From assembly GCA_008632985.1 (NCBI GenBank), contig QPGO01000049.1, positions 1 through 64,000 on the forward strand: a DNA stretch of 64,000 bases, read 5' to 3'. Numbering within the stretch: position 1 is the stretch's first letter; each line of letters opens with the position of its first letter. This document shows, one piece after another, positions 1 to 64,000 of the stretch. Source of the stretch: Psammoneis japonica. Its lineage: Eukaryota. The translations under genes were made by a program, and so were the position numbers. The notes below the pieces were generated by a model. It ran no database searches. It saw nothing but the letters and a program-made list of their open reading frames with translations, and was not told the DNA's origin.

Positions 1-461
1 CCAGTGAACTTTGTCTGAGCATAGAGAGTCAGAAGAGCAATGGTGCTGTTGTATGGACGGAAATTGAAAAATGTGAGGCGAAAAATAAAAGAAATAGGAA
101 ACAATTTCCATATTCTTGCAACGCGATCGAATAGGAAAACACCCTCCAGACAGCAGCGGCACTCAAGAACCTGATTTATCTTCATTCATCATGGCGTTCC
201 ACCACTGACTGCCACTTACCCAAATCCCCATGCAAAAGGACGGTTCCCAACGTGTTTGATTTCGTGAATCATCAAATTGACGCCGGACATTTGCCTCCAA
301 GTCTGAGGTCCGGCAAGGCGTTTTTCGTACCGGGCGATGCGTGCTTCTTTTCCACGCGCCGCCGCAATGCTTTGGGATGCAGCCCTATATTCCGCCATTT
401 GTGCCTTGAACTTGGCGTTTAGTTCAGCAAAGCTGAGGGATTTCAAGTCGTCCGCCGCCAT
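1..461 (-). CDS. Small hypothetical protein with a C-terminal hydrophobic segment; spliced, runs off the window start
   Basis: ORF 461->220 ends at a GTAAGT donor (219). Splicing to the CAG acceptor at 46 continues in frame as FAWGFGTIALLTLYAQTKFT. Normal dinucleotide composition. Confidence 0.55.
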
Positions 462-814
462 GGTTACAATTCAACGGGTGGTGAAAATGGCGATAATTCG
501 CCGCGTCGATGGTACAAATCCTACGTGGATTCTACGCAAATCTTTCCGCCGCTCGTCAGAGTTCGTTTTCGTGGTATTTAAGTCTTCAAGTTTGAATATA
601 TCCATTTTAGGTCGAAATGCCGATCGGGGGATGGACAGGCGGCTCAAAAAAGCTGACACGATCGAAAAAATTAGCTCACTCGCAAGCTTTGCGGTGTCAC
701 CACGACGCCCGCCATTTGTTTTTTTCGAAGCTTTTTTGTTCGCGAAATTAAAAGTGTCAGTCACATTGACCTTAGACTCTCTAGCGTTGTACAGGTATTG
801 CTTTTTACTCAAAG

Positions 815-1525
815 ATGCGCAGCATTTCATCATTGCATTCGTGTTTGTTTCTGTTGACTGCAATATGCAAAAGCCGGTCTTCGCTGGCCTATGTGGGAAA
901 CATGCCGATGCGACCAAGCATGGTTGGTCATTCTCTGCTAAGTGCTGGCCGTAAATTCAAGACAATACCAGAATTTTCTTCCCCAATATCAAATCTGTCG
1001 TTGAAGATGTCAAGCAGTGGCGCAGATCCTGACAGCGATGATTCATCGTTGCGAACACGGCTTCGAAATTTGACGGGATTTTCCTTTACCGCACTCCGAG
1101 CAACTTTGCGTGCGACAACGGGCATTTCTCTCACGGCCATTCGTGTTGCGGTTGGTGCTACAACGAGTAGAGTGTTCAACAAGGTTGTTTCTACTGTTGT
1201 GGGGGTCTTTCCAACGTGGTTTCGGTACTTTTTGCAGCCCTTTCTAGTCCTATATTACACGCCTCTCATGATTATAAGATGCCTCGTGGGGCCAAGTAAA
1301 ACTTTCTGGAAGGACGAGCGTGCAACACATGAGGCCTTTGTGGAGGGATGGAAAATGGCTGTTGCCAAGGCAGAAGAAAAGCAACATGGGGGATATTGGC
1401 CAGTGCACGTGGACGAGGAGACGGGAGTTATTGAACCAATGTTAGATTCCGATCATGAGGATGTTGACGTTGTGGATGCCGTTGCCGAGTCTGTGGAGGT
1501 TGCAATGTCAAACGGAGAAAGCTAG
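815..1525 (+). CDS. Hypothetical protein, probably plastid-targeted
   Basis: 236-aa ORF with hydrophobic N-terminus, SLAY (ASAFAP-like) cleavage motif, Ser-rich transit-like region and a hydrophobic segment (WFRYFLQPFLVLYYTPL). Confidence 0.65.
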   Translation: MRSISSLHSCLFLLTAICKSRSSLAYVGNMPMRPSMVGHSLLSAGRKFKTIPEFSSPISNLSLKMSSSGADPDSDDSSLRTRLRNLTGFSFTALRATLRATTGISLTAIRVAVGATTSRVFNKVVSTVVGVFPTWFRYFLQPFLVLYYTPLMIIRCLVGPSKTFWKDERATHEAFVEGWKMAVAKAEEKQHGGYWPVHVDEETGVIEPMLDSDHEDVDVVDAVAESVEVAMSNGES

Positions 1526-1669
1526 ATGGCACAGAACTAGAGAACAAGAATGCGTGTCAGCAAGAATTGAACAAGTTGGTCTTTGATAGATTTTTGAAAT
1601 TTTGCTATTGTAATCAGGGATCGTCGCTATACTTTTTAAATCACAGTCGCTGAAATACCTTAGTTCTCT

Positions 1670-3784
1670 CTAGCCAACTATCTTTTCGATAATACCGAGC
1701 GCAATCGTATCGCCTCCTCTTCGCAGGACAAAACGACCGAGCGCTCGGCATTCAGCGTACTCCTCCATGACGATTTTGGCAGACAGTGTAATCTCTACAG
1801 TCGCACTTGCGCCTCCCGTCAGGACACGCGGCCGCTCCTTCTTGATGGAGCCGTCGCGCTTGGTGGTTGCCACCAATTTGGAAAGGATAGCGGGCACATC
1901 AATGCTATGCATGTGTAGCAGCACGGTAGCTCCACGAATAATGGGGACACCTAATTCTTCCATGACCAGTATTTTCGCTTGTAGCTTGGATCGTACCGGC
2001 GGTCTCAATTGCAAGTGTGGGTGGCTCAGCACACATCCCGGCGTGACACGGACAATATCAATGCCACTCAACACCAGCTCCACGGCATCACCGGCGACAG
2101 CAAACTTGAGGCGATCGACAGATGCGTCGGATGTCACACCATGATCCAATCGCGACACGGTCGCATTGTCACCAATGGGCGAGACAACCAGTTTGTCGCC
2201 GACTTGTACCACACCCTGAACGACCCGGCCTCGAGTTGCCACACCCTTGCCTTCGGCATAGACGTCGGTGATAATCACACGGAGGGGTTTATTGACATTG
2301 CGTTGCGCCGGTACAAAGGCGTCAATCGCTTCCACCATGGTCGGACCGTCATACCAACGGGCCAAATTTGGTTCCTTGGATGCGCTCTCTTTTACATTGG
2401 CACCGGACAATCCACTGATTGGCACAAAACGAATCCGTTTGGGTTGGAATCCATTGGCTTGCAAAAACGGCATTAGCCGAGATTTGATCTCATCAAAACG
2501 AGCTTGACTCCACTGCGGTTCCGCCGCATCCAACTTATTGACAGCCACGAGCAATTGAGACACACCCAATCCACGAGCTAAAATCACGTGTTCTCTCGTT
2601 TGACCGCCACTGTGTTGTCCCTTTCCAGCTTCAAATCCCGCTTCAAACTCTCCGGGCGTGGCTGCTACAACGAGGAGGCCGACATCGGCAGACGCGGCTC
2701 CTGTAATCATGGCGGGGATGAAATCAGCATGGCCGGGAGCATCTAAAATGATCAAATCGTGCTTTTCCGTCGTGGCAAACTTGGTCCCAACCTCCATGGT
2801 GACACCGCGTTCTCGTTCCGAATCATCCTCGTCCATGACCCAAGCCAAGGCAAATGATGCCTTGCCCAGTTCCGCCGCTAGAATGTGTTGAAAGGCACAA
2901 GGGATGAATACGAATGACATTTGAGGCTGAGATCAATACTATTGAACCGAACGAGACATACCTTGCTTTTGATATTTTGTCACTGTTCGCTTTTGTACAT
3001 GACCGAGCTGAAGTAAGAGCTGTCCCATGAGTGTACTCTACCGAGAAATAATGAGTTAAAAGCGCAGGGAAGTTTTCAGCAAGATAAGTTCGCCCAGACA
3101 TACACACATTCTTCAACCTCCTTCCCGCAAAAGTCTTCTCACCTTGCCAGCATCGACATGACCCAACACCACCATGGAAAGACGACTCCGTTGGTTTTCA
3201 ACCACTTTTAAGATTTCGTCTGGAATCTTGGGCAAGGCTCCATATTCTGTACTTTTTCGATCTCGTGGTGGTGGTGTCAGTGGTGCTTTCTCTTTGGTTT
3301 CGGTTTTAAACGCAACCTTTGCAGCAGGCGGAGGAGGAGTTTTTGCACCTGAAGGTCTAGAAAATCCTGGTGGAGCTTTTGATATACCAGGAAGAGATGT
3401 AGGTGGTTCCATTTTGGGCTTTGAAAGAGAAGTGCTTGTTCCTAATGTAAGCAAGGCGTTTGCAGCATTCTCCACATTTCCGTTTGATTGCTCCAGTGCC
3501 CATTTCGCCTGCTCTTTTGTAAAATTCATTTCTAGCAAAATTCGCTCCTTTTCTGCGTAGCTCTGTTGCTGTTGCTGCTTTGGTTGTTCATTCGATTTCT
3601 TTAATGATGACTTTGTTGGTATCGCAGCTTGTAATTGTTGCTGAGCTCGTTCTCGATCTCGACGTTCTTGTTGTTGTTGATAATAGTAATCGTCTTCTTC
3701 CTCTTCGTAATAGTCGTCATAATCATCATAATCATCATAATAGTCGTCTTCAGTCAGGTTTCGAACGTTGCGATGTCGCGACAT
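1670..3784 (-). CDS. HBS1: HBS1-like translational GTPase (eEF1A/eRF3 family) with N-terminal HBS1-type and UBA-like region; exons 3784-3143, 3037-2962, 2877-1670
   Basis: MSRHRNVR N-terminus, GHVDAGK|STLMG spanning intron 1, ERERGVT, DAPGH, NKLD, PISG and LGRFVLR C-terminal motif. All introns GT-AG and in frame. Confidence 0.9.
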
Positions 3785-4407
3785 GGTGTGCTATGTATGT
3801 TCTATTGTCTCCCAATCACCAACGACGCCATGGCACATCAGGCATCGAATCATCATCTTTCACGGAGAGGCGGCGGACAGGATTGAAAGAAACCCGGTTT
3901 TACCTTGCTACCGCTTACTATTTTGAATAAGCTCATAACCCAACTTGCGATTTATTTGGTGTTCGCATTCCAGCGAGTTCATTCGATTTCATAAGTGTTC
4001 GCGCCAGTGGAGTTCGGTCGCTTTCGGTGCGTGACGTATGATTGTTAAATGTACGAAAATGTAGTACTGGATCTCTGTAGGTTCTACAGACACCTCCCTG
4101 GTGGCACTTTTTCTTGTTGCACCTTGTTGGTGAGTGAAACGATGGCCATGGCGTTGCGGCGGCGATGTGAATGGCGCTGTTGTTGTTATGACCTCGTACC
4201 ATACTGTTAGCATGTGCGTTACTTGCTATGCGAGGGATTGAACCGCATCGGCAAGGTTGTTCCCGCCGGCGTTGTCGTCATGGGCGACGTGTGTGGTAGT
4301 CGTACACCAGAAATCCGGGTTCTTCAGCTTACACGCTTGCATTTGCTCACAAATTTTGCTCACAATTTTTTTTTCGTTCCACTTTTGCGCCGTAGCCATT
4401 CTGAAAA

Positions 4408-5061
4408 ATGGGTCGCCGTCCAGCTCGTTGCTACCGTTACCAAAAGAACAAGCCGTACATCAAGTCGCGGTACTGCCGTGGTGTACCGGAGTCCAAGATC
4501 CGCATCTTTGACGTGGGTGCCAAGAAGGCGCCCGTCGATCAGTTTCCCTTTGTGGCCCACCTTGTCTGTGACGAGAAGCAGCAGATTTCTTCGGAAGCCC
4601 TCGAAGCATGCCGTGTTGCCATTAACAAGCATCTTTCCAAGCACATTGGAAAGGACGCCTTCCACATTCGCATCCGTGCCCACCCCTTTCACGTGCTCCG
4701 AGCCAACAAGATGCTTTCGTGTGCCGGCGCAGATCGTTTGTCGTCGGGTATGCGTCACTCGTACGGAAAGCCCATTGGTGTTGCCGCCCGTGTCGATATT
4801 GGACAGGTCTTGCTTTCGGTCCGATCCAAGGATGCTCACGAGCCCCATGTGATTGAAGCCATTCGTCGTGGTAAATTTAAGTTTGCAGGACGTCAAAAGA
4901 TCCTCAAGAGTCTCAAGTGGGGATTTACCAAGTATCCCCGTGAAGATTATGTCCGTATGCGCCGTTCTGGAGAACTGTCAGCCGATGGAAACATTGTCAA
5001 GGTGCACAACCGTCGTGGGCCTCTCGAAAAGTCGGCTCTCTATTTGGCTGGACAAGAGTAA
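4408..5061 (+). CDS. RPL10: 60S ribosomal protein L10 (uL16)
   Basis: [10 protein letters not shown]...[36 protein letters not shown] signature sequences. Intronless, 217 aa. Confidence 0.98.
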
Positions 5062-5623
5062 AGTGATTTTGGTAGCGTAGGAAAATCGTTTTATAGTTGT
5101 TCACGTTTGAGAATTAGATCGTGACATTCAAGCCTTGTTTCGAATCATTTGTACTGTCATACTTGACAGCTTAGCTTGTAACTTGTAACTCCGTGAAAAA
5201 GAATCTTTAGAACTCACACGCTTTGAGGAACTCCCATTACAGACTGAATTTATGCTTGGAATCATTCTTTTGAGGTAGTGATGCCATACCTCTCATGTTC
5301 TCTAGAATGAGTATCTAGTGAATCTTGGTAGCGGTGATAATAATAGGATGGCATCCTTCACCTTTAAGCTTTCGTTCTCCCTGGGAGGTGTCTCTGTTTA
5401 TTGACCGAGGCTAAGCTACTAGAGAGTTGTCTGGCACGGCGCTGTCACAGCAATAGCGTCGCTGCACGTACAGTGCCGATAGCTACTCTCTACTCTAGAC
5501 TCTAGCTCTAGTAGTAGGACTACAGTAGCCATTCATTGAGAGTTTGTCAACTGCCGATAACATCTCTACCTACTCTTGGTAGCTCTAGCTAGTAGAGCTA
5601 TTACTACTAGACCTACTAGAGAG

Positions 5624-5627
<4 letters not shown>

Positions 5628-5659
<32 letters not shown>
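5628..5659. repeat. (GA)n microsatellite inside a CTAG/TAG-rich low-complexity patch
   Basis: Direct reading of the agagagag run and the surrounding ctagctagtagag tract. Confidence 0.85.
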
Positions 5660-5662
<3 letters not shown>

Positions 5663-6112
5663 AGCTAGAGTAGAGCTAGAGTAGTAGAGTCTACCACGAG
5701 ACAGTTTGCCCAGAGTCTGTGGTTTGCCCAAACAAGAAACCCGGATTTGGTCATGGTCATGCCCGTCTACTCTTCTGAAGGCAAAGTTCATTCCTGCTCT
5801 CGGTTTCGTCACTCCGTAGCATTCTACGTACTTTCAGTACCAGCTGCGTTCCACTCGTGCAGAACTCAAAATTTTCGACTCAACTGTTGAAGACCCAAAG
5901 CATTATTTTGCGTTGTGCTTCGCGTTGAGATTGTTGGCTCTCGGTCAAGAGCTTCATTCTCAACCAATCTCTGAACCACGCTTTTGTTTACAGTCACTGT
6001 TTGTTTCTTGTTGGGTATAGTTGGTTGGCTATTCGAACATTTGATTGACGTCCAGGCAATTCTCAGTACTTTGGAAAATACGAATCATCTCAATTATTTG
6101 TGACTTTTTGCA

Positions 6113-8679
6113 ATGACTTGGCTTCGCGCAACTCGACGTAAGCTTCATAGCGATGATGAAGAAGAAGAGAACACAAAGGAGGTGCTTGACAAGGTCACCG
6201 AAGAATTGGAGGAGATGAAGGGAAAAAATGACGAGGACGAGGAAGAGCTAAAAGAGGACTTTGAAGTCGAGAGCAAAATTCAGGACGAAGCTGAAGCGGC
6301 TGAACCAGTCGCCAGTGACGAGGGAGAAGACGAGGAAGAAGCAATTGACAGTGACGAAGACGAGGCAGAGGATAAAGATAGTGAGGAAGAAGCAGCCGAC
6401 AGTGACGAAGACGAAGCAGAGGATGAAGATAGCAAGGAGGAACCGGTTGCAAGTGACGAAGACGAGGCAGAGGATGAAGATAGCAAGGAAGAAGCAGTCG
6501 ACAGTGACGAAGACGAAGCAGAGGATGAAGATAGCGAGGAGGAACCGGTTGCCAGTGAAGAAGACGAGGCAGAGGATGAAGATAGCAAGGAAGAGCCAAT
6601 CGCCAATGATGAAGAGCCGAAGGGAGAGAGTAAAACGAAGTCCATCTTTGACAAGGAGGAAAAGAAGATTCAAGACAAACTTGGTGACAAAGATGACGAG
6701 GAACCCGCCGACGAGTCCAAGATCGAACCCTCTGACGAAGAACCAGAAGAGGCCGAGGAAAAGGAAGACAAGGATGAGGCGGAGGAAGAGCTAAAGGAAG
6801 AGGCCTCCGAGGAAGAGCAAGACGAGTCAGTTGAGTCCGAGAACGCCGATGCCCCAGAAGAATCAGGCGACGAGCTGAGCAGCAAAGAGGATGATTCAGA
6901 AGAAGCTTCGGAAGAAGAGGATTCTGAAGCTGGAGACACGAAGGAGGATTCGGAGAGTGGCGAGGATGAAGCGAGCGCCGAACATGCCGACAGCAAAGAA
7001 GGCAGCACCGAGGAGCCATCTGAAGAAGAAGGCGCTGACGGAAAAGCTGCAGTGAAATCAGGAAGCGGCGGCAATGTCGACCATCAGAAGTCCGAGAGCG
7101 AAGCCTCGGATGAAGGTGAGGATAGCCAGACCAAAGATTCGGTCGAAGGCTCCGAAAGCAGCGGCAACGTCGACCAACAGAAATCCACCAAGGAGGACGC
7201 GTCTTCTCAGAGTGAACCATCAGACGAAACGCCAGAAGACGAATCAGGGGAGGAAAGTGAAGCCTCTTCTGTTGAAGATTCCCTGGGTAAAGAGGAGGAA
7301 GTGAGCACCGAAAGTGGCGACAGTGGAGAAGAAAGCTCCGAGGAGCCGTCAGAATCAGAAAGCGCCGACGGAAAAGCTCCTGTGGAATCAGGAAACAGCG
7401 GCAATGTCGACCACCAGAAGTCCGAGAGCGAAGCCTCGGATGAAGGCAAGGATGGTCAGTCCAAAGAGTCAGTCGAAGGCTCCGAAAGCAGTGGCAGCGT
7501 TGACCAGCAAGAATCCATCAAAGAAGATGCGTCCTCCCAGAGCGAACCATCGGACGAAGTGCCGGGAGACGAAGCAGGCGAGGAAAGTGAAGCCTCCTCA
7601 GTTGAAGACTCTCAAGAGGAGTCCGAGAGCGAACCCTCTGATGATGGCGAGGAGAGTCAATCCAAGGACTCAGTCGAAGGCGCCGACGAGCCCTCGGACG
7701 AAGAAGCGGAAGCCTCCTCTGCTGACGACTCCTCTCAGAGTGAAGGGGGCGAGGAAGAAAGTGAGGAGAATGAAGATAGCAACGAGGAGTCATCGGGAGA
7801 AGACACTGCTGACGAAAAATCTCCTGTGGAATCAGGAAGCGGCGGGAATCCCGATCAGCAGGAAGCAATTGACGAAGAAGAATGGGAAAAGGATGACGAC
7901 GACGAGGCTTACAATGATGATGAGTGAGTGAGCGACGTGCACTTCCGGTTTTGTTTTTTAACATCAACTTACTGAATTTGTTGCGGTATCTGTCCTTTCG
8001 TTCGTGCTATTCGATAAACAACAACAGTGACGAATACGATGATGACGATGATGAGTGAGTGGCCGAAATGCGATTCCCGTTTCTTTTCTTTTTCAGGGCA
8101 CGATTGCTAAATCGTTGTTGTATCTGTTCTTTCGTTCATGCAAATCGATAAACCCAAAACAGTGACGAGGTTTCCTCCTCTGATAACGATGATGAGTGAG
8201 TGACCGAAATGCGTGACCCGTTTCTTCTTTTCAAGACAAAGATACTAACGCCATATGTTCTTATGCTTATGCTGATCGATGAACACAGTGATGGTGTGGA
8301 ATATGATGACGATGACGAGGGAGAATATGATGATGACGACGATGAGTATGAGGTAGACGATGACGAGTACGAAGAACAACTAGAAGAGGAGATTAAGGAA
8401 GCGCTCGATTCTCATGTTTCAGCGCCCAAAGATGAGCCGCCTATCGAAGTCGATACTGAACTTGCTGCCGACAACTACAACGACGACGCCTTTTTGATTG
8501 ACAATGGTAGTAACCCAGTCGTGGGTCTTGGTGTCATTGCGTTCTTCGCTTTTATCGCCTTCTTCCTCATGCGGGCTCGTCGCCAGCGTGACGAGACCCA
8601 TGGCTACCGACCTGTTGGGTCTTCAGACAGGCGAAACGGAGCGAGCGACATGAATTCGTTTGCTTACAAGCGCAACTAG
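6113..8679 (+). CDS. Very acidic D/E/S-rich repetitive protein with C-terminal transmembrane helix and short tail; exons 6113-7923, 8028-8054, 8163-8195, 8289-8679
   Basis: 604-aa acidic ORF joins the TM-containing ORF (VVGLGVIAFFAFIAFFLM) through three phase-2 GTGAGT...CAG introns and 27- and 33-nt microexons that keep frame. Internal 19-aa repeats (SDEDEAEDEDSKEE). Confidence 0.75.
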
Positions 8680-9111
8680 AGAATCGTTTAGATCAGGCCT
8701 CGTGTGATCGAAGGGTCTTCATCTATTGTACTTTCTTGGGTAGCGATTCTCATGCGAGAGGTGCTGTAGATATTCAACTTTGATAAGGCAGCAAAATTAG
8801 GTTTTAGACTTCTGCACGGTATGTTTCATGTTATCCGCGACCGGATGCGTCATTAGTTCAACCGACACTGTTTTAAAGACAAGCGGCACATATGGCCAGA
8901 ATCAATCAATCAGTAGCTCCAACAGACAAGTAAACTTTTCCAATTCACTTTTTCTAATGCACTGCGCAAATTCAATGATAAACTATGTGCGACACCAGAG
9001 TTTTGCAGAGATGCACTGACCTTATTTCTAAGCTGTTGCATAAACATAGGGTTATAAATACTGCACACGACCGCGAAACATGCATCTTCGCGTTGCCTCG
9101 TGTTCGTGTTC

Positions 9112-10137
9112 CTACAATTTGACGCCGCTCAACTGCCCTGGCTTCTCGCCAACGTTATTGGGGAACCCTGAAGGAATTCCATTCTTTATGCAGCATGCAA
9201 AGACGGAGAAATTCGGGCTCGAATCCGGGTCGATCGCACTGTACCCAACGCATTCGGACATGGCACTGCAAAGGTCTTGGCAAATGGGCCAGGCATCATT
9301 CAACGTTTGAGCAAAACGAAGAGGAACGCATGGAAGAAAGAGGTCATAGCCAAACATTTTAGTGGATGAATATCTTCTGTATGAAGCCTGCGGAGATGGG
9401 CAAGAGTATGATTCAGAAGTTTTGATGCCACTCGTCATTCCTTGCCGAGAAGATTCCGACGGAACACGGTCTTTCAAGAAACATTTTTGCTGATCAACCA
9501 TGGTGAAGGCTTTACACTCAGGGTGTGCAGCACAAAGGTCCTTGCATTCTTCAACAGCATCGTCGAATGCCATGTCCAAGGGAATTCCAATAAAACCATT
9601 TCCCGATAAGTCCTTCCCTTCGAGCATTGTAAATCCACAGTATGTCAGACCTGGTGCAGGCCGAGCTGTAGGGGGTGGAGAAGGCGTCTGACCAGGGGTT
9701 GTGGTCGGCTGAGGGGACTTCGTGTTTGAACCATCTTGTACAAACGCATCGGTATCATTAGGTGCCGGAGTCGGTGCTGGAGTCGGTGCCGGAGTCGGTG
9801 CCGGAGTTGGTGCTGGAGTACCGTCATCGCGAAGCAGCACGACCAAGAGCACGACTGCCACAACCAAAAGCACCAAAATAATGGCAGCGCCGAACCAGTA
9901 CATTCTGCGAATATCTCTTTTGTCTGGCAAGTCTCCGAGTGGTTGGGCCCGGTTGATTACAACTGGAGCAGCAGGCGCAACAGGTTCTGGTTCAGGCGGC
10001 ACTACCCGGGCGCTAATAACGGGCACATCGCCTTCGCCCGCTCCGAGTCCGTTGTTCTCACCGTCTTCGTCCCGTTCGTTCCCTTCACCCAGTCCGCCCT
10101 CACGTCCGAGGTTTGAATCACTATCCATCAGGCTCAT
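9112..10137 (-). CDS. Single-pass membrane protein with TPAP mucin-like stalk and PAN/Apple-like Cys domains
   Basis: TM segment FGAAIILVLLVVAVVLLVVLL, (TPAP)n, then CKDLCAAHPECKAFT...CFLK and CQDLCSAMSECVGYS...CCIK. First ATG at 10137. Confidence 0.75.
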   Translation of the reverse strand: MSLMDSDSNLGREGGLGEGNERDEDGENNGLGAGEGDVPVISARVVPPEPEPVAPAAPVVINRAQPLGDLPDKRDIRRMYWFGAAIILVLLVVAVVLLVVLLRDDGTPAPTPAPTPAPTPAPTPAPNDTDAFVQDGSNTKSPQPTTTPGQTPSPPPTARPAPGLTYCGFTMLEGKDLSGNGFIGIPLDMAFDDAVEECKDLCAAHPECKAFTMVDQQKCFLKDRVPSESSRQGMTSGIKTSESYSCPSPQASYRRYSSTKMFGYDLFLPCVPLRFAQTLNDAWPICQDLCSAMSECVGYSAIDPDSSPNFSVFACCIKNGIPSGFPNNVGEKPGQLSGVKL

Positions 10138-10981
10138 TGTCCTCAAATTCTTTCTACAACTACCAACTGCGGTCAGAGGTTTGCTCAATTTATCAAGAAA
10201 TCAAGTAAGTCGTCGCTGAATGAGACAAAGAACAATCGCATCAGCAGTCTTTTTATGGTGTCAGCATGGGATGCGGGATTCTCATTCGCGTCAACCACAA
10301 AATGGTGTTCGCATGATTAAATTCAGTGACACGATGCTTCTCATCGCATGGTAAACGGTGCCGTCATTTCCGAATTGGCCAACGCGGTTGCAACGTATCC
10401 AACAGAAACCCTTCAAGAGCCCACCGCCGTTGACCTGGACTTGTCCTCTGCTTCTCCTGAAATCTCATGAGCTGGAGAACCACGCTTTCATGTGCTGTGA
10501 AAAGCATCATGAATCATTCACGGTTGTGTTTCACTTGGATTCATGCATCCTCATTGTGCAACAGGCGAGTGTGGATACATGGCAGTCGTAACTGTAATGA
10601 CAATGCTTCATTCACACGCACAATACAACGATGAACGAACGCGATGAGCGATGACAGAGCTTGCACGCGGGCCACGCGAAGCACCACGCACGGCTCCGAA
10701 ACTAAACGGCATGCAGCATGCATGCACACTCTCCATCGTGAGTCCATGCGTCGACCGTACCGCGCGCGCTTCGCACACTCCCGGGGGTCTATGCGAGACG
10801 CAAGATTCTGCTCTCACCACAAAAGAAATTCTGCTCTCACCACAACGTAGAAACGTACCGAGCTCCTTCGTAGAATAAAAGCATTCTTTGCCGAAACGGA
10901 ATCTCGATCGACCTCTCCGATGCCGAGACGTGCGCATGAAACACACTCGAGGTCTCTTGTCGACCATGGCAAGCAAACGCC

Positions 10982-11674
10982 ATGCACAACCGTGTCCATG
11001 CACGGGGATCAAATGCCGAAACTCCATGTGACACTGTCGAGTGTGACGATGTAGATGGTCCCACGAGGGATGAAACACTCGACGAGCTGAGGGAACCGAG
11101 TTGTGGCACGGCGGCGGAGAAGAAGAAGGTCGTCGAGATCTTCATCACAAACAAGGCGGAAGTTGAGAACAGGATTGGCATGGAGAACACCCACGACATT
11201 GAAGCGTTCAGGAAATGCACTCCTTCTACCATTGCTGCACTAAATGAGACTGGTTTTGGAGCGGCACCCACGGCAACGGCATTGCCAGATTTGAGTGATG
11301 CACTTGATCGTGTGCAGAAGCAAGGAGAACTGCAGGGCGCCACTCGTGCCGGGCAGGCGGACCTGATCACGAAGGCTGTCAGCCAGGTGAGGGACACTGT
11401 GTTGTCAGCAAGAAATGCAGCTCATCACACTGCTTTGCATCAAGATCAGGCTGTGGTCATGCCCCTGACGGCCGAAGAGCGCGACAGGAAGTTTCTTGTC
11501 GGCGGACACCTGCCGGACGACCAAGCGCACCGTCAATGCATTCGATGTGGACATTTTTCTGTGGATGAGCCAAACAAAAATCAAAACATTGCACAGAGGA
11601 ACAAGAACAAGCTTGATGAATGGCAAGCTTCTGTCCAGGAGTTTGAAAATTGCAAGAGGAATGGCGCACCATGA
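10982..11674 (+). pseudogene. Degraded ORF inside the TIR element with a CxxCxH motif; function unknown
   Basis: 230-aa ORF with natural charged composition and QCIRCGH motif. It contains no Tyr, consistent with TpA erasure. Confidence 0.45.
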
Positions 11675-11899
11675 GGGACGGCATTTGCACTGTGCCATTG
11701 TGTGTGGATCTTCATTGGGATGGATTCCATGGAAAAAAAACAGATGCTCTAGAATCAACAATGCTGCTGTGTGGTCCGATTGTGTTGGTGCTGGAGCATT
11801 GTCGAATCTAGAGCAGTGTTGAACAATGAACCTAGAGCAGTGTCCAATCCAGAGTTGCGCTGAACAAAGATCCTAGAATGGCATCTAATCCAGAGCAGT

Positions 11900-12175
11900 T
11901 GACAGGATTTGAACAGGACCCAGGTGCGCGTGAAATGTCGCGCGCTGTTCAGTTTACCGTGCACAGTTTTGTGTGCTTTAGTTCTGCGTGTTCGTGCACG
12001 ATGTAGTTTGCTTTCGAGCCACAAGGCTCACAAGAATGACAACAGCAGCCCGATTGTGCCGACTTGCACGTCTTTCGGCTCCTGTGACGGTCTCTGAGCG
12101 GAGACTCATCTGCTGTTTAGACAGCAGCAAGGAGTTGTTGTTTGAATTCTTGCCATTTGCCTTCAATTTCTGTCA
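11900..12175 (+). repeat. 5' LTR
   Basis: Direct repeat of 18725-19000; TG...CA termini. Confidence 0.95.
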
Positions 12176-13110
12176 GATTGACAGTCTTGCTCATTGTCAA
12201 CCCATTGAGCAACCGCCATCGTCGTCGTTGATTTGCCGATGATGCCATTTCAATTCTGCGTGGACCTCCGCATGCATCCTGCACACATCGGCAAGTCCAC
12301 GCGCGTCCAACACCAGGCATCGGCAGGAATTTAACGTCACCGTCAAGTCTCCTCACCGCTGGATGTCTGGATTGATTGTGCTGCCTTTGATTGCTGAAGA
12401 CATGCATCAACGGTCACATCCAAGTCTGTCCTTGATCCTCATCCCTTGACACACCCATTCGTCGGTTAACGGTCAAGAACCCCACACATTCAAGGATCTT
12501 CGTCGCTGAAGACAGATGTGTGTGCATGTCTTCACGGCCAAGAACTTGTGCCCACTCTTCGGACTGCGTTTTTGCCACCACTCTACAAGCACGCCGAGTC
12601 CATTGCACCTGATCTACCCTGGACTGCTGGTGCTCCACAGTTCTGCTGGGTCCATGAGGACGACTGTGAGAGCAAGCAGCCGTGATTGCAGCCTGCGTTG
12701 GGGCGAGGGTGTTTTCCCGCGTTTGTTCGTTCGTCCACAGCGCCTGACGCCTGCGTCAACTGGCCAGCCTGATCGGGAAATCCAACCGATGTAAAATGAG
12801 AACGGTTCGGGGGTCTTGTCCACCTCCAGTCAGCTTGCCTGCAGGGGTTTGCAACCCGCCACTCCGCTCGCAAGCAACCCAAAGCGCCGCTGGCTGCGGG
12901 TTTGGACGTGCCGGCACAACTCTACGGACCGGACAGGAAGTTTAGCACTTGACAACGAACGGGATGGCACAGCCCGGCGACTTCTGATTTTAAGGTAGTT
13001 CAAGATTTCAAGTCAAGTCCATTTCAAGTCAAGTCTGTTCTCACCCAAGTTTCAAGTCTACCTTCGCTTCCCAACAAGAATTGCTTGTCCTGACACCACC
13101 TTTGTCTACC

Positions 13111-16100
13111 ATGGTTCTCACTCGTCAGCAACAAACTGATGGTTTTGAGCACATTGTTGGAACCGTGCTTGCCCAAGGTGCTGGGAGCCCTCTTCGTTTG
13201 GCTTTGATCCAAGATGGCACGGACTCGCATCAAGAACTGTTCACGTTCATGCCGTCCCAAATCGACTCGCTTGAGTGCGACGACGGCACTAATGTGATCC
13301 CTTTGCCCCGCGGTTATAAGAACATGTTAGCAGCTCTAATTAGTCTGTACATTGTCAAAGCACACGAAGGTCTTGACGTTGCCAATGACTCCTCGTTGTT
13401 CACGCATGACGAGTTCCTTGCCTGCCACCTCAGCCCCGACTGCATGTCTTCTGTGTCCGTCGGCAGCTCACCCCTCGCACCTCCGCATGTCACCAACCCG
13501 ACCAAGGCACGCGACCCGGCACGAGACTTCAAGCGAGGCATCAAGCGTGACCCCACCGCTTTCACGGCTCTCAAATCCGACAAGCAGTGGCACACTTGGC
13601 ACACCTCACTTGTGGCACAAGCCTGTGCCCAAGACGTCGAGTGCATTCTAGACTCGTCGTACAAACCGACCAGCACCGAAGACAAACTGCTCTTCGCTGA
13701 ACAGCAAAAGCACATGTTCGCCGTCTTCGAACGCATCCTTCTCACCGACAAGGGCAAGGCTCTCATTTGCGAAAATGTGGGGTCTTCTGATGCCCAGACC
13801 GTCTGCCGCGCCTTGTCTGAGCATGCGCTCGCCTCCACCCGTGCATCTGTCAAGTCCTCCACCTTGCTCACGCACCTCACCACCGCACGTCTTGGTGATG
13901 GTGCTTAGAAAGGTCCGACCCACGGGTTCATCCTTCATTGGCAAGATCAGTTGCGCAAGTGCGAGGCACTCATCCCGGCCAGTGACCACTTCTCTGAAGG
14001 ACAGAGGCATGTCATGCTCGAGAATGCCACACACCCTGTCAAGGAACTCCATGCTGTCAAGAACCAAGCTGATCAGCATCGTGCACAGAGTGGCAAGAGC
14101 CTCACATGCGATCAATGCTGTGGCTTGCTCCTCTCCACGGCGGCTCAATGCGACAGTGCATTTCAACCCAAGACGACGCCTCGAGCTCCCCGACGTGCCA
14201 CACACACACACGACGTCTGCTCCGAGGAACCATCCGACGATGTGTTCTGCGACATTGACAGTGACATTGACGTCCTTCAGGCCAATGCTGCCTGCACCCG
14301 TGGTCCCAGCCTCGCCGGTGACCAATGGAAACGTCTCCCTCCCGACCACCAACGGATTTGGGATTCGCTGCCCCATTCCTCCAAGGTGATCATCCTTGAG
14401 CATTCTCGTCTGCCTCCCCGCAACCCGCGAGGCAGCAACTGCCATGAGTCCGTTACGGCCAACCTTCACGACCAACACCTTGGGAGTGACGGTGATGTCA
14501 ACTTGTCCAACACGACTCCTGCTCACTCTGGTGACCCCGCTCCAAATGTGGACGCCAATTCGGATGATCCCATCCTGGCGCACCTCACCAAGCGCAAGCC
14601 ACTGCCACCCGGTGATCTGCAATGTCTGTTGTCTCCTAACCAAGCCCCCAACGCCAGTCGACCGGGGCCATCCGCCGCTCCCTCTACCCCGCCAGCTCCT
14701 GCCGATGACACAGAACTCAACGGCCGCACTTGCCGCCGTGTCAATGACCACAATGTCATTTGCTCTGCCTCTGCTCATCGCTCCACACGCACCGGTGCTC
14801 CAGTTGATCGTGGGGCCAACGGCGGCATTGCTGGCGACGACATTCGCATCATTGCACGCACCTCTTGCCAAGTCGACGTTCAGGGCATTGACGACCATCA
14901 GTTGGTGGACATCCCCATTGTCACCGCTGGTGCCGTCATTGAGACCCAGCATGGTCCCGTCATCGCCATCCTCCATCAGCACGCATGCACGGGCAAGGGC
15001 AAGACCATTCATTCCTGCGGCCAGCTCGAATGGCACAAACAGGATGTCAACGATCGCTCTGTCAAGGTGCCCAACGGCTTGCAATGCATTGCCACTCCTG
15101 ATGGCCATGTCATCCCCATTGACATCAAGGGCGGCCTGCCTTGTGTTGCCATGCGACCTCACACTGACGCCGAATGGGACACCCTGCCAGATGTCATCCT
15201 CACCGGTGATGACACATGGGATCCTTCCATCCTAGATCACTCTGTCACTGACGACGACCAGTGGCACGACGCGATCTCTGACCCACAGGACGATCCCACT
15301 GCCAACCTGTTCGACGAATGCGGCAACCACCGTCATCGTGTCGTTGTCAATGAGACCATCATGTCCGCTTCCTTGTCTGCCGATCATGCGTCCGCCCTCG
15401 ATGATCACCTCATTCCGAACAACGACGTGTTCTACGAGTGTCATCTACACGCGATTGACCCCAAGGACGATGACGTTCCGCCCCCGGAGCGCACTCTGCA
15501 GCCCAAGGACCCCCCCTTCGAGTCTCTTCGGCCTTGCTTTGGCTTCCTGCCTGCCGACACGGTCCGTCGCACTTTTGACTGCACCACGCAGTGCGCCCGC
15601 ATGCCCGCCGGTGCACACCTTGGGAAGGCCTGCAAATCACCCAACCCCGCCCTTAATGTGCACCGCCGCAACGAGCCTGTCGCCACTGACACCGTTCATG
15701 CCGACACCCCGGCCGTCGACTCTGGTTGCACCAGCGCCCAACTGTTTGTTGGCACCGAGTCTACCGTCACTGATGTCTGCGGCACCAAGACGGACAAAGA
15801 GTTTGTCAACACACTTGAGGATCAGATCCGTGAGCGTGGTGCCCCATCCAAACTCATTGGCGACCGTGCTCAAGTTGAGATCAGCAACAAGGTGCTCGGG
15901 ATCCTACGAGCCCTCTTCATCTCCAGCTGGCAAAGTGAGCCTCACCAGCAACACCAAAACTTTGCCAAGCATCGATGCCAGACCGTGAAGCGCATGGCGA
16001 ACACTGTCATGGATCATTTCGGTTCGCCTGCCCACACATGGCTGCTGGCGCTCATGTGCGTGTGCTTCATGCTCAACCACACAGCGTCCCCACGTCTCCA

Positions 16101-18777
16101 CTGGCGCACGCCCCTCGAGACTCTCACTGGCTCCACTCCGGACATCAGCCCATTGCTTCGCTTTCACTGGTGGGAACCCATGTGCTTCCACTTCGATGAC
16201 TCCGATTGGCCACCCGAATCCCGTGAGTTGCGTGGACGCTTTGTTGGCATTGCTGAGCACGTCGGCCACCAGATGGCCTTCAAGATTCTCTCTGACGAGA
16301 CTCAGAAGATCCTCTGCCGGTCCAACGTATGATCCGCCACCACCGATCCTGCCATTCGAAACCTGCGTCTTGATCCCACTGATGGGGAGCCACCTGAACC
16401 CATCATCAAATCTCGCCATGACGACAACCCCATCAACTCTCCTGATGGGGAGATCAGGACACCCAAGATGCCAGTTTTTGATCCGCAAGACATCATCGGA
16501 CGCACCTTCCTCATGCAGCCACAAGAGGACGGACAACGCCACAGAGCTCGCATCGTCAAGGCCATCGAAGACCACGAATGGAAAGTGAACGGCAATCCCG
16601 AGCTCACTGGGTTCGTCTGCTCTGTCAACAACGACGAATGCGAGGAAGTCCTTGCCCACAACGACATCATGAATCACATTGAGCAAGAAGACGAAGACAC
16701 TGCTGTTTGGAAATTTCGACGCATCGTGTCACACGAAGGACCTCTGAAGCCTCATGACCCAACCTGGAAAGGCTCAAGCTACAACATCATGCTTGAATGG
16801 GAAAGTGGGGAGATCACGTCCGAGCCTCTTGCCATCATCGCCAAGGACAACCCCGTCACCTGCGCCATCCATGCACGAGAGAACGGACTTCTCGACACTG
16901 ATGGCTGGAAGCGGTTCCGCACCATCGCGAGGCGCCAAAGAAGCTGTTTCGCATGGCCAACCAAGCCAAGCTTCGCTCTTCCGCACTGCACCTCGCTGCA
17001 AGTGTGGGTGCGAAGTTCCCCGGAACTGCAAACACGCCATGTCACTAGACGAACGCAACGGCAACCGCAAATGGGGAGACGCAACTAATCTCGAGATGGA
17101 CCAACTCGAGGAATACGAAGTCTTCCATGACTGCGGGCCCTTCGAGTCTTCCACTCCTCCTGCGGGACACAAGAAGATCCGAGTGCACCCAGTGCACGAC
17201 GTGAAACACGACGGTCGCCACAAGGCACGACTCGCAGCCGATGGGCACCTCACGGACGTGCCCGTCAACAGTGTCCACTCCAGAGCAGTCTCCCTCCGTG
17301 GCCTTCGGCTGATGATTTTCCTGGCCGAACTCAACGAGTTGGAGACATGGGCCACCGACATTGGCAATGCCTGCCTTGAAGCCACCACCAAGGAGAAGCT
17401 CTACATTGTAGCCGGACCCGAATTTGGCAAACTCGAAGGACACATCCTTGTCATCCACAAGGCCCTGCATGGACTGCGCAGCTCCGGTCTCCGCTGGCAC
17501 GAGCGCTTCGCCGACTGCCTGCGAGCTGAAGGCTTCTTCCCCTGCCGCGCCGAACCCGACATTTGGATGCGCAGGAACGGCGACCACTGTGAATGCATTG
17601 CCGTTTATGTGGATGACCTCGCCATTGCTCTGAAGGACCCTCAATCTTTCGTCGACACTCTCACGGAAAAGCACAAGTTCAAGCTCAAGGGTGCGGGACC
17701 CATTGAGTTCCATCTGGGTTGCGACTTTTCCCGGGATCCCGACAGCACCTTGTGCCTGTCTCCACGCAAGTGCATCGAGCGCATGGTCGACAGCTGCACC
17801 CGACTGTTTGGGGAGAAACCCACCACCAATGCCCTGTCACCTCTGGAGAAGGGTGACCACCCCGAACTGGACACTTCCGAACTGCTGGACCCGATGGCAT
17901 TCACAAGTTCCAGTCTCTTGTTGGTTCACTCCAATGGGCAGTGTCCCTTGGTCGAATTGACATTGCCACGGCCGTCATGTCACTCTCTAGCTTCCGAGCT
18001 GCACCCCGTCAAGGCCACTTGGATCGTGCCAAACGCGTCTGTGGGTGCCTCTCCAAGATGCGACACGGCGCTCTCCGCGTTCGCACGGAAGAGCCCGACC
18101 ACTCGGATCTCCCTGCTCCGGCCTGTGAATGGATGCATTCCGTGTACGGCGAAGCAGAAGAGATGATCCCGAAGGATGCTCCACCGCCCCTTGGCAAGTT
18201 CGTCACTGCCGCCCACTACGTCCATGCAAACTTGCACCATTGCATGCTCACCGGACGCTCTGTCATGGGAATGCTCCACTTCCTCAACAAATTCCCGGCT
18301 GGTTGGTTCTCTAAGAAGCAAGCCACCATAGAGACTGTGACCTGCGGGTCTGAATTTGTTGCCGCAAGGACTTGTGTCGAGCAGATCATCGACCTGCGCA
18401 TCACCCTGCGCCACCTTGGCGTCCCGATCCGTGGTGTCAGTTGCATGTTCGGTGACAACAAGTCGGTTGTAGACAGTGCCACCATCCCGCACTCCAAGTT
18501 ACACAAGCGACACACCGCACTGTCGTTCCACCTTGTGCGTGAGGCAATTGCCTCTGGTTGCCTTGAGTTCCACTTCATCGAAGGCTCCCGCAACCCTGCT
18601 GACATTCTCAGCAAGCATTGGGGTCACTCCCAAATCTGGGACCTTCTCCGACCCCTCATGTTCTGGAACTTCATTCCATCCGAAGTCGAATCTGTTTCTG
18701 TGGCTCCTCAAGCAAACTGGGGAGTGACAGGATTTGAACAGGATTCAGGTGCGCGCGAAATGTCGCGCGCTGTTTAG
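13111..18777 (+). pseudogene. gag-pol polyprotein pseudogene (gag, aspartic protease, integrase, reverse transcriptase, RNase H)
   Basis: RDFKRGIKRD (gag), VDRGANGG (protease), VATDT...DRAQVE...SEP (integrase), KARLAADG, ATDIGNA, YVDD (RT), FGDNKSVV and NPADILSKHW (RNase H). Stops at ~13906 and ~16330; frameshifts at ~16940 and ~17890. Confidence 0.92.
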
Positions 18778-19000
18778 TTTGCCGTGCACAGTTTTGTGTG
18801 CTTTAGTTCCGCGCGTTCGCGCGCAATGCAGTTTGCTTTCGAGCCACAAGGCTCACAAGAATGATGACAGCAGCCCGATTGTGCCGACTTGCACGTCTTT
18901 CGGCTCCTGTGACGGTCTCTGAGCGGAGACTCATCTGCTGTTTAGACAGCAGCAAGGAGTCATTGTTTGAATTCTTGCCATTTGCCTTCAATTTCTGTCA
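18725..19000 (+). repeat. 3' LTR
   Basis: Direct repeat of 11900-12175, followed by TSD GCAGT. Confidence 0.95.
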
Positions 19001-20300
19001 GCAGTGTTGAACAAACAACCTGGAGCAATGCCGGTGTGGAATCTAGAGTGGCGTCAAACAAAGAAACTAAAGCACTGAGTGGCATGGAATCATCCAATCT
19101 AAAACCAGTTGCAAGTGAGTCACTCCCTCCGAGTCACTCAGTTTTCGACGAGGCGCGACAGATGGTTTCTAATGCAGTGCGGTTGACAGCATTCGACAGA
19201 CAGCATTCGACATGACAGTGCAGACAGCATTCGATGAAATGCGACAGCTGGTGCCCGACATGAAGCTGCAGATGGCATCAGATGCAGTGCTGTGGCTGGC
19301 ATCCAACACGATGCTGTGGACGGCATCCGACGGGATGCACAGCATCCGACGCGACACTGCATTCGACGCGACACGCTAGATGGCATTTGATTTGCTTCTT
19401 CTTCCATGCTCGGAATCTTTGAAGCAATGGTGAGGCATGTCTTGGACAGATCTACTCGAGGAACTGGAGGAACTGTTGTCTTCAGGTGGCAGTTCCTTCC
19501 TGTTGCCCTGTTTCTCGGAGCGCTCTGCTCTTGCTTTCTTCACGTCGACATCATTGTCCTCTGACAATGCTGCTGCAGCTGATGGTGTTCGCTTTCGACA
19601 CGGTCGCTCACTCATGGCAAATGTGTCCTCTGACCAAGCTGTTCAAAGCAACAACAAAAACAAAAAGCACCATCAGTTCCAAGCACGACCACAACAACGA
19701 AAGCAGTGTCGCAAAAACGCCTTTTTGACACGATGACAACACTCCCCATGACAATGCAACAATCTCAGGCGCTCTTCTCAATGCAATGAACAAACAATCT
19801 GAGCCATGAAAGACAACAGATGAAGCCGCATCTGCAAAGTGTAAACGATGCGGCCAACGGCATGGGATCAAAAACCACAACGCAGCGTTCAGGCGCTCTT
19901 CTCAATGCAAAGTGCAACAAAAAATGAACCTTTGCGACCTCGTCGAGAGGCGTTTGCACAAAAACCTTGATGGTGAGATTCCATTTCGGTAAAGAATGCA
20001 CTTTTTCTACGAAGGAGCTCGGTGCGTTTCTACGTTGTGGTGAGAGCAGAATTTCTTTTGTGGTGAGAGCAGAATCTTGCATGAGAGACCTTCGGGTGCG
20101 TGCGAGCGCGCGCGCGAAGAACGGTCGACGCATAGACTCCTCACGATGGAGAGTGGAAACGGCAGAGCCGCAACGACGCGACGCGCGACGCTCCGAAACC
20201 ACCGCCCAAATAAAAAATCAGAATCACACACCACACTCTACACTCTCTCTCCTTGCTACTCGACAAGTGACTGAACAGGCAGCACAGGCTTCGTGCATAC

Positions 20301-21242
20301 ATGAACAGGGTGCTCTCTTTTGCTCGCACGGCCTTTGTTGCAACTAGCGCTGCTGCTTTCTCACCGTCGACGTTGGCCAAGAATCATCACCAGCAAGCTT
20401 CTTTCGGTCACTGCGGCATGACATCGACAGAGGCGGCTGAAACCAACTGCGGCGTCACCTACCCCGAGCTTTGTGTCTTTGATCTTGATGCTTGTCTGTG
20501 GGACCAAGAGATGTATGAAATGACAGCCATGCCAAGTGACAAAGTCGTGGGGGACCTCAACGGTCGTGGTGAAGGTGTAAGTTGAGAAAAGGGCGAACTG
20601 CTCGTGCGTCAATCACAGCACTCTTACCGCACTTTTTGTGTCAATGCTTTAGGTAATTGGCGTCATGAGTGGACGAAACCAGATTTCATTGCACAAGGGA
20701 TCATTGATTGCGCTTCAAGAGCATGCAGACGGAAAATACCCAGGGATGAAGATTGCGCTTGCCAGCAGGTGTGTGTGTTGATACTTCGTGATGAACGACG
20801 CTGCCTTTCTCTATTTTCGCCTTGTTGTACTCACACCTTGTCGTTCGTTTGCATCCACAGTGCTGACACTCCATACGCTGAAAAAGTTGGACGAGCTACT
20901 CTCAAAATATTGGAAGTTGTGCCAGGCATGACAATTTGGGATTTGCTCATGCGTGATTGGGATGGTGTCGATGTGAATCAGATTGGAAGACAACCACCAC
21001 TGTCCTCTAATAAGGCAAGGAGTCACTTTCCCGAATTAAAAAAGGCAACAGGGATCCGATACGATCGCATGTTATTCTTTGATGATTGCAATTGGGGCGA
21101 TCACTGTGGAATGGTGGCTGCGGCTTGCAAGGAAAAGGATACCGCCAAAGGACCCGCAACCGTACGAACTCCTTATGGCCTCGGAGAAAAGGAGTGGCGA
21201 AAAGGCATTGAGGTCTACAGAGACCATGCCAAGAACCTTTGA
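20301..21242 (+). CDS. Magnesium-dependent phosphatase 1-like HAD phosphatase, plastid-targeted; exons 20301-20576, 20653-20768, 20861-21242
   Basis: VFDLDACLW (HAD motif I), ASS|ADTP across intron 2, MLFFDD, and AAAFSP targeting motif. GT-AG introns restore the frame. Confidence 0.85.
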
Positions 21243-21362
21243 TAGTGAGCTTTGAATATCACTAATACGCTCGCTTATCGTATAGGAAGCGTTTGGTGGC
21301 TCCCATAATCTTGCGCGACTGCTTGGCACTATTAAAAAATGACAATTCACTACATTATCATT

Positions 21363-22690
21363 CTAAGACACTTGTCCATCTGCCATTCCATTGAGAGCCT
21401 TGACTGGTCCTGCACCAGTCATGGCTGTAGCATCCTTCCAGGCCACAGTACCTTCGGCGTTTGTCTTCAAATCGGGAGCCAGTTTTTCAAAAATCTTCTT
21501 CTTGGCAACCTTATTCTCTGCTTCAGGGTCACCCTTGTAAGGATCAAACGTGACGCGCTCCCCGATCTTTGCTCCCTCTGGGGGGACCACAAATTCGACC
21601 GCCGTGTGATCTGCATTGGAGGCGCACATGACCATTCCGTGACTGGGAAATCCAACCAAGTTGCGAGCCTTGAGATTGCACAGGACAAGCACCGTCCTAC
21701 CATCCAGATCTGCTTCCTTATAAAAGGGTCTCAATCCAGAAGCAATCTGTCGGGGCTTGTCTTCTCCAACGTCCACTTCTTCACAGAAGAGCTTTTCGGC
21801 GTCAGGATGGTGCCACACTTTGAGAATCTTGCCTACACGAATATCTAGAGCAGAAATATCGAGTTCCTTGGCTGCCGCTGGAGGTGGCTGAGGCTGTTTA
21901 TTCTTCTTCTTGGCAGCCTTTTTCGCCTTCTTGTCGGCAGCGGCCTTTTTCTGCTCCTCCGACACGTCTCCACCGCCACCGCCAGACTGTTGCTGCTGTT
22001 CCTTTGGCTTGCTACCGTCATCACCCTTTGGTACTGCAGAAGAAGCAGGTGGGGGCATATTCTCCTCTGTACCAGAGCAAAACACCGGTACTGACGCAGG
22101 AGTCGGTTCTACTGGCAAGTCAGGAATCGCGATACTCTTCCCCTCCGCCATATCAACAAGCGTGGCATGGCACTGCTCCAACCACCGGCGAACGTGAATA
22201 TGATGCTTCTCCAACTGAACCAACGAGGGATTCTCGAGTAGAGCTAGTGTCAAATCAAATCCGCCAATGTAGGATTAGCGCTGGGTACCAAAAAGGCTCG
22301 AGTCGTGAGGTACTTGTTGAGTTGATTTAGCAAGTCCGACTCGGCAGCGGGTCCTCCCTCGTTTTCGAAGCGACACTCATCCAGCTGCTCACTCCCGCCA
22401 AGGCCAAAGCCGAAGATGGCGAAGAGCTGACGTATGGCCTCCCAATAAGTAGTAAGGAGCAGAATCAAGGGCATTGTGTAGTACCATGCCACAAAGCGCC
22501 CTAAGAATCGCATTCCGTTGAGTCAAGACTGTGTGCGAAATGAGTGCAAGCGAAAGGGAGGCTTTCTTTTTCTTGACTACTTTGAGCTGAAGAGGAGAAG
22601 CTAGCGATGCTACCAAGTTCACCAACAATCCTTCGACGCTTGATTCACCGTAAGAGTGGCCAGCGCAGCCGACGAAGTCACCTTTGCCAT
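21363..22690 (-). CDS. tRNA-binding OB-fold protein (Arc1p/AIMP1/EMAP-II-like) with GST-C-like N-terminus; 5' part broken by apparent single-base indels
   Basis: LDIRVGKI...HPDAEKLFCEEVDVGE...RQIASGL...LCNLK...SHGMV motifs. Upstream fragments in different frames (LNKYLTTRAFLV...PTLAD) are GST-C-like. Confidence 0.8.
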
Positions 22691-23204
22691 GGTCTCTTTC
22701 TTCTTTTTTGTTTTTTGTCCGCTTTGTGATGCCCCTTGCGATGGAATACGGCACCTCAACCGGCGAGCGAGAGAAAAAATGTGTGGTGAGTTTTTGTCTT
22801 TCGACGGAGCTCGCACAGTTCCCCTCATAACCTGCCCCCTTCCGCCTGGATTTGGCGTGATCATTCTTATAAATCGCAGTGCAGCCATTGGGACCATGAC
22901 TGTGCGGGTTGAGCAAGCATTGAGAGTTTCAGTTTTGCACTGGGTGAACTCTCCTTCTTTGAGTCTGTGGGCCCTGCAGTGTGATTTCCAATTTCTGGGA
23001 CAACCCCGACCACTTGACGCGCCACACAACATGACACACTGCCGAAAGGACTTTTTTTAGAGAGCGAGGGTGGTGCGGCAGGGGGGGGGGGGGTTGCAAG
23101 AGGACGTGCACAAAATTTCCTCACACTGGCACCATCTTTCTGCATGAAATTGTTGGTTTCACAGCAGCTGCTCTGCAAGTCATTTGGCCCTTGATGCACA
23201 GCTC

Positions 23205-23840
23205 TGACAGAGAAATCGAGGATGACTCTGGGTGGAAGAAAACAATGACTCCTTGCTGCTGTCCAAACAACAGATGAATCTCCATGCAGAGACTGTTGCA
23301 GGAGCCAAAAGACTGGTGTCATGACAGTGGTGCCACTGTCACCATTCTTGTGAGCCAAGTGGCTCGAAAGCAAACTGCACCACGCGTCGCGCGCGAAACT
23401 GAGAGCACACGGAATTGTGTGTGACAAACCAAAATCTTGTTCAAATCCTGCTGTCACTCCCCAGTTTGCTTGAGGAGTCTGCAGAACAGATGATTCAAGG
23501 TCAGATTGGTTGAAGGCCTTGGGATCAAAGCCCCAAAACATTGGAGGACGGAGGAGGTTCCAGGCCTGGGAGCAGCCCCAATGCTTGCTGAGAATGTCAG
23601 CCGGGTTGTGGGAACCTTCGATGAAATGAAACTCAAGGAAACCAGAGGCAATCACCTCATGCACACAGTGGAATCAGAGGGTGGTGTGTTGCTTGTGTGG
23701 CTTGGAGCATGGGATGATGGCACTGTCCACAACTGATGTTGTTCCCAAACATGTTGTGACACGTGTCACGAGTGGAAATGCCAAGGTGATGCAAAGTGAT
23801 GCACAGATCAATGATCTGTTGAACATGTGTCCTTGCAGCA
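23205..23840 (-). mobile_element. Truncated second CoDi-like copia copy: RNase H C-terminus, PPT and LTR (23456->23205)
   Basis: NPADILSKHWGCSQ and QIIDL...VVDSA fragments, gcaaactggggag then TGACAG...CTGTCA, and LTR core cagtttgctttcgagccac shared with the intact element. Confidence 0.88.
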
Positions 23841-26800
23841 CTGATGACACCTTTGTGAAAGACAGAGAGCTGCAGACAAATCTGTGCAATGAGTGGTGAT
23901 GGTGCAGAGGAAGAACGCGGTCTTGCTTGCCAAGAACAGGGGAGTGTGCGGTGTTGTGGCCCCATGTGCACTCGGCGGCAGCGCTGATGATGACTTTGTG
24001 AATGACAGAGAGCTGCAGACAAATTGGGACAGCAAACAGTGATGGTGAAGAGGAAGAAGAGCACGTGTTCATGCATGACTGGCAAACAAAACCTCCTCAC
24101 TCCACATGGCAGGGCAGTGCACAAAGCTCAATTTCCCATCTCTTGGCAGTCAGGGCAACAATGCACTTTTTCTTCATGCAGTGGCTTGCTTTGGGAGTGG
24201 GGCACTGTGCCACATGTCACTTAGATGAGTCAGTTGAAGCACACTGGGCTGTCAAAATCTGTTTGTAAAAAGCCCACTGGAGTCTTCAGAGCCCCCTTCA
24301 GTCAATGCCGCAGCTTCACTCAGACAAGTTGATGTCTTTGGAAAATGAGGCAGGCTTTGGCAGTGCTTTGTCTCTCTGCAGTGGCCAGACTTGCACTGGC
24401 TGGTTTGAGCCCAGGCAAACATTTGTGTGCAGCTCTTGATGCTGCCAAAGGACTTGGCAGGTTGACCTTTTTTGATTTCTTTGTTGCCAAGAAGCAAGAA
24501 GTGTTTCCACAGTGACAAAGAGTTGAGCAGCATGCACAGCACAAACTTTTTGAATTTTGAAGCAGCTGGCACTTTCACTCACCCCATGCACATGTCTGTG
24601 AACCCTTCCTCAGAAACTCAAGACCAACTTTTGCAGATGACATGATGTTGCCATCCTTGGCATCACCCAAGTGGTTGGTGATCACATGACAATGTGTCCA
24701 AAGCTGGCGTGAGGTCAGATTGAAAAGAAAGTGGCACACACCACCACAGCATCGCGAGAGGACTCAGCATGATTGGTGGATGCAAGGAAGTGGAGGACCT
24801 CCCCAAAACTTGCCAAGGGCAGCAACAGCCCAAGACATTTTTCCCAGCAAAGTCAAATGGGGGGGGGGGGGCACACAAGAGCCAACAGAGCTGGCTGCTT
24901 TTGAGAGCTGGCAGTGCACTCCTCCCATGCCCATCATCCCATGGCACCATGGCTCAAAAATGGAAGAAAGTCTCATTTGACCACTCTTTCTCTCATCCCA
25001 GTTGTTGCTGCCTTGCATGCAGGACCTTCACCACTGCTGACAAAAGTCTGACAGTGCCAAGAACTCCCTGTGTTCTCACCTGCCATCATGCTTTTGAAAG
25101 GCAGTGAGGCACTCAGCCTTCAGCCTCTCCTTCTGGATTGAAAGTCTTGACAATGAATCCAGCATGATGTTGGGGATCCATGTGTTGTCACACAATGTGT
25201 TGTTGACAAGCTCAGTGAAAATTTCCACCCACAGCAGGAGCTGATGCAGGCATTGATGATGCAAAAAAGTCTTGCAGAGGCAACAAAATGTGGGCAACCT
25301 GGGGTGTGGGGTGTGGGGCCCTGCAGCTCTGAAAGGAATTGCTCGCTTGTGTGCATCTCCCACAACAATTCATCAGAGAGGTGAAAAAGGCAGTGCAAAT
25401 CACAGGTTGTCATCCCCCCACGCTGAGCCAGTGTGCGCATGGTGGCTTCATTCATTGGGTGGACCCCTCACACATTCAATTGCATGGTTGCTCATTGGTG
25501 TCTCACCCATTTTATTTGTTTGCACATGTCCACATTTGTCCTTCATCTCATTGTTGCCCTCTGACCCAAATGTGTCATTTTTCACATTCTGACTTTAGCT
25601 CAACAATTGACGTCGTGCCTGACGACCGGCACATGTTTGTGGATTTCCCAGCAACTGCATTGGATGTTTTCTTGCTTCATTGCCATTCAGCAACATTTCT
25701 GTCTCCCGATCATAATTTGTGCATTCAATGTGTTCTTGTTGTTTGTTGGCATGTTGCATCACAGTGTGGCAGCAAGAACAGCACTGCAACCACAAACACA
25801 CATGCTGCATTGAGTGAACCGGCTGATGTCAAAAACACTTTGGCTGTCCTGTGATGTTTCTGTGGCAATTTCACCATGTCAACTTTTGCTCACTGTGTTT
25901 TTTCCAAAGTTGACAGTGCAGCCTAATTGCATCACCTTCACCGCCCCATCCCACCCAAGACAAGTCTGTCAAGCCCATTGACTCCACTGATGATTGTTCT
26001 GAAGATGGTGTTTGCAGCATTCTTGATTCTCCTTTGTGCAATGACCCAAGTGTGAGCGCTGCTGTTGGCACACCATTGTCATCTGCAGAGAAAGCATGTG
26101 CCCACCTTGGGTGCTCCATTGGGTGCTCTCTTGCCTGTGCAGATGTTGAAGGTAAAAAGGAAGCATCATCCAACATCTCCTTCAGCCTGCAGTTTCACTG
26201 ATGGCAGCACTGAAGAATCCTCTGACAACAATGAAGATTCCATTGATTCTGCAGATTCTGGCAGCACGGAATTGCTGCTGGAGGTCACCCCTCTTGCAAA
26301 TGATGAGTCAGTGGAAGATTTGTTTGATGATGGCAGTTGCACTGACAATGATGATGATGATGACAATGACAAAACCAAAACTGACTCTGTGACTGCCAGA
26401 AAAACTGGCTCAGTGAAAAAATGTGGTGCACCATTGCTGACTCTTCTTCTGTTGTCCAGCTGCATGAAGAGTTGCTGATGTCCTTTTTCCCTTTTTTAAG
26501 TCATTGAGAATGATGACAATGCAATTGTGCTCACAAGCGGCAATGGCCAATGTTGCATTGCCAAACATTGATTCAAGAGGACAAAGGAAACACAACGGGC
26601 AAGGAGGGCCTTCCTTGCCAGTCTCAAGTGGAGGCCCACTCCTGACTTTCCTGTGCTGCCACATTTGTGGCACAATCCCAAGAATGGATTGTGCCACTTT
26701 TTTGAGTGCAAGTTGTCGCTTTCAATGACATCATGGGTCAATCTCTTTGATGCAAATGCAGCTTCCATTGCATTTGAAGCTGTGGTTGGACATGCCAGTT

Positions 26801-29800
26801 GGAAAGGAAGAATGGGAAGGCCACTGGGCGGTTTGTTCTGCAGTGTCAGAAAATTGCAGAGGCCTTCAACAGCCTGGGGTGCTGTGGCAAGAACCTGATT
26901 GCCACGGTGGATTTCATGTGCCAGATTGTCAAGTCCAAAAGTCTCTGCAGCTGCTCAGCATTCCTGCAGAAGAGCACCTTCATTGCCACAGCCAATTTCA
27001 TGGCACAGACTCAGAGCATTGCCCTGCATCCACATTGGAGACTCTTTTCCTCCCTCATGTCAAGTTCAAAAAGGCAGCACATGCTCCTGGTGCAAATTGG
27101 TCTTTTCTCAGTGCTCAAAACCAAAGATGTTTGTGCTTGCAGCAAACAATCTCCTGCAAGCAGTCAATGCCGACACAAAAGTTAAATCTGGCAATGTGCT
27201 GAAGAACATGCTGAAGACAGGCCCAGGTGCAATCAAGGACCTTGTCTCTGACAAGGCTTGTGATAAAAAAAACAGCCCTTCATTCTGATCAAGTGGAAGA
27301 GCAGATGTGCAACACATTTTTGAAGAACTGCAAGAACCCCAACTGCCAGAAAATGAAGAATTTGGCAATTGTTCACTTGAGGGTTCATGACTTGATGTGC
27401 AAGGGCCTCAAGCCAAAGCAGAAAGAAAATTTGACCTCTTTCATGTGGATTGGTCTGCCTGGGATGGGCCAGAAGCAGAGTGGTTCTGGATCTGCCAAAG
27501 GCCAGCATTTTTCTGACTGTGCCAGTGCCTGATTGCAGTTCTGTTTTCAAAATGTGTTGCATTGTTGTTGTTTTTCGAAATTGGGATCTCTTGCTCCCTC
27601 CAAAAGAAAGAAGGGCATGGAACCCCCCGGCACTCTCAGGATCTCTCCAGCTGTCCCAATGCCAAGTTCTCCCCCCCTCCCCCATGTGTCAACTTGTGCA
27701 TGACCTGGATGACAATGACAATGATGTGTCTATTGCTGACCACAATTCCAGCCCCGGACTTGAAGTCCTTTTTTCATGACAACTCCAAAGTCTGTTTCTT
27801 TGGACCACTGGGAAAGTCATTTCCCACCACAGCACAAATGTCCCATCTCCAGCTTGCAAGAAATTGCCAAGGTCACTCCTCATGTTCATGTGTTTTGCAA
27901 TGGGGTGGACAAAGATGGTAATGTCAACAGGGGTCCAAATGACCATGAGCTCCTTCTGTGTCACTTCCCATTTAATTTCCACTTTCTTTCAAACCTCTGC
28001 ATGTAAAAACATTCCTTTGAGTCAGCCAGGCCTCTCCCCAATCCAATGTGACATTTTTGTGAGTTGAGCGCAGTCCCTCCCCACACAACAAAGATTTCAG
28101 CTGGTCAAACCATGCTCTGTTCTGATGACCAGCTGTTTGCAAAACATTTTCCTGGGCTCAAAGTCCATTTTGGCACATTGGCACATTTTGTTTTGGAGCA
28201 TGGCAACAGCAATGAGAAACATGATGAACAATGTCCTGGAGGGCCGGTGCACAATGATTGTTGAATCAACTTTGGTTGTTGTGGACAGAGCTGGGTGCAT
28301 TGTTGGAGCTGATGGTGAACCAGAGCTGTCTCCTTTGTGTGGCTTTGACAAATTTGATGTGGGCAATGACAAAGAATTCTTTCTCAAAGCAAAGGCCATG
28401 TGGGCTGATGCCTTTGATTGCATGCAGTGCTGCCAAGATGAGTTGTGCCTCAAACCTTTTGATCTGCCACCTTTCCACAACAACAAGGAGTGGACTAAAA
28501 AGTTTGGCCAACAAGCATGGGAGGAACTTGGTGCTGAATGTGCTGGCAACAAGAATTGCATGATCCGGCTAAAAAACATGAGGTGAGGTGGCAGGACATG
28601 TGAACACAAGAACAAGCAGGGCTGCTGCTGCAACACTGGATGTCTTGCTTGTTTTGGAAGGACAAGGTTGGAGACATTTGGTCATTGAAAATGTTGTTGA
28701 ATGGCTGTGGCAAGGCAGAAAATTGCTGCATTGACAAATTCAGAATGAGAGACCTTGAGGCAAGGGTTGGTGTTTTTGCTCATGCCATCAACCGTGATTG
28801 CAGCCGGTTCATCAGGAAACACTCTGGTCTAATTCATCTCTGCAAGGGTGATCTTTCCTGTTGCCACCCAGAAAAGCTGCGCATGGGAGTCAGTCTCCTT
28901 GCAATTGAAGGGCAACACAATGCAGGACACCATGGTGTTCCCCACTTCAGTCATGAAAGAATCTTTGGCTTTCTCTGGCCAAGACCCCCATGTGCAACAT
29001 TTGTGAGGACTTGAGTGTTTGTGGCTGTGTGCAGCTGGCAATCATGGCAAGCTGTCAGACTGGCTTTAACTGGTTCTTCTGCATCTGCACCAAGCACTCA
29101 GACAAGTTGCACAACTCTCCAGAAACTGCCGCTCTTGTTTGTTTCCATGACATGCCATCAAACTTTTTGGAACAGCTGCTGGGGACATTGGAATGACCCC
29201 TCATTGTATGAACCCAAGCAGACTGCAATGATGTCCATGATGATGGTTGTTCTGTGGGGAATGGCAAGAAACAACATCGCACTGCCAATGATGAATCCAG
29301 CAATGTTTCTCCGGGAAAGAGGAGACAAATCAAAACACCAAACAAAAGGAGGATTGCCAACAGGTGGCATCAAGTGAAGAACCAGAAAACTTGGTTGTGA
29401 ACCAAGCAATGGAATGACATCAGATGTCATTGCCCTGCTGGAGTGGACTGATGCAAGAACAGGCACTCAAAACTTCCATCATTTCCCAGTTGAAAAAGAG
29501 ATTCACAAAATGTGTGCTGGTTGGTCTCATGAAACCAACATCAACAAATTCTGGGTGATGCTCATCACACAAATGCTCATTGGATGCAGCACAATCATTT
29601 TGGGACACAAAGATCTGTGGGACTTGGTTCATCCTGTGGTGAACCTTGGCGCAGCAATGCAACTTGCTCACCTGACAAATGATGAAAGGGCAGAAGCATT
29701 GGAGATTCTTGCACAAAATTTTGGCATCACCCATCACAGAGACAATTGCAAGGAGCAAGTGCATCACCTGTGAAAGCCACAGAAAAAGAGTTGAAGATTT

Positions 29801-32329
29801 GATGAAGAAGCATTTTGTCAAGAACCAACATCTCTTTTCCCCAGCGGGCCTGGACGGCATTCCTGGCATCAAACAACATGGTGCACACTGCTGGGAGAAG
29901 ATGCTGACTCTGTTAGAAGCACCTGCTGATGGACCCAGGGTGGACAAAGAAATGGATCTTGCCACCAATTCAACACATGACAGAGACAAAACCAATGGCA
30001 CCAATGTTGAGGCCAGCGGGATTGGGGACAATCCCATGGATGATTGCAGCACCAATGTTGAGGCAACTTGCATTGGGGACACTGATGTGGATGCCCATGG
30101 TGCCAATGTTGAGGCAAGCAGGAATGCTGACACTCCTGCAGATGATTTCAGTGCTGATGTTGAGGCCAGTGGGATTGGGGGCAATCTTGCAGATGATTTC
30201 ATTTTGGATGGTGCAGCAACGCAGGAAGGAGGAGAGCACCACACAATCCAATGTGAGCAATGATGACACACAGTTTGCTGATCCTGCCTCCAATGACAAT
30301 GCTGTTGACATTTCTGCCTGGGAGGTGCAAAACCAAGGAGAGTTGGTTTTGGCAAGTGAAGCAATTGTTCAACCACCATCCAGGACTGAGGTCAAGGCAC
30401 TTTTCTTGTGCATGACACAGACCAAAGACATCAACACAGTGTCACACCACAATGTGCTTGACAACACCAATGGACATTTGGTTCACTGCAATGCAAAGAT
30501 GTGTGTTCCTTTGCATCCAGGCTGCCAGCATGTCAGCAATTGTTGTGCAGCTGCAACCACTCTGGAATCAAAGATTGTAAATTTTGCATGGTGTCTCTCA
30601 GCAACAGTCATGAAGAATGACACCCAAACTGCAACATGTGCAGCCCAAACTTCCGAGATGAAATGCTGAGCAAGTTTGGCAGCAATTTTGCAGAAATTGA
30701 CATGGACTTTTTCTGGCTACAAAAGGGTTGGTTGAGTGACAAGTTCAGCAAAATGTTCTTCAGCAAGATGACACTGGATCTGGCAGTGGCAATGAAAGAA
30801 GGTGGAGCCTTCTTTGTGTTAACATTGGGACGTTTCTCGGTCATGTGGAACACAAAAACAGAACACAGGAAGTGCTCAAGTCAAGGTGCTGTTCCCACAT
30901 CTGGAAACAAAAGTTTTGCTTCATGAGCCATGCTGTCATGGTCACTTGGATGAACATTTGTGCCACAAGAAACTGGGGCTGAGCTGCTGACGACAGATGG
31001 AAAAGTGCCTCACTGGTGTCTTGCACCAGGAAATCAGGGAGTTTGCTCCAGAAAGCCCAAAAATGAAGCATGGACTAGATTGAGGAATGAGCCCCAGCAG
31101 GTTGATGTTTGTCAATGGATTTGTTTTTTTAGGAAGAGGCAAGACAAGCAACAACCATCATTGGTGTCTTTCTCAGCTGGACACAAAAATGAGCAATCCA
31201 ACCATTTTATGAGATTCTTGGATGCTGGTCCCAACAGGAGCAGACAAGACACATGATGGTGTGATGAACAGTCATTCAAATTTGTCCAACCACCTTGCAT
31301 GTCAAGATCAACCTTTGTTGTGCGTCACTTTTTTTTGCCCAATTGTTTCCTGAACTCACTCCAAAATGAAGTGCCTTTTTGTTCACCATGTCAGACAATG
31401 TGGATTTCTCTCTGAGGTTTCCCAATCTGCAACAGGATTGCACTCTTGCCCAGCCAATGGAGGTGAGGCAAAAACCACAGGGTGATGAGTGGTGTGCTCA
31501 TCTTGCTGCAAAGAATATCATTTGTCACCTCGGCAATTTTGGAACAACTCAAGATAAAATTGATGCTCTTTTGCCCCACGAGGGAAACTGTGCCAATTGT
31601 TGTCATGATGTTGGGCAGAACCAACAATGTGCAGTTCCTGCGTTGGACTTGCAGACTGACTGGGAAACTGCATTTGGGGAGATGTTCCCAGTGCACAAGC
31701 CATCACAATTTGTCACTGTTGTTTCATCAATGCCCACTTTTTCAAGAAAGTGGAAGGATGGCACACAGAGCTTGACATCAAAAACACTTCTTTTTGAAGA
31801 GAGGATGGACCCATGCACTTTCAAAGCCAAGGCCCCTTCAACATTGTTGACGTGCCAATGGCAGACAGGAAGTTGCAACAAAAGAATGGATTGCTGACAA
31901 AGAGATGCAATCTGCACATGACTTGCAGAGAGGCTCCCATTTCTGGTGCACCAGTTGTTGTCTGGCAACTTTTGTGGGGCTTGGGTGCATCCAGAGATGC
32001 ACAAGCAGCTGTGTGTTGTTGACAACTTGCCACCAATTGTGCCCAAGGAATCCACAATTTCATTGGGAAAAAAGGTTGTGGGAGCACCCATGTCAATTCT
32101 GATGGATGGAAATCATTTGCAATTTGTCACTGACTGTCATTAAAAGGAAAACACAATGCATTCAGGCACGGTTTGTGTTCATTGGAGCAAGAAGTGAGAT
32201 GCAAAGAAACCTCTGCTCCTTGATGCAACATCATCATGCAGCTGCATGTCTGACCAACAGTTCTTCACATGTTGTGCAGGAGCTGTCTGGTCTGCACCCA
32301 AAAGCTGCACTTGTGTGCACCATTGGACT

Positions 32330-34800
32330 TTCCTGCCTCTTGTGCCATCATGTCTCTTGTCCACTTGACAAAGACCTCTGCCCACTTGATTCTGGGTTGA
32401 ACTGCAATGACTGTGTGCTCTTTCCAAGAGTTGGGTGACAAAATCTGAGGGAGGAACTGGGTCTGCATTGTGTTTTGTCTGGAAACACAGGAGGCCACTC
32501 TTTGTGCAGGAGATGGGAATGTGTTGCATCGACGGATTGCTGCTGCTCTGAAATTCTTTTGTCGGCAATGTGTGAACAGCCTGGTGTTGCCATGGGTTGA
32601 CTCACACACTGTTGCCAGCTTGCAATTGACAGAATGAACAATGGCCTTCACATCACCAGTTTTGTCCTTGTAAATCCCAATGACTCTCACAGGGCATGTG
32701 TCATTGGAGCTGTTGTCCATGTTCAAGTCAACAGCAGCAGCTCAATCACGCCAGGATCTCTCCTTGGAGTGGTGCTGTGGGTGGGCATGGGGTGCAAAAA
32801 CCAATGTGGGTTGTTGAGGTCTTCCATGATGTTGGCAGATTTGGGTGTGGGCAAATCAACCCTTTTCTTTGTGATGGTCTTTCTCAACCTGCCATTGACA
32901 CACTTCTCAACATCAGTCTTGACCTCTTTGTCAATTGGGCCTTCGCACCTGTCCTGTGGGATGGGACACACAAGGGATTTGATGCATTTGTGGGAGGGGC
33001 ATGAGACAGATTGCTTGCCATTGACAGCCTTCAAAATTGTCCATGATTCAACAAATGGCTGGTCCATCTGGAGATTGTCAAAGTTGTCTTGCTTGCCATT
33101 GACAGCTTTCAAAATCTCCCATGATTCAATGAATCGCTGGTCCATCTGGAGATTGTCAAAGTTGTCTTGCAACAAAAACCCAAAGCCGAGCAGCTTGAGG
33201 TTCTTGATGACAAATTGGGTCATCAAAGGTTTTCTGTCAAATGTGTCACTGGCATTGTGGTCTGCAGCACAACACAAATCTTTCCTGAAAGGAAAGGTGC
33301 TGGGAGGCAATGCTGGGTTGTTTTTTGAACAGCTTCCTTGGGAGCACCAGCAGCCGACATGTTGGATGGTCTTTTCCTTTTCTGTCCATGCCGGTTAGAA
33401 GCCACTTGACTGGACTGCTTTTTCCCAAAAGCAGTGTTGTCCAATTGGTTGCCATTGGCTGCAGCACTCTGCTTTTCCTTTTGTGACAGCCAGACAGATG
33501 AGGCAGATGGAAAGGCAGCGCATTTCTTTGTTTGTTGTTGGCAAGCCTTTTGCACAATCTCACAAGTGCCTCTGAATTGCATTGCCACAGTGAGGCAAAA
33601 CAAGGTTCCCATCTTTTCTGTGTGGGTCATGAAGGTCATTCTGGTGAAACCAAAGATCAAACAGTCTTTTGGACAGTTCCCACATGTGGTCAACCTGGTG
33701 GACCCCACTGCTGCCACCAACTCCTTTTCAAACTTTTCTTTTTTCCTTTGGCATCAAACCACAACACATGACAGTGGCTGCATTCTCTCCACCTCTGGCC
33801 TCCCAAGAGCGCAGGTGATTGTCAGCAATGGCAGCGAACACACCCCACAGGTTGCCCCCAAAGTCAACACCATCAACCACACATTTGTCAAAGAGTGCAT
33901 TGTGTGCAGTCTGGCAAGCAGGGCTGCGGCTGGCTTCTGCTGCCATTTCAGGAAATCTTCCATTCATCCATTGGCTGTGATTCTGTCGGAGGAGGCACCA
34001 TGACAAACAAGGGTCATTTTGTTCAGGCACGACACCATCTTTGCATTCATTGGAGTGCAAGACAGTCTGTTTCCTTTTGTGGGGAGGAACATGCTAGAAG
34101 TGCTCATTGACAAACACATGCACAGTTGGCGGACCCAACCCATGCCACCTCCATTGGTTGCTTTAAAACCACATGTGCAGTCCTGTGATTTCTGGTCTCC
34201 AAAAATTGGAGCCTGCATGAGAGTGTGCACCAGACAATGTCACCACCCAAATTTACCATCATCCTGGGTGGGTGCTTCTAAAGATGCTTCAAATCCTCCA
34301 ATGAAAAAGAAAGCATGTCATGGTGCACTTGCATGTTGGTGGATGAACCACATGGTGCTGAGTCATCCTTGAGGGAGTTGCCATTTTTCTTGGTGCAACC
34401 AGACAAACCACCTTTGTCTGTGTTTGGCATGAAACCCAAATGATGCCAGGAGAAAGAGTGTTTGCAAGCTTTTCCTCTTCATGATGAGGACACAGAACAG
34501 CCAGGGTTCAAGCAGACATCATTGGCAGGTGTCAGTTCCCATTTGGTCTGCATGCAAGCCTGTTGGAAGAAGGAGGTCTTTTCTGGATCAAAATCTTTGG
34601 GAAGAGCATTGCTTGTGCTGTCAGAGCACCATTTGTTGCCAACTGTTCCTCTGAGGTCACAGTCATCCAAGGGAACAAACTTGCAGAACTGTTCCTGCAT
34701 TGATTGGTTGACATTGAGATTGTGATGATCTTCAAAAAGAGAGTGGGCAAGCAAGTCCCTCAACATGTCCTGCATTCAGAAACGGGTGAGTTGGCACCCA
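32330..34800 (-). pseudogene. Fossil Plavaka-like (CACTA-related) transposase
   Basis: Minus-strand fragments LRDLL..LFED..NLNVN, GLHADQMGTDTCQ*CLLEPWLF, DFGGNLWGVFAA, FHLPHL...KLFKKQPS and KWAEVF resemble motifs I recall from diatom and fungal Plavaka-like transposases. Many stops and frameshifts. Confidence 0.55.
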
Positions 34801-37800
34801 CAAATGATGCGTGCATCTGGCTTTGGCATGTGCGCCTTCTTCCAGAGGTTTTTTAGAGCAACCTTTTGCACCAAAGAGCCTTGGATGCATCAAACTTCTT
34901 TTTTTACAGAGATGTTGCAGCAAAGTGAGCAGTGAATCATAAAATCCTCCAGTGGCACAGGAATTGTCACACAGTGTGATCAGCTGAAGAGAAGCTTCCT
35001 CATCCAACATGAAGCTGCAACCAAGCAGAAGGGATGACTGTTCCTTGCATTGGGGGTTCTGCCAGCACAACATGCTCTTCATTGATGCCACAATCATTGG
35101 CAGAGTTGGTGCCAGGAAACATCTTGAAAAGAGACAGCTCGCCCTTGTCATCTCCATCAAGATGAGATCCATTGGTGCAGTCCCATGTGGAGTCATTGTC
35201 TTGTTCATTGGAAGCACCATTCTCAAAATCCAAATCAGTGGAAGTGAACTCCACATTGCATGCTGCTGTTGCACCAGGAGATGACAGGGAGGAAACAGTG
35301 GAAGAGCTGGTGGGGGAACTAATTTTGGAGCTGTCAACAGTGTTTCCGGATGTGCCAGAAGAGTTTGAGCAAGATTGGCAGGAGGACATCAACAACAAGA
35401 ACTCCTCATCCCATTGTTGACAAATGAGAAAAACAGTGGCTTGGGACAATGTGCCAAAATCACCAGCCGCAATGTTGAAACAACCAATTTGGTTGGGCTT
35501 GCAATGGCAACAGTGGGAACAAACCATGCACAAGGATCAAACTGCAGGGGGGGGGGTGCCAACTGAGATTGACGCAAACAAAGGGAAAACACTTGGAAGC
35601 AAGCAAACTGATTGATTTGAAATTAGATTGTTGAGCAGGCATGGGAGCTGATTGAGAATGCACATGCTTTGCAGCTGTGCAGGCACAAATGTCGGAAAAC
35701 TGGAAATGGAATTTGAAAATTTGGACATTCAAACATCCAGTCACAGGCAATTGCATTGTTTTTGAAACTTGGGTGAGTGAATTTGAGTTGCACAAGTGAA
35801 CATCTGAGAATGAACAAAATCAAGGAGAATCTAATTTGTGGATTAGAATGTTTGCAAATGCAGGGAAATCTAGATTGCAGTGGCAAACAGCCGGGCAGAG
35901 CAATGTGCGCATGACCTGAAGCTGAGCGGAGCACTTGGAAAACAAAGCACACAATGAATGTTGTGAAGACATGGCAACCACAGTGCAGAGGCAGATCAGT
36001 CCAGTTGAGTGAATGGACAATGATGAAAAGGTGGGCAGAGACACAGTCAAGGTGAGAGAGCATGTCAAAGAAAAGGTTTTTCTCAGGCTTCACATTTGTG
36101 TTTGATGTGAGGCATTCAGAGGAAACCGGCATGCTGTGCAGAGACTGCACTTGGAAATGTGGACCAACGCTGATGAACAGAGTGCCAACAGAGCTGCCAG
36201 AGGTGAAACAGAAGACATGCCTGCACCCCCTGTGGATGAAAATGAAACAAAACAGGTCATGCCAGGATTGGCCAGTGATTGATCAATCCAATGCATGTCA
36301 GGCCCAGCAAGACAAGCTTCGCTGCAAATGCTGTCACCGAGGATTGTTGCAAATGAGGGGAGAACAAACTGATGTTGGGATTGTGTTGTTGCTGATGATG
36401 CAGTGCTTTGTGCATGCTGCAACAAGAACAATTGCATCTTGCCTTTGCCGAAACAATTCCAGGATTGATTGTTGAGTCCAACATTGCAGATGGTGTTCAA
36501 CAACTGCTTGTTGCAACCAGTCATGGGAGATGTTCATCAGAAGAAGAGCCTCTCCAACAACACAAGGTTGAGCACATTGTGTGCCAAGGCATTTGCTCAC
36601 ATGCTCCTGAAGAACAATGTCATTGCATGGTGTGCTGAGCACAAGAGCAACAACAAGGACAGTCCTTGTTTGATGTCAGACCGTGATGTGGAGGTCAACA
36701 ACCAAGGAAACCCCACCAGAAGGGAAGACTTGTGTGAGACTGTGATGCCGGATGTCACCGTTGCTGAGCCAGAGAATGCAAATGGATCAAGCTCATTCAC
36801 CATTTTGGAAAAAGACCCTGAAGAGCCCACAGAGCAAGGTGCTGTCTCAAGAAAATGGCAAACAAGTTCAAGGAGGCACAGGAAAAGTCCCTCCTTGAGA
36901 GCCACAACAAATGCATCAAGAAGGTGAGAATGGAACAAACAACACAAGAGCAATTGTCCATTTTGACAGAGGTCACAACCAAGCCAGAGAGCAACAAGAA
37001 CCTGCCAGACAAGGAGGGCAGCACCAAGGAGAGAACGTGCATGAAACACCTGAAGCACTTCACAGCAGGAAACTCCAGGAATGGAGCAGAAGAAGGTGCA
37101 CCCAGGAGATGATGCAAGACACCCAGAAAGTCCAAAGGATGGTCACCAAGGGCAAACAAGATCTTCAAGCAACTGGCAAGGGAAATCAAACAAGACATTG
37201 CAGGCAAACAACTGGGCCAATGGGAGCATTTGCACAGGCTGAGCACAACAAAAAAGAAGAGGAAGAGAACAATGAGTCAGGGGATGAGGGCAACCACATG
37301 GTGAACTGTGCCAAGACATGTGAGCTAGAGTTGATGCCAGTTTGGCAGATGACACATAAAAAGCAGCACTCATGATGATGTTGCAAATGACACTGCAGAG
37401 CAAATCTAAATTGAACAACTGGGTTTCTTGGCACCAATTGGCAAGCAAACAGGAAGGATGCATCACAAATTGGCCAGTTGCAAAACCAGTCACCCAATCC
37501 ACTGTCAGTCAGTTGTTTACATTCATCAAATGGAATGTCATGCTTGAGTCAACTTTTTGCATTGCAACAAACTTGTTGGTTTGCACACTCTTGACTCAAA
37601 ACCACGGACATTTGTTGGAGGTGTGGGACATTCATTTGTTTTCAAATCACACCCATTTGTCACAAGTGGGTGGGATTTGTGACAAATCTGACTCATTTGG
37701 CAATGAACAGATCAATGTTTTGTCATTGCTTGAGCACCAGGAAAGTTTTTTCTCCATTTGCCAAAAGCAAGCCTGCCACTGCTTTCTCAAACTTCACTGC

Positions 37801-39501
37801 TGCAGTCACTTGTGGCTCACCTTCCAACAGAGGCAAGTTTGCGGTCACTGGAGATGGGTGTCTTGCAGTCAGCTAGAGCTGTTTTTGTTCTTGCAGAGCC
37901 ATGAGGGAGCTGTCTCTGCAAAACTCATCTTGAGCCTTGCATGCTCTGACCAAAGCTGCAAGTTCCTGTTTGGGTTCTTGGAGCACATCTGCCAAATCTT
38001 TGAGTGTGGCATCAAGTGTGCCAAGAGTGTCAGCTGTTGCTCAAGAGTTGAATGGGTGTGGAGTCATTTTTAATGCTTTTAACCTTCAACCACCGGACTT
38101 GAGCAATTGCTCCCTCACGTCACAAACATGGCAAAATGAGCAATTTCAGATGTGAGCAACATTTCATTCACGCGATTTTTGTTTTGGAACGTGCATTTGC
38201 CAAAAATCTGGGGGAACCCTTTTTGTAATTTAGAAAGTTCAATGTCGACCTTTAACACCGGGTTTTTTGCAAGCTTCATCTGTGGATGGAGAGGAGCTAA
38301 ATCTCAACCTACAACAATGCAGGTTGTCATGAATTGCTGTCAAAAATGGAGCAACAACACCACACCCTTGGAGCAAATCTCCGCCAGTGGAGATTTGCTC
38401 CCAATGAGTGAATGCACGTGGCATGCTTTGCGCAGATTCCATGCGATGTGGCATTTTTTTGCTGTGTGCATTGTGTTGTTGTAAAAGTGCATGACACGCC
38501 ACAAATCCACAAGCAGAGCAAATCTCCACCTGTGGAGATTTGCCCCTTGGTGGTTGAAGGGTCAAGAGCAGGAGACTTTTGCTTTGAAGCAATGTCCAGT
38601 GGAAATTTTTTCACCAACTTCTGAAGCTCTGTCAAACCTGCGGCAAAGGCACAAATCCAAGCAGGGTGCACAGCAAGTGTTGCTGAGCTCTCTCATCCAT
38701 CATGCTTCCAACATTGCCTTGCCTGCATCAAATTCAAACAGACAGTTGTGACTTTGTCTTCAATTGGAAAATCACACCGAAGCAACAACAAGAGATTTTT
38801 GTTCACATGGCCGCCACTTCCCGATTTCTTTTTTTTTTCTTGCCCTGCATGCCAACACACGGAGAGTCTTGGCGCACTGCTCAAAATTTTGCCAGCCTGG
38901 CACCAACACAAAGCAGGAGATGCCCCACAGAACACCCCACCAAGACTTGGCCAAGAAAGGCTACACCAGTGGCATTTGCAAAGTGCAGCCTGATTTTCAG
39001 ATGGTGCAGCGAGAGCGGCTTCCTGAGTGGACAAATGCAGAAAATGCAGGAGCAACTGACAGGGCTGGCATTGTTTTCTTATTTTGATGTTTTCAAAGCC
39101 ACCTCTGCCTGCAACTTGCTGCTAATGCAGGTGGCCTGTTCGCAAAATGCAGTGGCAATGGGCATCAGCATTTTGTGAAGGTTCAAGGTGGATGCGCTTC
39201 TGATGTTGAGCTGATGTGTTGCCGCACGCACCGTGCTGCAGAAGTTGTAGTTATATACGGCACTGAAGCCCATGGAAGCTGACCGCTGACTGACTCACGT
39301 CACTGACGACAAAAGATTTTTAGTCCATCAAGTCAACCTCTTTATACTGGAAGCCACGTAGATTCCACGTCAGACAACATCGGATTCGCAACCGCGGACC
39401 GATTTTTTTGTATTTTATTGTTTTTTGTGTTTGACATCTTGCATGTTGTGTATTGATCGTTGCCAGAACGTGCCAACAGTTTTAACACTATACCACAAAC
39501 C

Positions 39502-40161
39502 ATGAAGCTCGCCACCGTTCTTCTTATTGCCGTCATGGCAGTTGGATCATCCGCATTTGCTCCGTCTTGTCAAAGCAGCCGAACGCAGACAACCCTCAAC
39601 ATGGCCAACGACGATGATTTGCTCCGTTGGTCCAAGGCGTCAAGGTCTGCTGGCGTGGATGACCGCGTTGTGGAACTTGTTCGTCCCTTGGGTCTGGTTC
39701 TTAACGAAGATAACAATGGCAATGTCTATGTCGAAACTGTTGCACCGCGGGGAAATGCAGCAAGAACTGGAATGGTACGTTAATCGTTAATGAGAATATA
39801 GCGTTTGTCGCGTGTTTCGTGAATGCGAATTCTGATTTTATTTTTATTCCGACGAAAACAGGTGAAGGAGGGTGATATTGTAACCATGTGTTCTGCAACG
39901 TTTGGAGATCAAATGTGGTCCACTCGCGGCGTAGGTTTGACTCGTGTCTTGGCTGCAATTCGTGTGCGGGCCGGAGCAACGGTAAAGCTCGTTTTTGAAA
40001 GTCCCGAGGAAGGGAAGCGCAAGGCGTCACTCACAACCAAACAAATGCAGGCCATGAAAGATGCTAAACAAGCAGCACAGGCCAAAAAGGATGATTTGCT
40101 GAAGGAGCTTGAAAAGGATGAGAAACGTCTCAAGAAAGGCAAGTTCTTGGGACTCTTTTAA
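39502..40161 (+). CDS. Plastid-targeted PDZ-domain protein; exons 39502-39774 and 39862-40161
   Basis: Signal peptide plus SSAFAP motif; RPLGLVLNED...VYVETV...GNAARTGM|VKEGDIV PDZ pattern; GT-AG intron in phase 0. Confidence 0.85.
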
Positions 40162-43100
40162 AATAACGGCTCTTGAATCTCCTTTTTGGTAACGAAATGT
40201 TTGGTCGAATGAGGTTAAGAGAAAAAGGGTGAAGATGCTCTTGTTTAATGACGCATCTTTGAAGCGCTAAACAAGGTAAATAAATGCTAGCGGAGAAGCT
40301 TATTTGAGAGTTCTATGAACTTTGTATGACGTAGGGCCTACAGTAGACGATGTATGCACAGTGCTGCAGAGATCAGATGACAAAACGCAGGTCCGTAATG
40401 TCGCCGTGCCCTTCAGATTCTCTACTTCCTTTGGTCCACACATACTACCGTTGCGCAAGACAGCAGCAGCAAATCCTGATGCCACCGTTGTTTGGAGATT
40501 GAATCGTCGTGTGGTCGTTTTCTTGCTTGTCTGGCTCTGGCTCTCACTCTCAGCTGGGCGCAACCAACCATTGGGCCACTCTTCTTGAATGCAAAACCTG
40601 TGCATGGGAGGAAGTTGTTTGGATCATTCTTTGGGATCTCCATGATGAGATCTCTTGATCCTGCTGCCGCTTGTTCTCTTGTCTGCGTGGTCTTCTGGTG
40701 CTTCTGCCCCACTTGTTTGGTTGTTCTGCCACATTTTGCTGTCAGGAGCAGAAGTTGTGTGGTGGTTGTGTTTTTTTGCATTGGTGGTTTGTGTGTTGTG
40801 GTTTTTTCATGGTGGGGCAGTGCACATTTGGCATTCATCATCTTGCACAGATGCAATTGAGGTTGGTTGTCTGTCAATTCCATGCGAGACACAGTGCTTT
40901 TTTTCTCAGCCAGCACGCAGCAATGTCCTGCGTCAGACTTCAAAACACAGCCCAGTTTTTGGCTTTTTGCAGCATGATTGGCCACCCACCTCTCAACATT
41001 GTTCAAAGCACACATGAGGAGCAGAGCAGCTGCATGATGCTGCCCTCACAGCCAGCGCTGCTAGATGTTGTCAGGTGCCAGGGGAAGACAGTGTGTGCCA
41101 GCTGAGCTGCTGGTGCGCGGAAAGCACGCTGCTGTGGTCACCCAGCATTTTCAGCAATTGGCTCCACTTGGTCTTGCTTTCATGCAAAAAAATTGGCCAG
41201 AATGGCAGCTGATGACTGTGGCCCCACAATCCTTTGGCACGGGCTTGGGACAAAACCTCTGCGGTGCTGGTGGGGCCCTCTCTGCTTCAATGCCACCACG
41301 CCATCTGCTTTGCCAGGTGAGAGTGCACAAAAGGTGACTTGGTTTTAACTTTCCTCAGAAAGTGTTCTGTGCAATGTGTGCACCACAATGTCAGCAAGGC
41401 CACGCAGCTGTTTTTGTGGAGACCATCATTTGGGCTGGTGCCAGAGCAAGACAAGATGGCTGGGGGTGTGGTGCTGTGCCTGTTGAGAGACACATGAATG
41501 ACACACTGAGCACCAAACTCCACATGGTTGTTGGTTGTGCTGGTTTAACACAACTGTGCAACACACTCAAATTGCAACAGTTTGCTCATCATGGAGGATG
41601 CACATCTGGACAGAAAATGCAGTGAACACAGGCAAGATTGCGCCAATGATCAACAACACACAATTTTGAAAACCAAGTCAAAATGTGGGCATCACAGTCA
41701 AAATGTGGGCATCATAAAATGCTCAAGATGCAAATGAACAGCCATGGTTGTGTGATCATTTTGTGCCCAAATGACACGCAAAAAGCCAGCAGAGTTCCAT
41801 CAGCTGTCAAGCTGGCCAAGAGTTCAAGAGCCGCAAATGCTCAAAACACAAAAAATGTGCTCTCCAGCTCTGGGTGGGACTTCACTGTGAGACCTGCACC
41901 ACAGACTTTTGTGCACAAGCTTTCCACAGCTTGTGTGTGTCAAAAAATGAGTGTGTTTGTCTTTGATGTTGCGACCTCTCAATGCCAAAAAGTTTTTGAA
42001 AACTGTGCACACAGCTGCACTCTGCAGATGTCAGAGAATGCAAATGCATGAAAAAATGTCAAAAGTTGTTCTTAATTGATCATCCAACAAAACAAAATAA
42101 ATCCAATGCCATGCAGAGGAGAAATGTGTGTGAACCTTGCACCGAAGCATCAAAAAGCATGTCACTCAGCCAACATGCAGAAAACAAAGACATCCAACAG
42201 TTGTTGTTGACCATGTGTGCTGCTGTGGTGCAGCAGCAATGTCTGGTCAGAGCACAAGTGTGCGCAACTGTGGCATCCATGTCTCATTGCCACACAACTG
42301 AAAAATCAATGTCAGAGAATTGGGTGTCAACAAACATGAGAGATGCAAGCAACAAATCAAGAAAACATGATTTGGTCAAACCTTCCACAGGCTTGATTTG
42401 CAAACAGCTCTGAAGCAGTTGTGCCAGCACAGAAAGAGTTTGAGTTGCAACAAAAAATGTGGCAGCAGCATCAAACTGAGGCAAGTTTCATTTCTTCATG
42501 AAGCACCAAGAAACACTCATTCCTTTCAAATCTGACCACTGGGCTGTTCAGCACAAGCTGCCCAACTGGCATGCTGCATGCAAAGGCCCCCCATTGCTGT
42601 CACCAGAAGCCCCAGCAAACAACAACAACATTTTCAGCACAAGTGTGTCTGCCATTCTTCAAATTGATGAGAGATTCTAAAAAATGATCTGTTGAAGCAA
42701 CTTCGCCAGATGATGGCAAGAGGGTTGACATCCTGGACAAAGCATTTCTTGGCATGCTGCAGGTCTCAGTTGCAGGAAACAAAACTTGGAGCACAGCTTC
42801 CTTGCAAGTTGAAAATCCAGCAAAAGTTGCAACAACAACATCTGAGCCCAGGTGCACCTCAAATGTCCCAGATGAACAAACATCTTTTCTGCTGGGGACC
42901 CTTGTCATTGACAGGCCATTTTTCCATGCTTTGGGGGGGGCACTGGGTTTGCCCTTCGTCACAGATGTCATGCACCACACTCTCCATCTGGCAAAGCTGG
43001 CTGCCAACTGCCAACTGGTGCAATGGCCAGCACTGCTGTCAACAGAAGCAGCAGGAGATGACATCTTTCACACCACCCCAAAACTCCCTCCAACTGGCAC

Positions 43101-46100
43101 AACATGATCAAAAATGTTTGCTGCCAGCCACCAATGGGCATCATCCATTGCCAGCTGAGAGCACCAGTGAGCACTCCGCACTGCTCAGCAGGCAGGCATT
43201 GTTTCCTCCCTTGCCTGAATCAAGCTGTGACAAAAGATCTTGGTGTGACAAGATGTGTCACATTGACGTTGGATGTGGGTTTGAGAAAGACATTGACTGG
43301 GGTTGCTTGTGGGCTGAGGCATTTTTAAAACATTTTCCCACTTCAGCGCACATGTCATCTGTGCCCCATCTCCCCAAAAAACAAGTGGAAATGAATGGCT
43401 GTTGAAGCTGCCTGAAAAACAAGTGGAAATGAATGGCTGTTGAAGCTGTCAGACTGGAAGCCTCAGAAGCAGATGCTGAGGACACAAGCAATCAACTGTG
43501 CAGAAACATTCAACTGGGTCAAAATGCTGGTGTCTGAGTTGAGGAACAAGCTCAAGTTTGCAGTTGTGTGATGAGGTTTGCACAATCATCCAGTCCATGC
43601 AAGCTGCAAGAACCAAGAATGCACTGCAACCAGTCTCATCACAAAAGGGCCATTGCAAGAATTGTCACCACAAGACTTCAAGTGCAAGAGCAAGTGGTGA
43701 GCTTGAGTCTGCGTGTTGCACACACCATGGCATCTCTTCATGCCAAAATTTTGGGAAAGTCAACATGCATGGTTGCACTTTGCAGATGTTGCAGAGACTG
43801 CAAATGCAAAAAAAAGTCAAAAGTTGTTAGATTGAAGGCCCAATGGCTGCACTGTAAACTGATGTGCAATGCAAATCCAAAGTTGCACCACAGTTTCCCA
43901 CTGTGAGGCCCCACACAGAGCTGGAGCTCATCTTGTTGAGTGCCAGCCCTCCCTGCCTTGGGCCACACCAAGGAGATTTGTGTCTTGGCTTTTTGGATCA
44001 GGGGTCACAATCTCTGCTGCTCTTGCCCTTGCAGCTTTCTCCAAAATGCTGCCTGTGTTTGCAGCAGCTGCCATTGTCAAAACAGATGTCATCTTGCCAG
44101 GGCTCAGAGCCCAGCTTGGTCTTGCTCATCAAACCCAGACACCAATGTTCCAACCTTGCCAGATGAGGTTCCTGCAACACACCCACAGATTCTGGGCTTG
44201 TCAGGTGCTTCAAGGCAGTGGTCTCCTGCAACTGCTTTGTTTGGGAGTGCTGGAGCTCTGCTGGCAAGACAAGCCACATGTGCCCAAGCTGGCCACACAA
44301 GCTCAGCTTGCACACTTGTGGCCAAGAGCAGAGACCCACATCATGGGACCAGCACAGGGGCTGACTTGGCTGTCATTGACATGGAGCCCAAAAAAGCATG
44401 GCCAAACAACACACGAATCCACGAACATCATTTTTTGTTTGTCAATGGCCACAAACATGTGTCAAGCCAGCAAGACATGACCACAAATGCCTCATTGTGC
44501 CAAAATGTCTTGAAGTCTCTTCTCAGGTGCCCCCCCAACACACTCAACAGTTTGCCTCATTGGAATGTTGTTTTTCACAAACAAAAGATCAGCAGTGGTC
44601 CAGCCACAATGACACACTGGCAATTGCACAGCTCAGCTCCAGATTCAGCAGGGTTTGATGCAGAAATCTGTTTGAGTCTGAAGGGGCACTCCCCTGAGCT
44701 TGTGCTGAAGTTTTTGCTTTTTGCTTCTGTGGATTTGTTCATGTGTTGCCATTTTGTCATTCCATGATCACACAGTTGTGTGCATTGACATGTTTGCAAG
44801 TGCTTCATGAGGAGAACATTACACAGCTGTGCATTGGCTGTCAAAGGAGGCACAAATCTCAAACTCAGGGCAAATCTCTTTTGCCACACTGGCACATTGT
44901 TGCAGCTCTGGAGAGAGCATCTCCAAGGCACTGGGAAGGTTGGAGAAGGCATTGCTGAGAGCAGAGTGTGCAAATGAATGAGTTGAGTGAACCCACTGTG
45001 TGCACCAGTTCTTGCTGAGAATGATTGCCCCCCCCAGCAGTTGAAAGGCGATGCTGTGGAAACAGCTTTGGCAACAGCACCTGCCCTTCTTCCCTGGTGA
45101 GCAAAGATGGTGTGTTGGCATTTTAACTTTTGCTCTCCATTGCAGCATTGGTTTGTTTGCCAAGGTCAAATGCAACCACCTGGATGCCTCCAACTGACTT
45201 TGTCAGTTGTGCTCTTCCAACTCAGTTCTCAGCTGCTTGGCTTGCATCTCAGAGCCTTCCCAGAAAGGCAGCCCCCAACAGTGTGACAGTGTGAGCCCCA
45301 ATGTGCAAAACAACCACAGACAATGTCCCTGCAGACATTGGACAAGGCACAAAAAGAGCAGCTTGACAATGTTTCTTGTTTGAGTTCTTGTTGCATGCCT
45401 GAAAGTTTTTGCCTTTCTTGAGAGGAGTCAACTCTGTCAAAAGTGGGGCCGCCACTGAGCACCGTCACCTGAAGTGTGCACCACAGCACCAACTTGATGA
45501 GATTCCAATGGTTGGTGCTCAACGGCCCCACTTGCATTGCAACAAATTTCATCTGTGTCATTGTTGTCATGCTTTGCCATGGCAAAACACCCAAAATTGG
45601 AAGCCAAAACAGAAAGGAACATGGCAAAGACTGGGAAAGACCCAGAAGCACATCCACAAAAATCGTGCAGCAAGTTTTTAATGCAAAAGTTTCTCAACAA
45701 ACAAAAATGTTCATTTTCTGCTGTCCTGCCAAGTTGGCTGTCTGAGCTGCCCTGTGTGTGGCTTGGCTTTGGCCCTGGTCAACACACATGTGCTGCTGTT
45801 CTGTGTGGCATGTGTGAGACTGCTTTTGTTTGCAGCTTGAGCCACAGCAATGCCCAATGGTGCCAATCTTTCTCTCACAAGTGCCACATTTCAATCATGT
45901 TTGTTTGCAACTCAACACAGTTGTTGGTCTCAAATCAGTGCTGCAATTGAGCACCACAGTGCACCCACACTGTGCAAACACCAGCAGATCTTGTTGGTTT
46001 GCATGTCACCAACCCCAAAACCTGCATGTCAATGGAAAGCTCATGATGAGCCAAACAAGGTCAAATGTTTGTGACGGGCATCAGTCAGCCAGAGTGAGTG

Positions 46101-49100
46101 GAAAGTGAGCATTTGTCTTTGAAAATTGGCTTCTTTCTCTTGAGCAACAAAACAGCTGCTTTGGGTGACATTTCTCCCCAATCATCATTTTGTGCATTTG
46201 TGCTCAGCAATTGACCAAGTCACACACATTTTGTTTGAGCCAACACCCAAAGACTCACACACAAACAAACCACTTGGGGAGCAGTTTCAGGGCTTTGCTC
46301 TTGCTCTGCTTGCTTCCTCTGGCAAATGACAAATGTGTCCACACACAAGGAAACACCACATCATTTGTTTTGTGCTGTGCATTGCAGCATTGCTTCTGCA
46401 TGTTTTTTGCATGCTCATCATCTGATTTGATTTTAACATGGATTTTCAGGTCAACAACTTTGATGCAAACAACATGTGCATTGTTCCTTTGTCAATGCCT
46501 GAGAGCTTGACAATGCCTTGACACACAGCACACCTTGCCACTAAAATCTGATTTTGTCATCTGCAAAGCTGCTGCACCATTGTCATTGAACCAAACCACA
46601 CAAAACCCTGCACAGATGGAAAATGTCAGTTTTCCACCAACAACACAGAAACACAAAGTGATGCCATCAGGAGCCCAAGTCAATGAACCCTCACATTGGT
46701 GGATGACCAGACACCAGTCTGCCCCAACATGTGTGAGCACAAGCACGCAATTTTGTCCATGATGGAGTCAGTCAGATTTGTCACAAATCACACCCATTTG
46801 TTGCAAACAGGGGTGATTTGAAAATGAATGAATGTCCCTTTCCTCCAACAAACATCTGTGAGCTCCAATCAAGGTCATGTCAACCTGGTGAATTTGGTGC
46901 AACCCAACAAGTTGACTTTCACGAAACACTCCATTTGATGACTGCTGCCAGCTGACTTGCAATTGATTGGTTGACTGGTTTTCCCAAAAATCCATTTTGC
47001 AACACAGTGCTTCAATTTGTTTTCCAATTGGTGTGCTGCAGCTCAGTTCTGCAATTGAGCTTCATGCTGCAATGTCATTTGCAACAATGTGAGTGCTGCC
47101 ATTTGGATTTTGTTTGCCAAACTGGCATCAGCTCCAGCTTGAACATCTCAACACAGTTTGCCATGTGGTTGCCTTTGTCCCCCAACTTGCTGTTCTCTTG
47201 TTCCTCCTCTTGCTTTTTGCAATTTGCCACAATCTTCCTGCACAAATCTTCCCATTGGCCCAGTCATTCACTCACACTGTCTTGTTCTGTTTCCATGGCC
47301 AGCTCCTTGAAGAACTTGTTTGCCCTTGGTGACAACCCTTTGCACTTCCTTGGTGTCTTGCATTGTCTCCTGGCTGCACTTTCTTCTGCTCCATTGGAGT
47401 TCCTGCCACAAAGTGCTTCAGTTGTCTCGTGCACTTTCTCTTCTCAGTGTTGCATTCTTTGTCAGGGATTCCCTTGTGGCTCTCCAGCCTGTTTGCAACC
47501 TCTGTCAAAACAGTCATTTGCTCCTGTGTTGTTCACTTCTTTCTCACCTTCTTGATGTTTTTGTTGCTTCTCCCTCACCTCCTTGAACTTGCTCACCATC
47601 TCCTGAACTGATCCTTGTTCTGTCTGCTCTTCAGGAGGGTCCTTTTCCAAAACAGTGAATGTGCTTGATCCATTTTCTGTGTCTTTTTGCTCAGCAACAG
47701 TGAGGTCTGGCATGTGACAGTTTCACACAAGTCTCCCCTGCCAGCAGGGTTTCCTTGTTTGTCAACATCCACATCACAGTCTGACAGCAAATTTGTGTCC
47801 TTGTTGTTGCTCTTGCACTCTGCATGCCATGCATTGAAGCTGTTCTTCAGGAGCATGTGGATGAATGCCTCGGCACACAGTGCACCCAACCTTGTGTTTC
47901 AGGAGAGGCTTTTCTTCCAATGACTGTCTCCCATGGCCAGTCACCGCAACATGCAGTCACAGAACACTGTCTGCAATGTTGGATTTGACAATTGTTCCTG
48001 GAATCTTTCCAGTGAGAGCAAGATGCAATTGTTGTCATCACAGTGTGCACAAAGCACTGCATCATCAGCAACAACACGATGCCAATGTCAGTGCGTTTTC
48101 ACCTTGTTTGATGACAATCTGCAGCAACACTTGCAGCGGAATTTGTCTTGCTGAGCCTGGTGTGTTTAGATGGCTTCACCACTGACCACTCCTGGCACAA
48201 CCTGTTTTGTTTCATTTTCATCCACAGGAAATGCAAGCATGTCTTTTGCTGCAACTGCTCTTGCTCACCACAACCATGTCATTCATTCCATGTTGTGACC
48301 TTGTGTCTTTTGCTTGTCATGCCAGATTGCCAAAGCTCCACCTGCAAAGAAGAGAAAAGAGCTTGCAACAGATCAGAGCATTGCATGTGTTTTGTTTTAA
48401 ATGGGCTTGGCTTGGCACAAATGGTGTTTCTGCTCACCTTTGCATGCAACCTTGTCTTTTTCACATTTTGCACTGGCTTGCCAAAGCATTGCCTGCAAAG
48501 AAGAGAAAAGAGCATGTGACAGATGAGAGCATTGCATCTGTTTTATTTTCAATGTGATTTGTGCAAATGCTGTTTCTGATCACCTTTGTGGGCCGCCCTG
48601 CAGGGCTGTCTTCCCTTCTGGCTCCCCTCCCATGTCAACATGTCTGAGTGGAAAGATTGGCAAAAGCACCAGTTGTTTGCATTGCTGCCTGAGCTCCATG
48701 CACTCATTGACCAAGTTCCTGCCTCTCTCTCACCTTGTGCTCTACATTGTGCTCCTCTCCCTCTGCTCTTCTGTTGTCTTCCCTTGCTGCTGTCATTGTC
48801 ATGATGTGGCATGAGCCCTGTGTTCTGTGTTTTGTGCCTTGCAAGGCAATGATGATCTGTGTTTTTGCAGCAATGCATGTCGAGCCTGTCTGCCTGGTGA
48901 TTTTGTTTTAAAATTCCACACTCACACTTGGTTTGAAGGTTTGAATGATTCAAAATGACTTGAATGAATCATCCAGTCATTGAGGCTTTGCGTGTGTGTC
49001 AACAGTTGGTCAATTTCTCATTTTTTATCATGTCAATGTGTTCTTGCTAAGATGCAAATTTTCACAGTCTTGCTGCCACCCACCATCTTTTTTCAATGCT

Positions 49101-49519
49101 CGTCTGGGACTTCAATGTCCACAATCTGCTTGATGCTCTCACAACCACATTTTCTTTTTGGTGTGTCACAACAATGCTGCCAAAAACATGCAAAATGCCC
49201 CCACGGAGGTGGTGGTGGCCATTTTTGTGCTGCCAGCTGTTGCAACGCCGGCAGTGCTCTTGGCCATGGTCACGCATGTGGAGCTGGCAAATCTCAAGCT
49301 CAATCTCAGCCACAAGAGCCTGGCAGGAGGAGCCCTCAGAGAAGCCAAGGCTCTGCCACTGGAGCTGCTGCAGCACCAGCTGATGGCCCCAACTCAGCAA
49401 CCACTGCCACTGCTGCTGCATCCATCAACAACAAAGCCACTGCCCACCACCCCAATGTGGCCAATGCGCCCCCACTCTCCAGCCATTCGTCCACCCAAAG
49501 ATCTCGAATTTCTCATGCA

Positions 49520-50860
49520 TTGGCACAAAATTCCTGTGATTGTTGTTGCATCCCCTGGCACCCAATGGAGTCTCCCACGGCCATCCCAAGACAACTGATC
49601 AATTGTGCTGTCATGCAGATGGCTCCCTGGTCTCTGCATGGGTGTGGTTGCTGGTCCAAAGCCAGTCATGTCAGAAAGAAAAGGGGCTGCATTGACACAA
49701 GACAAGGCCCTTGCTTCTCAACCAAGGTTGTTGTTGCATCTTTTGGGACCCAATGGAGTCAACCAAGGCCATCCAAAGACAACTGGGCACTGTCACACAG
49801 AAAGCTCCCTTCTCTTTGCAGGTGGAGTGGCTGGGCACTGGGCCAAAGCAAGCCAATCACATCAGGAAGAAAAGGGGCTGCATTGACACAAGACAAGGCT
49901 TTTTCTTTCCCCAACCATTGTTGTTGCTGCCTTCTCAGGGACCCAATGGAATCATCCAAGGCCATCCAAAGACAACTGGGCACTTGCACTGTTGCACAGA
50001 AAGCTCCCTTGTCTCTGCAGGTGGGGTGGCTGGGCCAAAGCAAGCCAATCACATCAGAAAGAAAAGGGGCTGCATTGGCCCAAGACAAGGCTTTTCCTTC
50101 CCAACCATTGTTGTTGTTGCCTTCTCAGGGACCCAACAGAAACTTTTGTGCCCATTCTGAGACAACTGAGTGCTTGCACTGTCACACAGATGGCTCCATT
50201 GTCTTTGCAGGTTGGTTGGCTGGGCCAACAAACCCAGTCATGTCAGAGAGACAAGGTGCTGCATCAACACAAGACAAGGCCTTTGCATCCCAGCCGTTGT
50301 TGTTGTTGGCTCTCCTGGGATCTGACGGAGTCACCAAATGCCATCCCAAGACAACTGCGCACTTGCACTGTTGCACAGATGGTTTTCTTGTCTCTGCAGG
50401 TGGGGTGGCTCCTGGGCCAAACCCAATCATGTCAGAAAGACAAAGGGCTGCATTGACACAAGACAAGGCCTTTGCTTCCCAACCATTGTTGTTGTTGTGT
50501 CCTCTGGGACCCAATGGAGTCATCCAAGGCCATCCCAAGACAATGGAGCACTTGCACTGTTGCACAGATGGATTTGTTCTTGTCTCTGCAGGAGGGGTGG
50601 CTGGGCCATGCCCAGTCACATCAGAGAGACAAGGAGCTGCATTGACACAAGACAAGGCCTTTGCTCCCCAACCATTGTTGTGGGCATGTCCCTGGCAACC
50701 CACTGGAGTCTGCCAATGCAATCCCAAGACAACTGTGCACCTCCTTTGCCACATCTGTGGGCCCGATGCTTCCACACATGGCACAGCTGGGCTGCCATCT
50801 TCTTGTTTGTGGAGGAATCATGCAAGGTGCTGCTGCTGCTGCCCAAGACAAGGCTTGCAC
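49520..50860. repeat. Tandem array of ~189-192-bp units (6-7 copies)
   Basis: Anchor cattgacacaagacaaggc (with variants) recurs at 49690, 49881, 50073, 50262, 50451 and 50640. Confidence 0.9.
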
Positions 50861-51104
50861 CTTCCCAAATCAAGAGTGCAAAGGCACTGCAATTGAGCCA
50901 ACCCACTCAAGAACTGCAGGCTGAGTGCATTTAGGGTGCATGTGGTGCAGGCAGCAACTCAAACCAATGTGCATTGATGGTGATGATGATGATCTGGCTT
51001 GGCATTGGCAAACATTCGCTGGGACATGGGGACACCACCACATGCTCCATTTGAGTTTCTCAAGTGGCATTGGCCTGTGCATCATGTGCCATCCACCCGG
51101 CACC

Positions 51105-52174
51105 CTGCAAGCCTGTTGCTCCAATTGGAGACACCAAGACATGCCATCAAACTCACCACCAGAATGAACCCAAGGATGTGTGGCTGATGAACTCTGCTGG
51201 CCATTGTCTTCATTTGTTTCAATGGTGACAGGGAAGAAGATGAAACATTCTTCCCAGTCTCTGTCATCTGGCAATGACTTTCCAAAAGCAGCGGTGCCAT
51301 TGATTGCTTCATGAGATGCAAAGACCATGCCTTGGCAAGTTTAAATTCATGCAACTCTTCCTGCTGTTCCCAGTGCTTCTCTTCCTGCAGCACTGGAAAT
51401 GTGCTTGCCAAAGTCATTGTCAGGGTTCAGGCCAGAATGGAGAAACAAGAACACCATTTGAAAATGTCTGTAGAGAGCATGCTTGTTGTTGTTGTCATTG
51501 TCACACATCCAGCCAGGACAGCAGAGTGGATTGTGACAGGGGCGCACCATTGTTGTTGTTGGATGTCAGATCAGAGGATGAGTTGTGCAGTGTCCAGCAG
51601 GAAAAAAGGACAGGTGCAGCAGAGACAGAGCAAAGACAGAGAGCTGACAAAATGAAACAAAAGGAAACAAATGAAGCTGTTCTTGAGAGGTTTAAAAATG
51701 AGGACAAAATGAGCCACACAGGTGACTTGAACAAAGGCAGAGATCTGACAAATGGAGGGGAAAGGGAACAAATGAAAGCTGCAAGCCTGTTGCTCCAATT
51801 GGAGACACCAAGACATGCCATCAAACTCACCACCAGAATGAACCCCATGGAACTGAGGATGTGTGAGTGGCTGATGAACTCTAGCCATTGTCTTCACTTG
51901 TGGTGATGGTGACAGGGAAGAAGATGAAACATTCTTCCCAGTCTCTGTCATCTGGCAATGACTTTCCAAGCAGCAGTGCCGTTGCTTGCTCCATGAGATG
52001 CAAAGACCATGCCTTGGCAAGTTGAAATTTAAGCAACTCTTCCTGCTGTTCCCAGGGCTTCTCTTCTTGCAGCACTGGAAATGTGCTTGCCAAAGTCATT
52101 GTCAGGGTTTGGGCTAAAATGGAGAAAGAAGAACACACTGGGGATGCTTTTGAAAATGTCTTTTGAGAGCATGC

Positions 52175-52208
<34 letters not shown>

Positions 52209-52383
52209 CACACATCCAGCCAGGACAACAAAGTGGATTGTGACAGGGGTGTGCCATTGTTGTTGTTGGATGTCAGATTGGAGGATGAGTTGTGCAGCAT
52301 CCAGCAGGAAAAAAGGACAGGTGCAGCAGAGACAGAGCAAAGCAAAGACAGAGAGCTGACAAAACGAAACAAAAGGAAACAAA
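51105..52383. repeat. Direct duplication of ~570-600 bp (51105-51670 and 51779-52383)
   Basis: Both copies start ctgcaagcctgttgctccaattggagacaccaagac and end gagctgacaaaa.gaaacaaaaggaaacaaa. Confidence 0.9.
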
Positions 52384-54299
52384 AAGATCTGTGGACACAA
52401 TCAGCATGCATGTGAAAACATTTCAGTTGTTGACAAGTTGCGCTCTGGTTGAGCATGGCAACATGTTGCAGATGGAGGACATTGGCACTCCAGTGGGAAA
52501 TGTCATCCAAAGCCACAGAAATGGGTGTCAAGCTTTGATGACGAACTTTGAGTCAAGGGCTGAACTCATCATTGACAAAAGACACCTCGTCATCATTGTC
52601 ATCCAGGAGGTCCTGCATGAATCGTCATCCAGATCCTGCATGAGTTGCCCAGGGGGTGGGGGGAATTCAGCACTGGGATGGCCAGAGAATGATTGCAAGA
52701 TTGCCAGCAGGATTGCTGTTCCCCACCGTTTGTTCTTTTGGCAGGCATGAGGGATCCTTGTTTGAAATTTGCACGGTGGGTTAAAAACAAAATCTCAATC
52801 AGGGAAAAACAGAGGGTTGGACAATGGACCAACCGCTCTTTTTCTGACCATTCATGAGCAGATCAATCCATGTTGAAGAGGCAAACTGTTCTTTCTGTTT
52901 TGGCTTGAGACATCTGCACATTGAGTCACAAAACCTTGAGTGGACCATCAGCAAATTCTTCATTTTTGCTGGCTGAGCTTCTTGCAAGTCCTTGAAAATG
53001 CACAGGGCATCTGCTTTTCCACCAGCTCACAACATCAGGCTTTTTTTCTGACTGCAGGCCTTCTCCACAACAGTGTCCTTGAAGGCACCTGACCCTTTCT
53101 TCAGCAGGTTCTTTGCTGCATCACTGGAGAGAACTTTGGCTTTGGCATTGATGGCCTGTGGAAGCTTGTTTGCAATGGCCACAAACTTCTTTGGTTTTGA
53201 GCTTTGAGAAAAGACCAATTTGTGCCAGCAGTGGCAATTGCCTCTTTCAGACAAAACATGAGGGGGGAAAGAGTCTCCACTGTGGACGCACTGATGCTCT
53301 GAGTTTGTGCAACAAAGCCAGCTTTGGCAGTGAAGCTGCTCTTCTGCAGAAACATTGAGCAGCTGCAGAGAGGCTTTTAGACCTGACAAACTGGCATGTG
53401 CAATGCACCAGCACTCGAGGATGTTGAAGGCCTCCACCACTTTCTGGTGCCAAACAATGAACCAACAAATGGCCTTCTCCTTTTTTCCAACTTTCAGATG
53501 CAAACACAATTTTGCATCCCAGAGATTGACCCATGACATCATTTCCAGCTTGCCCAGGGCACATTCTTCAGACATCGAAGAGCACACCCAGCCATGTTTT
53601 TTGCAGGGAGCATGACACAATTTTGCAGAAAAGTGCACTCAGAAATGTGCGCTCATGACAGGTGGCACATCATGAAAAAACTTTCACGCCACAGTCTGGC
53701 AGCATGATGCCCCACCTGCAGCTGGAGCATGCCCCCCCCCCCCCCCCCAAAATTGCATGGAGCCAGAAGAAGCAGCTTGCACAGCTTTTGCAGCCAGAGA
53801 TGTCAAAAAGATTTTGGTCAGCTGCTTCAGCCAGGCATCATTTGATGGCTGACCAAAGCCAATTTTTAACAAGTGCCAGCAAGTGCCATCATTTCAGCAT
53901 TGCTGCCCATCAGAGCGTGCATTGCAGTGATCCAGACCACCTTTCTCACAGCAATTTTTTATTCCATCACAGTGCAAAATTCCATTGTTTCAAACCTTGA
54001 CAGTTGTGCAGCTGGCAATGACATGTCAACTGTGACAGATGAACATTTTTGTGCCACCATGGGATTGGACCCCCCCCTCCCTGTGAGGAAAACATGTTTC
54101 ACCATGAAACAGGGACACATTTTCCCTGTGAGAGTGCCCACCCTCTGTCATCACAAAACCTGCAAATTAAAATCATTTGCATTGTGCTGTGAACATTCCA
54201 CTTTGTTGTTTGCATTTAAACCAAAAATGACGCTGATGAAGCCAACACCCCAGAGTTTGCAGCAGCAGTTGCAGCTCACTTTCTTGAAGTGCCACTGTT

Positions 54300-54700
54300 G
54301 GCAGCCACCTTGTTCATTGCCAAAAAAGTGCAAAGTGTGTTGTGAGAGCACAATGTGGATGAACTGACACTGCCAACAGGAACGGCAACATGGACTTGCC
54401 GGTGGATCCGGTGCCCCTGATTCTGGAGCAGGCGAGTTTGCACCAGGAGCTGCTGTTCCATCATTTGAAGTGCCGTTGCTCCACTCCACCTCATTCATTG
54501 CCAAAAAGAGCAAAACACATTGTGAGAGCATGACACAGACAAGCCAACATGGCCCATGGGGGAATGGCAACATGGACTTGCCAGTGGTGCATCCGACACC
54601 ACTGATTCTGGAGCAGGCAAGTTTGCAGCAGAAGTGCTGTTGCTCCTCTGATCCACCTCATTCATTGCCAAAAAGCACAGAGCACATTGTGAGAGCATGT
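54300..54700. repeat. Tandem repeat of ~170-180-bp units (about 3 copies)
   Basis: ttcattgccaaaaa...ttgtgagagca recurs near 54313, 54494 and 54661. Confidence 0.8.
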
Positions 54701-54889
54701 TTCAGATGAACCAATGTGGGCCACAACACACACTCACCGGTGTGTTGGTGTGTCTGGCACCACTGATTCTGGACCAACGTTGATGCCGGTGTGTGGTGCA
54801 AGATGTCAAGCACCCAGCTCCACCCCTGCAACTCAAAGAAAACATAGAAAGAAAGCATGTGAGCAAGCAAAAAACATCTTGAGTGCCAC

Positions 54890-55420
54890 AGAATGCACTC
54901 ACTGGAACAGCCATGGGAACAAGCACCTCCCACATGTGTGCCACACTGCAGCGGGTGCTGCACAAAGGACAAAGTCATGCGGCAATGACCAAGTTCGCCC
55001 TGCACCTCCTGTGCTGCGGACGGTTCATCAATGACATGTGCAGAGCATGGACCAGAAACAGCGGACAGACTTGGGAAGCCTTTAAAAATGAGCTTGACAA
55101 CTCAAGCAACCTCCAATGGGTTGCCTCCCAACTCTCTGCCTCTGCAGTCTTTCTGGATCTGGATGTGGAAATTGGAGAAGACAGGTGCAATGTAAGTGAA
55201 CACATCAAAACCCAATGAAGCTCTTTTTGTGCATGCCTTTTTTGAAGAGTGTCATGCATGGCAAAAAACTTTTCATGTGTGTGATCCTGAGAGCTGCAGG
55301 AACAAGCACCATCTGCAGTCTTTCTGGATCTGGATGTGGAAATTGGAGAAGATGGGTGTGTTGCCAGTGAACACATCAAAAACCAATGAACCTCTTTTTG
55401 CACATGTGCCTTGTTTGAAG
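54890..55420 (+). pseudogene. Penelope-like retroelement reverse transcriptase fragment with a duplicated 3' part
   Basis: GTAMGT...MCATL, LLCCGRFINDM (cf. YxRYIDD), VFLDLDVEI (twice) and KPMNLFLH, in the expected order and spacing. Confidence 0.75.
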
Positions 55421-57348
55421 AGTGTCATTTGTGGCAACTTGTGATGATTCTGGGTGCAAAGCTCTGACATGTGCGATCACACCAACACTGCAGAAAAGCA
55501 AGTTTGTGATGTGCATGCACACAACAACATGCCAGCAGCTCAGCATTTTGGATGTGGCAGATTCGTGACAGCACACTCATGATCACAAGTCTCAAGCTGC
55601 GCCCGAATCAAAACCCATCTTGACCAACCAGAAGGACAGTGGGTCTCACCATGCATTGAGCCACTGGCATTGGCCAATGGGGCAAAGAGTCTTTCACCAC
55701 CATGGCCGGTTGTCGATTTGCAGATTTGTGACCACACGCACGATCCACGTGAGTCACAACTGCAGATGCTCTCATTTTTCACATTTTGGGGAGAGAGTGC
55801 ACTGTTGTGAAGTGTGCAGAAAATTGTGCATGCAAAAAACACACTGAAAATGCCGCAGACCAATGGGCTGTGCAAATCTGGGAAACATGAAGAAAAATGA
55901 AGGTGGGTCACGTGCGTGCGTGAAGCACTGCATGTGCCAGTGCAGTGGACTGCACACGTGCAAAGACACACGCACGTGAGTGAGGAGGACAAAGTTACAA
56001 CCAAGTTCAAATTGACTGCAATCAAAAGAAAACCAGGTTGTGCACTGTGAAAAATGGATTTCGACCCCAGTTGAGTTGAACATTGCATGCATTTGATTGA
56101 AGCTTGTGCAAGAAAAGTTGATGAGACATCAGATGAAATGCACAAAACAGCTGCATTTTGTTGAGCACTTTTGCTGGCATTTTTAAATTCTGCTTCTTGT
56201 TGACAATTTTGAAGATGCACATTAAAAAATTTACAAGGAAAGTGGAGACCACTGTGTTGCGGCCTCTGATGTCCCTGCACCCAACAACAAGTCAACAACA
56301 CATCTTTCAAAATGACAAAGACCAAACACAACAAAGTCTCAGCCTGTGGCAAGAGCAACACATGGGCTCATGCCATGTTGCTCACCTCTGTTGTGGAGAC
56401 GTGGTCACTTGAAAGAAAAAATCCACAAACAGGGGTGGGTTTGTGTGTGCCCCACCACACAAAAATGCTGTGCAGATTTGTGCCGAACAAACCTGCGCAC
56501 AACTCCAGTGCACCACCACGCACCGGCAGTGGACATTGACATGCAGCTGTTTTCCTGTGGGACCATGTGTCATTGCACCAGCAGCCCACTCGAACACCTC
56601 CCAGTTGGGAGTGCCATGCCACTCGAACCTCGAACCTCGAAGCTTGTCCAAAGAACCGGCAGCCAGTCGACACTCGTGAAAAACTTTTTTTATGTCCGAG
56701 AAAGAGTTCGTCAGGACCACCCCCCAACGATGCGACTGGTAGAAAATCTAAGTACTTCTAAGCTGCACAGAAACCCGCAGATAGATGGCCGGCTCGGCTT
56801 CTGTGCAAATTCGAGCTCGTAAAAAATAAGCAGGGTTATCATACGGTATCATCACACAGTGTAGATAAATACCGGTACTACCATATACGCACGCACCTTG
56901 CCAATAAGTAAATAACGGCGATTAAGTACTCGTACAATTGCACTCTCGCAATTAACATAAGCCTACCTCCCCGCCCCACGGGAAACAGTTAGGGCCCTTA
57001 AATGATGAAACATGGTTCGCGTCGATCGATTTATTTCAAAGCTTGTCGCACGAGGACATTATCGTGAAGATTACATATGGCTTTCCAAATGGATTGCGAA
57101 AATGTCTAATTTAGGGCGTCACTCGTTGAAACAGAATAATCAGAAGCTATCACGTTGCGTTCTCTTAGTGTCATTTCACGCTAATCGCTTCTTATGCGTT
57201 TTCAAATAATGTAGTAACAAAGCAGCAGCCTTAAACATTTTTCGGCGAAAGAAAAAAAATATCAGTTCGATGCATTTCCTTCGTGTCTCATTTCTCTGCA
57301 CTCCAAAACTGTCGCAAAATTTGCTCGAAAGGAGTTCAAGCGTTCAAG

Positions 57349-60221
57349 ATGAAGCACCTCCTCCTTGCGGCAGGCACTGCTGCCGCATTAATGAAAGGTG
57401 GTGTAACTGCGTTTGGAGGAAACAATGTAAGTCTCTATCCTTCTGGTCAAGAGCGAGTCCCTGGCGTCGCTGATGATGAGACTAGCTAGTAGCCTCCCAT
57501 CATCGTCTTTGTTTGCTCGTCCTCCAAGGCTACCATCCCCATCTCACATGTGTGGGCCTTTACCATGGATCTACATAACACTGGAAAGTCATCTCGTCGA
57601 AGCTTGAAACGGTAACATGTCCGAGCCTCGTGCCCTCTGATGAGTGTTGTCGCTCTGCATGTGCTTCTTCCCACGTTCATCGCTGCATTATGACACACAC
57701 ATCTGAGCAGCTGATGTCATTTTCAGTTGAAGTATGGTCTCGGTGGAGCTTCAAAGCGGCGTTTTCGAGCACCCTGCAGCCTTTGTGTCGTTGTCGTTTC
57801 TTTCTTGTTCTTTCCTTGTGAGGAGTGTACGGACGGATGAATCGAGTGTACTTTCTTTTGGAGTGCTTTGTTCCTGCTCCCTTTTTGAATACTCACCGGT
57901 TTTTTCCAAATAAACCCGTTGTACAAAAGGTAGTAGATGACTACACTCTAGAAGAACTTCTTTTTCTCGGCGATCTCCAACGGGAACTTGGTACCAACAT
58001 GAGCGTCCCCGGTGTCATGGAAAATGCCGTTTGCATGAATGACGCTGCTGGTGAACCCGGGCTTACATGTACCTCCAACGCTGTTGATCTAGCATCGGCT
58101 GTCCCACCCACAAATGTTACGGGCTGCAGCGAAGAAGGAGATGATGTCAGTTTCATGTTGCACTTCCAGCTCGACATTAATGCAGGCCAACGCTTTGACG
58201 TTGGCATTTGGTTTTCAGAAACGGGTACGAGCGCCCAAACAGGAGACTGCACCGTGGTGAATCTTCCGTTTGGACAGGCACCTACTTACGTTGACTTGGA
58301 TATGACGAACAACCCTTTTCCAGGAGGCGGCGCAAGTGCCCCTCCATCTGGCGTACAAGATACGTGCGGAGACCTTGACAAAAGTGCTCAGACGTTCCCT
58401 GTCTTGTTGACCATCCCCCTGACGGTGAAATGCGTCGATCTAGTTGGCAATGATCGAATGTTAGATGTACCGTACTGCACCAGCTGGAGGACATCAGGAA
58501 CGACTAAGAATACCCTATGCACATCGCCTCTTGAAACTTTTCCTCTTGAAAAAAGCATGTGCAGGTGCGAAATGCTAACGCTCCCCATCCCTGTACCAGG
58601 CACGCCGAGTCCCACGCCATCACCTACCCCGAGTCCCACGCCTGCGCCAACTCCTTCCCCTACCCCGAGTCCGACGCCGTCTCCAACTCCTGCTCCTACT
58701 CCGAGTCCGACGCCATCCCCTACACCAGCGCCAACGCCGTCTCCAACCCCTGCTCCTACTCCGAACCCGACGCCGTCTCCAACTCCTGCTCCTACTCCGA
58801 GTCCGACGCCATCCCCTACACCAGCGCCAACGCCGTCACCCACTGTGCGGAAGGGCGCTTGCTGCCCGCTAGCTGGATCCGACAGGGTTTGCTTCAAGGG
58901 AACTGAAGAAGAATGCCTTTCAAATTATGGACTTTGGCAAGGAAACGGCGTAACGTGCGAGGACGTAGATTGCCCGACCTTATCTCCTACAAGCGCTCCT
59001 ACCGAGAGCCCTACCATGGCTCCAACTACCCCGGCCCCGACTCCTGCTCCAACGACCCCTGCTCCTACCAGAGCTCCTACACTGCCCCCCACGAAAGTAG
59101 ATCAGAGTCCTGGTGCTTGCTGCACCTTGTTTGATGGATGCAAGTTCCTTTCTCAGGAGACGTGCGCTTTGGGCGGTGGTACATTTACGAAACCAAACCA
59201 AAAGTGTAAGGACACCGAATGCCCCACCAAGGGAGCTTGCTGCTTGGAGGATGGGTGCAAGCGAACCTTCAAGAAGGCGTGTACCAACCAAGGAGGCGAG
59301 TTCAAGGGATTTGGTGTGCCATGTGAACTCGGTTTGTGCCCGACCAAACCGCCAACTCCGGCTCCTAGCACCGCAGCGCCTACGCAGAAGCCCACCGTTA
59401 CTCCTCCACCTACTGGAGCTTGCTGTGATGTTGAGGATGATAAATGTAAGCAAACCACGGAAGAAGATTGCGACACGGGCGTATTCCTTGGACTTGGAGT
59501 AAAGTGCAAGCCGGGCATTTGTCCCACTAGGACTTCTCCTGGAGCGTGTTGCCTCAAATCCGGAGAGTGCCGTTTCTGGTCTCAAAGGACGTGCGCTACC
59601 AACGGAAACTTCTTCTTGGGCCCTGGTACTTCCTGTAAGAATGTGGTGTGCCCAATCAAGACTCCGAGCCCAACCCCTACTCCTGCCAAGAAAGCTATTG
59701 GTGCCTGCTGCTTCGAAAACGGACTTTGTCGCAACCTCATGCCTGGTGTGTGCAGGAAGAAGTATGGCAAGTTCATCGGTGTAGGTACTATGTGCACTAA
59801 GGACAAGCGCTGTCCCATTGGACCACGCGGCAAGCCCGGTGCATGTTGTCTGGTTGAGAAAAGACAGTGCAGGACTCTCCCAGAGAAGCAGTGCAAAAAG
59901 AAGGGTGGGCATTTTGGTGGTGAAGGTGTCAAGTGTAACAAGAAAACGTGCCCAGCCGCCTATGGTGCCTGCTGCTTGCCAAATGGAAATTGTGCCGTGT
60001 TGAAGAAGAATACCTGTGTGAAGAAGCACGGAAAGTTTGTCGGATTCGGCACCAAGTGTAAGAAGAAGACCTGCGCCTCCAAGCCCGGTGCCTGTTGCTG
60101 GAAGAATGGCAAGTGCATGATGTTCACACAGTCCAAGTGCTACACGCGCGGAGGAAAATTCGTGGGAGCTGGTGTCAAGTGCCGCAAGAACACGTGCCCC
60201 AAGAGCCCTGATTACAAGTAG
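57349..60221 (+). CDS. Secreted Cys-rich protein: N-terminal Cys domain, Pro/Thr/Ser stalk and nine GACC six-cysteine repeats; probable exons 57349-57426 and 57930-60221
   Basis: Signal-peptide-like exon [14 protein letters not shown] ends at GTAAGT. AG acceptor at 57929 joins in phase 0 to the long ORF with (TPSP/TPAP)n and 9 GACC repeats. The splice junction is inferred. Confidence 0.8.
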
Positions 60222-61669
60222 TTTGTGTTGAGTATGAGATGATGTATACATCTTGGGGTGCCACAAAGAGCATGTTAGAGAACCGTATCAGATGTGCCAT
60301 GTCGTTATGAGAAAGAGGGTACCCAAGATTTGCAGTTTTTAGTTTATTTGTATTCCAATTATTAGCATTATTTGTTAATGATCCAAGCCCACCAACAGCC
60401 TTGCCTACTCCATATCCCACCGAGACACCGACGAGCGTCCAACAAGAGAGCCAACAAATGCGCCACCCAAAATCCCAAAACCAAATCCGACAGCGGTAAA
60501 AGAGAGCCCCGACGAGAGCTCCCCCGCGATATTCAAAATCACCTACAGCGCTACCTCCTTATCCCATCCAGACCCAACAAAGCCGTCAACCTTGATGCCT
60601 AAAACAAACATGCCAACCTCAACTCCACCTCTCTTCCAAAATCGCCTAGAACGACAGATTCGACACCAGCGTCAAAGAATTCGGTAACCATCATTCCCAG
60701 GTAGGGCAAATTTTGAATTGGGTCGCTGCAGCATTTGATACAGTACAGTGGGATACGAAGCTTGGCAATGAAAAGCCATCTTGATATCTGAGTATATGAA
60801 AGTAACATATTCCGTGTCGGCCCAAAGAAACTGTATCCATCGTTTTGTGATTTTGGGTGTTCTGGCATTGAGCGGTTGCTGTATTACGACGTACAATGCT
60901 TCCCGGTTGGCTCACACAAACTATGGTGATACACAGTCCCAAGTCTAATGCCAACTAGCGAGGACAACGCCGCAATGCACTGTCGGTTCCCCGTCGGAAA
61001 CTCCGAGTCGTTACCCTCTGTCATAACAATCCTTAGTGTTTTCCTCCCTAGTTGTGGCGGTCCACAAGTCAGAGCCTTCTGTAGCAAACTCTGAAGTCAC
61101 CCTAACCAAAATCATGACTGATCCATTTGATTTTTGGAACTTCTACCTTAGAAGAGTCGCCACCACTACTGCTGCTATACCGCCAGTTGATGCACCCACA
61201 GCAACACACCCGCAATCCCACCAATGATCAAACTGCAACAACAAGAATAGCACAGCACACGTTGGCAACGGCGCTTTCTCCAATGTTCAAATCTCGGTCT
61301 CGGCACATTGTACAGTCAGACATGCTCTTTCTTTTTATTCTTCTTGCGCGCGCAATTTCGGGTGTTGAGCAAGAGGAATCGATTGTCAAAGAAGCATAAT
61401 GTCTTCCTGATGACGGGCCACGAATTCTTCCATTATCGGGCTGCTCAAAGCCGTGCTTCCACAAAAGCAAGGTTCTGTATAATCATCACGAGGCGTTGTG
61501 TCACCGGATCTGAATGAAACAGTCTCAAGCTCGGACGTGGCGTGGCAGTGGTGGCATTTTGATGCTACCCCGCGGCACCTCTCCTTCTTTATTGACGGGG
61601 CAAACGCTCCAGCCATCACAATGCCTCTGGAGTGCTCGGCACCGTAAGATGTTGACCGTCGTAAGGGGA

Positions 61670-64000
61670 TTTGTCCGCTGCAATGTTGAATGTGGAGGGG
61701 CATGGTGAGATGTGATTTTTTTTTTTGGTTGTTGGTCGGTTGTGAATTCAAAACGCCGCGCGGTTGGCTGTTGCGCGGCCCAGACGAGCAGAGGACAGAC
61801 AAATGATGCATGACTGATGTGTGTGTGTGATCGATTCATTCATGTTGTGGAGGACAACATGGCGCAGTTTGAGACACCAGATGATCCATCCACGCATTGT
61901 TTTCTTGGCAGTCAGCTCATGAGATGATTGCAACCAAAGTCCTCATGCAATGACCACCCATTGCAAAAATCCCACCTCATGTCCCAGCCTGGCTGCTGTT
62001 TCAAACAGCAGGAGCACGTTGGAAATCCAGCACCACCTCGGTCAGGCAGCACAAGGAACTCCAAGAGATTGTCGGAGCTCAAGAACACAGATGATGTGCA
62101 ACACCTGCACATGCCAGCATCAAAGAGAAGTGGCTTAACAAACATGGTGCATCACTCCTGCTCTGGGCACTCTGCTTTTTTCACATTCTTTGCTTCAAAT
62201 TTTGGCCATTCAACCACCGGACTTGAGCAAATCTCTGCAGGTGGAGATTTGCTTGCTTGTGCTGCAAATGCAAAAAACAAAATGTTCTCAGACATGGACA
62301 ACAAAAAATTTGCACAATTTTGTTTTGGAGTGCACATTTGCCGAAAGCTCTGAGGGGCCATTCTTGCAATTTAGAAAGTTCAGCATCGACTTTTAACACC
62401 AGGTCTTTTGCACATTTCATCTGTCAATGGAGAGGAGCTAAATCTCAACCTTCAACAATGAAATTTATGATGAGTTGCTGTCACAACAGAGAACTGAGTG
62501 CCACACCCTTGGAGCAAACTTGCAACGAGCAAATGCGTGTGGCACATTTTGTGCAGATTGTGCATGATGTGACATTTTTACACTGCGCACATTGTGCTCA
62601 CATGCAAATGCATGACACACCACAATTCCTTGAGCCCTGTGGTGGTTGAAGGGTTAAAACATGTGTGTGGTTGAGAAAATGCAGGAAGCAAAACAGAGTG
62701 CTCCTTTCCCCTCTGTGTCAAAAATCTTCTCTGCTCAGCAGTGCACAAGTGGGCACAGAAAGAGAAGACCAAAAAGCAACCATGGGCATCCAAAGAAAAC
62801 ACAGAGGGTGACATGCCAGGAGCTTCAAACTTCAAACACAGGCAGGAGGAGTGGCCAGACAATAAAAAGAGTTGAGCTCCCAGTTGTGTGCATGCAGTGC
62901 AGAAGCAGCGCTGGTCTCCAAGCAGATTTTGATCAAAGCAGCACATGTGTCATGAAGTGCAAACCCAACTGCACAATGACTTTCATGCACACACAGGCAA
63001 AAAGCAGTGACAGAAAAAAATTGCTGAATTGCAAAGCAACAAATTGCCAAGAAAGAGACACTCCAGTTGTGAGAGCACAGCATTGACTTGGCAATCAGGG
63101 GCAAAACACAGGAGACAGCAATGTTGCCAGCTCCAAACAACAATCATCGTGTGTTTTGTGCCAAACATCAGAGGCAACATCAGCTGCTGCTGGCTCTCTG
63201 TGGTCAGTTGACTTGGGGGGTGCCAAGGTGAGCACAAACAAAGAAGCTGTGGTCATTGTGACAGCTTTCACAGGAAGCAGCAGGGTCGACATCTTGGAGC
63301 TCACAAAAAATCCACACATGGTTGGGCTCCAGGTTGTCAATCTTTGACAATCAGCACCATGCTCAAGGACCCACTTTTTTTTTGTCCTTTGCAACACGCA
63401 CACACCCCTGCATTTTTTTTGAGTCAAGGAAGTTGACGTCTTTGGCCTGTTTGCTGCCAGAGGATTCTTGCCACAGGCTTCAGTGCACCTCACATGGGAG
63501 TTTGTGTGAGATCTTGCATGGCACCACCCATCTTCCTGTGAAGGCACAGATCTCTCTCACTTCCTTTTTTTTGCAAAGCTGCCAACCTTGCGCAAAGCTG
63601 CGGGAGCGCCCCCTCCGGCATTGATTTGATGTTGCGCCACCCCAAATTGACAAAAACAAGAAATCACGTTGAAGCCATCTGTTGCTTTGAAGTCAGCACT
63701 TGCCTGTGTGAGCACTTTTGTTGCAAAGAGCAACCACCACCTTTGCTGTGTGCTGGTGTGTTCTCTCTTGCTTGCTGAAACAAAGAAAAAAACATTCTTT
63801 GTTGATGGCAAAGACTGGTGCAATGGGTTTTTGCAAGTTTGAGAGATCATCTCAGGGGATGATGAGAGAATTTGGAAGTTGTTGGCATTGCTGGTGAGCT
63901 GAAAAAGGGCAAGGATGGAAGAAAGAATTGCGCCATCGATGCGGTGCTGCTGCTGTGTGCACACAAGAAGTTGCCATGAGCACCAAGGTCAGCTGCTCAC
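61670..64000. mobile_element. Start of a third old decayed transposon block; runs off the window end
   Basis: TA/CG depletion resumes, and 62210-62660 is a direct homologue of 38090-38570. Confidence 0.7.

Follow-up and report, generated by a model that had tools for sequence, protein, structure and literature searches.

TpA-specific transition hypermutation of silent repeat DNA in a diatom-like stramenopile

In the window analysed here, a 64,000-nucleotide stretch of genomic DNA from a diatom-like stramenopile, the dinucleotide TpA has nearly vanished from silent repeats by transition to TpG or CpA. This is probably the outcome of two processes that acted on the repeats after their insertion. 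One would be the ordinary deamination of 5-methylcytosine at CpG (CG→TG/CA); the other would be a faster, enzymatic, TpA-specific A:T→G:C transition, in which TA→TG on one strand equals TA→CA read from the other. The TpA change took place on DNA in place and on both strands and halted within 100–200 bp of adjoining genes; we infer that the process was directed at silenced chromatin. Its most likely chemistry would be deamination by a candidate nucleic-acid deaminase of the ADAT2/TadA kind, which would turn adenine in a 5′-TA context into hypoxanthine; the following round of replication would then fix a G. If this deaminase chemistry is right, the process is of the same kind as the TpA-only hypermutation of Bigelowiella natans. 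Elements would be ruined without the creation of new stop codons: the codons lost are those of tyrosine (which become Cys or His), ATA, TTA, CTA and GTA, and TA-containing signals would go too. In a literature search we found targeted DNA hypermutation of this kind described once before, in an unrelated alga. TpA-only hypermutation in a diatom-like stramenopile is new here, and the kind is barely known.

We counted dinucleotides in three core blocks (24001–38150, 41151–54400 and 61901–63600; 29,100 bp in sum). These contain 92 TA, where 200 mononucleotide shuffles gave 2027 ± 30 (minimum 1947), and the observed/expected ratio (O/E) of TA is 0.04–0.07 across the blocks. CG numbers 174 against 1619 ± 29 in the shuffles (O/E 0.09–0.16). 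TG and CA are present at about 1.85 times expectation (O/E 1.79–1.92 and 1.82–1.86, respectively), in agreement with an excess that an earlier note on this DNA had reported in blocks derived from transposable elements (TEs). The same note had put the TA between 24181 and 32160 at about 30 by hand; 29 are present, where base composition predicts 564. Its statement that the interleaved host sequence has ordinary TA also held, as five control stretches outside the blocks (two with genes confirmed here) gave TA O/E of 0.39–0.66, pooled 0.59. CpG is as depleted as TpA in three of the four affected blocks, a loss that the earlier note did not mention. The exception is a Copia element together with the inverted-repeat element around it, where TA is lost and CG is kept. 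As CpG decay likewise yields TG and CA, about half of the TG/CA excess in the other three blocks comes from CpG decay. The depleted DNA spans approximately 22.9–39.2 kb, 40.5–56.65 kb and 61.7–64 kb, with edges sharp to 100–200 bp, and is arranged with its neighbours as follows.

20271..22274: spared host genes, an Acid_PPase-like gene (+) and a tRNA_bind-domain gene (−); TA O/E 0.51
22900..39200: depleted block 1; TA near-absent, CG also from ~24.0 kb; TG/CA ~1.8-fold
26906..27485 (+) and 52831..53409 (−): paralogue pair; 24 TG-versus-CA double-transition sites
36212..37693 (+) and 46770..48245 (−): paralogue pair; 59 TG-versus-CA double-transition sites
39200..40450: unaffected island (~1.25 kb) between blocks 1 and 2; normal TA and CG
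40500..56650: depleted block 2; TA O/E 0.04, CG O/E 0.09
49540–50740: 189-bp tandem array inside block 2
51105–51671 and 51779–52383: local duplication inside block 2
61700..64000: depleted block 3; continues past the window end

The Acid_PPase-like gene has two GT..AG introns that are visible in RNA-like contigs. A Pfam search matched no family in the island at 39200..40450. The TA-poor stretch at 6501–7950 was rejected as part of the phenomenon; it codes for an acidic tandem repeat and shows no excess of TG or CA.

Among the TE classes that the earlier note had named, an LTR element was confirmed as Copia by its RVT_2 domain and LTR pair, and an inverted-repeat-bounded repeat surrounds it. 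A domain search of 255 stop-to-stop open reading frames of at least 90 aa returned neither a Penelope-like nor a transposase domain. Beyond the Copia element, the inverted-repeat element and the in-window paralogues, the blocks gave no recognisable TE protein, so that the label "repeat" there stands on paralogy and on a 2–4.5-fold read depth. The affected DNA ranges widely in read depth, from 60,000–130,000 (summed) for Copia through low-copy stretches at 2–4.5-fold to a depth of ~72 at 24.0–25.3 kb; part of block 1 is now single-copy by read depth. The Copia element and its surroundings are laid out as follows.

10727..11899: left arm of the inverted-repeat-bounded repeat; TA O/E 0.17–0.2, CG ~0.8
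11900..12176 (+): 5′ LTR of Copia, with TG...CA ends; 277 bp, 94.6% identical to the 3′ LTR
12177..18724 (+): Copia interior; TA O/E 0.15, CG 0.86, GC 0.568; hypermutated at TpA only
~17159–17746: RVT_2 domain of Copia
18725..19001 (+): 3′ LTR of Copia
19002..20155: right arm of the repeat bounded by inverted repeats; low TA, normal CpG
~23240–23944 (−): old Copia 3′ fragment with LTR remnant, in block 1

The terminal inverted repeat is 179 bp long (10727–10905 versus 20155–19975, 86.5% match), and the summed read depth of the left arm is ~1200–4100 compared to ~60 for single-copy DNA.

The loss is specific to TA. In the depleted 1-kb windows AA and TT are not depleted (O/E 1.05–1.68), and AT stands at O/E 0.73–0.87 in the blocks versus 0.80–1.04 in the control stretches. 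Two candidates of the earlier note lose support on this point. WA→WG mutagenesis by Pol eta would deplete AA too. Deamination of methylated adenine is unlikely, given that eukaryotic 6mA is described at ApT in active genes (PMC12695648) and AT was not depleted. We also drew up a mass balance. The blocks lack 1094 TA and 1361 CG, 2456 together, and carry 2383 TG+CA in excess; in Copia the TA deficit is 174, the CG deficit 6 and the TG+CA surplus 198. The earlier note had inferred that TpA in repeated or silent DNA is converted from A:T to G:C, in either strand, with adjoining genes spared; this core of its reading is supported.

The loss also depends on the flanking base. In a half-site Poisson model that sorted the target A by its 3′ neighbour, the values were 0.22 for A, 1.19 for G, 2.49 for C and 2.32 for T (likelihood ratio 143.6, 3 df, p = 6e-31); TA followed by a pyrimidine was the first to go, and TTAA survived longest. 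The preference varies by set (T >> C, A > G in Copia; C, T > G > A in the blocks) and is weak in the environmental locus L056. The same rule can equally be read as RTA > CTA > TTA, and A→G on one strand is inseparable from T→C on the other in sequence data. The target could hence be thymine: a heterochromatin mark on T at TpA (5-hydroxymethyluracil, 5hmU, or a further modified base), made by a TET/JBP-type dioxygenase, would mispair with G or be mis-repaired, giving T→C and so TA→CA, or TA→TG from the other strand. The 5hmU of dinoflagellates prefers TpA and TpC steps. However, 5hmU pairs well with A and is not known to cause T→C change at a high rate, and our searches turned up no such modification or enzyme in diatoms. 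Dinoflagellates, which belong to the SAR clade, make 5hmU by a TET/JBP homologue, and it is described as TE-enriched and as aiding silencing (PMC11572971); the Bigelowiella authors, on the other hand, favour adenine deamination, as a proposal (10.64898/2026.01.13.699255). We consider a thymine target unlikely.

The direction of the change was from TA to TG/CA, as is evident from several comparisons. At 28 consensus tyrosine columns defined from 28 related polyproteins, the window Copia retains Y at 6, while 11 have become C, 8 H, 2 F and 1 W; 19/28 are thus Cys or His, compared to 69/2136 for the same columns in 80 related environmental loci. A separate count against 120 homologues (21 tyrosine columns) found Y at 3, with C at 8, H at 4 and some further residue at 6. 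Where the old remnant has TG/CA, the young Copia has CG at 16 sites and TA at 4, and the reverse was seen at none. Of 1675 read-variant places, 40 were listed; at 4 of these the majority of the family shows TA against TG/CA in the window copy, with no case of the reverse, and at 13 it shows CG where the window Copia has TG/CA. Together with the LTR differences described below, these observations agree with the polarity proposed in the earlier note.

The same data contradict, for Copia and the paralogous segments, the view that the elements were TA-free (and CG-free) while active or came from a donor so composed. A TA-free sequence is unable to encode tyrosine, and at conserved Tyr positions the element now has Cys or His. 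The TA-free consensus that the earlier note had named as fatal to its reading was not found: the family read majority keeps TA at those 4 listed places. The 80 related loci have a median TA O/E of 0.72 and a minimum of 0.31, and the TG-versus-CA excess between paralogues requires CG or TA ancestors. In favour of an intrinsic composition, the TA loss in Copia amounts to ~30–50% in the LTRs since insertion and to ~80% in the interior relative to related elements, so part of the Copia loss may predate the present insertion. We regard an intrinsic composition as extremely unlikely.

The hypermutation came after insertion, on DNA. The LTRs of a retrotransposon are identical at integration. This pair now differs at 15 positions, all of them transitions and 13 at CpG- or TpA-type sites: 6/42 CpG columns, 3/10 TpA columns and 2/221 other columns, with the remaining 4 differences in two TG-versus-CA sites. 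Between the paralogues CA/TG double transitions number 59 versus 2–6 for each other class, 24 versus 1–4, and 6 versus 0, a 10–30-fold excess; since the blocks lost both CG and TA and such a site can arise from either ancestor, the TA share there rests on the mass balance and on Copia. The 189-bp tandem array gave 11 versus 1–6. Both strands were affected about equally: TG and CA stand at much the same level in the blocks, and the 21-column count gave no significant difference between Tyr→Cys (8) and Tyr→His (4; p = 0.39). A runs test showed none of the strand-coordinated TG or CA clusters that single-strand deaminases often leave (z of −0.2 to 1.6 in the blocks and 2.6, towards alternation, in Copia). 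Saturation would erase strand-coordinated clusters.

These results bear on ADAR-like A-to-I editing, in which double-stranded TE transcripts would be edited and then reverse-transcribed into DNA. The two LTRs differ at TpA sites, which contradicts a change before integration; both strands are hit about equally; and non-coding repeats, the tandem array and the inverted-repeat element are hit too. ADAR tolerates a 5′ A, yet AA shows no depletion. Although ADARs have a preference for a 5′ U (10.64898/2026.01.13.699255, Discussion) and the best-resolved case here is a retrotransposon, RNA editing is a very improbable source.

A passive alternative would be a context-specific bias of replication or repair in compact, untranscribed, methylated chromatin, accumulating in old repeats with no dedicated system. 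It fits the observations that the depletion tracks silent domains and not particular families, that the now single-copy stretch at 24.0–25.3 kb (depth ~72) is covered, and that the TpA loss coincides with CpG decay, itself passive. However, the LTR columns of TpA type changed at least as often as the methylated CpG columns and far more often than the others, and a single dinucleotide is hit while AA, AT and TT are spared. The related metagenome Copia loci L006, L031 and L053 have CG O/E of 0.10–0.44 and yet retain TA at 0.47–0.57. The Bigelowiella process is moreover reported as switched on in only some lines (10.64898/2026.01.13.699255). A purely passive origin thus appears rather unlikely, and we prefer an enzymatic TpA process.

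Next to these biological readings stands an artefact of sequencing or polishing, in which modified heterochromatin bases were miscalled and the real DNA has TA and CG. Nanopore-only assemblies are known to contain A→G and C→T miscalls that depend on base modification. We compared the window with contigs from public run X1 (word depth ~60–76), which comes from the same sample as two other runs; these, the sole runs found, may be the assembly's own data. The contigs equal the window over 23791–26691, 26677–27369 and 29177–29701 with 0 differing letters in ~4.1 kb, and show 4 differing letters over 27343–29206 (~1.9 kb). The depth and the exact matches suggest that X1 consists of accurate short reads. 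The independent-read check proposed in the earlier note thus returned the TA-free sequence, from a run that may be the assembly's own. Other Copia copies in X1 do read TA at some of the altered sites, which shows that TA can be called there, and the TG/CA states are fixed and unlike between paralogues. The X1 match argues against a basecalling artefact, which we consider highly unlikely.

The earlier note knew of no named system of this type, which is outdated by a 2026 preprint on Bigelowiella natans (Mettrop et al., bioRxiv 10.64898/2026.01.13.699255). According to the preprint, TpA-only hypermutation was shown there experimentally: all 230 A→G/T→C de novo mutations in two viral hypermutable regions fell on TpA (210/211 single-nucleotide mutations in one region and 20/20 in the other), at ~1000-fold over background and in bursts in some lines. 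It further reports reverse-transcriptase and DDE (TE) domains as enriched among TpA-depleted coding sequences, and its authors propose an ADAT2 homologue. As described there, we found TpA→TpG/CpA change only, local, on both strands of resident DNA; it is limited to DNA that is foreign or silent, lies beside normal genes and leaves TpA-poor, CpA+TpG-rich clusters. The differences lie elsewhere. The host there is a chlorarachniophyte (Rhizaria) and here a diatom-like stramenopile; the process was measured live in mutation-accumulation lines, whereas here it is deduced from sequence, as past action. The target described there is a single-copy giant-virus insert with 3.3% of TpA left, while here three blocks of ~2.3–16 kb, the last cut by the window end, are near saturation (TA O/E 0.04) and a young LTR retrotransposon is hit as well. 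The Results and Discussion of the preprint carry no report of CpG co-depletion or flank preference, both of which were seen here.

Like fungal RIP, the phenomenon is a transition hypermutation that ruins repeats, spares adjoining genes and is tied to cytosine methylation; the DNMT4 enzymes of diatoms are possible relatives of RID (PMC9998398). RIP, however, changes C→T mainly at CpA, makes TpA and stop codons and lowers GC. In the window we saw none of C→T at CpA, TpA gain or GC drop; instead TpA is destroyed, and with it the stops TAA and TAG; CpA is gained, and GC is raised (0.568 in Copia against a family median of 0.48). The sequence duplication and the sexual stage on which RIP depends would at most be candidate requirements of the process here, where part of the affected DNA is now single-copy, as is the target in Bigelowiella. 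Animal APOBEC (on cDNA) and ADAR (on dsRNA) likewise inflict transition hypermutation on mobile elements, ADAR giving A→G. Those act in the replication cycle and on one strand, whereas here resident DNA is changed on both strands, in elements not seen to use reverse transcription as well. The dinucleotide losses expected of Pol eta (WA→WG, at AA as well as TA) and of AMT1-type 6mA (symmetric, at ApT) were not seen in the depleted DNA, nor was the one-strand, pre-integration pattern of ADAR editing. Methylation-driven CpG decay accounts for the CG→TG/CA half in three of the four blocks, and diatom TEs are CG-methylated via DNMT5a (PMC9998398). It is unable to remove TpA, however, and in the young Copia ~80% of TpA is gone with CpG nearly intact.

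In a 1-kb scan of the window, the observed/expected ratio (O/E) of TA was 0.00–0.12 over ∼23–38, 41–56 and 62–64 kb and 0.04–0.23 over 11–20 kb; outside these depleted parts it was 0.3–0.9 in most windows. The earlier note had counted by hand 'about 30' TA in 24181–32160 against several hundred expected, and we indeed observed 29 against 564 expected from base composition. The cores of three blocks (24001–38150, 41151–54400 and 61901–63600; 29,100 bp) together contained 92 TA, compared to 2027±30 in 200 shuffles, the lowest of which had 1947. The excess of TG and CA described in that note was also reproduced in these cores (1.8–1.9 times expectation). The block edges were sharp at 100-bp resolution, with counts rising from 0–1 to 5–12 TA per 100 bp between 56.6 and 56.8 kb.

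A loss of CpG equal to that of TA, which the earlier note had not flagged, was observed in three of the four blocks (174 CG versus 1619±29; O/E 0.09–0.16). The fourth block, comprising a Copia element and the inverted-repeat element around it, had lost TA and kept CG at an O/E of 0.86. At the domain edges, TA-poor domains reach further than CG-poor ones. The elements concerned are as follows.

10727–20155, no strand assigned: region bounded by a 179-bp inverted repeat at its ends
11900–12176 and 18725–19001, + strand: Copia LTRs, 277 bp, TG...CA ends, 94.6% identical
∼23240–23944, − strand: older Copia 3' fragment with LTR remnant, from homology search

The Copia element has an RVT_2 domain (E = 3.9e-23), and its polyprotein similarity spans 15694–18750. 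With 120 Copia homologues, tblastn matched 15694–18750 (+), a short opposite-strand segment inside it, and 23428–23944 (−), and nothing else. Starting at 10.5 kb, 255 stop-to-stop ORFs (≥90 aa) were searched for Pfam domains (E ≤ 0.01). Only RVT_2 and two host domains, Acid_PPase and tRNA_bind, were credible; three further matches scored under Pfam's own cut-offs and were rejected. RVT_2 was thus the sole transposon domain, and the labels 'Penelope-like' and 'DNA transposon' given previously to parts of the blocks could not be confirmed. Beyond the Copia remnants, no recognisable protein domain was present in the doubly depleted blocks among these ORFs, the longest of which have noise-like translations, and Rfam and tRNA scans found no non-coding RNA. 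Repetition is nevertheless evident in these blocks: two inverted paralogous segments are common to blocks 1 and 2 (1.45 kb at 75% identity and 0.58 kb at 71%), block 2 has a 189-bp tandem array and a local duplication, and the summed read depth over 25.3–30 kb is 2–4.5 times the single-copy level. Part of block 1 is now single-copy by read depth.

Five independent lines agree on the direction of the change: tyrosine columns, LTRs, paralogues, young and old copies, and the family majority. As Tyr codons are TAY, TA-free sequence has no capacity for tyrosine. At 21 columns with a Tyr consensus among the 120 homologues, the window Copia has Y at 3, C at 8, H at 4 and other residues at 6, the last mostly in poorly aligned ends; Y to C and Y to H are among the commonest substitutions relative to these homologues. 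Against a consensus of 28 polyproteins (28 Tyr columns), the counts were Y 6, C 11, H 8, F 2 and W 1. Among 80 related environmental Copia loci, C or H occurs at only 69 of 2136 consensus Tyr columns. TAY to TGY and TAY to CAY are the exact products predicted from a change of TA.

The two LTRs of an element are identical at integration. Those of the window Copia differ at 15 positions, all transitions: 6 in 42 CpG-site columns, 3 in 10 TpA-site columns (TA aligned to TG or CA), 4 in two sites having TG in one LTR and CA in the other, and 2 in the remaining 221 columns. As the LTRs now differ at TpA sites, the change affects integrated, resident DNA. The per-site rate at TpA equals or exceeds that at methylated CpG and is far above that of all other sites.

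If ancestral CG or TA sites are resolved separately in two copies, TG in one and CA in the other should be frequent. This was observed in all four comparisons of repeated sequence in the blocks.

CA/TG double transitions and other classes of double transition
1.45-kb paralogue pair: CA/TG 59; each other class 2–6, no CG/TA pair
0.58-kb paralogue pair: CA/TG 24; each other class 1–4
Local duplication: CA/TG 6; each other class 0
Tandem array, mixed columns: CA/TG 11; each other class 1–6

The 1.45-kb pair would thereby have had ∼118 such sites in 1435 dinucleotides, which would match the CG plus TA content of a normal sequence. Between the young Copia and the old remnant, the young copy has CG (16 sites) or TA (4 sites) where the old one has TG or CA, and the reverse was found at 0 sites. 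It had been considered that consensus copies might themselves be TA-free. The family majority, however, has TA at 4 places where the window copy has TG or CA (reverse 0), and CG at 13 (reverse 4); four CA/TG doubles account for 8 further places. These counts come from 40 of 1675 variant places, the best-supported subset rather than a sample.

The mass balance of the dinucleotides was calculated for the older blocks and the Copia separately. Compared to five control stretches outside the blocks, the blocks have deficits of 1094 TA and 1361 CG (2456 together) and a TG+CA surplus of 2383. Compared to the 80 related loci, the Copia has deficits of 174 TA and 6 CG and a TG+CA surplus of 198. CpG decay alone is too small for these surpluses, and therefore the missing TA became TG or CA. 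The TA O/E of the window Copia is 0.15 (related loci: median 0.72, minimum 0.31) and its GC content 0.568 (related loci: median 0.48, maximum 0.53), as expected if A:T pairs were converted to G:C. In the older blocks GC is 0.47, compared to 0.47–0.50 in the control stretches, the two processes cancelling each other. In the young Copia ∼80% of TA is gone and CG is almost intact; the older blocks are depleted of the two alike. From these data we conclude with high confidence that silent repeats underwent post-insertional, DNA-level, TpA-specific A:T to G:C hypermutation together with CpG decay.

The alternative that the TA- and CG-free sequence is a sequencing artefact, with raw reads keeping TA, is unlikely. 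The stretch was found in three public runs (X1–X3) of one sample and study, which may be the assembly's own data and so do not constitute an independent strain or platform. The block comparison rests on X1, over 10001–30000, X2 being RNA-like and X3 having only 0.16 million letters; missing X2 coverage of the repeats is given no weight. Contigs of X1 (word depth ∼60–76) were identical to the TA- and CG-free sequence over 23791–26691, 26677–27369 and 29177–29701, and had 4 differences from it over 27343–29206. Such exact, deep 31-mer contigs indicate accurate reads, although the library type is off record. TA can be called in this family, since other Copia copies in X1 have it where the window copy reads TG or CA. 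With a stable modification of the inosine type, conflicting TG and CA reads would be expected at each site, not clean contigs.

The same reads gave some further observations. Over 12000–19300, the summed X1 word depth for Copia is 60,000–130,000, compared to ∼60 in single-copy DNA. This corresponds to matching words from roughly a thousand copies and marks a highly abundant family. The X1 reads differ from the window Copia at 1290 transition places and 383 transversion places. Two junctions occur in X1 contigs, 10758/20085 (depth 57.6, with 4 intervening letters) and 11859/19007 (depth 70.6); these contigs would be Copia-less copies or an allele of the inverted-repeat element, or solo-LTR forms. 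Within block 1, X2 contigs cover the short stretch 24935–25161; they end loosely on either side and include a joint from 24960 to 25117 at depth 556. The stretch may be a fragment with similarity to some expressed sequence located elsewhere.

Several mechanisms are constrained by the contexts that were spared. In the depleted parts, AA/TT has an O/E of 1.05–1.68, and AT one of 0.73–0.87 compared to 0.80–1.04 in the control stretches, so neither is depleted. Retention of AA, TT and AT argues against general GC-biased conversion, ApT-directed 6mA and WA to WG errors of the Pol eta type; the last of these and deamination of methylated adenine had both been proposed in the earlier note. In the accessible part of one study, ApT-directed 6mA is a mark of active genes rather than of transposons, and causes no ApT depletion (PMC12695648). 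The change is symmetric between strands: TG and CA are about equal, and Tyr to Cys and Tyr to His occur at 8 and 4 of the 21 columns (p = 0.39). This symmetry, the LTR result and the affected non-retroelement repeats argue against RNA edits having been fixed through reverse transcription. A search for strand-coordinated runs of TG or CA in the depleted DNA was negative, clustering being uninformative at saturation.

The 92 surviving TA are strongly biased in context (TTAA 28; CTAA/TTAG 26; GTAC, ATAC and ATAG none). We fitted a model with two half-sites per TA, the loss rate being set by the base 3' of the target A. The model described the data well (likelihood ratio of 143.6 relative to a uniform rate, p = 6e-31), with rates of 0.22 for A, 1.19 for G, 2.49 for C and 2.32 for T. 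The surviving TA could be new mutations, and at equilibrium their contexts still reflect loss rates. TAT was again the most depleted in the Copia and both inverted-repeat arms, with details varying between sets of small numbers.

To our knowledge, fungal RIP and animal APOBEC/ADAR are nearly the only cases in which hypermutation is targeted for genome defence. The process in the window is not RIP: RIP changes C to T at CpA, makes TpA and creates stops, whereas here TpA is destroyed and TAA and TAG stops are removed. The CpG arm is expected from the CG methylation of diatom transposons by DNMT5a, as reported in the accessible part of PMC9998398.

The earlier note knew no named system for such a change. 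Our literature search found one directly relevant description, a 2026 preprint by Mettrop et al. on Bigelowiella natans, and none for diatoms; TpA-only hypermutation is thus already described. According to the portion of the preprint available (bioRxiv 10.64898/2026.01.13.699255), 231 of 302 nuclear single-nucleotide mutations in mutation-accumulation lines fell in an integrated giant-virus region and a virophage region, all but one of these being A to G or T to C and every one of those at TpA. The rate was ∼6e-7 per site per generation, active in some lines only. The same source describes 124 TpA-poor, CpA+TpG-rich clusters, reports TpA-depleted coding sequences enriched for reverse-transcriptase and DDE domains, and proposes an ADAT2-like adenine deaminase as candidate; that portion does not mention diatoms, flanking context or CpG co-depletion (bioRxiv 10.64898/2026.01.13.699255). 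Judged from it, the process is of the same kind, the host there being a chlorarachniophyte and here a second, distant lineage, which is new. Here ordinary transposons and repeats are hit, to near-saturation and layered on CpG decay.

We somewhat favour a dedicated, enzymatic and chromatin-guided process of the Bigelowiella kind, with adenine deamination as the leading chemistry. Modification of thymine in place of adenine deamination is the main chemical rival to this reading, and a passive bias of heterochromatin the main one in which no defence is involved. Elements would be killed through Tyr to Cys or His and other missense changes, without stops being made. With a second lineage, the process is no quirk of one species or of viral inserts; it hits retrotransposons and can saturate. 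Comparing lineages that have the signature with those that lack it offers a route to the enzyme, possibly a DNA adenine editor of natural origin. The flank order, the speed relative to CpG decay and the sharp chromatin-like borders are testable specifics, and the second lineage and the flank rule together make the enzyme search tractable.

More tentatively, a dedicated chromatin-guided base-editing defence of DNA may exist in diatoms and be common to SAR algae, with a eukaryotic DNA adenine deaminase or a thymine modifier reading 5'-TAY in silenced DNA and outpacing CpG loss by methylation. If so, its cases would be the diatom-like stramenopile of the window, the chlorarachniophyte of the preprint and one unrelated environmental Copia locus with Tyr to Cys/His changes. 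The TpA and CpG arms would push repeats to a TG/CA-only state lacking tyrosine capacity, and the rule TAY > TAG > TAA would be an enzyme fingerprint and a direct assay criterion.

The environmental locus (L056, 2759 bp) was among the best 80 of 510 relatives in a metagenome scan. It has O/E values of 0.31 for TA, 0.76 for CG and 1.54 for TG, and at 25 consensus Tyr columns it has Y 12, C 9 and H 4. With only 69.5% DNA identity to the window Copia, it is a different family, probably from a different organism, and this partial signature suggests that the TpA process extends to one or more other organisms. Strong CpG decay (CG O/E 0.10–0.44) and TG/CA excess accompany ordinary TA (0.47–0.57) at three further loci (L006, L031 and L053), so that in other hosts CpG decay takes place without TpA loss and the two are separable. 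Tyr forms part of one of the two search patterns and retention was limited to the best 80 relatives, which biases the set against mutated copies, so it gives no frequency in nature.

Near absence of TAA and TAG in TA-free repeats leaves long spurious ORFs in several frames on both strands. An 807-aa ORF at 13909–16332 (+), is overlapped by one of 527 aa on the opposite strand, and neither has a Pfam family. Cys, His and Trp are abundant in translations of the blocks. For annotation, such DNA matters because gene finders would predict too many genes in it.

The genes outside the blocks are eukaryotic (among them EF1A-like GTPase, CUE-domain, PAN-domain, Acid_PPase-like and tRNA_bind-domain). 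The best database matches of the EF1A-like GTPase have only 66% identity, and the named ones are diatoms. The host is accordingly treated as a diatom-like stramenopile whose near relatives are absent from that database. The Acid_PPase-like gene has two short GT..AG introns (20577–20652 and 20766–20857), both skipped by an RNA-like X2 contig over 20395–22347. This skipping reveals transcriptome-like behaviour of X2, a run listed as 'DNA?'.

The two large depleted blocks are separated by a 1.25-kb island (39200–40450) with normal TA and CG and edges sharp to ∼100 bp. It has no Pfam, tRNA or Rfam match, and may represent either an expressed unit under protection or DNA inserted recently. A 607-aa ORF at 6104–7927 (+) carries 51/102-bp tandem repeats that would encode an acidic Asp/Glu-rich repeat. 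Its TA O/E is 0.15–0.33; TG/CA excess is absent and the purine skew is strong. The low TA here is compositional and lies outside the hypermutation.

Follow-up and report, generated by a model that had tools for sequence, protein, structure and literature searches.

The 15 differences between the two LTRs of a broken 7.1-kb copia element in the diatom Psammoneis japonica (contig QPGO01000049.1, LTR to LTR at 11900-19000) are probably the product of two overlapping processes that acted on silenced DNA after insertion: a fast mutator converting TpA to TpG or CpA, likely a DNA adenine deaminase, and a slower decay of CpG. It is well supported that these differences arose in double-stranded chromosomal DNA, after duplication of the LTR and the TSD.

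The element was analyzed within a 64-kb window, the whole stretch of DNA considered here. It is a Ty1/copia LTR retrotransposon, with both LTRs ending in TG...CA and with a TSD, a polypurine tract, and an RVT_2 reverse transcriptase (RT) all present (Table 1), and it is probably nested inside a DNA transposon bearing terminal inverted repeats (TIRs). At conserved RT tyrosine positions, 2 of 13 codons in this copy still encode Tyr. Mobile and repeat segments of the window had TA o/e values of 0.01 to 0.23, with old blocks down to 0.01 to 0.06, while values of 0.38 to 0.62 were obtained for four genes or long ORFs. In this comparison, TA loss was limited to mobile and repeat DNA, and the genes were spared.

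Table 1. Positions of the copia element and neighboring features within the window
Feature	Coordinates	Strand	Details
Host DNA transposon, left terminal inverted repeat	10800..10905	+	94% TIR identity; TA o/e 0.18 in 10800-11899
Left TSD, GCAGT	11895..11899	+	Identical to right copy
5' LTR, 276 bp	11900..12175	+	TA kept at 4/19 TA-class sites, CG at 16/22 CG sites
Leader	12176..13109	+	TA o/e 0.22
Ty1/copia gag-pol, broken (in-frame stops and frameshifts)	13110..18724	+	RVT_2 match, E=3.9e-23; TA o/e 0.13, CG o/e 0.84
Polypurine tract, upstream of 3' LTR	18714..18724	+	
3' LTR, 276 bp	18725..19000	+	TA kept at 3/19 TA-class sites, CG at 20/22 CG sites
Right TSD, GCAGT	19001..19005	+	Perfect 5-bp match to left copy
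Host DNA transposon, right terminal inverted repeat	19975..20080	-	TA o/e 0.14 in 19001-20080
Old repeat block, end state	24201..38000	.	TA o/e 0.05, CG o/e 0.11

Alignment of the 5' and 3' LTRs gave exactly 15 differences, all of them transitions, with zero indels. YpR steps account for 13 of them (P = 0.006 with all 144 YpR bases as the reference, and P = 8e-6 with the 82 bases of TA- or CG-class columns). These figures bear out the first-pass annotation, which had put the differences at about 15 and those in YpR at about 13, and the example swaps that it quoted were all found in the two LTRs. When sorted by the 112 LTRs of the family, seven differences were at ancestral TpA, six were CpG decay, and two were other changes; the emphasis of the annotation on TA therefore holds for about half of the sites, and its remark that some differences could equally be CpG decay is correct for six. 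At these six sites CG stands against TG or CA, with CG lost in the 5' LTR at five and in the 3' LTR at one. The non-YpR differences (11919 and 11920, TT versus CC) lie directly 5' of a TA-class site. Each LTR does keep TA that the other has lost, as had been claimed, on the strength of three sites: 11955 and 12004 in the 5' LTR and 18775 in the 3' LTR. A single LTR pair could not by itself show TA mutation after insertion.

The family was represented by 56 TSD-matched LTR pairs (112 LTRs), with 36 full-length copies used for column counts. Among the 61 candidate elements, five of which were dropped ahead of the counts, 53 had exact TSDs, three had one mismatch (two CG/TG and one A/T), and four had no TSD; the case of L041, with a CA/TG swap in the TSD and an altered LTR end, is uncertain. 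Across the 56 pairs, transitions per base amounted to 0.296 at TA, 0.088 at CG, and 0.0059 elsewhere, which places TA above CG and CG above other sites. The relative excess at TA over other sites is at least 50-fold and saturating. The rise was confined to TpA, as A>G changes after other bases occurred at 3.1 (AA), 3.3 (CA), and 3.0 (GA) per 1000. The hazard of TA loss also depended on the base 3' of the A (C, 1.36; T, 1.19; G, 0.74; A, 0.69), giving a preference for TAY, and the order C>T>G>A was repeated in two more families.

These counts bear on the chemistry. The same place and timing could go with a change on the T side, either through oxidation of the TpA thymine to 5hmU or 5fU, which pairs with G, or through a Y-family polymerase inserting G opposite template T during repair of methylated DNA. 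We regard this as unlikely while giving it appreciable weight. All counts fit T-side chemistry equally well, because TA>CA on one strand is TA>TG on the other; the co-location with CpG decay described below suits error-prone repair set off by T:G mismatches, and of the 77 LTR differences at other columns, 11 are T>C changes immediately 5' of a TA site, which also speaks for it. However, the signature of polymerase eta is the WA motif, and AA>AG was not raised. Furthermore, in the 13 least eroded copies TA was lost at 49 to 65% of sites versus 3 to 7% for CG, so TA loss, which far outruns CG loss, does not simply accompany each CG event. Same-strand runs were barely above chance (2274 versus 2216 ± 24 expected), a slight excess that argues against long repair patches and against strong processivity.

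Within elements, TA loss occurs in kilobase-scale patches, and identical LTR twins were mutated very unequally. Young copies of the window's family spared the 5' LTR (110 versus 9 sites) and, largely, the leader over its first ~420 bases, while 20 elements of the family that were shorter or otherwise of non-standard length had no 5'-LTR bias (8 versus 8 elements). General sparing of the 5' LTR was rejected, as the counts were 18 versus 98 in a second copia family and 77 versus 75 in a gypsy family. These two further families were chosen by a TA-free LTR motif, since earlier picks by best RT/RNase H score had favored intact pol; an apparent protected pol island in gypsy, with 87 to 98% of TA kept in six score-picked copies, fell to 31 to 48% in 11 new copies and was likewise rejected. 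No sign of read-through spreading into the 3' flank was found, with upstream and downstream TA o/e alike (P = 0.14, 28 elements).

Loss of CG followed the same patches. When bins of the same copies were compared, the second copia family had lost CG at 196 of 2015 positions where TA was erased and at 26 of 1296 where it was kept, and the gypsy family at 147 of 1977 and 15 of 636, respectively. CG loss was higher in TA-erased bins in 21 of 22 copies and 3 to 5 times higher overall. TA loss correlated positively with CG loss (rho 0.89) and likewise with private changes in the remaining columns (rho 0.68), both of which bear on its timing.

The mutator could be real and the patches nevertheless arise by gene conversion, ectopic recombination, or assembly chimeras of fresh and eroded copies rather than from chromatin domains, which we consider rather improbable. 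In the second copia family, TSDs are unrelated in five of 21 copies, of which two (L180 and L187) share flanks yet differ over ~2 kb, and some gypsy patch borders are abrupt; moreover, a fresh copy acting as conversion donor would restore CG as well and so mimic the co-location of TA and CG loss. In contrast, several TSD-matched copies show smooth 2-kb gradients, such as L141, in which successive parts kept 0, 12, 5, 8, 15, 33, 64, 76, and 89% of TA, and 13 of 14 informative young TSD-matched copies of the window's family spare the same end. A further alternative is that TpA in silenced DNA carries an adenine mark, N6-methyladenine or another, and that this mark is deaminated or misread in parallel to 5mC decay. 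TpA is palindromic like CpG, so such a mark could be heritable, and the two decays share domains. However, the TA rate in young copies is ~10 times the CG rate, which is high for spontaneous chemistry and leaves this reading improbable.

The timing of the changes and the strands affected were assessed in the same families. In palindromic contexts, both outcomes were equal in the window's family (CA 887 versus TG 903), and two other families leaned to CA (433 versus 356 and 651 versus 569). The TG share was 0.49 to 0.63 in all 36 full-length copies, with both strands affected in each, and changes found only in the 3' LTR ran in both directions. In the first 29 pairs, the 5' and 3' LTRs agreed at 274 of 493 TA sites, compared with 276.7 ± 8.1 after shuffling; in the second 28 pairs, shared derived states were above chance (184 versus 153.9 ± 6.9 shuffled), and within subfamilies they exceeded shuffles in two of three (P = 0.0095, 0.046, and 0.18). 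Given this excess, post-insertion change does not account for all TA loss in each copy, and part of it was inherited from parent copies that were already mutated. Two copies of another copia family had 0 LTR differences and an internal TA o/e of 0.5 to 0.9. A gypsy TSD pair reads GTACC versus GTGCC, the sole clear TSD case for TA; in the window's family the 53 exact TSDs held 0 TA in 212 steps, giving this test little power.

A pre-integration origin of the changes, through RNA editing, RT error, or editing of single-stranded cDNA, is therefore very improbable, in keeping with the first-pass annotation. The derived states common to both LTRs of some elements would fit such a route but are accounted for by mutated parent copies, whereas the involvement of both strands, the two directions of 3'-LTR-only changes, the fresh copies with identical LTRs and normal TA, and the TSD that differs at TA all speak against it, as does the fact that flanks and a TIR element are TA-poor too.

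The direction of change was read from column counts in the 36 full-length copies. The 260 TA-class columns held TA 2390, CA 2900, TG 3888, and CG 19 times, while the 526 CG columns held CG 16502, TG 1141, CA 950, and TA 0 times, and TA occurred in 20 of 32,307 YpR cells across 911 fixed CA/TG columns. Outside homologues gave the same polarity. Of 120 that were fetched, those that aligned defined 14 RT columns with Tyr in at least 70%; the 238 codons of 17 family copies at these columns were 49 Tyr, 108 Cys, 64 His, and 17 Phe, so that TA loss turned Tyr codons into Cys or His. Conserved His was kept in 152 of 153 codons and Cys in 51 of 51. A cluster look-up for 10 of the RT homologues gave no useful names. 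These results show that TA is the ancestral state at TA-class sites.

Polarizing by the commonest family letter was rejected, as that letter is already CA or TG at three of the five TA-class difference sites. For the same reason, the suggestion of the first-pass annotation that a consensus of CG, CA, or TG would mark the differences as ordinary C-to-T decay is a poor test. At the six CpG-decay sites it does hold; at the TA-class sites C-to-T decay is refuted. Because consensus letters mislead, polarity must come from the three-state pattern of TA, CA, and TG together with outside homologues. That all differences are C-to-T decay, by CpG decay or fungal-type RIP, from ancestral CG, CA, or TG can practically be dismissed: it is true of six of the 15, and TG or CA is commonest at LTR sites 56, 141, and 237, but these sites are TA/CA/TG mixtures with 0 CG in 112 LTRs whereas CG is retained in 2139 of the 2464 cells of true CG columns, and no conserved His or Cys codon became Tyr.

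RIP in ascomycete fungi makes C>T transitions that create TpA and is premeiotic, RID-dependent, and triggered by homology. The diatom process resembles it in making dinucleotide-specific transitions on both strands that wreck repeats after insertion; however, it erases TA without touching CA or TG, and the pattern of RIP was not observed (20 TA among 32,307 fixed CA/TG cells, 0 TA in CG columns, and no change from His or Cys to Tyr). APOBEC3 and ADAR editing affects one strand, before integration, and is shared by both LTRs; the likeness lies in context-specific, deamination-type transitions in mobile DNA, which here affect both strands after integration. Decay of 5mCG explains six of the 15 differences, and CG>TG and CG>CA on both strands are seen here (1141 TG, 950 CA), with methylation presumed, but it cannot yield T>C or A>G at TpA. 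A study of diatom transposons methylated by DNMT5 shows CG methylation of CoDi copia elements in Phaeodactylum (10.1101/2021.06.11.447926). The window element is like the CoDi Ty1/copia elements of diatoms, as described in PMC2806351, in its copia RT, TG/CA ends, TSD, and diatom host.

The closest precedent is a preprint on Bigelowiella natans, a chlorarachniophyte. It reports TpA>TpG/CpA change on both strands of integrated NCLDV and virophage chromosomal DNA, de novo mutation restricted to TpA and raised ~1000-fold in some lines only, and ADAT2 as the proposed enzyme (Mettrop et al., bioRxiv 10.64898/2026.01.13.699255). Both systems are TpA-restricted, affect both strands of chromosomal foreign or mobile DNA, and lead to long-term TpA depletion. 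There, two viral regions were involved, the larger being single-copy, depletion was modest (rho 0.45), and the link to transposable elements came through Pfam enrichment alone; the diatom differs in its LTR retrotransposons and TIR element, TA o/e down to 0.01 to 0.06, TAY preference, sub-element patches, and raised CpG decay within them. The rate was measured directly in B. natans, whereas the diatom figure is a relative, saturating excess. A literature search, in which subscription papers were thinly covered and a diatom report could be missed, returned only this preprint as relevant. DNA deamination by amphioxus ADAT2/3, which is reported to prefer TCG and GAA (PMC10354150), is a precedent for a natural DNA adenine deaminase, although its GAA preference differs from TAY.

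Among the deaminase genes of the P. japonica genome (a TadA-like gene, an ADAT2-like gene, two with ADAT1/ADAR domains, a deaminase-dioxygenase fusion, and metabolic types), no candidate enzyme stood out. ADAT2- and TadA-like tRNA-editing genes are widespread, and the one ADAR-like gene checked is common to centric and pennate diatoms. A locus combining Tudor, C5-methyltransferase, and SNF2 domains (DNMT5-like) is present.

In the adenine deaminase reading, a new insertion would arrive with normal TA and then acquire, over some of its length, a silencing mark in the form of either CG methylation by the product of the DNMT5-like gene or linked histone marks. Silenced chromatin may attract an enzyme that deaminates the A in 5'-TAY, and the resulting inosine would become G at replication. 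TpA being palindromic, one hit, whichever strand it falls on, abolishes the site and gives TG or CA and almost never CG. Presumably methylated CpG would decay alongside, more slowly. Tyr codons would be lost, with nearly all TA gone in the oldest blocks, and each family would have its own resistant stretch, which for the window's family may be the 5' LTR and leader, likely an open promoter. More tentatively, diatoms may run a RIP-like defense of opposite chemistry, in which an adenine editor of double-stranded DNA is steered by a CG-methylating silencing mark, starts in family-specific zones, spreads over kilobases, and strips Tyr, with families surviving through a short protected stretch and by copying before they are hit.

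As the first-pass annotation had anticipated, LTR dating overestimates age: in such genomes naive divergence is inflated ~8.6-fold and reaches saturation, and TA sites are mis-polarized when the plain consensus of a family is used. A natural adenine deaminase acting on double-stranded DNA, if that is what the enzyme proves to be, would be relevant to base editing. The built-in controls of LTR twins, TSDs, and fresh copies fix the timing and strand behavior, and the tie between the footprint and CpG decay makes targeting testable. Collectively, these findings extend a mutation process reported once, in viral inserts of one alga, to transposons of a diatom, whose DNA it has rewritten over large blocks.

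The window lies at the start of contig C50 in a 91.4-Mb assembly and carries a copia element, listed with the other features in the table. As the first-pass annotation had described, its LTRs differ by transitions without indels: exactly 15 sites differ, all 15 by transitions and with no gaps. Seven of these differences fall in columns holding TA, CA and TG (TA-class columns), six in CG columns and two outside both. Of the seven, three are sites at which one LTR still has TA, and the other four make up two CA/TG swaps that each span two bases; the annotation's caveat about CpG decay applies to the 6 of 15 in CG columns. That the element is a recombinant of two insertions is unlikely because its TSDs match. 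An identical triple T>C run is present just before a TA-class site in the window element and in the 5' LTR of another copy, L035 (2/112 sampled LTRs); these LTRs are otherwise 14 differences apart, and the run may stem either from editing of bystander bases or from conversion over a short tract. The older copia relic in the window would represent a more advanced stage of the erosion seen in the element.

Features of the window, with one candidate gene elsewhere in the genome
Feature	Position	Strand	Description
Copia element	11900-19000		two 276-bp LTRs, TG...CA ends, polypurine tract
TSD of copia element			GCAGT, 5 bp, perfect match on both sides
Coding part of copia element			broken copia gag-pol, RVT_2 match
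Triple T>C run	11917-11924
Probable non-autonomous DNA transposon	10800-20080		copia element nested inside; 106-nt inverted ends (94%); single ORF fragment, no Pfam match; TA likewise eroded
Older relic of related copia	22900-24200	-	~81-86% to 3' end and LTR; 1 TA in 1.3 kb; CG o/e 0.34
Long degenerate inverted duplications	36200-37700 and 46770-48260; 26940-27770 and 52545-53370		71-84%; within TA-erased blocks
ORF	57822-60221		799 aa; 12-nt repeat array at 58602-58853; TA normal; no Pfam match
Candidate deaminase gene	L115:313-1785	-	CDA-fold deaminase fused to 2OG-Fe(II) dioxygenase

The window family is large: 573 sites in the genome match the first 19 bases of its LTR exactly. Eighty stretches were fetched and yielded 61 candidates with 5' and 3' LTRs, including the window copy; the 56 whose TSD copies differed at no more than one position were kept and five were dropped, giving 56 pairs (112 LTRs). 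YpR columns in these LTRs comprised 22 CG columns, 19 with TA, CA and TG in which CG was almost absent, and 31 fixed for CA or TG without TA. At LTR sites 56, 141 and 237, the TA/CA/TG counts were 44/11/57, 11/68/33 and 13/38/61, with CG at zero in each. It had been suggested that a family consensus of CG, CA or TG at the differing sites would mark them as ordinary C-to-T decay; such a consensus is an unreliable polariser, because TG or CA is already the commonest state at these three sites. A non-autonomous subfamily of 3.3-4.0 kb (L033, L038, L040, L042, L055, L056, L064 and others) has the LTR and ~1.2 kb of leader in common with the window family (~81%), but not gag-pol. No TA occurs in the 212 dinucleotide steps of 53 exact TSDs and most flanks are TA-erased; the family thus sits mainly in DNA already eroded.

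The 260 TA-class columns of 36 full-length copies held 2390 TA, 2900 CA, 3888 TG and 19 CG; 526 CG columns held no TA, and 911 fixed columns held 20 TA among 32,307 cells. Since these classes were defined from the very data counted, an outside control was used, consisting of 14 RT columns with Tyr in at least 70% of aligned homologues (120 fetched). The 238 codons at these columns in 17 copies encoded 49 Tyr, 108 Cys, 64 His and 17 Phe, all Phe codons coming from a single column. Conserved RT His was kept in 152/153 codons and Cys in 51/51, none having turned to Tyr. These counts indicate that TA is the ancestral state and that the direction of change, from TA to TG or CA, is opposite to that of RIP. 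Among the 120 outside homologues, five (P0093, P0061, P0101, P0007 and P0096) show Cys or His in 3-6 of their 9-11 Tyr columns, which hints that the same process may also operate in other organisms, probably diatoms.

At TA sites of the first 29 pairs, 5' and 3' LTRs agreed in 274/493 cases, against 276.7±8.1 when shuffled, which is no excess. Both outcomes were seen in 36/36 copies (TG share, 0.49-0.63), and palindromic contexts gave 887 CA versus 903 TG. Changes from RNA editing or from editing of minus-strand cDNA would fall on one side only, unlike the mixture of CA and TG seen here. In a second copia family, two copies whose LTRs are identical had internal TA o/e of 0.5-0.9; therefore, TA is not stripped by reverse transcription. 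Integration itself creates the TSD, and in one gypsy element the left TSD copy is GTACC and the right one GTGCC. Copies with greater CG loss also show greater TA loss (rho 0.89), and TA loss likewise tracks changes that are private to a copy at other columns (rho 0.68). The shuffle, the two-stranded outcomes, the fresh copies and the gypsy TSD support the first-pass claim of mutation in chromosomal DNA after insertion as far as the LTR differences are concerned. The claim does not extend to all TA loss of an element, which appears to be only partly post-insertion because partly eroded parents were still copied: derived states common to both LTRs outnumbered the shuffled expectation in the second 28 pairs (184 versus 153.9±6.9), also inside two of three subfamilies, and one Tyr column is CAC in 36/36 copies.

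Scored as A>G, the TA hazard depended on the next nucleotide on the 3' side (C, 1.36; T, 1.19; G, 0.74; A, 0.69), in the same order in two other families, and was hardly influenced by the base 5' of T. The polymerase eta motif is WA; this signature was rejected, since A>G after A occurs at ~3 per 1000, like after C or G. Same-strand runs barely exceed chance. Most likely, a new insertion lands intact and would then acquire a silencing mark, after which a chromatin-guided enzyme would attack TAY on either strand and deaminate its A, so that a single hit, whichever strand it falls on, abolishes the TA site. The main rival is T-side oxidation or error-prone repair instead of A deamination, and it stands because the two bases of a palindromic TA are inseparable by sequence. 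For the putative A deaminase, the 5'-TAY target is reminiscent of the tRNA loop that TadA edits. The DNA-editing amphioxus ADAT2, in contrast, favours GAA (PMC10354150).

Candidate deaminase genes were found in the genome, and none stands out. The deaminase-dioxygenase fusion (table) is a candidate for the TA enzyme but probably serves nucleobase metabolism. Two ADAT1/ADAR-domain genes lie in L135 and L137; named relatives of the latter come from both centric and pennate diatoms, and the organism was accordingly treated as a diatom. Among the matches listed, the L137 gene has no further Pfam domain. A locus with Tudor, C5-methyltransferase and SNF2 is also present. Several C5 DNA methyltransferase gene copies (L125-L127; G000 C301 and C297) lie in TA-erased DNA (TA o/e 0.07-0.10), related copies elsewhere in the genome have normal TA, and the former probably ride on a mobile element. 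The Phaeodactylum enzyme DNMT5 is reported to place CG methylation on copia elements (10.1101/2021.06.11.447926).

In 16 copies of a younger clade of the window family, TA was kept in the 5' LTR only at 110 sites and in the 3' LTR only at 9, with 13 elements favouring the 5' LTR and one the reverse. The leader is spared until about position 12600, beyond which TA kept drops to 23-31%; CG loss is also lower in the spared leader (10/395 versus 404/7217). For the 12 elements that had long flanks and the best-preserved 5' LTRs, TA o/e over the upstream 800 bases was 0.01-0.05, and the spared 5' end is therefore not an edge beside a gene. Four more families were sampled (40 stretches); choice by pol score proved biased, which was remedied with 22 further copies of two families chosen by TA-free LTR motifs. 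Sparing of the 5' LTR is not a general rule: the second copia family showed the opposite pattern (18 5'-only versus 98 3'-only sites), its hot zone lying in leader and gag and its resistant zone close to the 3' end, and the gypsy family, in which patches vary, gave 77 versus 75. Within the same copies, CG loss was 9.7% in TA-erased versus 2.0% in TA-kept bins for the second copia family and 7.4% versus 2.4% for gypsy, and was greater in TA-erased bins in 21/22 copies having both bin types. The TA and CG losses thus differ in speed but coincide in location. Some patches may have been made by recombination, conversion or assembly joins, because 5/21 second copia copies have unrelated TSDs. These copies (L146, L180, L187, L188 and L189) are either ectopic recombinants or assembly chimeras; L189 combines the left TSD of L185 with the right TSD of L140.

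Transitions per base compared in the 56 pairs were 0.296 at TA, 0.088 at CG and 0.0059 elsewhere. Overall LTR divergence was 939/15,440 (6.1%), and 77/10,857 (0.71%) without TA and CG columns. This 8.6-fold inflation agrees with the expectation that LTR dating overestimates age, and the bias is non-linear because TA sites saturate. In B. natans, the part of the source available describes TpA-only mutation at ~6e-7 per site per generation in two viral inserts, and TpA-poor reverse transcriptase and DDE genes (10.64898/2026.01.13.699255). All three sequence-testable features of that hypermutation, as described there, were found in the present case; the defining feature of RIP was not. The literature searched, with limited coverage, contained no diatom report of the process. 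The LTR differences are thus confirmed and their interpretation partly supported, and what is new here is the family-wide timing test together with the TSD case, the measured LTR dating bias, the protected zones that are specific to each family, and the footprint shared with CpG decay.

Follow-up and report, generated by a model that had tools for sequence, protein, structure and literature searches.

Near-complete loss of tyrosine codons from a copia retrotransposon points to TpA-directed hypermutation of repeated DNA in a diatom-like genome

In mutation-accumulation lines of the chlorarachniophyte Bigelowiella natans, integrated NCLDV and virophage DNA acquires almost only changes of TpA to TpG or CpA, and these arise at a rate of about 6e-7 per site and generation (Mettrop et al., bioRxiv 10.64898/2026.01.13.699255). 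According to that report, the de novo rate is raised in clonal lines and the process is active in some lines only, and reverse transcriptase and DDE endonuclease domains are over-represented among the TpA-poor coding sequences of this alga. The candidate put forward by the authors is an ADAT2-like DNA adenine deaminase, as yet unproven, and they state that a 5' U is favoured by ADAR and ADAT enzymes (bioRxiv 10.64898/2026.01.13.699255). To our knowledge, a genome-defence-like TpA process has so far been reported only in this one alga, which is unrelated to the organism considered here. Here, we describe what appears to be TpA hypermutation in a second lineage, in which retrotransposons are near saturation.

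The window analysed, a 64-kb stretch of DNA, holds at 11900-19000 a dead Ty1/copia LTR retrotransposon in a diatom-like genome (Table 1). The element has direct 276-nt LTRs of the form TG...CA and a 5-bp target-site duplication (TSD), and its reverse transcriptase (RT) ORF matches the copia-type RVT_2 domain (Pfam PF07727, E = 3.9e-23; bit score 82.7, cut-off 31.6). The integrase precedes the RT, which is the copia order, as the ORF at 13909-16329 aligns to the integrase of polyproteins that run on into the RT; Pfam gave no integrase match on this mutated ORF and no match for the gag-like ORF at 12994-13905. Membership in the CoDi group is plausible, the assignment to Ty1/copia being made by RVT_2 and the relatives compared being metagenome sequences. 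The named relatives of a neighbouring HBS1-like gene are diatoms only (53-61% identity), and its 120 best hits include no B. natans protein.

A preliminary description of this DNA regarded the element structure as well preserved, which is true only in part: the element is dead, its coding region having two in-frame stops and two frameshifts. At the first frameshift, other copies of the family have an additional base behind 16936 or 16977; at the second, they have an additional G behind 17886. Long ORFs are nevertheless seen in several frames, and their seeming preservation is partly an illusion, because TAA and TAG disappear when TA is lost, and no stop can arise in this way.

Table 1. Coordinates of the copia element, its parts and the surrounding repeats in the window
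Feature	Coordinates	Strand	Remarks
TSD GCAGT, 5' copy	11895..11899	+	same 5 bases outside both LTR ends
5' LTR, TG...CA	11900..12175	+	termini TGACAG...CTGTCA; 94.6% identical to 3' LTR
gag-like ORF, 304 aa	12994..13905	+	3 Tyr; aligns to N-terminal part of relatives' polyproteins
In-frame TAG stop	13906..13908	+	
gag end + protease + integrase ORF, 807 aa	13909..16329	+	homologue alignment
In-frame TGA stop	16330..16332	+	
RT ORF (RVT_2), frame 2	16748..18163	+	frameshifted relative to upstream ORF
RNase H + C-terminal ORF, frame 1 again	17857..18774	+	second frameshift
3' LTR	18725..19000	+	LTR pair comparison
TSD GCAGT, 3' copy	19001..19005	+	
Host repeat carrying the copia insertion	10727..20155	.	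inverted repeats of ~180 nt at ends
Older second copy of same family, fragment (3' pol + LTR)	23240..23840	-	72.6% identical
TA-/CG-poor block	22851..38990	.	TA o/e ~0.05, CG ~0.1-0.2, TG and CA each ~1.8
Second TA-/CG-poor block	40401..56500	.	
Third TA-/CG-poor block	61501..64000	.	continues past window end

Tyrosine has nearly vanished from this coding region. The preliminary description had counted a single Tyr in a 793-aa ORF at 13951-16332, and indeed the containing stop-to-stop ORF of 807 aa has just one (TAC at 15433), along with 30 Cys and 49 His; the median Tyr content of 120 RT homologues is 4.6%. Among in-frame RT/RNase H columns conserved to at least 80% in these 120 homologues, 13 of 17 Tyr are replaced (9 by Cys, 4 by His), compared with 17 of 290 other residues (Fisher p = 8.5e-12). 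In the protease/integrase (PR/IN) part, where we tallied columns with at least 70% conservation and at least 40 residues from 150 representatives, all 6 Tyr are replaced (3 Cys, 3 His), compared with 14 of 168 other residues (p = 1.1e-6). All 19 replaced Tyr thus read Cys or His, and the remaining RT/RNase H replacements are mostly derived from TA or CG (GTA to GCA twice, ACG to GCG after T, GGN to AGN after C). Alignment to an intact relative (L001; an 1852-aa ORF, 58% identical across 1760 aligned residues) gives a similar picture: of its 69 Tyr, 47 face Cys (29) or His (18) in the element, 8 face Tyr, 4 Phe, 2 Asn, 1 Ile and 7 others, whereas the element retains 41 of 62 Phe and 24 of 26 Trp. 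The Tyr of the YVDD motif in the RT ORF is kept.

These tallies agree with the earlier proposal of targeted change rather than general decay, in which Tyr would be replaced more often than other conserved residues and TA-containing codons would dominate the changes. Six of the motifs on which it was built (GNACLEA, KALHGL, RKCIERM, TCGSEF, LRHLG and HQHAC) were all found, each at a column with Tyr in homologues. Two others are not supported as former Tyr sites: at TTQCAR, none of the 8 aligned homologues covering the column has Tyr, with F or L instead, and SCMFGDN is absent from the conserved RT/RNase H Tyr columns. The proposal that TAY had become both TGY and CAY, i.e. that A changed to G on both strands, is upheld, the Cys:His ratio among replacements being 9:4 in RT/RNase H, 3:3 in PR/IN and 29:18 relative to L001.

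Is the tyrosine codon itself the target? In the coding part (13111-18777) the observed/expected ratio (o/e) of TA is 0.14 (35 TA), and TG (1.57) and CA (1.34) are enriched while CG stands at 0.87; ApT and GpC are at normal levels. Over the whole element, TA o/e is 0.15 (0.154), with 52 TA found where 237 would be expected at the relatives' median, and GC is 57% against ~47% nearby. TA depletion is not intrinsic to the element family: the TA o/e of 79 out of 80 related metagenome loci lies at 0.46-0.99 (mean 0.72, sd 0.125), so that the element's 0.154 lies 4.5 sd below their mean. What changes is the TpA dinucleotide and not the Tyr codon as such: the non-coding LTRs, the host repeat and altogether ~62% of the window are also poor in TpA and rich in TpG and CpA. 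The direction, TA to TG or CA, was taken from the homologue consensus together with the depletion, and the joint occurrence of Cys and His outcomes and of TG and CA enrichment demonstrates that both strands were hit by A:T to G:C changes.

The two LTRs allow the changes to be timed. They belong to one insertion with an intact TSD. Over 277 sites they show 15 differences, every one a transition, of which 13 fall in aligned YpR steps (2 TA/CA, 1 TA/TG, 2 CA/TG, 4 CG/TG and 2 CA/CG) and 2 elsewhere, and the mutated state is found now in the 5' LTR, now in the 3' LTR. Because the LTRs of a single insertion differ by YpR transitions, some of the process, at least, took place on DNA after integration and hit both strands. 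A hand count of these small numbers suggests that ~30-50% of TA per LTR copy was lost since insertion. This is less than the 76-100% of conserved Tyr lost from the element's body. Source copies that were already mutated may have passed on some of the changes, as CAC is shared at one Tyr codon and all other copies agree against the element at some places. The comparison with the older second copy shows both situations, one ancestral Tyr codon reading CAC in the element and TGC in that copy, and another CAC in both.

The excess in the body over what the LTR differences alone predict, the Tyr to His changes common to two copies and the states that many copies share against this element would also be expected if editing were coupled to retrotransposition, by an ADAR/ADAT-like enzyme on RNA or by APOBEC-like deamination of cDNA, and fixed at integration. 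ADAR A-to-I hyperediting and APOBEC3 cDNA editing are likewise deaminase-driven and leave clusters of transitions in retroelements. However, their substrate is RNA or a single cDNA strand, and their traces are asymmetric: sense-strand TA to TG is the only outcome of RNA editing, and TA to CA the only outcome when minus-strand cDNA is edited, whereas here both outcomes occur in similar numbers. Between the two LTRs of this insertion, differences run in both directions and are of both kinds, and the same loss extends to the surrounding host repeat and to 30 kb of unclassifiable blocks. The trace is thus symmetric and at least partly later than integration, and we regard editing during retrotransposition as very improbable.

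The depleted DNA forms sharply bounded repeat domains, to which the hypermutation is confined. Read-word depth, which covers 11000-24000, is ~390-1150 in the host repeat (its inverted repeats at 10727-10905 and 19975-20155 are 86% identical) and ~52 in the unique, apparently non-coding flank at 20548-23151. TA o/e is 0.06-0.21 in the host repeat (~11000-20000), with a near-normal CpG of 0.71-0.94, and 0.29-0.80 in 500-nt bins of the flank; repeated sequence (word depth 400 to 150,000) has a TA o/e of 0.0-0.3. The borders are sharp within 500 nt, as at the edge of the second block, where TA o/e is 0.07 in 56001-56500 and 0.95 in 56501-57000. No protein domain was recognisable in the block at 22851-38990.

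An untargeted, genome-wide TpA bias, under which transposons would drift to a TA-free equilibrium for want of selection, would account for the TA o/e of only ~0.3-0.8 where the window is genic or unique, 1-kb bins being mostly ~0.5. Yet the unique flank keeps its TA without any apparent coding function, the borders drop from 0.95 to 0.07 inside 500 nt, and a young insertion has lost most of its TA while its LTRs accumulated only two differences outside YpR. In B. natans, too, the signature is restricted to particular regions. Such a bias is an improbable explanation of the domains, but given the lowish TA of about 0.5 in the gene regions, a weaker genome-wide component of TA loss is possible.

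Does the signature recur in separate copies? Among adjacent transition pairs in five repeat pairs, CA/TG doubles make up 59/83, 24/35, 10/27, 10/24 and 6/6, and among contigs of family copies, where 40 of 568 rows were listed, these 40 rows hold 35 difference events, 27 of them YpR interchanges; at 6 of these 27, other copies keep the TA that has become CA or TG in the present one. Copy-to-copy differences in run X1 comprise 487 transition places and 63 transversion places. The signature thus recurs in separate copies, including the older second copy, which is poor in TA and CG alike.

One might suppose that modified TpA in repeats was misread as C or G during sequencing or assembly, the true DNA being TA. 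All four runs that contain this sequence indeed stem from a single sample, which may have been the source of the assembly, and the repeats were assembled out of many near-identical copies. On the other hand, contigs of the run match the window in its low-copy parts: one of 2785 nt deviates by 7 letters and 4 gaps, and another of 2900 nt (depth 66) runs into the TA-free block and shows no difference over 23791-24000. If misreading depended on the strand, de Bruijn contigs would be interrupted at every TA, and the two LTRs carry fixed, different states. The pattern also exists in independent public data, where one locus (L053) has a single TA in 1388 nt and, among the PR/IN relatives, 7 of the 150 representatives have less than 1.5% Tyr. 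An artefact is thus hardly credible.

We consider it probable that the Tyr loss is a side effect of TpA-specific hypermutation of repeated or silenced DNA. In such a process, TpA in repeated or silenced DNA of the genome would become TpG or CpA by an A:T to G:C transition on either strand of the palindromic step, at a rate far above that of other sites and apparently, per site, above that of CpG decay in the same sequence. At the codon level, Tyr (TAY) would give way to Cys (TGY) or His (CAY), GTA would become GCA or GTG, and TAA and TAG would be destroyed with no new stops arising, leaving mutated copies with long ghost ORFs. The agent would be an enzyme acting on chromosomal DNA, most likely a TadA/ADAT-type adenine deaminase with the 5' T/U preference usual in that family, whose product inosine would be read as G; aimed at transposons or heterochromatin, it may serve to defend the genome much as RIP does in fungi. 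The scanned ORFs of the window contain no deaminase domain.

The same DNA-level process at TpA might instead run through thymine chemistry, in which a TET/JBP-type dioxygenase or another modifier would turn the T of TpA in silenced DNA into 5-hydroxymethyl- or 5-formyl-uracil and the marked T would mispair with G or be misrepaired, giving T to C. The 5-hydroxymethyluracil of dinoflagellates prefers TpA, and oxidised thymines mispair with G. A symmetric mark on the palindromic TpA, like CpG methylation, would give both strand symmetry and domains, and the co-location with CpG decay suggests chromatin-marked domains. Adenine deamination and thymine modification leave identical signatures, between which sequence cannot separate. 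The sole experimental precedent proposes adenine deamination, likewise as a candidate mechanism; we rate the thymine route as unlikely.

Alongside TpA hypermutation, a second process converts CpG to TpG or CpA, dominating the older blocks (CG o/e about 0.1-0.2) and adding to the LTR differences; it would be slower, ordinary decay in the same domains, presumably by deamination of 5-methylcytosine. The two can be told apart, and TA is lost more quickly, because the young element has lost its TA (0.15) but hardly its CG (0.87).

As a tentative proposal, which we hold to be somewhat less than an even bet, diatoms or close relatives may run a RIP-like defence of opposite polarity, in which A deamination or T modification at TpA in transposon or silenced DNA proceeds so fast that a family of roughly a thousand copies loses almost all its TpA, and with it almost all its Tyr codons, within 5% LTR divergence. 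If this is true, TpA-directed DNA editing, together with the case of Bigelowiella, would be a widespread and possibly ancestral defence of the SAR supergroup, and Tyr-free ghost proteins would fill algal gene catalogues, because TpA editing never creates stop codons.

How does this locus compare with known systems? Like fungal RIP, it shows dinucleotide-biased transitions that inactivate chromosomal transposon copies on both strands and in sharp domains. However, RIP changes C to T mostly at CpA, raises TpA and AT and creates stop codons, whereas here TpA is depleted and stops are removed, GC rises, and CpA is enriched rather than consumed; RIP itself was therefore rejected. CpG decay in methylated transposons, which is also present here, resembles the TpA process as a change of a palindromic YpR to TpG or CpA in silenced repeats, but cannot yield the TA loss.

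The closest parallel, judged from the available part of its description, is B. natans. The lineage differs, a chlorarachniophyte there and here a genome whose HBS1-like gene has only diatoms as named relatives, and so does the degree, with a TA o/e of 0.03-0.15 over tens of kb here versus 0.45 in the NCLDV region there. The targets here are an LTR retrotransposon family of very high copy number and repeats that could not be classified, compared with proven single-copy viral insertions there; strong CpG decay co-occurs here and is undescribed in that part of the source; and the process is deduced from substitutions here, whereas de novo mutations were followed there. In both cases, however, TpA changes to TpG or CpA on either strand, with an A-to-G bias that reverses the usual GC to AT trend. 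Both show clusters of neighbouring windows depleted in TpA and enriched in CpA and TpG, retroelement- or transposon-type sequence as a target class, and a regional clustering on foreign or mobile DNA, which at this locus ends within 500 nt and spares the unique flank.

The preliminary description held that Tyr codons in the gag-pol region of the copia element had been turned into Cys (TGY) or His (CAY) codons, and the comparison with homologues bears this out overall and supports the interpretation, which we broaden beyond Tyr. The 807-aa protease-integrase ORF carries a single Tyr next to 30 Cys and 49 His; among 120 reverse transcriptase (RT) homologues the median content is 4.6% for Tyr and 1.1% for Cys. 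When the in-frame RT and RNase H parts were aligned with these 120 homologues and columns conserved to at least 80% were counted, 13 of 17 conserved Tyr columns had changed (9 to Cys, 4 to His), as compared with 17 of 290 columns for other residues (Fisher p = 8.5e-12); one of the four retained Tyr belongs to the catalytic YVDD motif. In the protease-integrase ORF, compared with 150 representatives of the hits of a full HMMER search (columns conserved to at least 70%), all six conserved Tyr columns were replaced, three by Cys and three by His, against 14 of 168 others (p = 1.1e-6). An intact relative from a metagenome contig, locus L001, has an 1852-aa ORF with 58% identity to the element over 1760 residues. 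Its 69 Tyr face 29 Cys, 18 His, 8 Tyr, 4 Phe and 10 other residues in the element, which in the same alignment retains Phe at 41 of 62 and Trp at 24 of 26 positions, and nine more relatives, compared likewise, give the same picture. One of the motifs originally listed lacks support: at TTQCAR, taken for a former TTQYAR, Tyr occurs in none of the eight aligned homologues covering that column.

The effect operates on the dinucleotide TpA (TA), and Tyr codons are not its unit. Between 13111 and 18777, the observed/expected ratio (o/e) is 0.14 for TA (35 occurrences), 1.57 for TG, 1.34 for CA, 0.87 for CG, 1.03 for AT and 0.99 for GC, and the whole element holds 52 TA compared with 338 predicted from base composition and 237 from the median of its relatives. 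As had been anticipated, TA-containing codons other than Tyr were also changed at conserved columns (Val to Ala via GTA to GCA, twice), and a conserved Thr became Ala via TACG to TGCG across a codon boundary, which fits the same rule. Several further conserved-column replacements are of the CpG type, e.g. CGGN to CAGN across a codon boundary, ACG to ATG and GCG to GTG. We can reject TA scarcity as a trait of the copia family, since 79 of 80 related metagenome loci have a TA o/e of 0.46-0.99 (mean 0.72, sd 0.125) and the element lies 4.5 sd under this mean. A protective context for surviving TA was likewise discarded: survivors are often cTAc, yet among the 13 conserved Tyr codons that mutated in RT/RNase H, six had been cTAc as well.

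The same rule bears on the good preservation of the protein, which had been taken as a sign of targeted change rather than general decay. Conversion of TA to TG or CA removes TAA and TAG, and a new stop can arise solely via TAA to TGA. With the few stops per frame among the six frames of the element (TAA 1-5, TAG 2-7; TGA few in two frames, 8 and 10), this results in long ORFs on both strands, so that the preservation is in part a by-product of the mutation. Only 6-8% of the conserved non-Tyr columns have nevertheless changed, and the copy is therefore young in other respects.

The element at 11900-19000 is a complete Ty1/copia LTR retrotransposon, the present copy of which is dead. The assignment follows from a Pfam match to RVT_2, the copia-type RT (E = 3.9e-23), and from the order of integrase before RT, read from the alignment with polyproteins of relatives; a Pfam search of the other, mutated pieces gave no match. 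At the points of frame change here, contigs of other copies have one base more (behind 16936 or 16977, and again behind 17886). An inverted repeat of ~180 nt with 86% identity (10727-10905 and 19975-20155) encloses the insertion with ~1 kb on each side, and the copia element appears to be nested within another moderately repeated element, which is TA-poor but CpG-normal.

Features of the copia element, its older relative and the TA-poor domains in the window
Feature	Position	TA o/e	CG o/e	Details
LTRs	11900-12175 and 18725-19000			Direct repeats of ~276 nt, 94.6% identity; start TGACAG, end CTGTCA
Target-site sequence	Both outer flanks of the LTR pair			GCAGT (5 bases), identical on each side
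Gag-like ORF	12994-13905			Then an in-frame TAG stop
Protease-integrase ORF, 807 aa	13909-16329			Includes the 793-aa ORF of the preliminary description; then an in-frame TGA stop
Reverse transcriptase ORF	16748-18163			Frame 2, past a frameshift
RNase H part	17857-18774			Frame 1, past a second frameshift
Second, older family copy (fragment)	23240-23840			Minus strand; 72.6% identity
LTR element and surrounding repeat	About 11000-20000	0.04-0.32 per 500 nt	0.71-0.99, near normal
Older blocks	22851-38990, 40401-56500, 61501-64000	0.04-0.08	0.10-0.26	TG, CA 1.8-2.1
Gene-like and unique parts		About 0.3-0.9	About 1

TA-poor domains cover ~62% of the window, and their borders are abrupt: TA o/e rises from 0.07 in 56001-56500 to 0.95 in the next 500 nt, and falls from 0.56 in 40001-40500 to 0.00 in the next bin. 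Comparing 11000-24000 with contigs of public reads, we found that TA depletion parallels repetition. TA stays at 0.29-0.80 in the unique stretch 20548-23151, where word depth is ~52; the host repeat reaches a depth of about 390-1150, and the copia family a summed depth of about 58,000-157,000 from 13,620 contigs of the public run X1, which suggests a copy number of the order of a thousand. Among 123 ORFs of at least 110 aa in the TA-poor blocks and the host repeat, none reached the curated Pfam cut-off, with three weak matches below it. We excluded 6551-7951 as a hypermutated region, a purine-rich tandem-repeat ORF that is poor in TA but without enrichment of TG or CA.

Several ORFs of the window deserve separate mention. 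The 607-aa ORF at 6104-7924 (+), with a TA o/e of 0.12 and no excess of TG or CA, lies in a purine-rich stretch (AT skew about +0.4, GC skew +0.3) with internal tandem repeats and has no Pfam match, as is the case for a 642-aa ORF at 48968-50893 (+), which spans a tandem array (49540-50740, period ~190 nt, copies of 76-79% identity) and lies within 1884 nt devoid of TA, the longest such stretch of the window. A TA-normal, GC-richer ORF of 799 aa at 57822-60218 (+), again without Pfam match, contains short internal repeats (58602-58843) and is overlapped by a 435-aa ORF on the opposite strand. In a TA-normal part, the ORF at 9112-10197 (-) carries a PAN/Apple domain (PF14295, E = 1.8e-8). An HBS1/eEF1A-like GTPase with GTP_EFTU and C-terminal domains is encoded at 1670-2929 (-), with a UBA/CUE ORF upstream of it at 3113-3787 (-); since homologues have UBA at their N-terminus, both ORFs are probably exons of a single gene. 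Among the 120 best matches of this GTPase, the only relatives named by organism are the diatoms Stephanocyclus, Thalassiosira and Nitzschia (53-61% identity), the closest matches reach 66% identity (70% in one shorter alignment), and a Bigelowiella protein is absent. Judged by this one gene, the host would most likely be a diatom, or a near relative of diatoms, with no close neighbour in the database.

When and on which substrate did the changes occur? The two LTRs of a single insertion are identical at integration. In the present pair, 15 of 277 aligned sites differ, notably without a single transversion. Of these 15 transitions, 13 fall in YpR dinucleotides shared by the two LTRs (among them 4 CG/TG, 2 CA/CG, 2 TA/CA, 1 TA/TG and 2 CA/TG), an excess given that about half of all positions are in YpR dinucleotides. 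TA was lost at one place in the 5' LTR and at two in the 3' LTR, and to CA as well as to TG. Editing in one step, be it of RNA or of just one strand of cDNA, is thereby rejected; differences in both directions and of both kinds show that integrated DNA was the substrate for at least part of the process. Since insertion, each LTR copy has lost about 30-50% of its TA compared with about 12% of its CG (small numbers), so TA seems to decay faster than CpG in the same sequence. This fits the order from the young element (TA o/e 0.15, CG 0.87) through L053, a related metagenome locus (0.01, 0.46), to the old blocks (about 0.04, about 0.1). As nearly all LTR differences fall in hypermutable dinucleotides, dating by LTR divergence is badly biased in such genomes.

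Separate copies carry the same signature. One ancestral Tyr codon reads CAC in the element and TGC in the older fragment at 23240-23840, opposite outcomes of TAC; at another, both have CAC, and codons retained as GTA or TTA in the element are GTG or CCA in the fragment. In five repeat pairs of the window, adjacent transition pairs are about twice as numerous as expected under independence, and 59/83, 24/35, 10/27, 10/24 and 6/6 of them are CA versus TG, the difference expected when the same ancestral TA or CG has been hit twice, independently. No sign of processive or strand-coordinated action was seen in these five pairs, the order of TG and CA outcomes being random (runs tests, P = 0.19-1.0). 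Other family copies in run X1 differ from the window at 487 transition and 63 transversion places. Interchanges among TA, CG, TG and CA account for 27 of 35 difference events (40 of 568 rows), and in six of these 27 the other copies keep TA where the element has CA or TG.

Could the TA loss be an artefact of sequencing or assembly, with a modified base being misread? The four runs with the sequence come from one sample, perhaps the assembly's own source, and thus offer weak independent support. Several points nevertheless argue against an artefact. Low-copy agreement is high, with 7 other letters and 4 gaps in a 2785-nt contig, and a 2900-nt contig of single-copy depth runs into a TA-free block without a difference over the 210 nt compared; strand-dependent misreading of a modified base would interrupt such contigs at each TA. 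Fixed differences between the LTRs are not what an artefact would give, and unrelated public records, L053 and Tyr-free proteins, share the pattern.

L053 (1-1388), the eightieth related locus, has one TA in 1388 nt and an integrase without Tyr, and 7 of the 150 representative proteins, in which Cys or His occupies the same columns, contain less than 1.5% Tyr. Similarly mutated elements of other copia families are thus present in public data and are being annotated as proteins, so that stop-free ghost ORFs enter gene catalogues. The replacement of Tyr by Cys or His is seen in the database proteins P0241, P0295, P0307, P0335 and P0354, P0335 having no Tyr in 654 aa. Seven related metagenome loci (L009, L023, L029, L041, L050, L055 and L056) show a CpG o/e of 0.15-0.25 and a TA o/e of merely 0.46-0.78, hence CpG decay without the TpA process in other hosts.

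The preliminary description had deduced A to G changes on both strands, and indeed the process is TpA-specific and strand-symmetric (A:T to G:C), acting on chromosomal DNA in the repeat domains and in several copies. We infer that it is enzymatic and that the best candidate would be a TadA/ADAT-type deaminase converting adenine to inosine. Deaminases of this type target adenine following U/T. The sole experimental precedent also hypothesises adenine deamination (Mettrop et al., bioRxiv 10.64898/2026.01.13.699255). Thymine may be modified instead, which would leave an identical trace. Repetition, chromatin state, foreignness or small RNAs could determine which domains are hit; as TA loss coincides with CpG decay, they would seem to be a methylated, silenced compartment.

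To our knowledge, A:T to G:C hypermutation in a programmed or targeted form was unknown for eukaryotic chromosomal DNA before a 2026 preprint on one chlorarachniophyte. In the searchable literature, where subscription journals are thinly covered, we came across no account of diatom transposons being mutated at TpA, and a term search of Maumus et al. 2009 (PMC2806351) returned none. Our data suggest a wider role for TpA-directed DNA hypermutation as a defence in algae. If true, its occurrence in a second, unrelated algal lineage, with saturated retrotransposons, would make a curiosity of one species a candidate for a general system of defence; thousands of copies of varied age, LTR-pair clocks and sharp borders would provide rich natural material in which to look for the enzyme and the rule by which it is targeted, and a natural activity that edits adenine in DNA within a defined dinucleotide would be indicated.

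The present case is a further example of a very recently described kind of hypermutation. In mutation-accumulation lines of Bigelowiella natans, a pair of integrated viral regions received 231 of 302 nuclear point mutations, and with a single exception these 231 were A to G or T to C; according to the authors, the GC-biased mutations in viral regions were all on TpA, and TpA-poor coding sequences of that genome were enriched for reverse transcriptase and DDE domains (10.64898/2026.01.13.699255). The TpA rule is common to both systems, here inferred from substitutions, whereas the algae are unrelated, the depletion differs in degree (TA o/e 0.03-0.15 here, 0.45 in the B. natans NCLDV region), the main target here is a very high-copy LTR family, and TA loss here is accompanied by CpG loss. 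Fungal RIP is a functional analogue, but with opposite chemistry and an opposite effect on TpA.
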